Shown one piece after another: positions 1 to 64,000 of a DNA stretch of 64,000 nucleotides. Under the pieces are notes generated by a model that saw only the letters and a list, made by a program, of their open reading frames with translations, ran no database searches and had not been told where the DNA came from. A program made the position numbers and the translations under genes. How positions within the stretch are numbered: the stretch's first letter is position 1; the number at the start of each line of letters is the position of its first letter. Source of the DNA: Cyanophora paradoxa CCMP329 (lineage: Eukaryota > Plantae > Glaucophyta); NCBI GenBank assembly GCA_004431415.1, contig QPMI01000483.1, positions 124,001-188,000 on the forward strand, in the 5' to 3' direction.

Positions 1-2202
1 GCAGCGTCGGCGGACGGCGGCAGTACTCAGTGCATGGGAATACCTTCGAGGGTGCGCTAGCTCCGTTGATCCTGAAAGGCCGCTGTCGGCCCTCGCGGCC
101 TCATGCGTCACCTTGCAGTCGATGAGCGCTATGAGCTTGTTAAGCCCATGGGCAACGGAGCGTACGGGTGCGCCGCCTGCTGTGCCAGCTGTTTCCTCCG
201 CCTGCCGTCCAGCTTTCGCCGGGCTCACGCTGTGGTTGTAGCCAAGTGTGCAGCGCACGGGACAATGTATCCGGTGAAATGGTGGCCATCAAGAAGGTGT
301 CGAAGGCATTCGAGGACCTGACGGACGCAAAGCGGACGCTGCGGGAGATCAAGATCCTTTCTTCGCTCAACCACGAGAACGTGTGCCTGCTCCGGCCCCA
401 ACGAACGAAACGAAAAAGAAAATGAAGAGCTTTGTCGAATTTGCAGGTCGTTCGTCTGCGGGGCGTGATGAAGCCCGAGAGCCGAGAGCTTTACGAGGAC
501 ATCTACCTCGTTGAAGGTGATACAGGCTTGTTCGCCATATCTTTTTGCGCTTTAGCGTTTTTTTTCTCCTCAGATCTTATGGAGACAGGTGCTGGCGGGG
601 GTAGAGTTTCGTTTTGAGCGTTCTCTTATTCCTTTTCAGATCTGGACTGGATTATCCGCTCACAGCAGCCGCTCACTGATGACCATGTTCAGGTGGGTTG
701 GCTTTGCTTTGAAATACGTTTCTTTGTTGGTCTGTCTCTTTCCTGAATTTCGTTTCCAGTGGTTTGTGTACCAGATTTTACGCGCGGTGAAGTACATACA
801 TTCTGCTTGTGTTCTGCACAGAGACCTGGTGCGCCCTGAGCAAGCCTTTACGTGTTGCATTCAATAACTTCTTTACTTTCCAGAAACCGAAAAATATTCT
901 TGTTAATCGCAACTGCGAAATCAAGGTCGGCATCAGCTTTTTCGCAGCATCCCGTCTTTATCTTACTTGCATGCTCAGATCTGTGACTTCGGCCTGGCTC
1001 GAGTTACCGACCCCGAGGACAATGGGCCAGATATGACCCACTATGTGGTGACGCGCTGGTACCGAGCTCCTGAGCTGATTCTGCGGGGAGAGTACAGCAA
1101 AGCCAGTGAGTGGCGTTTTCTCATCTACCTCTTTGGAATCACGGATTACGCGATCTCATTTTCTGCGCCTCAGTTGATATGTGGTCTGTTGGGTGCATCC
1201 TTGCTGAGCTGCTCGCAAGGAGACCACTATTTCCTGGCAAAGATTGTCAGTGCCATCAACGAAAGCACATTGCTGCCATCTGATATCGCTTGCAGATTTG
1301 CAGCAGATCGATCTTATCACGAAGATACTAGGCACTCCGTCGGATGCAGAGCTTCAGTCCATGAAGGCCGATCAGAAGGTGCATTTGACAAATGGGGATG
1401 CTCACGTTCGTGCTGATATGTACCCCAGGCAATCACGTATGTGAAGACACTCCCGCATAGGCAACGCCAGTCGTGCTCAGCACTATTTCCTCAAGCTAGC
1501 CCACTTGGTGCGCGAGTTCCTATTCTCGATATGGACTTTGCAGCTCATTATCACGAGCAGCGATTGACCTCCTTGAGAAATTACTCTGTTTCGACCCCAC
1601 AAGGAGATGTTCGGCTGAGGATGCACTTGCGCATCCATATTTGGTCGACTACCACGATGAGCGCCTCGAGGTTGACATTGAGTACATTTGCATATGTGCC
1701 TGGATGTGTGCTGAATAGATCCGCAGCCTGTCTCCCCGCGTCTGCTGAATTTCGATTTCGAGGATCGCGACTTATCTGAACACGATCTTAAAGGTGCAGG
1801 AAGTTTTTGTTGGAAGACTCCAAAAATCGTAATGTTTGCTCAGATTTAATCTTCGATGAGATCATGCGCATATCTGCAATGCAAGAACAAAGAAGTGATC
1901 AGCAGATGGAGGATGTCGACGAGAATTCCCAGACCACAGCACCTGCTGCTGCCTCAAATCACACACCAGCACACCCCACTGCTTCTTTCTCTGCTACTCC
2001 TGCCACTGCCGCCCATCCTACACCTGCTCAAGGACTACCACCCTCCCTGCATTCAACACCAGCCCACACGACACCACAAGGACCTCCGCCCTCTCTACCC
2101 TCCACTTCAGCCCATGCGACGCCGGCCAGTGTGCCACAACCAGAAAGTGTATTCCGATCCCCAGCCACAAACCTCGGAACTCTCTTCGATGCTGCTGTTT
2201 AG
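1..2202 (+). CDS. Mitogen-activated protein kinase (MAPK, THY activation loop), multi-exon; 5' end may lie before the window or at ATG 34
   Basis: Spliced exons give [39 protein letters not shown]|[28 protein letters not shown], then a Pro/Ala/Thr-rich tail ending at TAG 2202. Confidence 0.95.
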
Positions 2203-2521
2203 CTTGGAGCTGTCTTTAATGCAATCTGATGCAACATACCGATGTAAGCCAGCGAGTTTTCACCTGGCTGCAGCAGATCGAGCTAGATCACGAAAGTCTA
2301 TGCACAAAAGGCTGACCGCTCACAGAACCGTAATAGCTGTTAGATTGGAGGCTGTCCAGGCACTGTGTGGCCATGGTGGGATATCCCGGCGGCGGCGGCG
2401 GCGGGGAAGGGAACGTCCCCGACACTGAGCGGAAGTGCAACCAAGTCGCGTGTTCACTTTTGTGTCCTGGGAAAAAAAAGCTTCAACCGTTGAACAGCAA
2501 GTCGTTGTGCCACGGTGAATG

Positions 2522-2861
2522 AGGACGTCTCGTAATCGTAACTCAGACTAGGGTTACGATCTGCGATTACGATCGTAACTATACAGCTAGGACGTCTTAG
2601 CTTTGATCTGCGATTACGATCGTAACTAGCTATAGGACGTCTTAGCTTTGACCTGCGATTACGATTAGGGCGTCCTTGATCTGCGATTACGATCGTAATT
2701 ATGACGTCTAGATCTTGACTTGTTGACCTGCGATTACGATTGGGGCGTCCTTGACGATCATAATTAGGACGTCTTGGCTTTGACCTGCGATTACGATTAG
2801 GGCGTCCTTGATCTGCGATTACGATCGTAATTAGGACGTCTTGGCTTTGATCTGCGATTAC
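2522..2861. repeat. Tandem minisatellite with core GAYCTGCGATTACGAT in alternating ~28 and ~39-47 nt units
   Basis: About 8 copies of the core read directly; contains palindromes TTACGATCGTAA and GACGTC; the same units recur at 17447-17541. Confidence 0.9.
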
Positions 2862-2971
2862 TGCCCATGCATATTTATGCGTCATTCGCGTGCGAGCTCA
2901 GTTAACGTTGGCTGGGCCTGCGGCATCAGCGCCACATGTACAGCTGCAGCACGTATACGTATACTAGCTAA

Positions 2972-3310
2972 AGTGTACATCCCACTCTTGCAGCCCGGCC
3001 GTGGACTTGCAGTTTAAATTCGTGTCCAAATGCGTCTCACATGCACAGAATTCAGACGACCCAGCTGCAGCTGTAGCCGCCCCAAGACGACCCAGCGCAG
3101 ACCCGCCCCCCTCTCCTTAGGGGGCCACGCAGGGCCCGGCCGGCCAGTTCGCTGGAGGGCTGGGCCCGCGGCCGCGGCGGCCGCAGTGTACATTCCCACA
3201 CTTGTAGCCCGGATCTGCGTTTTTTAGTACGTGTCCAAATGCGACCCAGCTGCCCCAAGCTGCGGTGCATTACCCCCTAAACAGGGCTGTGCAGGGCCTG
3301 GCTGTGGGCT
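2972..3310 (+). repeat. Dispersed repeat family A, copy 1 (core ~3112-3243 with degenerate partial units on both sides)
   Basis: CTCTCCTTAGGGGGCCACGCAGGGCCCGGCCGGCCAGTTCGCTGG...GTGTACATTCCCACACTTGTAGCCCGG...GTGTCCAAATGCG is shared with four other loci. Confidence 0.9.
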
Positions 3311-3334
3311 AAAGATTGCCCGAGGCGTTTGAGC

Positions 3335-4835
3335 TCAATTGTCATGGTAATATCGCTTACTAACTGACGATGCCGTAAATTTATCGTTGCTGGCGTAGCA
3401 TTTCTCGCAGTAATATGCCGGTTGGTCTGGCGCAACCCGATCTCCCCAGGAGACCCACCTGCAGATGTTACACCGAGAGGTTAAACAAATTAAATAATGT
3501 ATTGAGGACCTTGCGGGGTAGATATCACAGACTCGACACTTTTTCCTGCGGATCTTCGACTGGAATGTCAAGAATGGATATCTATCGGTCGTCTGGGGAT
3601 CAGTCTCCTCGACCATCCTGCGTGCTTGCGTGAATGCACGTAAATGAAAACAGTCCATCGAATGCACCTCACATCTGAAACAACCATGATGTGCTCACAG
3701 TCCCCTCGGTGACAGTACACTTGTGGAGCACCAATTCGGAGTGTTAGATCCAGCATCTTCGTTTCTTGCATGGATTTGACCACCATCGTCCCCTCGCTCC
3801 ATCCTCTCAGAGAACGTGCCCATGCCTCTAGCCTGGACGAGCTAACGTAAGATGTGATGCGACCAAAACAGCAATGAAGAAGAGTTCATTTCTAACCGTC
3901 CGTCATCATCTGGCTGCCTTGAAGGATCATGGATATAAAACACATGATCAATGAAGAAGAACGAAGCAGTTGACTCGCTGTTGCAGTCTTGAAAGTCCCG
4001 TAAACAATACACATAGTCTCGAAGCAAAGACAGAGATTGCGATCCCAGAATCCGGAACTCCTGAACGACAAGGATGAGCTGCATGCGCTCAAACCAGGTC
4101 GCCAGTAGCTCACCTGAGTCTTTGAGATGCGAGTAGGATTATAAAACTCCACTGTGACGATGACATCTCCTCTCGAGACTGCTTGCTTTCGTTGCTGTGC
4201 AGCAGATTCCAGAAATTGCAAGCGGTCCTCTCCACCAGGCACGAGGGTCATGAGGGCACGTTGAATTTCTGCAGCACTCTTGCAATGGCAATGCAGTCAG
4301 AGTAGGATATGAGACACACAACTCGATGCAGACCTGGTTGGAAGAGACGATGATGTTGTCCTCACGATTCGCTGGCTTTCTCATCGTCATGGCGCGCCTG
4401 AGTTCTCAATTAGGCGGCTCAGTCTCGTCTACGCGGAAGAGCGAGAGCACTGAATGGATTGGAGCTGCGATGAGTCAGAGCAATGATGGATTGCAACGAA
4501 ACGCGAGCGCGCACTGGAAGCGCATTCGTCGATGCATTGTACGCGTCTTCAATGCTGCAAGCGCGTTTATATTGCGTCGTATTTGTGGCACCGCGCGGAT
4601 CACCTGAACTCGCGCAGCTCAGAAGGTCTGGTGTGAAGCTCCTCATCCTGCGCTCGGAAGCGCGCCGCATCCTCCTGGAACTGGGCAATCCTGGCGCCCT
4701 GTGATCGGACATCGCGACTCGCTCGCGCTCCAACGCACCCCACGGCGGGCGACGCGAAGGGCGGCACAATCTGCGAGCGCGTCAGGGCGCGCACAAAATG
4801 CATCGCGGACATCACGGATGCACCTCCCAATCCAT
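3335..4835 (-). CDS. SNAPC3: snRNA-activating protein complex subunit 3 (SNAP50), multi-exon; start approximate
   Basis: EFRILGSQSLSLLRDYVYCLRD, SFFFIDHVFY, YCHRGDCEHIMVVSDVR, CRVCDIYPA...YYCEKCY zinc finger. Confidence 0.88.
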
Positions 4836-5055
4836 GGACGCTAATCGACGTCGTAGAACACGCGCGCAGGCGCCCCGGACGCGCCTCGTCCGGTACCGAC
4901 TGTGCGGTGATGCGTGAGCTCCAGGCTTGTCTTTTTGGGGGCCCCAGCTGCGTGCGCGGCGGTACTGGTACCGGCGCGCCGGCGCGCCAAGCGCCAACCC
5001 CCCGGCCCCCCCCCCTCTCCTCGATCAATTTCGCAATTCATTCGGGCTGATCACG

Positions 5056-5482
5056 AGAGATCCGTCTAGTTGTAGGTGTTCTGTCTGCAGCCTGTATGTT
5101 TCTCTCGAAGTGCAGATCCCTCCAACAGCGCGATCTGACCCCTATTCGAGCCCCCCGGCGCAGGCTGACTCCATGTCGGGCCCCCATGGCCCGTAGGGGT
5201 CCCGCCACAAGAGACGCGATGCCGCACCCTGCGGGCACATGTAGCTATAGCCAGCTAGAGTGTCCGTGGGGAGGCGCATTACTCTCCTTAGGGGGCCACG
5301 CAGGGCCCGGCCGGCCAGTTCGCTGGTGGGCTGGGCCCGCGGTCGCGGCGGACGCAGTGTACATCCCACACTTGTAGCCCGGACTCGTACGTTTTCCGTA
5401 CGTGCCCAAATGCTGTGTCCGCAGGGAGACCCCGGCTGGCATGGTGGGCTGGGCCCGCAGCAACAGCACCACAGTGTACATC
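5056..5482 (+). repeat. Composite repeat: module Y, short module Z, family A copy 2
   Basis: 5056-5125 matches 15585-15651 and 17325-17389; 5130-5412 matches 17660-18025 with deletions; a partial second A unit runs to 5482. Confidence 0.88.
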
Positions 5483-5518
5483 GAAGTGGTCCAGACTGCC
5501 CCTATATTGGAACACAAT

Positions 5519-7139
5519 TCACTGCTTGTTTGTGACCTGCAAGGGGGAAAAGCCGGTTTTAGCACCGCCAAGGAAGACCGCAAGAGGAGCACCTCAGCCA
5601 TGCTCCGGATGACAACCTCGCACTTCTCAATAAGGATTTTGATCGCCTCCTGGAAAAGGACATGAGGTGCCAGGGCTCCCGTCGACTCGATCGTGACTGG
5701 CAAGAGTTACTGGGTGCAGTGTTTTGAACATCAGAACGTGCGTACAGATAAAGTGACTCTTGAGGCGCTTGAGCTTGATTCGTTTTTGCCAATCTGGACT
5801 CCGAATGCACTCCCGGCAGAGGGTGCAGTTCCTAGGCCTCCTGACAACAGCTTTCTTACCCCCTTCTCAGCGAATGGGGTAAGCGAAGTGAAGACGAAGA
5901 AAACGACGAAAATCGTCGCAAGAATGACCTGCAAGATCCTCAATGTCGAAAACTTTCATGGGACAAGTAGCAACCAGCTGATCAGCTTCCTCCCCATCGA
6001 AAGAGTCTATAAGGTCGATCTCAGGCATCAATCTGCGGAGACGAACAAAGTCATTCACGTAGTCGCGCGTTAAAAAAGCCCTTTAGAAGAGCTCACCGGT
6101 AGGTTGCTGTTGCAACTGGAGACCACTTGGCATGCGTTTTCCCAATGCCCTTCACACAATGGCATTCCACCTCGATCTCCTACCAAACTTGGTTCAGAAG
6201 CAGCGGGGTGGGAATGCCGACAATAAGTTCGAACCTGCCCTGGCCTCAACTTCGCAATCAAGATGTCGTCGTGTATGGGCTTGATGGGGTTTGAAGCATA
6301 CGCTTCTGCTTGCTGCCCATGTGGGATCCATTCTAGGTCTTTCGACAAAACTAGATGCGAAGACTACATCGGATACGAATACAAATAAGCCAAACGGAGC
6401 GATACCTTTCGATTGGATAAGATTCTCATCATCATCTTTTCCTCCGACTGGCTGGCCAGGCTTGCGGGTGCACTTGGCCTGCAACCTAAAGACAATTGTA
6501 TTCTTTTCCGTGGCATCATCTTCCTCTGTAATCGAATGAGAGAGAAATCGAGTGCTCGAGTTGCGTAAAATAAAACTCACCCCCTTTCATCTCGAACTTC
6601 CTAGGGTCTGCCATGATGGGAATCAGCCCCAGCCGATGCGCCAAGATTTCGTCGGGAATGATTGAAGTGTTGTTCTGCATCCACACTTTCTCGATCGCCA
6701 TCGTTGGGATCTGTGCCAATGTTTGGAGGTGAGGTCGAAATGCGCACGCGTTGATTTACCTCCGAGAGCAGGATGCGCCGGATTGCATTTGCTATAGGCG
6801 CATCGATACCGCTTACGTCAATGACGGCGACTTCCCTGTCCCACGATACAACCTCGACCTTCAAGTTCTCCTGGAACGACTCGAGGGACCAGGTGTTGTC
6901 GATCCCCAAGGAGCTGAACGATCCCGAATAATCGAAGTTCCCGGTCTGATAAATACCCGTCAGCAGGCTCCGGGCACGCAAGGAGTTGATCGCGCTCACG
7001 TATACAGGCGCGTCGAAGTTCGCAGTGACGGCGCGCCGCTGCTCCTCGAGATCTGCAGAGCGAGCAACGCAATCAAACCTTTAGCTAAATGCAAGCTACG
7101 TGGCGCACGCTTCGGCAGCTGCGCCTTCGCCTTCTTCAT
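5519..7139 (-). CDS. RPC40: RNA polymerase I/III shared subunit AC40 (RPC40/POLR1C), multi-exon
   Basis: [20 protein letters not shown]|[52 protein letters not shown]; ATG 7139, TGA 5519. Confidence 0.95.
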
Positions 7140-7512
7140 CTTGATCGTCGCAAACCGGTCCTCCAGCGCTTACGCGCAGCTACCAACGCTTTCTTCGCGT
7201 CGAATGCAGCAGCACGATCGTCGATTCGCGCTTGAAAGCCACCTTGCGGTTAGCGCAAGCAGCGCAGTCAGCGCTTGCTAGGGGGTACGAGCAGCTAGGG
7301 CGGGGGGGACAAACGCGAGCCAGCGCTAGCGGGGTCCGGCAGAGGCGGGGCGTATACGAGCGGCTGATCGATAACCGAGAGCGCAGCGCTATTCTGCACC
7401 AGCTTCAGCGTAACCGTGCACTCCATCGATCGCCGCGCGCGGGTTGGACTCGGCTAGCTTAGCGCGAGCATTCGGATATCAAGGCGTATCAGTTTACAGC
7501 GAACTCCGCGCG

Positions 7513-9604
7513 ATGGGGCTCATTGAAACGGTGAGCGCAAGCGCTCGTGCGGGCAGTGATCCCGACTTTGCCTGGCGAAGAAGATCGCTCCGTAGCGCCG
7601 GGAGCGCACCGTCAAAGTCTAAATGCAGCCTGCTGGCAGGCCGCCGGCACCGGGTCCTTCGCGGACCTGGGGGTCTGCGCACCGCTTTGCGAAGCTTGTG
7701 AAAAGCTCGGTACGTGCACCGGCGCCGAGCTTGAAATTCATCTGACCGCTCGCGAAGGATTCAAGACCCCAACCAAGATCCAGATCGACTCGATTCCCTC
7801 TGCTCTTGCAGGTTGGATTTGACAGATTGCCTTCGATCTGGTCGGTATCGAGCGAGCCTCCAGGTCGCGACATCATCGGGCTTGCGCAAACTGGCTCCGG
7901 GAAAACAGCGGCATTTGCATTGCCAGTTCTGCAAAAGTTGCTTGACAAGCCCCAGCCGCTCTTTGCTGTGGTCCTTGCACCAACAAGGTGCTCTTCAATG
8001 CCAGGTTTCAAACACATCAAGTTACCAACACGTTTGCAGAGAGCTTGCGTTCCAAATAAGCGAACAGTTCGAAGCCCTCGGCTCGGGCATCGGCGTGAAG
8101 TGTGCTGTTGTAGTTGGGGGGATCGGTGAACGTGGCTGTCTTGTTCCGAAAGCATCTTCAACGAACTTACCAAACCATCAGATATGATGACGCAGGCCAT
8201 CACCTTAGCGAAGAAGCCTCATGTTGTTATCGCGACTCCTGGCCGCCTGGTTGATCATCTCGAGAACACGAAAGGCTTTTCACTAAGATCGATAAAGTTT
8301 CTGGTCTGCACATCCCAGCGGACTCATTGGCTCGAATTTTTTACTTTGTATCTTTTCAGATTATGGATGAGGCGGATCGTCTTCTTAACATGGATTTCGA
8401 GAAGGAGATCGACAAGATTCTGCAGGTGATCCCTCGCGAACGGCAAACATTCCTCTTCTCTGCAACCATGACTACAAAGGTTCAGTTGAATCATACAGCC
8501 AGGCGACATAATGGTTTTTACCTGTGGTTACCAGGTCCAAAAACTGCAGCGGGCATCACTCCGGAACCCAGTGAAGTGTGAGGTCTCTGCAAAGTGTGCT
8601 GCAACCCGCGCTTTGCACAAGCCAACTTTGCCTTACTCCGTGAATAGGTACTCGACCGTAGATACTCTCATCCAGCAATACCTTTTTATCCCCGCAAAGT
8701 ACAAGGACTGCTACCTCACCTACGTTCTTAATGAAATTGCTGGAAACACAACAATGGTGTTTACAGCAACGTGCCAAAACACACAGGTATAACCCTTTCT
8801 TGAATACGCCTTTAAATTGCTCACCGTCATGCAGAGAATCGCGATTTTGCTGAGGAACCTCGGCTTCTCAGCAATCGCCATCCACGGCCAACTAAGCCAG
8901 CCAAAACGGCTGAGTGCCTTGAACAAGTTCAAAGCAGGCCAACGCCAGATCTTGATTGGTATGCAGCCCGCCCAGTGTTTGGAATGACGTTGATCATAGT
9001 TGTCAGCTACCGATGTTGCATCGCGAGGGCTGGACATTCCTACAGTGGATGTTGTGATCAATCTTGATCAACCGAGCAATTCAAAAGACTACATCCACCG
9101 AGTTGGGCGCACAGCAAGAGCGGGGAGGTCTGGCCGTGCAATCTCTTTCGTGACACAGTGTGCAACTTTTGAAACCTTGCATGCGTTTTGCAGTTCAAAC
9201 TCCTCGCAGGTATGATGTTGAGACATTCCAGCGCATTGAAGATTTGATCGGGATCAAGATGACTCAGGTGCATTCAATTGTATTTCAACTTCACATTGTT
9301 GCTCACATCACACAGTATCCTGCAGAGGAGGCAAATGCACTTCTGCTTCTTGAGCGGGTTTCTGAAGCCCAGCGGATCGCATCCATGGTACAAGTTCCTC
9401 TAAATTCTAACCATTCAACTTCCTGAATTCGCCCAGGAATTGCGAGAAGCAGGCGAATCTGGCCGCGGGCACAAGCGGAAGACCCCTGATGCTGAGGCAG
9501 AGGACGAAGCCGAGGAGGGTCAGAGCAGACACAAGAAGAAAGGCGGTGGATTCAGTAAGAGGACCAAAGGCAACAAGTCGAGAGGCAAGCCAAAGAAGAG
9601 GTAG
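7513..9604 (+). CDS. DDX47: DEAD-box RNA helicase DDX47/Rrp3, multi-exon
   Basis: [12 protein letters not shown]|[51 protein letters not shown]. Confidence 0.93.
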
Positions 9605-9800
9605 ACTGCGGACCCAAACTAGCTCCAATATCGAAATCGAAGGCCTTCACATTAGCAGTCGCGTACACCTGGGCTGCCCGAGCATAGGCTGCCGGGAACG
9701 CTACAGCACACATGAGCGACTTGATCGAATTGATCACATCTACTGGATCACAAGAGAGTGCAAGAGTCAAGATCTAGATCCATGCGCCGAGCTGAGCTGG

Positions 9801-9994
9801 GCTCTTTTTACGCTACGGGCGCGCCGGACCTCCTACCTACAGCGCTTTAACTGTACCCGTGCTGTTTGGGTGAGAGCGTAACCCGCAGGGACTGGTGCCC
9901 TGATGGAGAAAAGGGGATCGGAGCCTAGCGCTAGCTGGCTACGAGCCGAGCAGGCGCTTCGCGTCCACGCCGGTTCCGTAGCGGATGAAGATGC
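9801..9994. repeat. Dispersed repeat family B, copy 1 (~195 bp)
   Basis: Near-identical to 26906-27101 and, inverted and truncated, to 60008-60157. Confidence 0.9.
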
Positions 9995-10235
9995 CTCAGT
10001 GCCTCAGTGCACATCACACACTTGCAGCCCTGACATTGCGATTTGAATTCATGTGGAAATGCTAATAGCTAGCCGGCTAGTCCACCCGTCCCTTTCGCCA
10101 AGCCCAACTTCAGGGTTGTGATTGAAGTCCAAGCCCAGACAGTGCGGGTCGAGGGGAAAGGGGCTTTCAAGTTTGATTTGAGAAGACTCTGATCTGAGGC
10201 TTTGATTCGAGGGACCGTTCTCATCCTTGCACTTA

Positions 10236-12004
10236 TTACTGGCCGTCGTCCTCAAACTCATCGCCATTGTCAAAGAGGTAGTTTGCGGCTGAGAATTCCG
10301 TGAACTGCATGTGACCAAAACAGAGAAAGGAGGGGCACCTAGGTTCTCATCCTTGTCACAGGCCAGGTAGGCTTGTGCAGCCCGGTCCCGGTCGAAGCCC
10401 ATCGACACGAGGCGATCGATTGCATCCTTGTCCTCCTGGGTTATCGCAATGTACTGGGGGCCACCCTCATCCTCACCACCACCACCAGCACCACCAAAGA
10501 GCTGGGCGAGGGCTGCCAACTGCTCCGGGGTCCTATCCACACAATACATAAGCAACATTGAAAATTCTTGGATTCGGATGAACTTCAGCAAGACTCTCAC
10601 TGACATTTGGGGAGCCGCCTGCTGGCCAGCTGCAGGAGCACCGCCAGCGCCAGGAGTTATCAGACGCAAGAAATCCGCCTGATTCTGCTGTGGATGTAAG
10701 CAAATTGCGGACAAAAATAACAAAAGGGGAAAAAGATGCCTGGTTGATGAGTTGCAACAGCTGAGGATTCGAGCGGCCGAGTTCTGCAAGGACACCAGGC
10801 AGCAACTGGGGATTTGCTTGAATGGCGTTAATCAGGGCGTTGAACTGCGGGATTTGGCGGAGCATCTCCACATTGACGCCAGCACCTGCAGGCAAGGTTT
10901 TCATTTGCCTGAAAAAGGAAAAAGAAATCGCAAAAAGATCACCAGGCGCCGCCGCAGCTCCCATAGCACCTGCGGTCGGCTGCGCTGGCGCCGCGTGTGC
11001 AGGTGGGTGAGGAGCCTCGTGCCGGACATCCTCCGGGATCCCCTGCGAACGATGGTTCCCGAAGGATAGATAGAGAAGGATATAGAACATCTCACGGTCA
11101 TCAGGTACTCGACAGCACGATCGGGGTTGTTGAAAGCCGCGCGAAGTGCCCGCACGACCTGGTCCCGCTCGAAACCCATCTCCATCAACTGGGCGACGCT
11201 CTGATTGTATGCCTGTCCAGTGACAAGGGCCGAAGCCGCTTGATCGGTCGGAGGCCTGCCTCGACGATTACATGCGCTTGACGGCGCGAGACGAGAAAAA
11301 GTCGCACCCAGCGGGAGCTGCAGGGGTGGCGGACTCCGCTGCGGCCGGGGTGGTAGCAGGGGGGGCCCTGGCGTCTGAGAGTCAAAGCATGCCCGTAGAA
11401 TGACCACGTCGAAGTGGTCATGCGTACACAGGGGAAGGCTGTGCAGGAGTCGGGGCCGGGGCCGGGGCCGACGCGGGAGCAGGTGCGGCCGGAGCGGGAG
11501 CAGCAGGTGCCGGGGGCGGAGCGGCAGCCGGCGCAGCAGCCGGTGCAGCCTGCGAATTAGTTCAATGAACGAATAACGCTGTGTACAACGCGGAATGGGC
11601 GTGCAGCTGACCGCCGCAGGCTTGACTTTCGAAATCATCTGAAAACAATGGTGAGTTGCGTACGCGCACTCAGAGCGCAGAAAGAACACGTACAATCACC
11701 AAGAAGTCACCCTCCTTGATGCTGGCTGCGGCTGTCGAGTGAGGAGGGAGATGGAAAGAGAGCAGCCGGGCGAACCACTCTCGAGGGTCTGGTCATCGGC
11801 GAGGACCTTTCCGGAGAAGATGAGCTTTTGCGATGACGCCGCATGCCCCTGCTCCTTCTCGACCTTCTCTTTGACAGCGAGAACCTGCGCACCCATTCCG
11901 ATGAGCCATGCGCAGCCGGCGGATCGCGAGCCGCGCACCGTGTCGGAAGGCTCCACCTGCACGTCAAACTGCTTGTTCTGCAGGGTCTTAAGCGTGATCT
12001 TCAT
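10236..12004 (-). CDS. RAD23: UV excision repair / ubiquitin receptor RAD23, multi-exon
   Basis: UBL ([13 protein letters not shown]...[10 protein letters not shown]), UBA1 ([26 protein letters not shown]), XPC-binding ([12 protein letters not shown]), UBA2 ([19 protein letters not shown]). Confidence 0.95.
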
Positions 12005-12210
12005 GGCTTCGGCGTATGCGTCTGCGCCGGCGGCTTGCATGAGCGACCGCCGACGACCGCTTCAGAAACGGCCGTGAGCGCTCTGGAGACGCACCGACAA
12101 ACGACTGCTTCTGACCCGTCTGACCGGTGGTCGACAGGGGGACTCGGCGCCGCGATGGCGCGGCGCAGATGGGTACCCTTGTCGACCTTCGTTCGCAACC
12201 GTTCGAAACG

Positions 12211-13319
12211 ATGTTCGTCGCCTCCCCTCCACTGCCGCGGGCGCGCCCGATGCCCGAAGAAGCCTTGGATAATCAGAACCGACTGCGCGCGTTGTGCCTA
12301 CGGACGCCGGCCGTTTCCCGCAGTGCGCCTCCCGCACGAGAACTGGCTGCTGCGCTGATGGGACCTTTCGCAGCGAGGCGGTCGAGTGCTTTCAAATTCA
12401 GCGGTATCAGCGCGCCGCACGCCCTCTGTTCTGCCGACCGGAGTGAGAATCCCCCTTTCGTCAGTGCGAGCCCCGCTGAGCTCGCCTCTCAGCTGCTGCG
12501 TACGCCAGTCGACCGATAGGCGCTTTTGATTCCGGAGTTGGTGGGCTATCAGTGCTCCGCGAGGTCCGGCGCGCGCTGCCGCACGAGGACTTGATCTACG
12601 TAGCCGACTCCGCATACTGCCCTTACGGGCTGAAGCCGTTGCCCGACATACAAGAACGCACACTTGCGGTCGCTCGGTATCTCGTGGATCTCGGTGCAAA
12701 GCTCGTCGTCGTCGCGTGCAACTCGGCCTGCGTTGCTGGCCTGGACGCCGTGCGGCAGGAGCTTCCGTCAATCCCGATCATAGGCGTAGAACCTGCAGTG
12801 AAGCCAGCCCAGGCAGCAACTCGCAATGGCCGGATTGGCGTGCTGGCGACCTCTCTCACACTTCAAGGCGCTCGCTTTGCGTCACTCGTGGACAGGTTTG
12901 CTTCGGATGTCGATGTTTTCATGCAGCCTGCGCCCGGGCTGGTCGACCTGGTCGAGGCGGGTGACTTGGACAGCAGTATGTGCAGGGGCCTTCTCAACGA
13001 ATATCTGAGACCATTACTTGAGAAGGACATCGATACTCTCATTCTCGGTTGCACACACTATCCTTTTCTGCGGGCAACCATTCAGGAAATTTGTGGAGAT
13101 GGAGTGACAATTCTCGACACTGGCGAGCCCGTTGCAAGGCACGTGGCCAGAACGCTGAAGCGTTCAAATCTTCAGTCTTCTTCATCTGCTCCCGGGCAAT
13201 TGCGTTTCTACACGAGTGGTGACCCAACATTGGTCCAGCCAGTACTGCGGAAGCTCTGGGACCAACAGGAGGCGCACAGTCTAGAAGTGCTGTTAGCAAA
13301 GATCGGTAGCAACGCTTGA
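12211..13319 (+). CDS. murI: Glutamate racemase with an N-terminal, probably plastid-targeting extension; one intron at 12443-12492
   Basis: Removing the 50-nt GT-AG intron joins MFVASPPLP... in frame to RPIGAFDSGVGGLSVL; CPYG, ACNSA and LGCTHYP (both catalytic Cys) are present. Confidence 0.92.
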
Positions 13320-13515
13320 TTCAGTGCGATGCAAAATTCGACTACATTTCCAGTTGACCAGGCCAGGGCTCCCCCCGCCTATCATAGTATAGCCCATCGT
13401 TATCGTAATGGGCGCGGATCGGTGCTGAGGCTGCCTCGCAGCGTGGCCGGGCGGCTGGGCAGCTCAGCGAAATCAATCAGGATCGACAATCCTCTCTCGC
13501 TGTGACTCGCTGTTT

Positions 13516-14854
13516 TCACAGGGCTTGCCGCTTTCTCGCTGTGTTCATGTACGGCCGCAGAGCCTGTTGCAAGGATTAGCAAAGAAGAGTGCATGTATAT
13601 GACATGAGATAAGTGAGCAGCCAACAGACCCATTCAGTCTCCGCTTCAGGTGTATCTGAAGCAACAGTCAGTTTAAGAATCAGATGAATTTCTAGCACAT
13701 TAAAACAGCAGTAACGAACCAAGTGTTCCAAGGCGGATCTGGTACACTTTCATTTCGAATCGAGGCCCCACCTCCTTCAAATCGACCTGCTTTTGACCCT
13801 TCTTGTCATACGTATGATGCCTGTCATTAATTAAGCCAACGCGAAGAAGACAAGTAAGCAGAATGGAATAAGCAAAGACCTGAAAGAAATGTAATCATCC
13901 GTGTTCGCAAAAGTAATCACTCGCTTACTGTCCTCTTTGGGTACGGGGAAAAGGTACTTCAAAATGTTCATGACCTGTTATGCACATTTGTTACTCGTCC
14001 TAGACAATTGAAGTTTGCGAATCACGAAAGAGCAAATGCACACCCTTTTTCCTAGCGACGACGTGAAATTGTGGAAGATCAGGTGAGGGTAAGCCTCAGA
14101 AACGGTGCTCTTCTCTGCAATGTCGTGCCGCAACACACAGTTCGACAGGCCAAAAAAGGCAGTTGGTCCGAAAGGAAGGTGGCACACAACCAGGCCAACT
14201 AAGTGAGATTGATCAGAAGCAAAGGAACTGTTCGATCAGTGAGGAAGCAGACCCGGTTCGCCTCGGTGCTCATGTGCTATGATGATGTCAGTGACCTCGT
14301 TCGCACGGCAGGCATCCACGATGTCTTTTATAACATGGTTTCCACGATTCATCCTTTGCGAGTTCGGGAAGAGTAGCTTCAGTTCCTGCAAGACAGATCA
14401 TGCAATGACACATGGAAGCATGTGCATACTCGCAGCTGTACCTTCGAGAACTGCAACAGGCGGGAGGAAGGGTCTCGAGACGTGGTAATAACGATCTTCG
14501 GATCCAGCTCTCCGGCCCTCGCGTACTCGTCGTCCACATGTGTTGTGGGCTCTGCGTGCGCACTGAGCGCATGAATAGAAACCATCAAGAGTCCACTCGC
14601 TCACCGCTGTGCGCAGCATCATCAAGTTCGGCCTGGGCCTTCAGCTCTTCCGCGTCGTTGCGCAGTTCAGTAGGTATGGGCTTGCCCTCTGTCGCGACTC
14701 TGAGCAAGACGCCGGCGCCAACAGATAGCCTCGCGCAGCTACCTTCAATAGCCTCCTTGATTTTTCGCTTGCGCTCGTAGGCAGCCTTCTCTTTGCCCTC
14801 CAGCGATTTGCGGTAAATGAACTCGCGCCGCTGGCGCGCGACACGTCGCAGCAT
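13516..14854 (-). CDS. IMP4: U3 snoRNP protein IMP4 (Brix domain), multi-exon
   Basis: [55 protein letters not shown], final exon [15 protein letters not shown]. Confidence 0.95.
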
Positions 14855-14964
14855 TGAGCCTGTGCTGCTGCTGACTTCCTACACGATCTCGAGAACACCT
14901 TCGTAGACCCCGAGCTACCGGTTGATGCCTCGCGATCAGATTCGCTTCGGACGCAGGAGCCTGA

Positions 14965-15651
14965 ACGCTACGCTCTAGGGTATCGATCGACCGCTCGTAT
15001 ACGCCCCAGGCCCCCGCTAGCGCTGGCTCGCGTTTGTCCCCCCCGCCCTAGCTGCTCGTACCCCCTAGCAAGTGCTGACGGCGCTGCTTGCGCTAACCGC
15101 AAGGTGGCTTTCAAGCGCGAATCGACGATCGTGCTGCTGCATTCGACGCGAAGAAAGCGTTGGTAGCTGGGTGTAAGCGCTGGAGGACCGGTTTGCGACG
15201 ATCAAGATGAAGAAGGCGAAGGCGCAGCTGCCGAAGCGTGCGCCACGTAGCTTGCATTTAGCTAAAGGTTTGATTGCGTTGCTCGCTCTGCAGATCTCGA
15301 GGAGCAGCGGCGCGCCGTCACTGCGAACTTCGACGCGCCTGCATACGTGAGCGCGATCAACTCCTTGCGTGCCCGGAGCCTGCTGACGGGAATTAATCAG
15401 ACCGCTGGGGCGCGCCTGGAACTTCGATTATTCGTGCATCTAGGCCCTGCATCTAGGTGCCGGGGAGGGCGCACTCCCTCCCTCAAGGGAGCCTTTCTGT
15501 GCCCGGCCAACCGAAGCCTCTCCGGCGGTGGATGGCGGGCTGGGCGCTCCTCGTGGTCCAATCCCACGAACTCGACCACAAAGAGAGATCCATCTTTGTA
15601 TGCGTTCTGTCTGCAGCCTGTATATGTTTCTCGGAGTGCAGATCCCTCCAA
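14965..15651 (+). pseudogene. Inverted duplicate of the RPC40/DDX47 promoter plus RPC40 exons 1-2 and introns, fused to repeat modules X-Y
   Basis: 14965-15404 is the reverse complement of ~6945-7390, with only a few substitutions over most of its length. Confidence 0.9.
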
Positions 15652-15658
15652 CAGAACA

Positions 15659-16600
15659 CTACTGTATATGAACATAGTTGTTGTTTATATTGGGCAATCT
15701 CCAAGCGGAATGGTCGAGAATGTGAAGAGGTATCTCTGTGCCCGCGGGTCAGGTCACGCGGGTGCCCTGGAGCGTCGATCGTAGTTGATTGTACTAAGGA
15801 AGCCAGGAGGCTAGAGACTAGCCTATCTATAAAGCTCACCTTGATTCCCGCAAGAGCCTTCACTTTCGTGTCAAAGACGTAAACAGCCAAGGTGCAGTTG
15901 GACTCGAGCTGCGAAAGAAATGTAAGGCATTTACAGCGATGCGTGCACGTGGTGCTCAGTGCACGGACACTCACAATTTTCTTCTGCAGCTGGGGGAGGG
16001 TTAAATGGACGAACGTGTCGTCAAAGCGCTGCTCGTAGAATGAAACGATCCGTGATCGTACAACTAATAAGCCAAAGCTTCAACAGCACAGTCGTTGTGA
16101 ATGAGGATGGGGAAATCCGAACCCTCTGGTGCTGCGGCAGCATCGAGAAAGGGCGCGTCCTGGGGGAAGGATTCACGAAGCTCCTCGCAGGCTGCAATCA
16201 AATATTCAGGAGGCGCGTCATGAATTCTCTCCATATATCTGAAGTTCGTGAGATGGCGAGAAGGAGAAGCGATCGCGCAGAACGCACTTTCTGCGAACCA
16301 GAAATGTCAGTTAAAGAGAGTACGGCCTTAAGGATTCTCACCTGATATACGCGATCGGCATTGAGAATATTCCATTGAGATCTGAAGGTGCACGATCAAT
16401 CTGGATCGAATCGCTTTGCGTGCCCAGCCTCTTCCAGGACCATGTTCCAGCTTGGATAATTTGTGTGGAGCTTTCGAACGCCCCTTTGAAGGTCTGCTCC
16501 TTCACGTACCTGGGTCGGTCGGCCACGCTAATGAGCCTCGCGGCAAAAAGCGGTCGGCCGGCCACTAGACTGGATTCCACTTTTGCACGTGCGTGCGTCA
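15659..16600 (-). CDS. Hypothetical multi-exon gene or gene remnant; start not identified
   Basis: Several canonical short GT-AG introns separate plausible exons (YMERIHDAPPEYLIAACEEL..., SFYEQRFDDTFVHLTLPQLQKK, LESNCTLAVYVFDTKVKALAGIK); no family recognised. Confidence 0.35.
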
Positions 16601-16968
16601 AACGCCAAAGTGGGCGTCACCCGCTCGACTAGACAGCGAGGAGGCAACCAGTGCGGGGTGCGGGTGAACGCGTGCGACTGATCCGGACCCGGACGAACTC
16701 CGCTTTTCTCTAGCTAGTATAGCTCAGAGAGGGAGAATTCAGGTCTAGCGCGATATCGACCTAGTGCGCGTTGAGAGTACCGCCAGCTCGCAGAGCTCGC
16801 GGAGCCGACTGACTAGCGCGCACCGTTTCGGCGAGCCGGTAGACATGCTTGAAGCCTAGCACAGCACTGACGTCGACGCTGGCACGGAAGCACGGGACAG
16901 TTTTAGCCGACAGAGCTGGGCCCCGGGTACGTCCTTTTCCGAGTTCTTTCGAGTACCGGCCGCGTTCT

Positions 16969-17728
16969 CTGCCGAAGCGTGCGCCACGTAGCTTGCATTT
17001 AGCTAAAGGTTTGATTGCGTTGCTCGCTCTGCAGATCTCGAGGAGCAGCGGCGCGCCGTCACTGCGAACTTCGACGCGCCTGCATACGTGAGCGCGATCA
17101 ACTCCTTGCGTGCCCGGAGCCTGCTGACGGGGATTAGTCAGACCGCCGGGGCGCGCCTGGAACTTCGATTATTCGTGCATCTAGGCCCTGCATCTAGGTG
17201 CCGGGGAGGGCGCACTCACTCCCTCAAGGGAGCCTTTCTGTGCCCGGCCGACCGAAGCCTCTCCGGCGGTGGATGGCGGGCTGGGCGCTCCTCGTGGTCC
17301 AATCCCACGAACTCGACCACAAAGAGAGATCCGTAGTAGGCGTTCTGTCTGCAGCCTGTATATGTTTCTCGAAGTGCAGATCCCTCCAAAATTAAAGAAC
17401 ACTACTGGGCACACGAGGCAGAGGGCACAAAGACGCGTCCTGGGGGAACGATTACGATCGTAGCTAGGACGTCTTAGCTTTGATCTGCGATTACGATTGG
17501 GGCGTCCTTGATCTGCGGTTACGATCGTAACTAGGACGTCCTGACCATCGATGGTTGCTGACCATCCTCCGCCAGCGCAGGCGATCGTCTGGGTGGGAGG
17601 CTCGTCGATCGAGTGCGCCCCCGGTTGCTTTCATTTGGATCTCAAGACCTTTCGATCTCGATCTGACCCCTTTTCGCGCCCCCCGGCACCCACCGCAGGC
17701 TTACTCCATGTCGGCCCCCCCCCCCCCC

Positions 17729-17762
<34 letters not shown>

Positions 17763-18027
17763 AGGGCCTGTAGGGGCTCCCGCCACCGCCCCGAGACGAC
17801 CCCTGCCGCCACAAGACGCGATGCAGCACCACGCCGTGCATGCGGGCACATGTAGCTATAGCCAGCTAGAGTGTCCGTGGGGAGGCGCATTACTCTCCTT
17901 AGGGGGCCACGCAGGGCCCGGCCGGCCAGTTCGCTGGTGGGCTGGGCCCGCGGCCACGGTGGCCGCAGTGTACATTCCCACACTTGTAGCCCGGACCTGC
18001 GTTTTGAGTACGTGTCCAAATGCGTAG
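16969..18027 (+). mobile_element. Longest composite element: RPC40 fragment, X, Y, minisatellite, Z, poly-C, family A; non-autonomous, class unknown
   Basis: 16969-17389 repeats 15228-15651; 17447-17541 repeats the 2.5-kb satellite; 17545-18027 is repeated inverted at 26130-26545. Confidence 0.7.
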
Positions 18028-18098
18028 TTGGTCCGGCATTCTGGACTCTGTGACGAGCCACGAGCACGTCGGCGGTCTGAATTCATGCCCAAATGCCC

Positions 18099-18617
18099 TC
18101 ACTCTTTCTGTATCTCTGCTTCCAAAGCAGCGCGAAATAACTGAACAGAGCCGGTGTCAGCGAAACTGACGCGTGCTCTGCAGCAAAGGCCTTACCGAAA
18201 GGCCTTCCACTTTACCCTTGGTTCGTTGATTGCTTTCAACGCATCGAGCAATGAGATCACGAGTGAATTGATTCGGGTTACGACCATCATCGACATAGCT
18301 GAGAGAGCGCATTGGCCAGAAGGATTTTCAGGAAGTCAGTTTCTCACCCGAGCACTTGGACAGGTATCTGCAGAGGTATCCTGTGCGACAGCTGCTGCAG
18401 TTTCTCGTACTGGCCGATGAGCTCGTGTCTGCACACCCTCTTTCAGTATGCGAAGGCGCTCTCGCGCGCGCGCTCACATCTGCTTCAGAAGCAGGGGCTG
18501 GCGCTCGGGGGAGAACTCCTCGACCACGGCCGCAATCCTCCCAAGCACATCGACCGTCGAGAGCAGGCGCGCCTCGGCGTCAAGTTCAGGGGTGGCGGGC
18601 GGCATGCGCTCCGCCAT
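18099..18617 (-). CDS. MED10: Mediator subunit MED10, multi-exon (not in the ORF track); 3' end uncertain
   Basis: Manual splice: MAERMPP...LGRIAAVVEEF...IPVQVLG|YVDDGRNPNQFTRDLIARCVESNQRTKGKVEGLS|LFRAALEAEIQKE. Confidence 0.85.
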
Positions 18618-18837
18618 CGCCGCCGCGGTGGTGTGCGCTCGCTTGACGGCACGCCAACCCCGGCGACCCCACGCGACCGACGAGAAGCTCCCGAGCGATG
18701 CTGCAATTGAAGAGCGGCCGATGTGCAGGACCCCCGCTCGCCCCGGGGCTGTTTAATTTGATGGGGAACCGGAACTTTGCGAAAGCTTGAGGGCAAGAAT
18801 TCGTATACCGGGGCTCTCGGACCGCTCTCCCGGTAGA

Positions 18838-20171
18838 ATGAGCGCCGGGCAGGTCCCGGGCAGGAAAGAGACGCCAGGCGATGTCACGGTGGCTATCGTG
18901 GGTGCGCTAGGCACGCCCCCCGACTCAGGCGTTCGCTGACATGGTCGCAGGTGTCGGCCGCCTCGGGCAGCTCATTGCTGGTGAGCTCGCGCGTCTAGGA
19001 TTCAAGATACTGCTGTACGATCACACGGAGCATGGAAGGCAACGCGCCGTCACCCTGATTCAGGTTTGCTAGGGCCGAAGACCGCTTCAGGTAGGAGGCT
19101 CATGTGAGCGCGCAGGCTGGCCTGGCTGAATGGACTATGCGTGGTTTGTTACCGCAATCGGACGCGGAAAACGCTCTCAAGAGACTGCGCGTTGTCGGCA
19201 CACTCCAGGAGGCCGCGCAGGCGCACCTCGTCGTCGAGGCCATTGTTGAGGACGTGAAGGTCAAGCAGCGCGTATTCTGGTACGCACTGCTACTGCATGT
19301 TTGCGCAAACAGCGCGCCGACCGGGCGCAGGGAGCTCGACGTCCACGCGCCTCCATCCACATTGCTAGCGACGTCGACGATTACCCTGGACGTGAATGAG
19401 ATTTTCAACCCCGATCCAAGAAATCTTGGGCAGGCGGCACTCCCCGGGGGTATTCGCAACTCCCGCATGATCGGCATGAGATTCTTGCACCCTGTGTACT
19501 TTATCCCAAATGTGGAACTGACTGTGGCGTCTTGCACATCCCGTGAGCCATTCTCCTCTCCCCATCACCATCGACCTGACCGCGGCTGCAGAGTCATCTC
19601 TGGAGAGGGCCCGCCAGATCCTCCGGCTTGCAAACAAGGAGCCTTTCGAATTTGTGTACGGTCAAGGGATGCGCAAGCGGCTCGATCTCATCGAGATGCA
19701 GAACCACTTTCGAGGCGTGAGATGTGTATCACTCAATTGTTTATTTGCTTGTCAATGAAGCCACGTGCAGATCAGAGGGAAAAAGTCCGGACGACCAGCA
19801 TCAACCAAGGGTTGCCCCCTCCTACTATTCCTGACCAGCCCCAATACCAGTACTCTGGGCATCCCTTGGATCCCGATGGTGGCACTCCCGACACGAAGTG
19901 CAAGTACTCTGTACTAATATCGCGAGCAGTTCTTGTGGGGATGGTCCCAGCAGCACCGGCCCAGACATCAGGGGGCGCCACAAGGTCCACTCAGGCGGTG
20001 GGTGACGAGGAAGGGGAGTGCTCGATTTGCTGCGCTCGCCCAAAGAATGCGGTTTTTGGACCATGCGGACACAAAGCATGTTACGAGTGCAGCTGGGAAA
20101 TCATGGCTCGTCACAGAGCTTGTCCAGAATGCCGGACCCCAATCGAGCAAGTGCTTCGCCTTTTCCAGTGA
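18838..20171 (+). CDS. 3-hydroxyacyl-CoA dehydrogenase-type NAD-binding domain fused to a C-terminal C3HC4 RING finger
   Basis: VAIVG|VGRLG Rossmann motif, VVEAIVEDVKVK, GMRFLHP...VE; C-terminal CSIC...PCGH..CYEC...CPECR..IEQVLRLFQ. Confidence 0.85.
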
Positions 20172-20248
20172 GATTTGCCAATGCGACTACATTTTCAATA
20201 TGTGTCGAAAGCAAAACAGTCGGGCTTTGATATCAGGCTGGGGTGGCT

Positions 20249-20395
20249 GGAGGCGCATTACTCTCCTCAGGGGGCCACGCAGGGCCTAGCCAGCCAGTTC
20301 GCTGGTGGGCTGGGCCCGCGGCCACGGTGGCCGCAGTGTACATTCCCACACTTGTAGCCCGGACCTGCGTTTTGAGTACGTGTCCAAATGCGTAG
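20249..20395 (+). repeat. Dispersed repeat family A, copy 4
   Basis: Near-identical to 17881-18027. Confidence 0.92.
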
Positions 20396-20495
20396 GGTCA
20401 TAGGGCTGCCACAAAACAGTGCTACTTTCAACAGCATCAAAATCCAGGTTTGAGACAGGGCAATAAATTGATCGTAATCTAACTAGTGTGCAAAA

Positions 20496-21603
20496 TCAAA
20501 GAAAGCGCGGGAGTTTGCTTGCAATTGGTTCTGTTTCTCCATGGTCCCGCAGATCAGGGGATCGCTTCAGACTTGATGCACTAAGTCCAGGAACAGACGG
20601 CTGAGCTGGGGAGTCAGAAATGTTTTGGCTTGAGGGCAGAGCGCTCACTTCATTGTGTAGCATTTCGTTGTTAAGAGCATGTTCGCAGCCTACATCAAGA
20701 CTGTGGTCCGGATCCTCCAGGCCAGTCACTGTTCCCAGAGAGCCGCTGTCTTTTGGGTGGGTTGCGAATTGTTCCGAGTCTGATGTTGACGAGAGAGAAA
20801 GGACAGAAGAGCTGTCACTTTCCTCTCCAAGTGCTCCGGTGCCTTCGCTGCCATGTGAAGCAGGATTCAAGAAAGCATCAAGCCTCTCTTTTGCCTCCGT
20901 GCACAGGTCCTCAATGCACTTGTCCATATGCAGCTTGAACGTGTTTCTCGACGTCCGATGCCAAAAAGCTCTCCAGATAGCCATGAGCTCGTCAAGTCCA
21001 ATCCACAACCTGCCAGAGAAATCTTGTCGAGACTGGCTTTGAGAAATGATTGCACAATTCACCTGTATCGCCTCCACTTCTTTTCTAGTACTTGGCGGAC
21101 GTTCAGGGGCTCGCTCGGCACAAGCAAAAGATTTAGCTGAGTGAGAGTAGACATCAACCTCCGCTCCTGTAGCGGGCGAAGATCTCAGAAAAGAAAAAGA
21201 AGAAATTAGCTCAAAAAGCACACCAGATCGAAAAGGAAGGGGCTGCCGGTGATAAGGACGACTCGAGCACCTGCACTAGGCGCATTGGAGCTAGGAGCCA
21301 GCGCGGCTTCGCTCTCCTCTGCCCCTGGCCGCGACTGCGGCTCCCGGAGCTGGTGTAGCTTCGCCTCGAGCTGCGGCACGAGAGTTAACCGCGAGCTGAC
21401 TAAAGGATGTGAGCTGGAATGGCAATGCGCACTGCGGGAAAATCAATGGCGAAGTGAGCGCTCGGATCGTCTTCGCTGAGGTGGTCGTCGAGGCAGATGA
21501 CTGGTGCATCATAGGCCGCACTCAGGCAGGCCACTACTGCTTCTTTCTGCTCAGATTCAGGGCCGGCGATGCCCACAAGCACGGATGGCGCGCCCATGGT
21601 CAT
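20496..21603 (-). CDS. Hypothetical protein with a degenerate uridine/NR-kinase-like P-loop N-terminus and Ser-rich tail; start approximate
   Basis: LVGIAGPESEQKE...VICLDDH and VVLITGSPFLFD echo the GIAGxSGSGKT / xxxDDF / IIVEG pattern; long terminal ORF 20496-21221. Confidence 0.5.
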
Positions 21604-21970
21604 CTTAGGGGGTACGCGTACGAGCTCTGCTGCCCGCAGCTGCAGGAGGCTGCGCATGCGCGCGGCCTCCGATCCCGCAACCGAGCGCGCGACCCGCGGC
21701 GGCCGATCCACCGGTGCTGCGCTCTATAGCTAGGGCATCGCATCTAGATTTAGCCTAGTAGGTGACGGGGAGGTCGACCTCTCTTGAGCGAGGGGCAAGC
21801 CAACCGGCTCCGTGAAGAGGGCTGGGACCACCGGACCACACTTTGGGACTCTCTATGTATCCCTAATTATATATAAGTGCAATGAGAGGCAGCATGCAGG
21901 CCTGCAGCGGGCCGGGGTCTCGAGTCACGTGAAATCATGCATGGTTTGGCGCCAGCGCCTCCCACACGAT

Positions 21971-24197
21971 CTAGCGGGATGTTGCGGGTACGGGATACTT
22001 CTTCTCGAGCTCCATAAGCTTCTTGACTGCAGCTTCAGTTTCAGCGAAGAAATACATGACATGCACAAGTTGGTGGCAGCTTACCGACATCTGACATGCT
22101 CGGCCGGTTGCGAGGGTCAGGAGCCCAGCACGACTGCAATGCCCACTTATACCGCATGACAGAAATCAGTGACAGAAATTGTGCACCTGTATCAAGCTCG
22201 AGAGCCCTGAATCAACATTATCGGGCATCTGAGGGCGGAAGCCCTCGATCACGGCATTCTTCAGAGTGTCATACGAAGTGCACCACTGGAGCAACCACAC
22301 ATTAAACACAGACAAATGATAATTTACTGAAACGCTATTTACCTCGATGAAGGGCAGATCGGAGCTGACCATCTCCCACATGCAAATCCCGAAGGCATAC
22401 ACGTCAGTTTTCTCGTCATATGCCTTACCCTTAAACACCTGGAAGTGACGACGTCAAATGACATTGTGCATCAGTATTTTTCACTGCTAATGAGATCAAA
22501 CGCACCTCCGGAGCCATGTAAACAGGTGTGCCGACCTGCTCCTGGAGCTGGGAAGCATCTGGCTTGACACAAGCCAGCCCGAAGTCGGCAACCTGAATAG
22601 GATGTCTCTACCACGAGCGAAAGAGCAGAGGCTAAGATGGAGCAAACCTTCGCATTACCGAACTCGTCCACAAGAATGTTCATGAGCTTCATGTCCCGAT
22701 GAACAATCTTGGGCTTGGACAGGTGCAGGTAGTTGAGGCCTTTGGCGACCTTCGAGACTGTAAACGGCTAGATGCCAGCAATGAACACATGATTGCTTGC
22801 CTGCGAGCAAGCCTTGATAACGGTTGGAGTGGGCAAACGCTTGGAGCCTCCATTGGGGTGCACAAGGTCATGCATGGAACCACCGTCCATGAACTCCGTC
22901 ACTGATGCAAGGTTGAAGTTCGGAGAAGAACAATGAAAATAAACTGAGCACACCAATTGCGAGATGGGGCTCGATTGTCGAGGCGCCCTGATTTCAACTC
23001 TCAGGACAGGGTCGAAGCAGGCAGGTTTCGAGAAGCGCACGAGATAAAGAAGAATGTTCGGATGCCTGTTCATTTAATTAGCACTGCGGCTCGCACGACA
23101 TCGACACAGCATACCTCAACTTGCCAAGAATGGCAATTTCGGCACGGAAATCTTGCAGGAGTGAGCCCTGCAGACTCTCGGATTTGAGCTTCTTGACTGC
23201 GACAGTAAATAAGAGGTGATCCGACAACACTAGGGGACAAACTCACTCGCAACCGCTGCGCATTTGTCATCAGTAAACAGTAGCTATACGGACATAAACT
23301 GACAGCAAAAACGAACTTGTGCCACGCCAGTTCCCACGGTAGACAATCCCGTATGACCCTTCACCGAGCTTGCTTCCCAGATGAAGCTCTTCGTTGGGAA
23401 TTTCCTGATTATCCGGTCAACTATCGGGGCAAAAGAAAGAGAAGAAGGTCCAAAGATAGTATTCAAAAAGGCGCGTATCGATGACGCCAAACGCACCCAC
23501 TCATACTGGGGCCTGCAAAAAAAGAATCACTCATCAGAGAAGACGGGAGAAGGTAAGCAGGAATTCCGGCCCAAAAGCCCGAAGCAACGAAAAAAACTAC
23601 CGCACTTTCCGGGGGATGTCGCGAGCTTCGTGACAAGCTTGTCCATGTTCCACTTGAGCGCGCTCACGCCCCTGGTATGGGTTACACACGCTCAGTCACG
23701 CGCGTGAGGGAAAAATTGCACCAGATGAACTCGTCGAACGTGATGCGGCCTAGGGACGTTAGCGAAGTCAGGCGCGTACGTGTGGTACTGCCTACCAGAT
23801 CGGTTGGCATCCATCTTGGAGTAAATGCGGTTGATCTGCTCATTTTTTTAGGCTCGAGCTTCTCGTCTGCGTGCGTGTCGCATTCCTCGCACCTCGGGGC
23901 CGCTGATGCGGGGGAACATCTGCTTCAGGACCTCTCCCAGCTCGAGGGGGTCAAGGTAACCCGAGTTGTCCGAGTCCGCCGCGTGGAAAGCCTTCATCGC
24001 GGCGATCTTCTCATCGTCGGAGAGCTCGGCAAACGGGACCTGAGCAGATCGCGCTCAGATCTCGACCTCGCTCACCGCGAAACGAGCGACTGAAACTACG
24101 GAAAAGCATGCACCGTGGCCTTCTTCGACTCGAAAAGGGACTTCTGCGTCTGGTCCCCGCACAGGTTCACGACGAGCCGGACGAACGGCGTGCACAT
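21971..24197 (-). CDS. Tyrosine-kinase-like (Raf/MLK-type) kinase with an N-terminal EF-hand pair, multi-exon
   Basis: EF loops DSDNSGYLDPLE and DANRSG|RITFDE; EIPNEELHLGSKLGEGHTG, RHPNILLYL, VTEFMDGGS, HRDMKLMNILV, DFG, GTPVYMAPE, DVYAFGICMWEM. Confidence 0.9.
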
Positions 24198-24435
24198 TGT
24201 TCCGTCTGGCTGAACTAGCTGCAAACCCGTACGAGCCCTGGACGAGTTAACAGCTGCAACGCAGACTCGGCTCGATCAAGGGGGTACACACAAATTTGTC
24301 CTTGCTAAATCGGTCAAATTTGTCTTCAAACGCACCAGGAAGCGAGCGAAAGCGAGCAGCTGCGCAGCGAGCGGCAAGGAGTCAACAGCGCAGCGGAAAC
24401 TCTCGGATTCAAGTCGGGGGCCGCCGCCGGCAGCA

Positions 24436-26092
24436 ATGGTGTGTGCGCCCGCTGGCGCATGTGTCTGGCGCATGTGCGAGGGCCGTAGCGAGCTAAGCGA
24501 GCTGTTCTCGAGCTATAGCTAAGAGTGCCACATCGCACAGGCCGAGGAGGATCGATATGCCTTCATCGTGGAATACTACGACGACATAGCACAGATGGTA
24601 ACCATGGCTGTCTCTCCTGTCGTCTTGAGGGCGCAGAAGCTGACTTTGCCTATCAGGTGCGGCGGTACCAACTGCTATACTACGCGGCGGACGCGACGCT
24701 GGAGATGGTTCGCTTTTTAACCCTGCAAGTCTTGCACGTGCGCCGCTCACGTCGAAGCAAACTTGCAGTACGATCTTAAGCAACGGCGCACCTTTTTGAA
24801 GCGCTGCGAGTATCCTTCCGTGCGCGCGTCGGACCTGCACCTGGGCTCCACCATCACAGTCTATTCTCGACAACTGAAGATTGTCGAGTACGGCGATGAG
24901 TTCACAAAGAAGAAGCTAGAAAACAGGCGGGAGAGGTTCGCGATGTGTAGGCAAGCCACCCTCTGGGGCTGACATCCCCTTCAGGACGTTGGCAATGATC
25001 AAGCCAGATGCGGTGCAGCATGCGGGAAAGATTTTGGACGCCATATTTGCTGCGGGCCTGAAGGTTGCGAACCTGAAGATGTTCCAACTCTCAATAGGCG
25101 ATGCCCAGGAATTCTACACAATCCACAGAGACAAGCCTTTCTATCAGTGCGCCTCCTTGACTGCGTAAGAAACAATATCGAAGTCCGTGACCTTATGCTT
25201 TCGTATCTGTTCAGGAACCTTGTGGGTTTCATGACGAGCGGCCCAGTTGTCGCAATTGAGATCGTTGGGTCCAATGTTGTCCAGAAGTGGCGCCAGATGA
25301 TTGGACCAACTTCGTCTTCCAAGGCTCGTGCAGAGGCGCCTCAGTCGCTTCGTGGGCAGCTCGGCTCAGATGACACTAAGAACGCCGTGCATGGGTCTGA
25401 CTCGGCAGAGAACGCTGAGAAGGTGTGCTGCTGCACTCTGTGAGAACTGAGAAGTGAACTTCTGAAATTTATGCGCAGGAATTGAACTTCTTCTTTGCTG
25501 GGCCACGAGTAAAGCGGACTACTGCCCGCTTTGAAAATTGCACGCTGGCGCTGATCAAACCACATTCCCTGACTGAAGGTCTGCAGGCCAATTTGCAGGG
25601 TTCCGTATCTCCAGGGATCTGGGATCTGACAACCTACTGCAGGGCTAGCTGGAAAGATTCTGGACGGCCTGTTCTCCAGTGGGCTCAAGGTCACTGCATT
25701 GGAACAGTTCCACTTGAACAAAGCAGATGCTGCCGAGTTCTTTGAGGTCTACAAGGGGGTTGTGCCAGAATTTTCAGTGCGCTCTTTGACTGGCAAAATG
25801 ATTGCTTGGGAAGACACTGATATTCCGACAGAACATTGTAGATGAGGCATGCACAGGCCCCCTCATCGCTGTGGAGCTTTGCGGTGGAGCAGCAGCAGGG
25901 GATGCAGTCAGGCAACTGCGTGGGGTCGTCGGCCCACGAGAGCCTGAGCTTGCGAAGGCGCTTCGGCCAGACACTCTGCGTGCGCGCTATGGGCGAGACA
26001 AGGTCCGAAATGCTATCCACTGCACGGATCTCCCCGAGGATGGAGTACTTGAAGTCGAGTACTTCTGGTCCGTCCTTCTTAGCGCAAAATGA
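24436..26092 (+). CDS. NME7: Nucleoside diphosphate kinase 7 (DM10 plus two NDK domains), multi-exon
   Basis: M|AEEDRYAFIVEYYD, YDLKQRRTFLKRC, TLAMIKPDA, NAVHGSDS, TLALIKPH, NAIHCTDLPEDGVLEVEYF. Confidence 0.95.
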
Positions 26093-26129
26093 ACTTGTGA
26101 ATGATGAACCATTGAGTGATGTTTGCTTG

Positions 26130-26545
26130 ACGCATTTGGACATGTACTTAAAAACGCAGGTCCGGGCTACAAGTGTGGGAATGTACACTGCGGCCGCCGC
26201 GGCCGCGGGCCCAGCCCTCCAGCGAACTGGCCGGCCGGGCCCTGCGTGGCCCCCTAAGGAGAGTAATGCGCCTCCCCACGGACACTCTAGCTGGCTATAG
26301 CTACATGTGCCCGCATGCACGGGGTGGTGCTGCATCGCGTCTTGTGGCGGGAGGGGTCGTCTCGGCGCGGTGGCGGGAGCCCCTACGGGCCCTGGGGGGC
26401 CCGACATGGAGTCAGCCTGCGCCGGGTCAGATCGTAATCGAAAGGTCTTGAGATCCAAACCAAAGCAAACGGGGGCGCGCGCACTCGATCGACGAGCCTC
26501 CCGCCCAGACGAGCGCCTGCGCGGGCGGAGGATGGTCAGCAACCA
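26130..26545 (-). repeat. Family A plus module Z, copy 5 (inverted)
   Basis: Reverse complement of 17552-18025 with small indels. Confidence 0.92.
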
Positions 26546-26905
26546 CACATTAAACACAGACACATGATAACTTAGTAATTTACTGAAACGACATTTACCT
26601 CGATGAAGGGCAGATCGGAGCTGACAAAGCGGTTTGCTTGATCATGACGTTTATATAATTAGCTGGCAGCACATCGATATCGATATCTGTGATCTACAGG
26701 CCAGTCCGACCGTAGGACAGGGCCCGGGGTCCTCCCGTACGCGTCAGGCCCTCGCAAGCTATGCTCTTCGAAAGTCTGTACACTCTCTCCAACTTGGCAA
26801 CTTGGCAAGATCTAGATGACTAGACTGAGATGACTAGAAACTCGAATTCGGAAGGCTAGACTGAGAGACTCTGAGACTTTTTTGTTGAACCATCGAACTG
26901 CGTGT

Positions 26906-27101
26906 GCTCTTTGTACGCTACGGGCGCGCCGGACATCCTACCTACAGCGCTTTAACTGATTACCCGTGCTGTTTGGGTGAGAGCGTAACCCGCAGGGACT
27001 GGTGCCCTGATGGAGAAAAGGGGATCAGAGCCTAGCGCTAGCTGGCTACGAGCCGAGCAGGCGCTTCGCGTCCACGCCGGTTCCGTAGCGGATGAAGATG
27101 C
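26906..27101. repeat. Dispersed repeat family B, copy 2
   Basis: Matches 9801-9994. Confidence 0.92.
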
Positions 27102-27251
27102 TCCTGCTATACCTTGCCACCCTGGTCCACGGGCGTGTCTTTTGCTTCATCTCTCTCTCTCCTGCGAGAACGATTACGATAACGATCAGCCAGTGCGATC
27201 TTCCGCTCTTCCTGCTCATCGACAGCAGCAGCTGAGCGCAGGCTGGAGCAC

Positions 27252-28870
27252 AGGGTCATAGGGCTGCCACAAAACAGTGCTACTTTCAACAGCATCAAAA
27301 TCCAGGTTTGAGACAGGGCAATAAATTGATCGTAATCTAACTAGTGTGGTTCGTCAAGCCATGAGCCGGACTGCCATGAGCTCCTGTCGCGCGACGAAGA
27401 ACTCCACGAGGCCCTCGACCACCAGCCCCGAGGTACACAGGCGGGGTCCGCCACTGTGCCGCCTGCGCTGCTCGTCAGGCGGGGCGCGCGGCGGGGCGCG
27501 GCGGGGCGGGAGGGGCCTGCCTGGGCCCTCGTGCGAAAGCTCTCCAGATAGCCATGAGCTCGTCAAGTCCAATCCACAACCTGCCAGAGAAATCTTGTCG
27601 AGACTGGCTTTGAGAAATGATTGCACAATTCACCTGTATCGCCTCCACTTCTTTTCTAGTTGGAAACGGGGTAGGGCCCCCGTTTCCTGTCACTTACAAA
27701 ATGACGAGTCTGCTCATCTCCCGATCCAGCTCCGAGCTCTTAACCCAGTGTTAGTGCATGCATGAGAGCCCCGAATTCGTTGTCAGAACCCGGAAAGAGC
27801 GAAATGCAGCGCGGAAAAAAGGACCGGACCCTTTCCTGGACTATCCCTTGCAGCACCTGATCCTGTGGTCGAATAGGGGCCGGACCAAGTGCATAAGAAA
27901 GCTCTTGCGATGCTCGGCAAAGCTTGTCATACATGTCAGTGCTCGGGAAGCAGCGCGTGGCGCGCTAGGCCGCATCAAGTACCTGTTGTACCAAATGCGG
28001 AAAAAAAGAGCTCCTGCGAGTTTGAGTTTATCGAGTCTCGAGCAGGGGGGAGTGCATGCCGATTGCTGGGTACACTCGCGCAATTTAGCCGGCAGGCTAG
28101 CCGACAGGCTCGCTTTCTGGCCAGCGTATACGTAGCTAGCTATAGCTGAGCTCCGGCCCGGCGGCTAGCGGCTTGCTGGACTTCGCGCGCGTGCATGCAC
28201 GTACGTACGCGTGGCGTCCGACGGTCGCCAGCGCGCTGAGTGCTAGCGCTAGCCTGCACTGCGGCGCGGCATGCGCAGCTGCGCCGGCGCATGCATATGC
28301 AGTGCAGGGCGCATGCGCAGTGCAGGCGCGGCGCCTGCACGCAGTGCAGTGCAGTGCAGTACTAGCTATAGTACTAGTGCCGCAGTGCGCGGCAGTACCG
28401 CCGGGCCGGCGCGCGCCCGGGCGCGCCCCGGGCCCTCGAGCTCAGCGGCTCGAGCTCGAGCTCGCTTTCCTACCGCCGGGCCGTAGTACTATAGCTATAG
28501 CTAGCTATATAGCTATAGCTAGCTATAGCCTATAGCTATAGGCTACCCCGTTTCCAACCGGCGGCCGCGGCCCAGTCAGAGCCCGAGCGCTAGCAGATCT
28601 AGAGGCCGCCGCGTGCTACTACTTGGCGGACGTTCAGGGGCTCGCTCGGCACAAGCAAAAGATTTAGCTGAGTGAGAGTGGACATCAACCTCCGCTCCTG
28701 TAGCGGGCGAAGATCTCAGAAAAGAAAAGAAGAAATTAGCTCAAAAAGCACACCAGATCGAAAAGGAAGGGGCTGCCGGTGATAAGGACGACTCGAGCAC
28801 CTGCACTAGGCGCATTGGAGCTAGGAGCCAGCGCGGCTTCGCTCTCCTCTGCCCCTGGCCGCGAATGCGG
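27252..28870 (-). pseudogene. Fragmented duplicate of the gene at 20496-21603, interrupted by insertions
   Basis: 27252-27348 = 20394-20490; 27536-27660 = 20965-21089; 28621-28870 = 21090-21340; almost no substitutions. Confidence 0.9.
27659..28620. mobile_element. ~960-bp insertion with 16-bp inverted repeats (MITE-like)
   Basis: GTTGGAAACGGGGTAG at 27659-27674 and CTACCCCGTTTCCAAC at 28543-28558; the empty site is visible at 21089/21090. Confidence 0.65.
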
Positions 28871-29077
28871 TACCTCATTTACAGCGAGGAAGTCGGCGCG
28901 TCCGGCACCCACCACCTCCAGGGATACGCAGGCGTGTGATCAAATTTCATGACTTCACCCCCCTCGTTTGGCCCGGCCGGCTCTGACCAACTTGGCAACT
29001 TCGCAAGACCGAAGCTGTAGCGCACTGCAGCTAAGCCTTGGAGTGCTGGCGGCCGCGGGAAGCGTCGGCAGGGCGCT

Positions 29078-32000
29078 ATGTCGGACGATGGCTCAGACGA
29101 CGAGCTGATCGGCACGCCCTTCCAAGAAGAGCCTACAGACCGGGACGCGCTCTCAAATCGCCAGCGACAGAAGCTCGATGAGGCCAATCTCAAAGTGCGG
29201 ACCGCGCTGCTGCAGCCATGCGATGCGCGCTCAAGCCCGTGTTGCAGTTCAGGCCCGTGTGGCAGCAGACGGTCACAGATGAGGAGGGGCGTCGAAGATT
29301 CCATGTGCGAACCGGCGCACAGTGCGCGCTGATCGCGCCTGACTTCTCTTGCAGGGCGCTTTTACTGGAGGCTTCTCGGCCGGTGCGAATCGCGCGCGCG
29401 GCACCCCGGACCGTGCTTACGCAGCCAACAGGTTATTACAACACAGTCGGCACTAAGGAGGGTCCGTCGTACGCTTGCAGCGCCATGCGCGTCTCACAGG
29501 TTTGGCGCAGGATGGGCACCGTCCACCTTTGTCTCTTCTCGGGCGAAGAAGACAGAGAGGAAAGAATCGCGGCCCGAGGACTTCATGGATGACGAAGATC
29601 GAGCTGTGCGCAAGCTTGCAGCAGGTCTGCCGCCTGATCATCTGACGATTGCTGCAGGCTCTCGGTCTCGGGCCTTCGCTGCGGACGAAGGAAGATTATG
29701 ACATCCTAAGTAGGGGCGCCAGTAGCGCTGAGACGAGGAAACCATCTCCAGACGAAGCCACATCGTGCGCATCTTTTTTGTTATGATTGTCGCCCTAATC
29801 ATGTCGCAGAACTGGATCTTCTGCTGTTCCACGCTTTGTTCCGGACAGCCTGATCATCCCTGCTCGAGATTCGATAGGTCTTGCACCTGAGATTTCAGTG
29901 AATATGAATTTAGTCACCAGCTCATCCTTTCTGGCAGGTACCAAACTTCTGCGAGCAATGGGATGGCGAGAAGGCCAAGGAATCGGCCCCAAGCGTGCAA
30001 AGAAGAGACAGAAAACGACGAAGGAACGTGCCGGAGAGTACAATTCAGACAAAGGTGCTCGGAAGCCTTCGAGCCATTCCGTGTTCAGCCATGTAAACGG
30101 CATACACAGCACTCATCGACACGCTTCGCAACCAAAGTTCAACTCTCAACGAGGGGGAGGTGGTCGCTGTCGATCTGGATGATGTCGTCGACTCCGAAGA
30201 AGGGTCTCAGCTTGTGGCGCCCACAGATGTTTCTGTACGCCTGTGTATACTCTCACTGAAGTGTTACTCTCGAGTAATCGGACTTCTGCAGTCGTATGAG
30301 GCTAAGCCTAAGACCGATTTCTATGGCCTCGGCTTCGACCCGTTAGCCTCTGTTCCCGAGCTCAGTAAATGTAAGAAATAATTCCGGTCCTCAATTTCAG
30401 ATTTCTCTGACTGTGTGGGCAGTGCGAGAATTGAAACAAGCTGCCAGCGCGAAAGAGAAGGACAAATCATCAAGGATCAGTTTCTCTGGAGCCCAGCAAG
30501 GTGCTCCCGATCATTTGATTGACTGCTTGTTCTGACAATGCGATCAGGTGGATATGCGAATATTGGGCTTGGAGCTTTCGAGACTGCCGATGATTACGAG
30601 GTGTATGGGGGAGACGACAGTGCGCATTTTTGAATCGCAGCTGCTTGCTGCACAGAAGTTGATAACTTGAATGCAGTGGCGAACTATGATATTGACCTGG
30701 GCCCTCGCAAGGCAGCTGAGAAGCGCCTTGCATTACCGGCTGCGTCAACTTCCAACAAAGAAAGCAGTTTCGTTAACAGCCGATGTATGGATGGTTCTGT
30801 TCCTCTGAAGGGCTATGTTCTTGTCTCCGAGCAACAGGAGAGTACAAAGTGGTGAGCTGCTGACCCATACTGCCCACCGAATCCCATCACTCTCTGCCGA
30901 CCTTAGACGCCTTGCAGGTGGCCTCCGCCCCAGGTCCCTACCTCATTCACGGGAAAGCACATCTTCACAGCGCCGCCGCTGCCAGTGATCAAGCGACCAG
31001 AATCTGGGAAGCCCACAGTCGTGCTGAACATGAGCTCCGACCTCCGGGGACGGATCCTGGGCGAGCTACCGTTGCCATCAAGTACGCTCGCTTCTTCATG
31101 TGGTTTTGTTGGAGTCCTCAACCGGGTTTTGCAGAGGAGTCCCTGATCTCGGATGCCGGCATGGGCCTCGACAGCACTCAGATGGAGAATTTGCGCAAGG
31201 CTCTCGCAACAGCATCCACGCGCCTGCAAGGGAACGCTGGCAAGCGTGACTTTTTTGCGCTCCGGGATCGTGTTTTTGGCTCTGATAGCACGTACAGCCC
31301 TCAAGCCTTTCAGGGACGACGAAGAGAAGCAGGCGAGGTACGACAAATTCCTTCAAGAAATTGCGGACGGGAAGCAGCCGTACGTCATGGGGGCGAAGGT
31401 GCATGCATAGCCTCTCGAGTGCGCAGCCGGCAACTTAGTGCGAGCAGGGCATGACGGAGTTCGAGCGGCAGCGGGAGCAGGAAGACTTCGTCAAGGCCGC
31501 CCTTTTCTTCAGCCGCCCAATGGCAGACATCATGGCATCCAGATTTACCAGGTGACGTCTTTGCCTTCATTTTGCGACTCCTCTTTCTCACCTCGGACCA
31601 GCTCGGGGGAGACGCTGTCTGCATCGGGCAAGGTCGAGGTACTGGCGGTGAGTCCCCCCCACTGCGCAGCCACGGCGCTCCCAGCTGAATTCCCTTTCCA
31701 GACACCCCAGTCGACAGCACCGAAAGCGGCGATCAGCATCGGGCAGCGCAACCGGACGGAGGAAGACTGGCACCCCGACCGTCTCCTTTGCAAGAGATTC
31801 AATCTGAGGGACCCGTGGGAGGGGCGCGCGGGGCCCGCCGCCCCCAAGCCCAAGGCCACCGTGTACGACGTGGTGCCAGAGCTGCCGTTTGCGGGCGCGA
31901 GGGGCCCCGAGGGAGGGGGCGGTGGGGCAGCCCCCGAAGGTGCGCGACCGCCCCCCACGCACCTTGCCCCGCCCGCGAGCGACGCGCAGAGCGGCGTAAG

Positions 32001-33332
32001 AAGGACCCGAAGAACCGGAGCGACTCGGACGACGAGGACGACATCGGTCTCGGCATGGACAGCGCGGTGGTGCTCGAGGCGAGGTGAGCCCCGTCCTCGC
32101 CGGCAGCTCTCTCCGGGCGGCAGCGGTCCCACGTCAGCCGGCAGGCCCGAGATCGACGTCTTCGAAGCCATCTTCAACTTCGACGCGCAAGAGGAGCCCC
32201 CCGGAGATGCAGCCCCGGAGGCGCCAGCAGGGGCGAGCGAGGAAGCAGAGGCGAAGGCTCAGCACGGCTCGGCCGTGGACGCACCGCCCGAGCAACCGCA
32301 GCCTCCCCCCCAGGAGGCTGCCGAGCCGAGCCAGCAGCAGCCGCCCGAGCGGCCGCCGGAGCCGGGCCGCATCCTCTTCGTCCCGCGCTCGGGGCGCGCG
32401 AGGGCACAGGCGGGCAGTAAGAGTGAGCCGCTGGAGGCCAGCGGCGCCTCTGCCGCGCAGCCAGCGAGCGTGGCCGAAGCGAAGTCGTCGGCAGCATTAC
32501 ATCAAGCCTCCGAAGGATGCGGGCCGGTCCGCCCAGAAGCCGCGGAGTCTGCGTCTTCGTCGAGGGGCGAAGCAGCGGCTGCGGCAACGGCAGACCGGGC
32601 GGCCGGGAAGTCGGGCGACGAGGCGGCGGAGAGGCTGAAGCCGCAGGCTCGGGCCCGCAGCCCGGAGAAGGCGTCTGTGCCAGCACCACGGGCGTCCACA
32701 TCAGCGCCATCCGCCCCCACTTCGGACAGCCCCGCCGCACCGGCAGGGGCGTCGGAGCGGGCAGCGGCGAAAGTGAGCGCGCCCGCGGCGGAGGGCCCCG
32801 CGGAGGAGATCCAGAGGCGGAAGGCCGGCAAGCAGGGCGAGCCCGGGGAGAAGGACGCGGAAAAGCATATGCGGAGGCTCAAGGAGAAGGAGAAGGAGGA
32901 GAAGGAGAAGGGGAAAGAAAAGCGGAAGAAGCGCCGCTCGCGGTCCCGGTCCCGCTCGCGGTCTCGCGAGAGAAAGCGAGACAAGAAGGAGAAGAAGGTC
33001 GGCGCCCGAGCGCCGCCCTCGCTTCGCGGCCGGAGACCGATGCCCCCCTGCAGAAGCACAAGAAGAAGAGCAAGAAGAAGAAGAGGCGGGGCGGGTCGGG
33101 CTCGAGCTCGAGCTCGAGCGGCTCGGGCTCGGAGGACGAGGAGTTCCTCAAGCGCAAGCTCTACGAGAAGCTTGGCGTCCTCCTCCCCGGCGCCGGAGCG
33201 GCGGCGGCGGCGGCGGCCCCTGCGCGCGCTGCCGCCCCCCCTGCGCGCCCGCCGCCGCCCGCGAGCTCGAGCGAGCGCGGGCCGCCGCCCTCTGGGCAGC
33301 AGCACAGGGCCCGCGCCTCAGACTTCATGTGA
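29078..33332 (+). CDS. GPATCH1: G-patch domain-containing protein 1 (TOUGH-like), multi-exon
   Basis: VTDEEGRRRFH|GAFTGGFSA|GYYNTVGTKE|GW, RPEDFMDDED, G-patch KLLRAMGWREGQGIG, WHPDRLLCKRFN, K/RS-rich tail ending RASDFM*. Confidence 0.92.
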
Positions 33333-33402
33333 CGAGCATCGATTCTCTCAATATTCGGCGAAATCGCCGCGAAAAGAAGGGTAGCTAGCAGTGGGGTCGC
33401 GC

Positions 33403-36400
33403 TCAGGAGGCGGCGGCGTCGAGGTCGGCGAGGGGGATGGAGGAGGGCGGGGCCTCGGGGCCGGCGGAGACGACGGCGACGGACATCGGGTCGAGGGGCA
33501 GCGCCGCGGCGACGGCGTTCACGTCGGCCAGCGTCAGGCTCTGGTAGAACTGCGCGCCGCGCGCTCGGGCGGGGAGGGGCCGTGGAGGGGGCGGGGAGGA
33601 GGAGGGGGCGGACCTCCGGGATGTTGCGGACGGATGGGAGGTGCTTGGGGGAGGCGGCAGTGTGGAGGTGCGTGAGGACGCGCCGCCAGAAGCCGTTCGA
33701 CGCGAGGTCCGTCCGCATCGTCGCCACCGTCGGACCCAGCGCCTGGCCCGCCACACTCGAGGCCCCGCGGCGGGCGGTGGCCGGGGGGGGGGGGGGGGGG
33801 GGGGGGGGGTTGTTACGGCGGCGCACGTTCTCGAACTCGAGCGCGGAAATGCCGTCGCGCTTCACGGATCGCATCAGCTCCACCGCCGCCTCGATCGTCA
33901 TGTCTGCGGGGCAGCTTTGGCGGCGCCGAGGGGGCGAGGGGGGCGGGGCGGCGGCACCGATCTTGTCTGGGAAGGGGGTCAATTCTAGTGATGCTACCTG
34001 TGGGTAAGTTCCAAGGGGGTAAGTGATGCTTTCCTCGGAAGAGAGGTGGAAGAGAGGGGCGGGTGAACGGTACCCCCGAGTCGAGGCTTCATCGCCACGA
34101 TTCAGATCAGAGCTCGTCGGTAATAGACGCAGGGCGCGCCGCCGGCTCACGGCTTACCCGTTGAAGGTTACGTAGCTGTAGCTCACCGAGTAGAGCAGCG
34201 AGCGTTCCTCCCGAATCTCCTTGTACAGCCGGTTGTTCACCGCCTCGCTGCGCGGGCCGCGTCGAGCCGGGCGGGGCGGCGGGGCAAGGCGGGGCGGGGC
34301 GGGGCGGGGCGCGCACCAGAGGACGGCGAGGCAGCGGGGGACGAACATGGGGTGCGAGCGGCGGGCGCGCTCGGCGGGGTCCGAGGCGGGGAAGGAGGCG
34401 GGGCCGACGAGGGGGGCCTCCCCCACGAGGCCCCAGCTGTTGATGGAGGGGAAGGCGAGGCAGACGCGCACGCGCTCCTTGTCGTCCGGGATGTGGTACC
34501 GCCGCTGCCGCGCCGCTCGGCGCGCGGTCCCCGCCGGGGGGCGCAGCGAGGGCGCACCCGCACGGGGCCCGAGGCGAATGCGAGGCGCCGCTCGAAGGGG
34601 AAGGAGGGGAGGGGCAGGGGCCAGCCCTGCGCGCCCGGCGCCTCGGTGCCGGCCACGTGGTGGTGGTGCCGCGCGTGCGCGTGCGCGTGCGCCGGCGTCG
34701 TCGCCGCCGCCGCTGCCGTCGGAGTGAGGCAGGAGCACAACCGAGGGCGCAGAGGCGGGGGGCGAACGAGAGGGAGGGGGCGGCGGGTACGAGACGGGCG
34801 CGGCGCCGGAGAAGTCGAGCGTGCCGCAGTAGCTGAGAGCAGGGGCGTGGGCGGGATGCGGGTGGCGGGGCGGGGCGGGGGCGGGGGGCACCGGAGGATG
34901 GCGGCCTCGAGGGCGTCGGGCTCGAAGTCGCCGACGACGGAGAGCTCGAGGAGGGGCAGGTGCGCGGCGACCGCCCGCCGGCACGTCTCCACGCTCAGCG
35001 CGCGCAGCTCCGCCTCGTTCGGGCCCACCTGCGCCCCGCTGAGAGGGAGGGAGAGAGGGGAGGGGAGGGGAGGGGGAGCAGCGGGGGGCCGGGCGGGCGG
35101 CGCGCGCCATGCGGCCGTCGTACTCGGGGCTGACGACCGTCCCGAAGGCCTCGTGGGAGGCCAGCTTGGAGGGGGACCTGCCGGCGCCTCGGCGCTCGCC
35201 CCCGGGCGGCCGCGGGGCGGGGCGGGGGCGGACTTGTAGAGGCGGGAGAGCTCGACGAGCTCCTCCTTGATGATGCGCTTGAAGGGGGTCGCGAGGTCGT
35301 CCTCGGAGCGCGGCTGGGCGGCGGCCGGCTCGGAGGGGGCCGGCGGGAGGGGGGCGGGGGCGGCGCGCACGTGGCCGACGACGAGGTGGAGGAGCTGGAG
35401 GGCCCGCGCCACGTCCCCCGCGCTGCAGCTGAACCTGCGCCCCGCTCGCTCCGCCCCGCCCCGCCCCACAGCCGGCGCGGGGGCAGGCCGCGCACTTGAT
35501 CCACACATTGTCCGTGCCGCCCGCGCCGCTGAAGCCGACCGAGTGGCGCCCGCACCACTTCGCTATGATCTGCGCGACGCGTGAGACGCGGGGCGGGTGG
35601 GCGCGGGGGCGGGAGCGGCGGGCGGGCCTCGAGGGGGAAGGGTCCGGCGCCGCCCTCGGTGAGGAGCCGCATGCCGATGCCGACGGCGCCCTTGGCCCCG
35701 ACACCGGCCTCGAGGGCCCTGCGGGGGTGTCACGGCCGCCGGCGGCGGGGGCAGGGCGGGCGGGGCGGGCGCACCGGCCGCCGCGGGCGTTGAGGAGGAA
35801 GGCGACTTGGCGCCGCTCGAAGTCCGTGCGCTTGTAGTTCACCCGCATCCCGTTCGAGAGCTGCATCATCACGACCCCCGTCCCCCCGTCCACCGCCCGC
35901 GGGCCCGCCGGGCCCGCCTCCTCCCGCACCCCGCTCTGCGCGGCCCCGGCTGAGCCGGCGCGCCGGGCGACAGACGAAGCGAGGGGAACTCGCCTCGACG
36001 CCCCGCTCGGCCTCGAGGAGGGCGCGGAGGGCCTCGTCCTGCACCGGCACGAACTTGGGGCAGCGCTCCGCTGCGCCCCCCGGCGCCCGTCAAGGCAGGC
36101 GCGGAGGGGGCAGGGGAGGGGCAGCGGGGCGCACCGACAAGGCGGGCAAGGGCGGCCTCGTCGACCAAGTCCGCCGGCACGACCGCCTCCTCCGGGGCCT
36201 CCGCTGCCCCCACGCGCTCAGCCCGGGGGCGGCGCGCGCGGGGGGCCAGGAGGGAGCCGGCGCGCCTCCCTTCGCGATGGTCGCGCGGATGATGGCGACG
36301 ATCTCGGCCTTGAACACAAGATTTCAAAACGAAGTAAAATTAGATGACTGAAAAAAAAGATAGACCTCCTCCAGCACGAAGCGCGCCGCCTTTCGCTTTT

Positions 36401-39092
36401 TCCCGCCGCGCTTCGCGCCCGCCCCGCGCCCTGCCGCCGGCGCCGCCCGCTTCTTCGCCTCCTTCGCCTGGCCCGCGGGCCCCGCCTGCTCGTCCTCGTC
36501 GTCCTCCTCATCCTCGTCGCCATCCTCGTCGGGCTCCTCCTCCTTGCCGGCCTTGAGCCAGAGGCGCGGCTTCTCGACGGGGCCGGTGATGCCGCGGATG
36601 GTGGGCATCTCGACGGGGCCCCACGCCATCAGGCACGGCGGCGCCTTCAGGTACCTGCGCGCTCGTCAGGGGGCGGCCGCGGGGACGGCGCCGGCGCCCG
36701 CGCCTGCAGGCGGCCGTCACCAGCGGGTCGCCATCCTCCGATGCATCCTCCGCCGCCCCGTTCGCAGCCCCCGGCCCCGAGCTCGACGAGCCGCCTGCGC
36801 TCGCGTCGGACGCGCCGCGGGAGAAGCGGCGGGCGGCGGGCCGGCCGGCACCCTTTGCGGCGTCGTAGGCCTGGACAAAGGTGTGGAGGAGGGAGAAGAG
36901 GGTCGCCGCGCGCTCGTTGCACGCCTCGCGCGTCACGCACGCCGCCACCTGCCGCGCCCGTGAGCTCGAGGCCGGCGGGGGCAGGCAAAGCGGCGCCCGG
37001 CGCACCGCGAGGTTGTACGCGTGCTCCTGCTTGTCGTCGACGAAGACGGAGCCTGCGGTCGCGCCCGCTCAGCGGAGCCCTCGCCTGGCCGCGGGCGGCG
37101 GGCGGCGGGCGGCGGGGCGGGGCGGGCCGATGGTGGAGTCCTCGGCGAGGTCGTCGATGAGCTCTTCCGAGCGCGTCGTCTCCGCCGACTCCGCGCCCCG
37201 CTCGCTCTCTGCCCCCGCGCTCAGCTCCCGGGCCGGGGGCGAGCGCGGGCTCGGCGGACCTTTGAGGACGGTGGCGAGGCAGCGCTCGAACTCCTCCGCC
37301 GTCAGGCCGTGCTGCGCGCGCACCAGGTCACGGGCCCGGCCGGAAGCGGGGCGGGGCGGGGCGGGGCGGGGCGGTGCGGTGCGGGGCGGGGCGGGGCGGT
37401 GCGGACGGTGGCCATGCGGAGGGCCTCGCGCACGAGGATCTCGAGCGCCTCCTTCCACTCGTGCGGCTCCGCGTAGACGGTCAGGGCGTGCGTGCCGCAC
37501 CCCTCCGTCGGGCTGTCCGTGTAGTCCCAGTCCGCCCCGAGCAGCGGCGCCGGCCCCTCCTTCGTCCCCTGCAGGATGGCGTCGATGCGGGCGTCCCACG
37601 CGTGGCCGATGATCCTGCGGCGGCGTGTCGGGGGGCGCGCGGCGGGGCGGTGGGCGCGGGCGGGGCACGTGTCGACGACGCAGAGGTAGACGTTGTTGAG
37701 GGTGCGGAGCGGGCAGAGAGGGACCTTGACGGCGACCGAGAGGTTGAACTGCTGGAAGAGCGAGTGCTGGAAGACCTCCACGAGCGGCTCCGCCGTCCGC
37801 CCGAACCGGTGCGAGATCGCCACGGGGCCCGCCGCCTTCACCGCCCCCGTCTTCGTGCACGGCGGCTCCGCCGGCGCCTCCGCCCCAAAGAGAGCCTCGA
37901 TCAGCGCCTTCGCCTGCTCCACCTCCACGTCCCCTGCGCACCGGCGTGAACACGGGTTACGGGCGGGGACGGCGCGAGAACGGACGCACCCACTAAAAAC
38001 AAGGTCATATACTGCGGCTTGTACCAGCGCTCCTGCGGGCGGCATCAGCTGCGGGCGCGCGGGCGCGCGGGGGGAGGCTCACGTAGAAGCGGCGGAGGTC
38101 AGCGCCGCCCCACCGCTTGATCTGGGCCTCGTCGCCGATGGGGAAGCGGGAGGGGAGGGCAGTCTCGCCGTGCATCTGCTTGTAGGACTGCACGGCGAGA
38201 CGGTGCTTCACCGTGTTCCGCATCTGCAGCTCCGAGAGGACAGCGCCCCGCTCGCTCTCCACGTCCGCGTCCCGTAGCAGCGCCTTGAACGCCAGCTGGT
38301 GCATCACGTCCAGCACCTGCGCCACCTCAGCCCCGGCGCCGGACGCGGCGGGCGGTCCGATCAGCGCGGGCGCGCCTGGAAAAGGTTCGCATCGACGCCG
38401 GGGACGGGGAGCTTGTCGGCGGGGACCGCCTCGGCGGAGGGGTCGGCCGCCGTTGTCGGCGAGTTAAATGTGTAAACAGTCTCGCCGAAGTCCGTGTACG
38501 CGTTCGAGTCCCCGCCCCAGCTCATGCTGCCGGCGAGTCGGCCCCCGTCCCCGGCGACGACGCCGCCCGCAAGAACGAAAGGCGCACCCCAGACGAGCGA
38601 GGATCTGCTTGATCTCTTCGGATGTCTGGTATTTTTCCGTTCCCTGGATTGAGGACGTAAGCACCGGGCGCTCCCACACGCTGGCGTAATCCCCGCGGCG
38701 ATCGCACCAAAAAGACGACGTGCTCCAGAAAATGCGCGATGCCTTTCTGATCGTCGGCCTCGTTTAACGAACCCACGCGTACCTATGATGGCAAGCGTCG
38801 CCAGCGTTAGCTAGCACCCTGGTAGCGGCGAAAGGCGCGGCGGGGCGGCGCCGGGGTGTGACTCCCGGGGGAGTGAGGTATACCTGCAGGTTGGCATAGA
38901 ATCGGTTCGGAGGTGATTGCTTGTTAACGATGATCTTGTACTCCAGGCCGTTCGTGAGCGTGCCTGTGTAGCCATCAAGGTGCGCAGCCCCCCACCCCCA
39001 TGTAGCCCGGCGGGCCCCCTCGGGAGCGTGCCTGTGTGGAGACGCTCGTTTTGGGTGACCTCCTGCGTGAGCAGGGCCACATCCCTGCCCAT
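33403..39092 (-). CDS. M16 metallopeptidase of the stromal processing peptidase (SPP) type, many introns
   Basis: PPNRFYANLQ|VRVGSLNEADDQKGIAHFLEH (HxxEH), NAYTDF, RFPIGDEAQIKRW, VFQHSLFQQF, LSNGMRVNYK, RLYKEIREERSLLYSV. Confidence 0.88.
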
Positions 39093-39393
39093 GGCGAGCG
39101 CCCGACGTCGTCGGCGACGCGATCGGCGCCCTGTAGAGGCTGAGCTAACGTAGCTAGCGCTCGGTCGTAGCCGGATGAGGCAGCCAGGTGCGCGCGGGGA
39201 TGAGCTCAGCCTCAATTCAGATGGGTACGCATTCTCGTCATTCGAGCTGGCAGCGCTCGAACCGACAGCCGCACGCCACGGAGACCGCCCGGAGAGTATA
39301 CGTAGGGCGCGCTCGTCGGCGCCGGCAAGCACCGGCACGAAGCCAGAGTTCAAGCACCGTTAAGCCGAAGCTAAGCCAAAGCCGCTGAGCCCG

Positions 39394-42363
<2,970 letters not shown>

Positions 42364-42594
42364 CGTCCGCAACGCCTCCGTATGTCTTTTCAATTTAGAG
42401 TCGGAATGCATGTTCATGGGCGGAAAGCAGGGAGGCAAGGGGGCTGGGGGGTTCGAGAGGGGGGAGGGGGAGGGGGGGGAGGGGGAGGGGGGAAGGCGGA
42501 GGCGGGAGCCGGAGCTTCAGCCATCGAGATCTGCGAGGAAGGGCGAAAAGTCAAGAGTCAACATTTTGAACGACACGCACAGCTAGCGCACCTA

Positions 42595-43150
42595 TCATAG
42601 TATCACTTCCGGGCGCCGCTTCCGGCTTGGCAAATCCTTGACAGGGAGCTCCGCCTCATACTCAGAGACAGGCCGGACAAGGTCTGGGCGCAGCCCGGCA
42701 ACCATGAAAAATCTAGACTCTGAGAGTAGGCGGGCATTAGGGGGATTAATTATAAGAAGTAGAGAAGGGCGACCGCACAGCCTCGACCGGTAGTAGACTG
42801 TGAAAGTCGAAAAAATGTCGGAGAGTATGTACTCACTCCAGGCGTCCCCGTCCGCCAGGGCGCCGAGCACCTTTGCCTTCTTTTTTAAATTTGCTGGGGC
42901 GAATAGACTCTGAGAGCAGGGTCGAAGATGCGCCGTATGGCTTCTTCCCCGTGGGGCAGGCACGCGTCAGGGTTTCTGAGATGGGACTGAAGCTCCGAGG
43001 CTCAGCTGTCGAGGAGCCCACCATTGAACTTCGGAAGCTGCAGCTGTGCCTGACTGAAGGGATGCGCTCTTCGGCCACTGGGAGTTCGCTGCAGCTGGCA
43101 ACTTTTCCTCTCCGATGAAGCACGCTCGACCCGACGAACGCTTCAGCACC
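42595..43150 (-). CDS. Small hypothetical gene; structure unresolved
   Basis: Overlapping minus-strand ORFs and intron-like segments between RecQ and the PNPOx-like gene; no family recognised. Confidence 0.3.
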
Positions 43151-43259
43151 CTCGCGGCGGCGCAGCTTGGCGAAATCGATATCGATCGCTGGAACTTTGA
43201 ACGACGAAGTCGCTTCCCCCGGTGCCGAACCAGGGTCTATCGACCAAGCGGCTTAAAGC

Positions 43260-44141
43260 ATGGCGAGCGGCGCACACCGAGCGCCGTGCGCACGCCGCGA
43301 CCGAGCGCCGCGCACGCTGGACTAACCACCTCCTGCAGCTGGAAGGCGCTCGTCGACGCCTCGCTGGAGGCGAACCGGGACAGCGCTAGCCGATTCTTGC
43401 AGCTTGCGACGATGCGCGAGAGCGGGCACCCCGCTAATCGGACTGTCGTCTTCCGTGCGCTCTCGCGGCCGTGGCCAGGCGATCGTATGCATCCCGGCTT
43501 AGATGCGTCCAGGCGGCTGGCGCAAGAGCGACGAGACCCAGCTCCTTTTCGTGACGGACCGGCGAAGCGAGAAGGTGCGTCACGTTTGTTTGCTCGGGCG
43601 CGCGTGCCGATGCCCTCGCTTGGGCAGGTGAAGGAGATCCGGCGGTGCGCGTGGTCCGAGGTCTGCTGGTACTTCCCAAAGGTGCTCCCCTGTTGCTTAC
43701 GTGTCTCGAGAAGTCTCCAGCTGAGTGCGCTGTGCAGACAAGAGAGTTCGTCTTCAGCGGCTTTTTATCTTGGTCTCTTGATTTCGGCCGCGGGCTCACG
43801 CGGCGCGGGGCAGGCAGTACCGCATCACGGGGACGTTGCAGGCGGTGGCAGAGGGGGACTCCGAACTGGCGGAGGAGCGTGCTGAGATCTGGCGGACAGT
43901 CTCGGAGGCAACGCGGGCGCAGTTCACGTGGCCTGCGTCGGGCCTGCCCGTGGACCCCGTAAAGGGCTGGTCCCCAAGCCCCGAGCCGCCGCACCCCACG
44001 GTCCCCGCGGCGGACTTCGTGCTGCTCATCCTGACGCCGACCTCGGTCGACTGGCTCACGCTCACGCCGCCCGCGCGGCAGCTCTTCCACCCGGACCCCG
44101 CGCGGCCCGGCTCGTGGGTCGGCCAGCACGTAAATCCGTAG
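43260..44141 (+). CDS. Pyridoxamine 5'-phosphate oxidase-like FMN-binding protein (Alr4036 type)
   Basis: FLQLATM...PANRTVVFR, FVTDRRSEK, EVCWYFPK, QYRITG, C-terminal DWLTL...WVGQHVNP. Confidence 0.88.
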
Positions 44142-44234
44142 CCGCCTATCCGATGATCTCTTTATAGAATATATGTACATGAGGGGGGCGCCCGCGTCGT
44201 AGCTCGCGGTGGGCGCCCGGCGCCGCGCCGGCAG

Positions 44235-46193
44235 TTAGAAGCAGATGTTGACCTTGCTGAAGAAGCTCTTCTCGCCGGCAGCCGGCACCCCCTTCTCCCC
44301 ATCCCGGTAGACCGGGGGGTACCCCGGCGGGGGCTGCGGGTAGCCCGCAGGCGCGGGCTGCGGGTATCCAGCAGGCGCGCCGCCCATCGGGTAGTACCCG
44401 CCTGGGAAGGATTGAGGTTAGCCGGCGTTAATCAAGGAGGGCAACGGCGCGCGTACCCTGGGCCTGGGGATACGGGTTCGCGGCAGGGTAGGGGTTCGGG
44501 GTTCCGACAGGGTACCCCTGGACGGGCTGGCCGACGGGGATGGCCTGCATCGGCTGCTGCTGGGGCGGGACGGCCGCGGGCTTGCCCGCGGCCGGCTTGT
44601 TCATCGCGTTGATGGCGTGCGCTCCGATCGCTGCGCCACCCGCGCCGCCCACCATAGCGCCTCCGATGCGACCGAACGCCCCGCCGCCGAGCTCCCCTCC
44701 GATGGCGCCACCGATGGCGCCGCCGGCGCCACCCATCGCCGCCGGGATGAGGCCCTGCGGGGGCATCGGCGGCGCGTCGCTCTCGTCGGGCGCGGGGCTC
44801 ACGAGGGGGCTAATGCGCTGGCCCATGAAGACCTGGAACAAGGCGCTCGTACCCGCGGCCATACCTGCGCGGCCGGCTCGGGCTGCAAGAGGCGGGGCGA
44901 GGCGGGACGGGGGGCGGACCGGCGGAGATGAGGATGTTCTCGATGAAGCGCTGGCGGACGGGCGGCTCGGGGGCGCCCCACGGGAAGCACGACGAGCCGG
45001 AGGGGAGGCCACGCGACCGCGTCGGCTCCTTGTAGTACGAGTGCTGCGGGGGGGCAGAGTTCGAGCCGGTGGGGCGCGGCACGCGAGGACAGCGGGCGCG
45101 CCTTCTCGGCGAAGATCATGGCGACGGGGCTGTAGATGACCCCCGTCTGCTTCTCCAGGTTCGCGCTCCAGCTGCCGCCCGCGGCTCGGCCCGGCGTCCG
45201 ATGCCGCGGGGCGGGACGCGGGCCGGAGACCTGGCGAGGAGCTCGTTGGCTGTGTGGCGGCCGGCCTCGGAGAAGCCGGTCTTGAGCTCGCTGTCCGAGG
45301 CGTCCAGTGCCGCCTTGAGGGAGATCAGGCAGTGGAAGGCGTTCTGCCGGAGCCGCGCGTCCTGCGGGCTCCTGCACCGCCCCGCTCGCCCAGGCGTGCG
45401 GGACGCGGGGCGAGACGGGGGCGCGGGGGCACCGCTTGAGGGCCTCGAGGATGGCGGCGTCGCCGTGCCAGTCGAGGACGACGAGGGCCGAGCCTGCGCC
45501 CCGCGCGCGCCGGTCGGCCCCGCGCCGCGGGGAGCGGCGGATGCCCCTCGCACCGCGGTCGATGGCCTTCTTCAGGAAGGCGACGCCCTCGGCGCAGACG
45601 CGCGCGTCCTTGAACTCCGACTGCGACCGGCCCGGCCCGGCGTCACGGGACGGGGGCGACGGCCGGAGCCGCGCAGCGGGCGCCCACCTTCGCCATGCTA
45701 GTGATGACGGCCTCCACGGTCGTGTTGGGGGGGAAGGCTGGGCCCTCGATCGGCGCGGCGCGGGGGCGGCAGGCGGGGAGCTAGGCACCCTGGCCCTCAG
45801 TGGCGACGTCGAGGAGGCGGGCGAGGGCCGGCGCGTTCTTCTGGACGGCGGCGGCGAGGCGGGGGCGGCTGGCGAGGGCGGGGCCGGCCGCCCGCGTGTT
45901 CAGCGCCGCCGAGTACGCGAGCTTGGAGATGCGGTCGTCGCCGGCGAACTGCGCGGCGATGCGCTCGACGGCGTCCAGGCCGCCGTCCTCGACGAAGTCC
46001 GCCGCCGCGACTGCCGCCCCGCGCTCGTGAGGCCCATTGCGTCGCGGGGGACGCAGGGTCCGGAGGTGAGCGCACACTCGCCGGCGCCGATGCCCCGGCT
46101 GAGGTGGATGAGCGCCTGGATGGCCTCATCCCGCGATCCGGCGTCCCGGCATGCAGAGACGGCGCGCTCGCTGGAGGAGAGTCCGAACACCAT
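44235..46193 (-). CDS. Hypothetical protein: helical N-terminus, glycine-zipper segment, Pro/Gly/Tyr-rich tail
   Basis: Exons splice from MVFGLSS... through GGAGGAIGGAIGGELGGGAFGRIGGAMVGGAGGAAIG and GYPQP repeats to SFFSKVNICF*. Confidence 0.7.
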
Positions 46194-46642
46194 CGCTACT
46201 GCGGACGTACGCTGAGTGTGGCAAACAGGTGGCCCCAGGACACGGGCATGGCTCGCGCGGCCTAGCTCCTAGAGGCGAGATTAATGTGGAGACGCATGCC
46301 ATAGGTCTAGGTTGAGCGATCTAGCTCCTCCCGAGTAACGGCAATCGAGCCGGAAGCTAGGGGCGTCAATAACACGACGCGCGCGGCGTTGCTGTGATGA
46401 AGAAAACCCGCGGCCGGCAATCCCTGCACTCGACCCGCGGAGCTGGCTGATTCGCAACGCCAAGGCGTGGACGCGCCTCTAGATCTCGGACGCGCAGGCT
46501 GATAAGCTAATTTTAAGGCATCTGCAACGCCGGGAAGTGCACGTGTGGGGAGGGCGAGGCGAGGCGGATGAGACGCACCGGCTGGGGTACTGTAGACGCG
46601 CCGGGGTACGCACTTGTTCGACAGGTTCGACAGAGAGTGATC

Positions 46643-48038
46643 ATGGCCGCGTTCGCCACCACCGTGCCCGTCGTTGCCCGCGCCCAGGCCGTCGCCGGCT
46701 CGTCGGCGGTGTGCACCAAGCCGTCGAAGGTCGCCATCAAGAACACCTTCGCCGCCCCGGAGAAGAAGTCGTTCTTCGGCGCCTCGTCGATCAAGTTCGA
46801 GGCCAAGGCTGCCGCTCCGGCCGTCTTCCGCGTCGCGGCTGAGTGCCACAGCGACCACGTTCCGTGCCTGGTTGGCCAGACCACCCCCGCGTGGACTGCC
46901 CAGGCCGTGAAGGACCAGTGCGTGGCATTTCGCGGTCAATGCTTGGTTTAGCGGCTTCGTATTCTAGTCGCTAGAGGAATAGCGTCGAAACTTCAGCTGC
47001 GCGCAAGATTCTTCGTCGGTCGACGTTGGGAAGATTGAAGCGGCGCATCGCTTGGGCACTCCTGGGGCTCTCCAGCGTTGCATCGCATCTGTTCTGATCA
47101 TTCTGCGTCCCAGGGAGTTCGTCACCCTCTCCGACAAGGACTTCCGCGGTTAGTCCGAACCCTCATTATTACGTGGTATGTTCGCTGGCTCACAAACGCC
47201 CGCTCGCAGGCAAGTACTCCGTCCTCTGTAAGTCACTTCGCGATACGTATACTCGCAATGGCTGGCGACGCTGCCGGCTGGAAGGCTTGCTCTGACCTCG
47301 CTCGCAGTCTTCTACCCTCTGGACTTCACTTTCGTCTGCCCCACCGAGATCATCGCGTTCTCTGACCGCTATGATGACTTCAAGAAGATCAACTGCGAGG
47401 TGCGCACGGCAGCGACCCCTGATGTGCGGCCACGAAACGGTGGGGCGCACCCCTGACGGTTCGCGTGCCCGCAGGTCGCGGCCGTCTCCGTCGACTCCGT
47501 CTACACCCACCTTGCCTGGGTCCAGACCCCGCGCTCGGAGGGCGGCCTCGGCGACATGAAGATTCCGATCATCGCCGACCTCACCAAGGACATGAGCAAG
47601 AAGTTCGGCGTCCTCTTCGAGAAGGAGGGCATCTCCTTCCGGTGCGCATTGCTCTTTGCCTTCTTTCAGCATGGCGTTCCATTGCCTCATGGTGCTTCCC
47701 GTAGTGGCCTGTTCGTCATCTCCCCGGAGGGCGTCATCCGCCACATCACCATCAACGACCGTGCGCCGCCCTTTCCGCTTTCTTCTCGTCTTGCGCTTGC
47801 TTTGCTAATGCTAAACAGTGCCGGTCGGCCGCAACGTCGATGAGGTCCTCCGCATCGTCCAGGCCTTCCAGGTCAGACCCTCAAGCATTCTTCTTGAATT
47901 GGTTTTCGCTCAACTCGCGCCGTGCAGTACGCCGACTCGCACGACGACGAGGTGTGCCCGGCTGGCTGGACCCCGGGTGACAAGACCATGGTCCCGGACC
48001 CGGAGAAGAAGAAGGACTGGTTCAAGGCTCTTAACTAG
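46643..48038 (+). CDS. Plastid-targeted 2-Cys peroxiredoxin, multi-exon
   Basis: Transit peptide [10 protein letters not shown]...; [44 protein letters not shown]. Confidence 0.95.
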
Positions 48039-48756
48039 AGTGTCAGAGCCTCAGATAGGGTACTTTCAATACTATTTAATACTCGCATCTACTCGATCCG
48101 GGGGAGCTCTGGGATGAAAGGGTCCCGCGGGGCTGGAGCCGGCGACGGGTTGAAAGGACTGTCAAGCGGGTGCTGCGTGCGGTCTCAGCAGATGCAGAGG
48201 AGCTTGCGAATTAACCATGGCAAAAGCTCACTTCCTTCAGTGGTGTCTCCGGGTCCATGGGATGATCAGGCAAGACACGCTTCATTGGCTCGGACAGCCC
48301 GCGGTCGGGCCCGGGCGCTTCGGGCATCGTGGGCAGGGGGAAATCGCGGCCGGGCCGGGGCGGCGGCGGCGGTCGCGGCTCGGGAACCTCGAATGTACGG
48401 CGGGCCGGTTCCGGGGGCTGTGCGCAGCAGCAAGAGACGTCACATCAGATGATATATGATTGAACAATTGCAAGCGACTCGCAGATCGCGAGACGAAGAT
48501 CGAGCACGGCACCGTGAATTCTGGAATCATGTCGGGGCGCGTCTCTGGCGCCTGCGAGGGGCGTACGCGTCAACACTTTGCAAAAATCAAATGAAACTCT
48601 AAACAGAGGCACCTCGATGCCTGGGCGCGGCACAGAAGGCGGCCCGGGGCGAGCAGGGACGGGCGGAAACTCGCGCTGCGGCGTTCGCGGCACCTCCGGC
48701 ACGCGCGGCTCCCCAGGATCAATTTCCGGCACGAGGCCGCATCGCGCCTCCCCCTT

Positions 48757-51728
48757 CATGCGCTCGATCAGTCAGGCGCGCTCGGCGGAACAGAAATGCG
48801 AAGCTTCAGCGCCCTCATCGTCGCGTGCGCGGAGTGCTGACCCGTACGAGCGAGACGCGCGCGCGCGTAGATGAGTGGAGAAAAAGACCTTTGACGAAGA
48901 GCGGCATTAGTTCCCTTCTGCTCGATTGCACGTGTACCCCTTGAGGGGGAGTACAGGCCTCCGGATGAAGAACGCGGAGCGGTCAGCCGCGGCGAAGAAG
49001 CGCGGATCCGAAGCTTACAAGCTGGGCGCGCGCGCCGAGGCCGCCGAGCTTTTCAGCGAGGCCCTGCGCTACGCGCCGGACACGGACGCTGCATTAGCCG
49101 ACGGTGCACCGGACGCGATAGCAGTGCTCTACGCGAATCGCGCGGCGTGTTTGCTTGCGACTGGTGAGGCGCAGTCGCTTTGCTTGATGTTCGGCTGCGC
49201 CTCGCTGATCCCGCGCGCAGGCGCGAGCGTCCAGGCGGCGCGGGACGCTCGACGCGCGCTTGATCGAGCCCCAACGTACGCAAAGGCCCTCGTACGGCGG
49301 GCGAAGGCGCGCCTGAACCTCGGCGACGCCGCTGGAGCCCTCCAGGATCTGTCGCGCGCTCGGCAATTCTGCAGCGAGGGCGACCGGGAAGCGCTGGATG
49401 CGGATCTCGCTGCCGTATCCGCGCTGGCATCGAAGGGAGCGCCAGTTCAGGCCTCGCAGCATGCGCAGCCACAGCCGTCCCGGCCCCTGCTGGAGCTGGA
49501 GCGCCCCAATCCGCTCCTCGCCTCAGCGAGCGACGCCGTGCGCGTGGAGGTTGACGCGCGCGCCGGCCGACATCTACTCGCGACACGGACCATCCGGGCG
49601 GGGGAGGTGCGCTGACCTCCCCGTTCCCCAGGCGCCTCCTCTGGCCGCCGCCCGGTCCCGAGAATGCCGACCGCCCGGCTCCCGACAGGCCGTCGTCTGC
49701 GAGGAACCGTACGCGTGGTGCCTGGCCTTGGACCGGTCCGACGACCACTGCCCCGCCTGCTTGCGCCGCTGCCTTCCCGGGTAGACACAGTACCCCCGCC
49801 GCCCGCAGCGGCCGGCCTTGCCAAATCGTTTCCGGCTCGCAGGGGCAGCCCGGTCCCCTGCCGGGTCTGCGCGGCGGTGCTCTACTGCGACGAGGCGTGC
49901 CGCGACGCCGACGGCCCGATGCACGACGCCGAGTGCCCGGGGCAGCTCCCCGCGTCGGCCGCCGCCTTCCTCTCCTCCCTCCGCGCCTCCAAGGTGCCCG
50001 CCGGCGGCAGCTGCGTCCGCCCGCCCGCCCCGACGCGGTTGCGCGTGCAGGAGGGGGAGGATGTGCTCCTCGCCCTGCGGGTGATGCGGCGGGCGTTCCT
50101 CGCCGGCCAGGCCCCGCCCTTCGCGGCCGCCGACCCGCCGCCCGAGGGGTCCGTCGCCGGATGCGGCGCGGCGGGGCGCTACGGCGCAGACTACCGGGCG
50201 GCGTCCGCGCTGCAGACGCACGAGGCGAGCGGGCCCCCGGAGCGGGCAGCGCGATTCGCAGCCCTTGCCTCCGACGCGTGCCGCGCCCTCTCCGGTCCGT
50301 CGCCTTGGCTGCTTTCTGCCCCGATAACCAGCATCGTTTCAAGCTTCGCCTCTGCAGCGCTTCCCTACCTGGCCCGAGGCACCGAGTCCGAGCTGGCCGT
50401 GGCCCGGCACGCCATGCAGGCTCGCAGCTTTGCAGTGCATCGCTGCCCGCCCGCGCCCCCTGTGCCGAGAGCCCCGCGCAGATGCGGACGAATGTGCACT
50501 CGGTGCAGGGCGAGGAGGAGGAGGGGGCGGGGGCGGGCGTCGTCCGGACCCGAATGGTCCGCGTACCCATCAAACCTCCCCCCCGCCCCCTCCTTGCGAC
50601 GCATTCCCCGCAGGTGACGCGGGGCCGCGGCGTGTACCTCACAGCCGCACTCCTCAATCACTCGGTGCCTCCCCACACGCGCTCTCGCTCGCGCGCTTCG
50701 CCCCTCATTCGCCCCGCCCAGTGCTCGCCAAACACCTCCCTCTCCTTCGAAGGCCCGTCCGCCGGACTACCGCCCCTCGTCGTCGCTGCCGTTGACCCTC
50801 CCTCCGGGCACGCAGGCCGCCGCCTCGTCCTCCGGGCTGCGAAGGACATCGAGGCGGGCGAGGAGGTCACCTCGTGCTACGGGCCCCAGGCGCCGCACAT
50901 GCCGCGGGCGGAGCGACGCGCAGCGCTGGCCGCGCAGTACCACTTCGACTGCCGCTGCGGCGCCTGCGGTGCGGCGGACCTCTCGCGGGCCTTCCTCTGC
51001 CCCTGCGGCGCCCCGCTGGACGCGGAGGACCGCCCAGGTACGGCCGCAGCAGGCCGCGCCCCACCCGCCGCTCACTACAGGCCCGCAGAGCGCTGCGGCG
51101 CTTGCGGTGCCCCTGTGGCGTGGGTGGACCTGCAGCGCACGGCGCAGGCGGCCGGGGCGAGCTACACGCGGGCGCGGCAGCTGCTGGACGGCGGGGGCGC
51201 AGGCCAAACAGAGGAGGAGGCGGCGGGGGCGGCGGAGGCGCTCCTGGGGCGGTGCATCGGGGCGCGGGCGGGGCTGCTGCACCCGCTGCACCGGGAGCTG
51301 GGGGCGGCGCGGGACGCGCGGGCGGAGGCGCTGGCGCGGCTGGGGCGGTGGCACGAGGCGGCCGAGGAGCTGGCGGCCTCGCTGCAGTGCCTCGAGCGGG
51401 GCGCCGGCCTGGCGCCCGCCTCCCCGAGGTCGCCTCCCAGCGCCTCAAGCTCGCCCAGGTCCCTCCGCCGCCCCGCGTGCCCGCCCCGGCCGCCCGCCGG
51501 CCCCGCTCGAGCTCACCGCCGCCGCCGCCGCCTCAGCTCCTCTTCAACGCCGGCCCCGGTACCGGCGGCCGCTCGCGGGCCAAGCGCGGCTGGGCGCGCC
51601 TCACGGAGGGCGGCGCCGCCTCGCCCCTGCAGCGCGCCCTCGAGTCCAACGCGGCGCTGCTGGGTCCGGGACACCCCGCCGTGGCCGAGCTCAGGGAGAT
51701 GCAGGACGTGATAAGGAGTTACAGGTAG
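48757..51728 (+). CDS. TPR-SET-MYND lysine methyltransferase (SMYD4-like); start uncertain
   Basis: TPRs (LYANRAAC, YAKALVRRAKA), GRHLLATRTIRAGE, MYND (CPAC, CRVC, YCDEAC, H..EC), LLNHS|CSPN, YHFDCRCGAC. Confidence 0.88.
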
Positions 51729-51908
51729 TAGCAGCGTGTACGCAGAGACTGGTTTTTTTTAAGGTGCTTGTATAAGTTGACGTGCAAGGGTGCGGGCGGG
51801 GAGTGACGATTCAGCCGGGGAGGGGCGGAGGGGCAGGGACCGAAACGGGGAGGGGAAGCGAGAACGCGCGGAGAGGGGTGGCTGGGAAGGAAAGCGGGGC
51901 GAGGGAGC

Positions 51909-53893
51909 TCAGAAGGCGCTGCCGGCGAAGGTGCTCGTCTTGGGCTGGCCGATGACGTAGACCTCGAAGCCGATCTGGCGGAGCTCCTCGTGGGGCAGGA
52001 TGTTGCGCCCGTCGAACACGAACGCCGGCTTCATCTACCCCCCGCTGAGCGCCCGGCGCGCGCACGGCGGGCGGGGGCGCGCGCGGGGGCAGCCGTCGCA
52101 CCATCGAGGCGTACATGCGCTTGTAGTCGTACGTCTTGAACTCGTCCCACTCGGTCATGCAGATGATCGCGTGCGTCCCCTCCGCCGCCTTGTACGGGTC
52201 CGTCTGCGCGCCGGCTCGCCCCGCGCCGAAGAAAGGAGGGGAAAGAAAGGGAAAGGGACAGGGGCGGCGCGGACCATGACCTTGAACTTCTCGCGGACGT
52301 TGACCTCCTTGGAGATGTTGGCCTCGTGGCCCTCGAGCTCGATGAACATCTGCTCCTCCTCGACCTTGGGGTCGTAGCAGTGCACGATCGCGTGCTCCTC
52401 CAGCAGCTCCTTCGCCACCATGATCGCCGCCGACTCCCGCGTGTCGCCCGTGTCCTTCTTGTACGCGAACCCCAGCATCAGCAGCCGCTTGTTCGCCACC
52501 TGCGCCGCGCCCGTGAGCGGGGAGCGGGCCGGGGCGGCGCCGGACGGCGCGCCGTGCTGTACATGCTCTGCACGATCCGCTTCGCGAAGCGGTGCTTCTG
52601 GTAGTCGTTCATCTTGATCACCTGCGCCGGCGCCGGGGCCGTCAGCCGCGCGCCGCGGAACGGGGCGGGCGGGAGGGGCCGGCGCCTGGTGCCAGTACTC
52701 CGCGACCTCGTGGAGGCCCAGCGACTCGCAGATGTAGACGAGGTTCAGGATGTCCTTCTGGAAGCACGAGCCGCCGAAACCGACCGACGCCTTCAGGAAC
52801 TTCGGCCCGATGCGCGAGTCCGTGCTGGCGGCCGGCGCTCAGCACTGGGCCGGAAAAAGCAGGGGGGTGCCGCGCCCACCCGATAGCGTGCGCGACCTCG
52901 TCCACGTCAGCTCCAGTCTTCTCGCAGAGGGCAGACATCGCGTTGATGGACGAGATGCGCTGCAGAACGGACGGGCGTTCGGCGAGAGTTTGACACTGCG
53001 AGGGAAGACACACACCTGGGCCAGGAACGCGTTCGCCGCGAGCTTCGAGAGCTCGGAGCTCCACAGGTTCGTGGTGATGATGCGCTCCCGCGGCACCCAG
53101 TGAGCGTACACCCAGGCCAGCGCATTCACTGCCGCCTGGCCTGCGGCGCCAAGCGTCAGGGAAACGTTTGCTTATTGAAGAGGATGGCCAGAATGCAAAA
53201 CTAAACCGCCTGGCGCCTGGGGCGCGCACCCGAGGGGGTCTTGTTGCCACCGATGAGCACTCGGTCCGGTTTGAACAGGTTGGCCATCGCCGTGCCCTCC
53301 GCAAGGAACTCCGGGTTCGAGAGCACCTCGAACTTCGTTCCGTAGTCGTTGCACATCAGCACCTTGGCCATGGACTGCGCCGTCCTAACCGGCACCGTCG
53401 ACTTCTCCACGACGATCTTGGGCGTCTTCGCCACGGACGCAATCTTGCGCGCGGCAAGCTCCCAGTTGGTGACATCGGCCGCGCGGCCGGCGCCAACACC
53501 GTAGGTCTTGGTCGGGGTGTTGACGGACACGAAGATGATGTCAGCTTCGTGGATAGCCCTGTCGATGTCTGTGGAGAAGTGCAGATTGCGCCCACGGCAC
53601 TCCTTGACGACCTCGTCCAGACCCGGCTCGTAGATGGGGAGCTCGTCGCTGTTCCACGCCTTGATGCGGCTCTCACTGAGGTCCACGCACCAGACCTTAA
53701 TCTCCGGGCACATCTTTGCAATGACAACCATCGTCGGACCGCCGACATAGCCGGCGCCGAGACAGGTGATGCACTGCGCGGGGGCCGCTCAGTAACCGCG
53801 CCGCGCGAGCGAGCTGGAGGGTGCGCCTCTGCCTGCGGCTTCATAGCGCGCTTTCCAAGGAAAGCGCACCTTCACGGGCGCTTCCTGCGCCAT
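51909..53893 (-). CDS. UGDH: UDP-glucose 6-dehydrogenase, multi-exon
   Basis: [73 protein letters not shown]. Confidence 0.97.
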
Positions 53894-54259
53894 GTTTGCG
53901 GTTGAATTTGAGGCTTGAAGCGAACGACTCGGGGTACAGCAAAGCCGGCCGCCGCAGTGCGTGCCCTGTGGATCTGTGCTTGCGGTGACTGAGAAAGTTA
54001 ATTAGCCGGTTCTTCTGAGAAAGATGACCAACGTTAACTTGAGCTGCAGCGCTGCAGACCGAATGCGGATGCTGAGAACATTAGCTAAGGTATAGCTAGC
54101 TAGGGACCGTCGGAACGAACTTAAATCGCAGTGCGTAACTGGTGCAAAAGAGAGCGACGCGGCGGAACTGGTGCTCCGCTGGACTCCGGGATCCCGGAGT
54201 CCGGATCCGGCGCAGGATCCCGCGCGCGAGCGAGAGAGTGTGTGTAGACTACAGGCCGC

Positions 54260-56889
54260 TCACCGTGGCACCGTAGCCGCCGCCTCCGGTGCGGGGTAGA
54301 CCCCCGCGCGGGCGCCGAAGAGGCGGGCGAACAGGCCGGGGCCCCAGGAGGCCGGGGCGCTCCGCTGCGTAAGCAGCTGGGCGACTCGGATCTCCTCGAG
54401 GGCGGCGAGGACGCGCTTGAGGCGGGGGCAGTCCGCCGCGAAGGCGTGCGGAAAGCGCGTGCGGTACAGCTCCCCCGCCGTCGCGTAGTGCGCCCCCTGC
54501 ATGCGCACTGGCCGTCACGCAGCGACGCCTGGTCTCGCGGCCCCGCGGCGCTGGACCGGCAGCGCACCGCCTTCTTGGGCCTGCCGAGCGCGAGGAGCGT
54601 CTCGCCCAGCCAGAAGTGGTAGTGCGCCTTCAGCGGCGTCCTCGTCTGCGGGTCGTTCTTCTGCGGGGGCCGCCTCGTCAGGGCCGCGCGGCCGCCGCCC
54701 CTGCCGGGGACGCGGGAGGGCCCGGGAGTGCGCGCGCCTCGGCGGCAGCGAGGCCGATGGTGAGGTACTGGAGGACGGTGCGGGGGATGGCGCGGTCGCC
54801 CTCGTTCCGCACCGACATGTTCACGTTGACGTCGTTCTCCTGCACGGCGCCCCGGGCCCGGGGCCCGCCCGGCGAGCTCGAGGAGGGCGGCGGCAGGAGA
54901 GGCGGCTCGCGGGCCGGCGCACGGGAAGGGCGGGGTCGTCCAGGACGATGAGCTGCGGGCCCGCGGCAGCCGTCAAGCCCCGCCCCGCCGGCGTCCCCCC
55001 GGGGCGCCCCACCGCCGCCCGGCGCACCTCCTTGATGCAGCGCTGCCACGACTTTCTGGCGGCGGGGAGCTTGCCTGTCGAACGGAGCGGCGGCCTCAGC
55101 GGGTGGGCGGCGGGCGAGGGCGGGACCGTACGTACCCGGCCCGGAGAGGACCAGGTTGAAGAAGTGTGCGGTGAGGGCCCGCACCAGAACCGTCCTGCGC
55201 GCCCGCTGAACTGCGGGGACGGGCGGCCCCGGACGAGCGTCACGCACGCATAGGCGGGCCCGAGGGCGTCGAGGACTGCGATGGCCTCCTCCGAGAGGGC
55301 AGAGGCGCGCGCGAAGTCCCCCAGGTACCGGCTCGCCATCGCTGCCGCCCCGCCGCGTCGGGCCAGGCCGGGGCCGGCGAGCGCGGCGGGGGCGCGGGGC
55401 GGACACTGGACGTGCAGGAACGCGTATTTGGAGTACAGCGCCTCCGGGGCATCCCCCTGCTGGTAGTACGCCTTCTCCGCGACTGCCGCCGCCCCGCGCG
55501 GTGAGCGGCCGGACGGGGGCGGGGCGCCGAACCGGGGGCCGCACTGTGCACTCCCTGCCGCTCCTGGTGCTTCATGTCGACTACGCTCGCGAGGGTGAGG
55601 CGCGCCAGAGGGGAGAGGGGGGCGGGGGCACAGTGGAGCTCGGCGAGGGCGGCGATGAGGTCGGCCTCGAGGGCGGAGGGGACGAGCTGGCGGCGCAGGA
55701 GCTCGGCCCAGGCCTCGAAGTAGAGCCCCGCCGCCTCCGCCTTGCGGTTGTACCGGTCGTGCGCCATCGCGCAGAAGACGAGGGCCTTGGGGCGCAGCGC
55801 CCCCTCCGCCGCCCCCAGCTCCCCGCCCAGCAGCTGCACGCGCCCCACCAGCTGCGCCCCGCGTCGGCCCCGCCCCGCCCCTCCCCCGCCCCGCCCCGCC
55901 GGACGCGCACGCGCGAGGCGAGGTCCCAGCGCAGAGCGAAGAGGTCCGCGGCGGTGCGAGGCCGCTCCGCCGTGAACGCCTGCCGCGCAAGCGCTCGGCC
56001 GCCGCCGGGAGGCCCGCTGCGCCTCGGGAAGGGCGGGGCGCACGAGGAGGAGGGCCGTGGCGTGCTCCACCACCGCCTCGGCATCGGCGGGGGTCCACGC
56101 CCCCGCCGGCGACCGCTGCAGCGCCCCCACGAGCCCGTGCACCACCGCCTCCGCCTGCGCCCCTCCCTCGACCCCCCGCACCGCCTCCCGCACTCGGGGC
56201 GAGAGCGAGAAGCGCACGCACCAGCTCGGGGCGCCCCGCAGCCCGCATGGCGGCCAGCATCAAGCGGACGACGCGGCGCCCAGGGATCGTCCGGAACAGC
56301 GTAGTTCCCAACAGCCTCGCGTCGCTCAGCGCCTGTCCGGTGTCACAGGAAGCCGCACGCCCCTGATCAAGGCCAGCCCACGGGCGGACCATGGCGAGCT
56401 TCGTGGCGCGCTCGGGCCACTCCTCGCTGCACGAGAGCTTCACGAGAAAGTGCTGCTTTAAATCTCCTCGAGCACGCACGCTGCGCTTTGCAGGAGTCCC
56501 TCGCCCAGTGTGTCAAGCTCCTTCCGCAGAGCGTTGCTCGTGTTTTCATCGCACATGTAAGGGGGTGGGGCCTGCGCGGGGCATCGACTTGATACTTCTG
56601 TAACTTGAGAAATCGAACAGTATCGAGAGCTGTGCATACGCACTGGTTGCTGGAGAAAGAGGCCCGGGTGAAGCTGCGGCATATTCGACTGAGCTTGCTC
56701 GAGCTGTTTCCGCAGGAGCGCGGCCTTCTCCGCTATAGCGTCGACAGTCACCGCCGCACTGGCTCCTTCTTCATCTGCGGCATCGCTGGCGATTCGCCCT
56801 CCGAGTTCTGTGCCTGCCGAGATGATGAGCTCCTCCACCTCGTTGCCGAAAGTCGGGATCAGCTCGCGGCCAACCGCATCCGCTTCCAT
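54260..56889 (-). CDS. Hypothetical helical/TPR-like protein, multi-exon
   Basis: Contiguous spliceable exons from MEADAVGREL...; TPR-like segments (RYLGDFARASALSEEAI, GKLPAARKSWQRCI). Confidence 0.6.
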
Positions 56890-57213
56890 GTTGGAGTGCT
56901 GTATAAGCTAATCTAATTTAACTGCCGGTGATCACGGATGCGCGCGCCCGCAGGCGCGCAGCCCGCGCGCATGCGCTCCTCCGATATCGATGCGCGGAGC
57001 TGCGGAACTAACAATCGGATTGCATCACATCACATCGCGGCTGGCGCTAGCGCTGGAGCCTCGGAGCTCGAGCAGCAGAGTCGAGCTCGCTGCACGGGTA
57101 CACGTGTACGTTTGCGGCGGCGCCTGCTAATGCAGCTCGATCCCCCTGACTCGAGCTCAGTGATTGCGTCTTTGGTCTGAATTCGAAGTTGGCCGTTCAA
57201 CAGCCAAGGTCAT

Positions 57214-58736
57214 CTAAGCTTCTGGGGGGGCCTCGCCTTCGGCGGGGGGCGCAGCTGCGTCGCCCTCCACGGCCTCCGCAGCAGCGACCGACGGCTCCGC
57301 CTCCGCCACGTCCGGCGCCTCCGCGGCGGCCGGCACCTCCTCTCCTGGAAGTGCGGTGTCCGCAGCGGACGCTACCATCTCTTCCTCCGCCGGCGCAGCA
57401 TCGGCCTCTGGCTCCGCCGGCGCCGCCTCTGGCTCGGCCCCAGGCTCCGCAGTCGGGGCCTGCTCCGGCTCCGGCTCGGCAGCAAGGGCCGGCTCGGGCT
57501 CCGCGGCGGGGGTCGGCTCTGGCTCCGCCTCCGTCTCCGGCTCCGGTGCTGGCGCGGCCTCCGCCGGGGCTGGTGCTGGGGCCGGCTCCTCCGGCACGGG
57601 AGAGGGTGCGGCTTGCGCAGGGGCTGGGGCGGTCTCGGCGGCGGCAACGGACGCCTCCGGGGCGGCTGCGCTGCCCTGCGTCGCCGATGAGGACTTCCTC
57701 AGCTTGTCGCGGGTCTGCATGCCCTTGACGCGGGCCTGGATCTGCGGTCCGACGCGGCCGGCGGTCAGCCTGCGTTTGCCGCCCGGTGCGAGACGGGGCG
57801 GCGGGCCTTGGCGGCGGCGTCGTCCTCGCGCTTCTTGCTCTGCTTGCGCTCCTTGTGCTGCTTGCGGACCTTGTGGCCCTTGAAGATGCGCTGGATCTGC
57901 ATCGCCGCCTGGTCCTCCGGCGTCAGCGCCGCCAGCGCCGCCTGCCGCTCCGCCGCCCGCTCCTTCTTCGCTTGCCTCTTCTCCGCCTTCGTCAGGTGCT
58001 GCGAAGCAGGTGTGAGCCGGCCCGCATCGGCGAGGAGCACGGCTGCGCGGGTTGCAGCGCGCCTGCCGCTCCTGTCCGGGGGCCGGAGGGAAGATCCCGC
58101 ACTCCGTCACCTTGACGGGGACGGCCGGCCGCTCGTTCGCCCTTGCCAGCTGCGGTGCCGGTCAACGGGGGGCGGCGGGGAGTCGCCGGGGCGGCCGCGC
58201 CTTGGAGATGATGCGGACGACGCGCATGCCGTCGATCACCCGCCCGAACGCCACCTGCGGTGCGGGCCGTCGACCGCTGCTCCAGGGCGAGCCGCGGGGC
58301 GTCACTGAGCACCTTCCTGCGGTCGAGGTACGGGGTGGGCCCCATTGTGATGTAGAACTGCGACGCGTTCGTGTGCGGCTTCGCCGCCGCCCTGCGCCCA
58401 GCCCCGTCAGACCCACACGCCCCCGCCGTCACCTCGCGCGACGGCCCGAGCGCACATCCCCTGCGGGTGGGGCGGGAGTCAGGTGGGGCGGCGTCGGAGG
58501 AGGAGGCAACGGCGGCGGCGGGCTGGGCGCAGGGGGCGCACGACGATGCCGGGCCGGTCGTGGGGGACGCCGAAGGACTCGTCCTGCGATCCGACTCACT
58601 CCGCGCCTGCGAAAGGCCGCGCCGGGCGGCGCACGGGGAAGGTGGGCCCGTAGATGGAGGCCCCGCCGCCCCCCGAGGGACCGGAGACGTCGCCGCCCTG
58701 GATCCAGCCCCCTGGCACCTGCCGGCGCCCTCAGCG

Positions 58737-58777
<41 letters not shown>

Positions 58778-59910
58778 CGGCTGCCGGGGCGGGGCGCGCC
58801 ACGCGGTGGAAGAGGGTGTCCTTATAAGAGAGGACGCCCTTGCCGGAGTCGAAACCGCGGCACAGCTCCAGGAAGTTCGCGCACGTCTTGGGTAGCAGCT
58901 CGTTGAAAAGCTGCGGCCCTGCGTCAGGCCGCCGCAGGCAGGGCGGAGGAGGCCGGCCCCGCTGGTGGGCCCCGCACCTCGATGACGATGCGGCCGGCCG
59001 GCTCGCCGTCGAGCGAGACGTTCAGGTACCTGCGAGGTCAGTCGGCGGCGCCCGGAGGCCGCGCGCGAGGCGGAGGCCTCCGCGCACACGAAATCCCGCT
59101 TCGTCGACTTCAGGTGCTCAAGGAATTTCTGCGAAGGGAGGGGCGGTCTGGCGCTTGCTGCGGATTGGTTAGGCGGGGGGCCGGCAAGTGGACCTTCTTC
59201 GCTTCGTTCGCGTACAGCGGGTACGCCCGCTTGTCCTCCCAGTTGTACTGCTCCTGCGGCGCCGCTGGGCCGCGCACTTGAAGGCGCAGCGAAGGCTCCC
59301 CCACCTTCGCGAAGTTCATCAGGTGGAAGCAGTTGCCGACGAGCGTCTCCTTCTGATTCTCGATGTACGAAACCATCGGCGAGCCCGCTGCGAAGCGGTC
59401 GGAGGTGCATACGAGGGCGACAGGAAGCACGCACTGTGCGTCTCCGCGAGGGCCGCCTGCGGCGTCCCCTGGTAAAGCTTGCTGAAGTACTGCCGCAGGC
59501 AGTAAGCCGGGCACGAGACAAGGCGCCGAGGCGAAGCCTTGCACCTTCTTCTTCTGTGCAAGGTACTGCTCCCAGTCCGTCGCGACCATCGGCTTGATCT
59601 GCACGGCGCGGGTCAGGTGCCGCATTGCTTAGCTACAGAACCAGCGAGCTCGCCTCCGCGCGGCAAATGTCAGGGAACATCTCTGCAAGCTGCTCGGCTA
59701 TACTTTTCGCTTGCTGGAACCTGCGCGGGTCCGCTGCGTTAGCTACATTCCAGGCGCCGGGTCGGTACGAAGCCCGGCAGAGTTCCGGCAAGCTATCGAA
59801 GACTGAGCTAAGCTAAGCTATCGTCCCTTTGCGCGGGGAATCTAGCTCTGACCGCCGCACCGTCCATCGTCAATCTTGCCCGCTACAATGAAGCGCCGCA
59901 GAGGCGGCAT
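57214..59910 (-). CDS. PPIL6: PPIL6-type cyclophilin with C-terminal IQ motifs and an Ala/Glu/Pro-rich tail
   Basis: FQQAKSIAEQL...WEQYLAQKKK N-domain, PKTCANFLELC, LFHR|VPGGWIQGGD, HTNASQFYIT, VAFGRVIDG, IQRIFKGHKVRK. Confidence 0.85.
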
Positions 59911-60007
59911 CGCTGGTGCCTGCTCGTGCAGCTGCCAACGTCGCGCGCTTGAGTTTTGTGTGGTTCTCTGATGCTCGGTTTGGCTCGGTTTGCTTTTTGC
60001 CTGTACC

Positions 60008-60157
60008 CCCCTGCGGGTCACCAGTCCCTGCGGGTTACGCTCTCACCCAAACAGCACGGGCACCAGTCTCTGCGGGTTACGCTCTCACCCAAACAGCACG
60101 GGTACAGTTAAAGCGCTGTAGGTAGGAGGTCCGGCGCGCCCGTAGCGTAAAAAGAGC
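60008..60157. repeat. Family B, copy 3 (inverted, truncated, internal 42-nt tandem duplication)
   Basis: Reverse complement of 9801-9897; 60019-60060 is repeated at 60061-60102. Confidence 0.9.
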
Positions 60158-60167
60158 AAGATATCTT

Positions 60168-62225
60168 CTACCGCTTTTTGTAGAGACAAGGCTTGAGGCT
60201 TAGGGAGACCTCCTTCGCAGGAGGCTTTGCAGAAGCCTGCTTCACAAAATCCATGAAGACAAAGAACTTGCTGCTCTCATCCTGCGCGCGAAAGATGAGA
60301 AGGGAACACAGATGGCAAAGCATGCGGGAAAAGATAGATGTACGAACCACCGACACGAGCTTGAATCCCAGCATGCAAATCTGCATATGCAATGATGGGC
60401 ATCAGGCAAGGAGTGGCAGAAAACTCCGACGACAGATACCTCCTTGGACAACTGCTCAATATTCTGGATGCGCGATACAACCTCGGCTACCTTCAGCTCG
60501 CCCCTTCAAGTGGCGTCAGATCAAGAGAACAAAGACAGCCAAGTCAGACTCACTTTGGTTTTAACACTCGATGAGCTTCTTTGACAAAATCACTGGCATT
60601 TGTGCCCATGAGCGATAAGCTGAAGATTGCAATGTCTTCTCGAGAATAACATCAAATTTGTCAGGAGACAGAAGGATATGATCTTCATGCTCACCCACAG
60701 ATGTTGGCTTCAGGGGGACATTGGCCATGTCGCAGGCTGTCACAAGATCGTTTCCTGATGAGCCATGTAAGGCAACAGAAGACAGTTTCAAACAAGCCAC
60801 ACGTACTTGCTACCAAATCAAATGAATGTACTTTTTGCTTGACAGAAGCAGCAATCTTGGCTTCTCTGTGATAAGCGTAAGCAATTGAGCAATAAGCACA
60901 TGGCAATTCATCATGTGCACCCGCAGCCAAAGTCAGCCACAACTAGTGATGCAGGGCGAGAATTGAGATAGTGGATGAAGACATCTTGTGGGTTGAGAGG
61001 CCAATCTTTCGCCTGAGCCTGGAATCCAGAATGGTACTGCCAGGGCGTGTGTGAGCACAGCAGTCAACCAGCACAGATGCAGGCTAGAAACCTCATCAAA
61101 AAGAGATGGATTATCCTGGAAGAGCGAAAAGGCTTCCTCTCCCCTGCACGTGTAAAGCTTCTCGTTCAGCCATCGGAAGCGCCCACCCATGAGCTGCTCC
61201 TTCATCTTGGCTAAAAGTTTGGGCTGCTTCTTCTCCTGCTTGCTGGGCTCTGGTGGTGGCTTTTGCTTTGCTGCATCCGGTTGCAATTGCTGCGATAGCT
61301 TCCGCTTCTTTATGAACTGAGCTGGCTCGGCTTCTTGATCCAAATGTGTCTCGTGTGCCTCCTTTCGTTTTGGCTGAGACTGCTGTCGGGTGGACTGCTG
61401 CTCCTGCTTCTTCTGCTGCGTCTCATGCACTGCTTTCGACTTATGGTTGGCCTGCTCTGTCTGGTCATGTACAGACTTTCCAGACTGTACCACCGTCGCT
61501 CCTTGCTGCTGATGCTTTTTCTCTTTCTTCTGCAGCTTCTCTAGTCTGTGCTGACTTGGTTCATTCACCTCTGTGACTGATGGCTTCCCTTTCAGTTTCT
61601 TGGTTTGCTGAGCCGGCGTCTGTGAAGCATCACACATAAAGCATGGCTATCAGAGTTAGCAAGGGGCGGTGACGCACGGGTTCAGGCCCTTCTTGCTGCT
61701 CCTCATTTTGATGTCCTGCTCCTTTTCCAGGACGCAAGCTCGGCGGAATTACTTCCCCTTTCTCGAATGGGGATCAGACGTTTTGTGATGTACGTGAGAA
61801 AACGGAACGCTTGCTCACGACTTTCTCCGAGCGGCGGGTCAAGCTCTTCTCCTGATCGTGAGTGCGGTGAGCCAATCAGTGTCTCCGTAGCGCGCAGCTT
61901 TTTGCTTGCGCACGTCCTTTAGCTCCTTGGTTTTCTTCTTCGATGCCGACGCCGTGTCGGCGTCCAGCTCCTTCACATCAGGCCGCTCAGGTTTCGCCTT
62001 CTTCTTCGCGAACTCTTTCGGTGCGCCGCGGGCGATCTGGAAGCAGAAACGTTAGCTAAAAGGCACGTACAGAGCGCCCGCACGCGCCTCGGCCGCCGGA
62101 AAGCCGTGGCTGCCCTGCGCGACCTTCTTGGTCTTCGACGGCTGCGGCGCCGGCGCTGGGCTGTACCAGTCGATCGCCGACCCCACGTCGTCCGGCCACA
62201 CCACTTCGAGCCTGAGATCGTCCAT
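60168..62225 (-). CDS. RRP8: rRNA methyltransferase RRP8/nucleomethylin, multi-exon
   Basis: [19 protein letters not shown]...[35 protein letters not shown]. Confidence 0.93.
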
Positions 62226-62255
62226 TGAGCTAGCTGGTCAACGAGGCGCGCGTAT

Positions 62256-64000
62256 ATGGTACCCCTGGAAAACGAAAGGTCGTTTGCACAGCGGCCAGGC
62301 AGGCCGCCGCAGCGGAGGCGGGGCCTGCTCGCAGCTGAGGTCCGCCCGAGCGGCAGGGACGAGATGGGTCAGCATCTCCCGTTGCTCCTCGGCACGGCGA
62401 TGCTCTTGTGCGCTTCCCTCTCTGCCGCGTACGCGTTGCCTGACCCGCCCAGGCCCTGGAATGCCATTATGGGATCGTTCGACTACCTTCAAACTGCGTT
62501 CCCGGCTCGAAGACCTGCGTTCGACACCAGCTGGCTATACCAGGCGAGCACGCTAGGAGGGGCTCTGCTCTGCTTCAATCCGACCATCTCATTGGCGTGG
62601 AGCGTGCGGTCTCGCATCGCGGTTCCGCTCGCGGCCTTCGTGCGCGGGCTGGCACGCGAGCGCGAAAGGTGCCTGCAGCTGAGAGTCTCATCGCGCAGGT
62701 GGCCCTATTCATCGCCGTCCCAGCCCTGCCGCCGGGCTCGGACAGCTCGTATACCGCACTGCTCGTTCTTGTTGCCGCCTCTGGAGTCGCCACGGCTGTT
62801 CTGCAGCAGTCCCTGCTGGCCTGGGCGGCCTCCGCGGGCCGCGAGCAGCTGGTGGCCGTCGTTCAGGGAAACGCGGTGTCGGGGATCTTGATCTGCGGGG
62901 CTCGCGTGGCCTCGAAGCTCGCCCTCCCCGCTTCGCTGGATGGTCTCCGCCAATCTGTGGTCGTCTACTTCGCGCTGGCGGTGAGCATGTCTCGTATATT
63001 CTAAACCACGGCTAACCTGCCGCGCAGGCGGGGTTCTCTTGCCTGTGCCTGTGGGCCTTCCTGCGGGCTGCGCCTGGCGAGCAGCCCGTGGCGCACGTGC
63101 ACGCAGAGGAGGAGTCCACGCTTCTCGAAAAGGCCCCGCCGCCCACCACAGACCGTGTGTCCCAGCACCCCATTAGCCAGTGAGCCATAAGTTGCTTCTT
63201 GCGGCTAACGGTGCCCAGGCTCTCTCTCGGAGATCGCGTGGATCGTGCGGTATCCCTTGCTCAGCACGTTCTCGACTTTTCTCGTATCACTCGCCCTTTT
63301 CCCTGCGTTTGCACTCGCCGCCCCCTGCCCAAATGTGAGCTTTGCTGTGAGGCAGTCCACTTTCCACTTTCAAAGCTCTCGGATGAACCTGTGGTCCTGC
63401 TTCTGTGCATGCAGGGCATCTCGCCCGACTGGAATGTCCTTCTCATCATCAGTGATTTCTGCATCTTCGACTTGATCGGTCGCTTACTTGCAAAGCGGTC
63501 CTGTTTTCCCCATTACTGCCTCTTGCCGATATTGATCTTTGGGACAGGCTTCAGCCACCGGGACTGCTGAGCCTTGCCCTCTTCACCCTTGCCCGCTCCC
63601 TCCTCGCGCTGCCCCTTCTATTGGCCGCCTCCCCCGCCGGCCGCGCCCTCCTACCGTCAGTCCTCGAACCTACATCCTCTCCGCTGACTGTGCCCCTCCT
63701 AGTCGCCATCGTCGCCTCCACCTCTGGCTTTGCCATCAGTGCGCGCACGCGTGTGGAACTTGCATGCTGCTGCGTTCCAAGTCCTACTGTTTTTGCTTAC
63801 ATCTGCGTTGTGTGAGCAGCAGCAGCCCTGGCACAGGCGCCACCCCTTGTCAGCCTGTCTGAGCACAGTTGTGCCTCCACCCTGATGGTACGTTTCCCCA
63901 GTCTGCTTAAAATCCAACAGTTCTCTGACCTTGCAATTGGCAGGCTGTGGCACTCAACGGGGGGCTCACGGCTGGGGCCCTCGTCGCCAACGCCCTCCAG
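62256..64000 (+). CDS. Equilibrative nucleoside transporter (ENT/SLC29); runs off the window end
   Basis: LLGTAMLL|PWNA, ATAVLQQSL, GNAVSG, VSLALFP, IFDLIGR; many hydrophobic segments. Confidence 0.8.

Follow-up and report, generated by a model that had tools for sequence, protein, structure and literature searches.

The window analysed here, a stretch of 64,000 nt from Cyanophora paradoxa, carries copies of a short repeat, referred to in the following as family A, close behind the stop codons of several genes. These genes are SNAPC3, RPC40, MED10, a UBA-domain ORF, a RING/3HCDH gene, an NDK-domain gene and an ORF ending at 20496, which the initial annotation had called a P-loop gene and for which Pfam returned no P-loop family. 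By profile search, family A amounts to seven copies and three older fragments in the window (Table 1). The five copies listed initially are all real, and only their count was too low. The exact 13-mer GTGTCCAAATGCG is found at four plus-strand sites (ends 3034, 3243, 18024 and 20392). With one mismatch it occurs on the minus strand at 26131-26143 and with two mismatches at 5402-5414, giving six sites with at most two mismatches, among them the short copy that ends at 3034.

Table 1. Family A copies, associated sequence features and neighbouring genes in the window
Feature	Position	Strand	Remarks
SNAPC3	last ORF ends 3335	-	Pfam PF12251
UBA-domain ORF stop	10049-10051	-	overlapped by end of c7
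MED10 stop codon	18099-18101	-	RNA splice 18140/18196, stop read across this RNA-supported splice by eye; Pfam PF09748
RING/3HCDH gene stop	20169-20171	+	
ORF ending 20496	ends 20496	-	transcribed (RNA contigs)
3' UTR block of ORF ending 20496	20394..20490	-	100% identical to 27252-27348
NDK-domain gene stop	26090-26092	+	NME7 in the initial annotation
c0	2908..3035	+	short, older subfamily; E 7e-15 (profile search)
c1	3069..3243	+	5' truncated; secure part 3100-3243
Weak older A fragment	3264-3303		profile search
c2	5107..5413	+	5' truncated; left side joined to family B fragment (5055-5128)
Older degenerate A fragment	5422..5481	+	between c2 and RPC40 end; E 3e-5
c7	10001..10062	+	diverged, older subfamily, 62 nt; E 1e-7 (profile search)
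Tandem-repeat block, units with CGATTACGATC	17441..17543	+	directly 5' of c3
c3	17552..18024/18025	+	full length, 473/474 nt; antisense to MED10
Expanded poly-C tract	17713-17762	+	inside c3
Hairpin/palindrome GCGGCCRCGGYGGCCGC	17950..17966	+	within structured 3' region
Minimal 3' tail	17978..18024	+	common to long and short/deleted family forms
Putative remnant of older copy end (CATGCCCAAATGCC)	18074..18096/18097	+	1 nt past MED10 stop; E 2.9, weak
c4	20241..20393	+	5' truncated, about 145 nt; between convergent RING gene (+) and ORF ending 20496 (-)
c5	26545-26130/26131	-	full length, inverted; constant end 38 nt past NDK-domain gene stop
c5 5' flank	26546..26625	-	87.5% copy of exon end plus 57-nt intron, gene at 22290-22369

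All copies have one constant end in common (...CCAAATGCG). The opposite end is variably truncated, as had been noticed at the outset, with copies ranging from 62 to 474 nt. The two full-length copies, c3 and c5, start at the identical base (TGGTTGCTGACC) and show 97% identity over 249 nt, while the remaining copies are truncated at the far end. The termini of the family thus read TGGTTG... and ...AAATGCG. Young copies are 97-98% alike, and about 50-60 nt adjoining the constant end are retained in every copy, the shortest included. The palindrome TGTACA, previously described as part of the element, was recovered in six of the seven copies and is missing from the diverged copy at 10001. The putative remnant behind MED10 resembles the ends of c7 and c0.

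Copy c1 is bounded by a direct duplication, (CG)ACCCAGCTGC, of 10-12 bp at 3057-3068 and 3242-3253. It is the only one of the seven copies with a clear target duplication, none being found adjoining the recognised boundaries of the other six. A 9-nt repeat around c4, CAAAACAGT, was considered as a target duplication and rejected, as it does not abut the element ends. In the case of c4, the site can instead be compared with the paralogous 3' UTR block at 27252-27348, which no family A copy adjoins. Identity with this A-free sequence resumes at 20394, which places the boundary at 20392 or 20393, depending on the T at 20393, and the comparison points to a small target deletion. At the 5' junction of c5, a copy of an unspliced gene piece is joined to the element via 8 nt of shared sequence (microhomology). 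A tandem array of the CGATTACGATC type, like that in front of c3, also lies 5' of c0 at 2558-2860. Overall, the flanks of family A are unrelated between copies. Beyond the constant end they are A-rich (A 120 vs T 45 in nine 30-nt consensus flanks from other genomic and RNA copies), a count in which the majority consensus of mixed flanks inflates any base bias. The strand base skew of genes was dropped as an argument that the A-rich flanks demonstrate antisense placement, since this skew is small and inconsistent in the window.

Contigs from public runs show that the family extends well beyond the window. Depth over the last 150-200 nt of the element is about 200 times that of single-copy sequence; summed contig depth over the element was 14,754 in run X1 and 7,250 in run X11, where single-copy depth was 65.9 and 37.4, respectively; such depths do not equal a true copy number. 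Many contigs depart from the window sequence precisely where the constant end lies, at 18023/18024 (c3) and at 20390-20392 (c4). Other joints end at 17978 and 20346 and indicate family forms with just the last ~47 nt in common; c0 and c7 are short forms of that kind. In genome contigs and viral contigs a search for further copies gave no matches, and an exact 19-mer had two matches in metagenome contigs, both due to chance on alignment. Family A is also abundant in RNA contigs, in which the MED10 transcript reaches 27 nt into its copy and that of the RING gene 73 nt, the latter reading c4 in the sense direction.

Measured from the constant end, the stop codon lies 38 nt away in the case of the NDK gene, 74 nt for MED10, 91 nt for SNAPC3, 103 nt for the ORF ending at 20496 and about 105-150 nt for RPC40. 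The RPC40 frame, which matches human RPAC1 to 9 residues before its end, is open through copy c2; the gene must therefore contain an intron that escaped notice or else stop somewhere between about 5519 and 5561. In all five spacers with a clear nearer gene the copies are antisense to that gene and lie 0-110 nt past its stop, the distance reaching up to about 150 nt at c2. The sixth spacer, that of c4, is ambiguous, with 77 nt to the stop of the gene read in sense versus 102-103 nt to that of the antisense one. The initial annotation had stated that the constant end faces a nearby stop in a fixed orientation and had singled out c4 as lying behind the convergent RING gene in the opposite sense; both observations were borne out, the orientation matching in every case. 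An AATAAA for the RING gene is located past c4, at 20463-20468, and c2 also falls within the promoter-side spacer of SNAPC3.

How much this placement tells is a separate matter. Intergenic spacers of C. paradoxa are very short, with a mean of 770 bp (PMC6704402), and five of the six spacers that hold family A are tail-to-tail (convergent). Proximity to stops is therefore largely expected without any targeting, and the suggestion that the element is targeted to gene 3' ends loses this part of its basis. For the orientation bias, a one-sided p of about 0.03 is obtained with n=5 unambiguous spacers, the hypothesis having been formed on four of these. Thus, the consistent antisense orientation is the sole informative feature of placement, and a weak one (n=5-6, partly post hoc).

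Regarding the class of the element, seven copies that end at the same base, with variable 5' truncation opposite this constant 3' end, are characteristic of non-LTR retroposons. The window copies have no poly(A) or short tandem-repeat tail, unrelated sequence following directly after ...CCAAATGCG; this is tolerable, as stringent-type elements do not require a poly(A) tail. Rfam at gathering score gave no family in the whole window and, when c3 was scanned with E up to 5, only a chance miRNA match. A tRNA, 7SL or 5S head was not found by Rfam, nor any tRNA-like sequence by ARAGORN, and no hammerhead ribozyme family, the mark of Penelope-like elements and retrozymes, was matched in the Rfam scans. 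The first 50 nt align with the reverse complement of the last 50 nt no better than shuffles do. A MITE or other DNA transposon with terminal inverted repeats was consequently rejected, as both these repeats and a duplication of fixed length are missing. Pfam detected no domain in the open frames of the element; its antisense frame had no relatives in a word-indexed protein search, and its sense frame had one marginal match (E 6e-4) in an exhaustive representative search. There is no LINE in the window, and Pfam found neither reverse transcriptase nor endonuclease in the long ORFs at 31-62 kb. No description of family A was found in the literature on Cyanophora polyadenylation or transposon classes. 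Altogether, high copy number, unrelated flanks, a sharp constant end, variable truncation, one target duplication and the lack of a protein uphold the initial idea of a non-autonomous mobile element.

Folding was compared on both strands. The element's own strand reaches -80.5 kcal/mol with z = -3.4, none of 200 shuffles being as good, while the z score of the gene-sense strand is -1.9. On the element's strand several of the pairs are G-U, and these become mismatches on the gene-sense strand. At the pair 17956/17960, c3 and c4 have A-T and the majority of genomic copies G-C; in the fold, pair 82-86 shows a switch from G-C to A-U in agreement with the majority variants at these two positions. 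Structural support consists of five closely related sequences and this single compensatory pair. A second compensatory change in the c2 hairpin was rejected, as c2 shows one wobble and one broken pair. The 3' region contains GC-rich hairpins, and a weak short stem (GGAC...GTCC, 4-6 bp) ends 8 nt before the terminus.

Taken together, a complete family A element is about 420-475 nt long and carries no poly(A) tail, and the family numbers roughly a hundred copies or more. We consider it somewhat probable that family A is a non-coding, non-autonomous, SINE-like non-LTR retroposon of Cyanophora paradoxa that is mobilised by a LINE. Its passage through RNA, its LINE partner and the reason for the orientation bias are what we infer from these patterns. 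In detail, RNA of the element's own strand would present a strongly folded 3' region with a tail of about 50 nt, which a LINE reverse transcriptase could recognise in trans. A nick in the target would then prime reverse transcription beginning at the constant end, and frequent early stops would produce the variable far end, with an occasional template switch or joining by microhomology. Because intergenic spacers are very short and the tail-to-tail ones free of promoters, surviving copies would accumulate within about 100 nt of a stop. The antisense bias might come from an endonuclease with a preference for one of the two strands when nicking gene ends, or from selection that removes sense-oriented copies. 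As a by-product, gene 3' UTRs would run into the reverse complement of the element. Against this reading stand the lack of a partner LINE with the same tail in the window, the missing poly(A) or microsatellite tail and tRNA, 7SL or 5S head, and the target duplication in one of seven copies only. Moreover, the intron-containing flank of c5 is explained equally well by templated DNA repair and by template switching on a pre-mRNA.

The same antisense orientation could also result from active targeting, in which the element or its partner machinery is directed antisense to the first ~100 nt behind Pol II stop codons as a safe harbour, the cue being 3'-end processing or termination complexes, R-loops or some sequence feature of gene ends. 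In the five unambiguous spacers, copies and adjoining older fragments (up to nine pieces) all lie antisense at 0 to about 150 nt; c7 and the old fragments, which were outside the initial sample, obey the same rule, and the sole plus-strand gene (NDK) carries the sole inverted copy. Young copies beside older fragments at SNAPC3, RPC40 and MED10 suggest repeated hits at the same sites, and the A-rich flanks past the constant end would fit as well, however much the mixed consensus overstates them. Nevertheless, we regard targeting as unlikely: short, often tail-to-tail spacers predict stop proximity anyway, the few copies form a partly post hoc sample, c4 lies closer to the stop of its sense neighbour, and c2 shares its spacer with the promoter side of SNAPC3.

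A functional role of the sequence itself, as a domesticated 3'-end cassette, had been raised as well, whereby the reverse complement of the constant end would supply unrelated genes with polyadenylation, termination or UTR regulatory signals (e.g. the UGUA in TGTACA) and copies would be kept for this reason. Host transcripts enter the element 38-110 nt past the stop, so that most 3' UTRs of these genes must include it, and both the retention of the ~50-60 nt by the constant end in all copies and TGTACA in six of seven would agree with such a role. However, reverse transcription that starts at the constant end predicts this retention equally, the RING transcript runs through c4 in the sense direction, with an AATAAA for that gene past the copy, and the better-folding strand is the element's own and not the one transcribed with the genes, on which the G-U pairs break. 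We regard the mobile terminator cassette as very improbable. We give equally little credit to transposition at the DNA level, by a rolling-circle (Helitron- or Helentron-like) or other single-strand transposon with a constant end set by its 3' hairpin. Most copies do lack a target duplication, the GC-rich 3' hairpins and the stem 8 nt before the terminus resemble such an arrangement, and a gene fragment was copied at the c5 junction. But on inspection Helitron termini (5' TC, 3' CTRR) are absent, the element having 5' TGG and 3' ATGCG, and the flanking bases vary, with no consistent A...T or T...T as expected for A|T insertion. Where a Helitron would have a hairpin about 11 nt ahead of its 3' end, family A has only the weak stem that ends 8 nt from the terminus. 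Furthermore, frequent truncation opposite the constant end is a signature of reverse transcription and not of rolling-circle transposition, and c1 has its 10-12 bp duplication.

Glaucophytes form one of the three lineages with primary plastids, and to our knowledge hardly any of their mobile elements have been described. 'Unknown repeats' make up 11.5% of the C. paradoxa genome in the genome paper of 2019 (PMC6704402), and family A is a concrete, young and abundant member of this fraction. Many C. paradoxa 3' UTRs may be partly made of transposon sequence, which bears on gene models, on the reported overlapping 3' UTRs and on possible small-RNA or antisense effects. In expressed C. paradoxa genes, CpG methylation increases towards the gene ends, a pattern called unreported in other eukaryotes (PMC12344493, 2025), to which family A may also be relevant. 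It is conceivable, and in our view decidedly unlikely, that family A and its LINE partner are directed antisense to the first ~100 nt behind Pol II stops, hitting the same gene ends repeatedly, and that the insertions, if methylated as other repeats are, cause this increase; if true, this would be a retroelement using transcription termination as its address. Likewise, should antisense, stop-proximal placement hold genome-wide beyond the spacer effect, family A would be a rare retroelement addressed to Pol II gene ends.

Several known systems share part of this behaviour. Helitrons and Helentrons resemble family A in the constant 3' end near hairpins, the usual lack of a target duplication and gene fragments at junctions, and differ in terminal sequences, insertion dinucleotides, truncation pattern and the one 10-12 bp duplication. 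L1 and other retroelements show an antisense bias within mammal and plant genes, which, as in family A, can be explained without targeting if sense-strand signals are selected against or if the nick favours one strand; here, in contrast, the setting is a 100-Mb protist genome, the bias concerns its tiny spacers and 3' UTRs, and it was measured on a handful of copies. SIDER1 and SIDER2 of Leishmania are short degenerate retroposons concentrated in 3' UTRs. Like family A in this window they are non-autonomous, about 0.5 kb long and carried in transcripts, mostly within the 3' UTRs of genes that are unrelated to each other, and their host genome is likewise gene-dense. SIDERs are mainly sense and act on mRNA stability or translation, whereas family A lies antisense to its nearest gene, and a sequence relationship between them is not expected. 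A further parallel to the retroposon proposed here is offered by SINEs and other non-autonomous retroposons whose structured 3' tail, not a poly(A), is common to them and a 'stringent' LINE, e.g. UnaSINE1 with UnaL2 and the CR1-, L2- and RTE-dependent SINEs. Family A departs from these by the missing tRNA, 7SL or 5S head, the missing short-repeat tail and a target duplication in one copy. It has in common with them the constant 3' end with 5' truncation, a short 3' tail behind different bodies, a 3' region folded on the own strand, a non-coding body and hundreds of copies.

Family A, a high-copy non-coding repeat whose far end is variably truncated, closes with a constant 13-mer. In the 64-kb window this 13-mer has four exact matches on the + strand, one site on the - strand with one mismatch and one on the + strand with two mismatches, and repeat finding combined with alignment showed these sites to be the ends of one family. 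A profile made from the family A copies was run across all 64 kb, and no copies were found by this search in the GC-rich half (32-64 kb). The initial annotation had described five copies behind stop codons. Profile search, alignment and a check of the stops confirmed both the family and its geometry; the five copies are present, but the count was too low, as the profile search finds seven plus older fragments. Both full-length copies, c3 and c5, begin at the identical base, and the young copies show 97-98% pairwise identity. In c3, a C6 tract expanded inside the transposon copy forms a 50-nt poly-C run, versus 5-7 C elsewhere in the family. Copies c0 and c7, both short, and a possible remnant behind MED10 have the variant end GAATTCATG...AAATGC in common, and the three look like an older subfamily.

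Repeats, shared blocks and gene stops in the window, with strand and basis of each assignment
Feature	Position	Strand	Remarks
Family A, c3	17552-18025	+	full length; profile search
Family A, c5	26545-26130	-	full length; profile search
Family A, c2	5107-5413		cut short at far end; profile search
Family A, c4	20241-20393		cut short at far end; profile search
Family A, c1	3100-3243		cut short at far end; profile search
Family A, c0	2908-3035		cut short at far end; profile search
Family A, c7	10001-10062		diverged, 62 nt; profile search
Family A, older fragment	5422-5481		profile search
Family A, weak older fragments	18074-18096, 3264-3303		profile search
Family B	14966-15664, 16969-17407, 5055-5128	+	
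Family B	6925-7388	-	
Family D12	9788-9994, 26894-27101	+	
Family D12, partial inverted copies	60016-60158		
Tandem arrays	2558-2860, 17441-17543		45-67-nt units with CGATTACGATC
Identical blocks	20394-20490 = 27252-27348; 20965-21089 = 27536-27660; 21085-21340 = 28616-28870		98-100% identical
Homopolymer C or G runs	17713-17762, 33780-33810, 41413-41447, 58737-58776		27-50 nt
SNAPC3	stop 3335	-	Pfam
MED10	stop 18099-18101	-	Pfam and RNA splice
RING/3HCDH gene	stop 20169-20171	+	Pfam
NDK-domain gene	stop 26090-26092	+	Pfam
UBA-domain gene	ORF stop at 10049	-	Pfam
RPC40	stop not fixed	-	Pfam; match to human RPAC1
Far-side genes of spacers: kinase, DEAD-box helicase, Asp/Glu racemase		+	

Regarding the neighbouring genes, the ORF ending at 20496, previously called a P-loop gene, is transcribed, yet Pfam assigns it to no family. 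In the case of RPC40, the frame (5245-5703, -) aligns with human RPAC1 until 9 residues before its end and then stays open for ~120 further codons, across the old fragment and c2. This leaves two possibilities: the protein is ended by an intron that was not seen, or its annotated C-terminus could extend into transposon sequence. The RING/3HCDH ORF matched one protein in a large protein collection (EukProt tig00020848_g14552.t1), three segments of which are 100%, 95% and 88% identical to exons at 18838-19544. Introns seen in RNA contigs measure 49-67 nt and are of the GT..AG type.

Five of the six spacers containing family A are tail-to-tail, and the remaining one is tandem, c2 sitting there after the end of RPC40 and before the start of SNAPC3. 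In five spacers it is clear which gene is nearest, and the copy or copies run antisense to that gene, with 0 to ~150 nt separating them from the stop. The position of c4 is ambiguous, with 77 nt between the RING stop and its truncated end and 102-103 nt between the other stop and its constant end. A constant end pointing at a stop is the same thing as an antisense insertion downstream of a gene, so that the observation breaks down into proximity and orientation. The former says little, because without their repeats these spacers span no more than tens to a few hundred nt. The Cyanophora paradoxa genome (~100 Mb, 67.6% GC) has a mean intergenic distance of 770 bp, many overlapping 3' UTRs and on average 9.2 short introns per gene, and unknown repeats make up 11.5% of it (PMC6704402). 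Thus, the pattern of lying always behind a stop mostly follows from genome compactness. In all five clear spacers the orientation is antisense (one-sided p ~0.03), four of the five having given rise to the hypothesis; the older fragments and the seventh copy are new to the sample and agree with the antisense rule. This bias is of interest, but too few copies have been sampled. Young copies are also stacked beside older fragments at SNAPC3, RPC40 and MED10, a hint that the same sites are used repeatedly; the stacking would also arise if no other sites are tolerated.

To describe family A outside the window, contigs from two DNA runs and two RNA runs were used. Summed contig depth over its last 150-200 nt is ~200x the single-copy level (14,754 vs 65.9 in one DNA run, 7,250 vs 37.4 in the other), which means copies on the order of hundreds, contig depth not being an exact copy number. 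Many contigs depart from the window sequence at 18023/18024 or 20390-20392, with >255 nt of unrelated sequence following; therefore, the constant end is a trait of the entire family. Some joints end at 17978 and 20346 and represent forms with only the last ~47 nt in common, and this terminal module is the one retained in c0 and c7. Family A is strongly over-represented among the RNA contigs. The MED10 RNA contig, correctly spliced at 18140/18196, reaches 17998, 27 nt inside c3, and that of the RING gene reaches 20322, 73 nt inside c4, both ending inside the copies only because assemblies break at repeats.

As to the kind of element, Pfam and protein relative searches found no recognisable coding content, and there was no match to an Rfam family, tRNA or ribozyme. 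Terminal inverted repeats, Helitron termini, a consistent insertion dinucleotide and a poly(A) tail were all absent from family A. The last 150 nt of its own strand are predicted to form a multi-branch fold of -80.5 kcal/mol (z = -3.4, matched by 0 of 200 shuffles), against only z = -1.9 for the gene-sense strand, and among the predicted pairs several are G-U and would become mismatches on the opposite strand. The pair 17956/17960 is A-U in c3 and c4, whereas most genomic copies, as well as c1 and c5, have G-C; as the sequences are closely related and the compensatory event is a single one, its support for the fold is suggestive only. A direct duplication of 10-12 bp flanks c1, and none is seen at the other copies. 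In the case of c4, the 97 nt between the copy and the adjoining stop are 100% identical to a paralogous 3' UTR (27252-27348), whose gene has no family A copy. This identity begins at 20394, one or two bases past the end of c4 (the T at 20393 is unassigned), thus fixing the boundary and identifying the element as an addition to that UTR. In the case of c5, the 5' flank in intergenic DNA (26546-26625) is an 88-nt copy of 22290-22369, from a gene 4 kb away, comprising an exon end and a complete 57-nt spliced intron; it is joined to the element via eight shared bases, and the junction fits template switching or microhomology-mediated joining. From the coding, termini, fold, duplication, boundary and junction evidence together, the anatomy is that of a LINE-dependent retroposon of the 'stringent-tail' kind, with a putative partner LINE.

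For such an element, reverse transcription would begin at the specific structured 3' tail and often stop early, and insertions would survive only in short, promoter-free, tail-to-tail spacers. The antisense bias would then come either from a strand preference of the nick at gene ends or from selection removing sense copies. This two-part reading, survival in tail-to-tail spacers plus a strand-biased nick or selection, is the economical one. In other copies the flanks past the constant end are A-rich (A 120, C 70, T 45, G 35 over nine consensus flanks, a majority consensus that exaggerates any base bias), which would fit a nick on a T-rich strand. As proof of orientation, the A-rich flanks were rejected, the gene-strand skew in the window being too weak. 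The initial annotation had offered a mobile element or a mobile terminator cassette, and the anatomy speaks for the former. The family is not favoured as a terminator or poly(A) cassette, since the structural signal lies on the element's own strand, opposite to the gene-sense strand, and c4 is transcribed from both sides.

Several other features were seen in the window. A second repeat family, B (~700 nt), has its own constant right end (...CCCTCCAACAGAACACTACTG), includes a copy truncated at the 5' end and lies directly 5' of c2 and c3; its + strand folds well (z = -2.6) and its GC-rich core is weakly A-like. A third, D12 (~210 nt, 96% alike), has the constant right end ...GGATGAAGATGC, and each full copy is placed antisense behind a - strand gene, as in family A. 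Immediately 5' of c0 and c3 are the tandem arrays, whose motif has relatives within family A (~17640-17670) and at 27170-27190; the arrays may be the variable-number repeat head of a composite element. The identical blocks belong to two neighbouring - strand genes and include the whole 97-nt 3' UTR, with unrelated sequence between them; this mosaic paralogy suggests recent gene conversion or patchy duplication. Composition shifts sharply at ~32000: the first 32 kb (51-60% GC) are rich in genes and repeats, and from 32 to 60 kb (63-77% GC) there are many long GC-driven ORFs, Pfam matches are almost absent and family A is absent.

A 2025 methylome study reports that C. paradoxa repeats are generally methylated and that expressed genes gain methylation towards their ends, a pattern which it calls unreported elsewhere (PMC12344493). 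Repeats packed behind stops and inside 3' UTRs would yield such a gene-end profile. Family A itself is an undescribed member of a conventional mobile element type.
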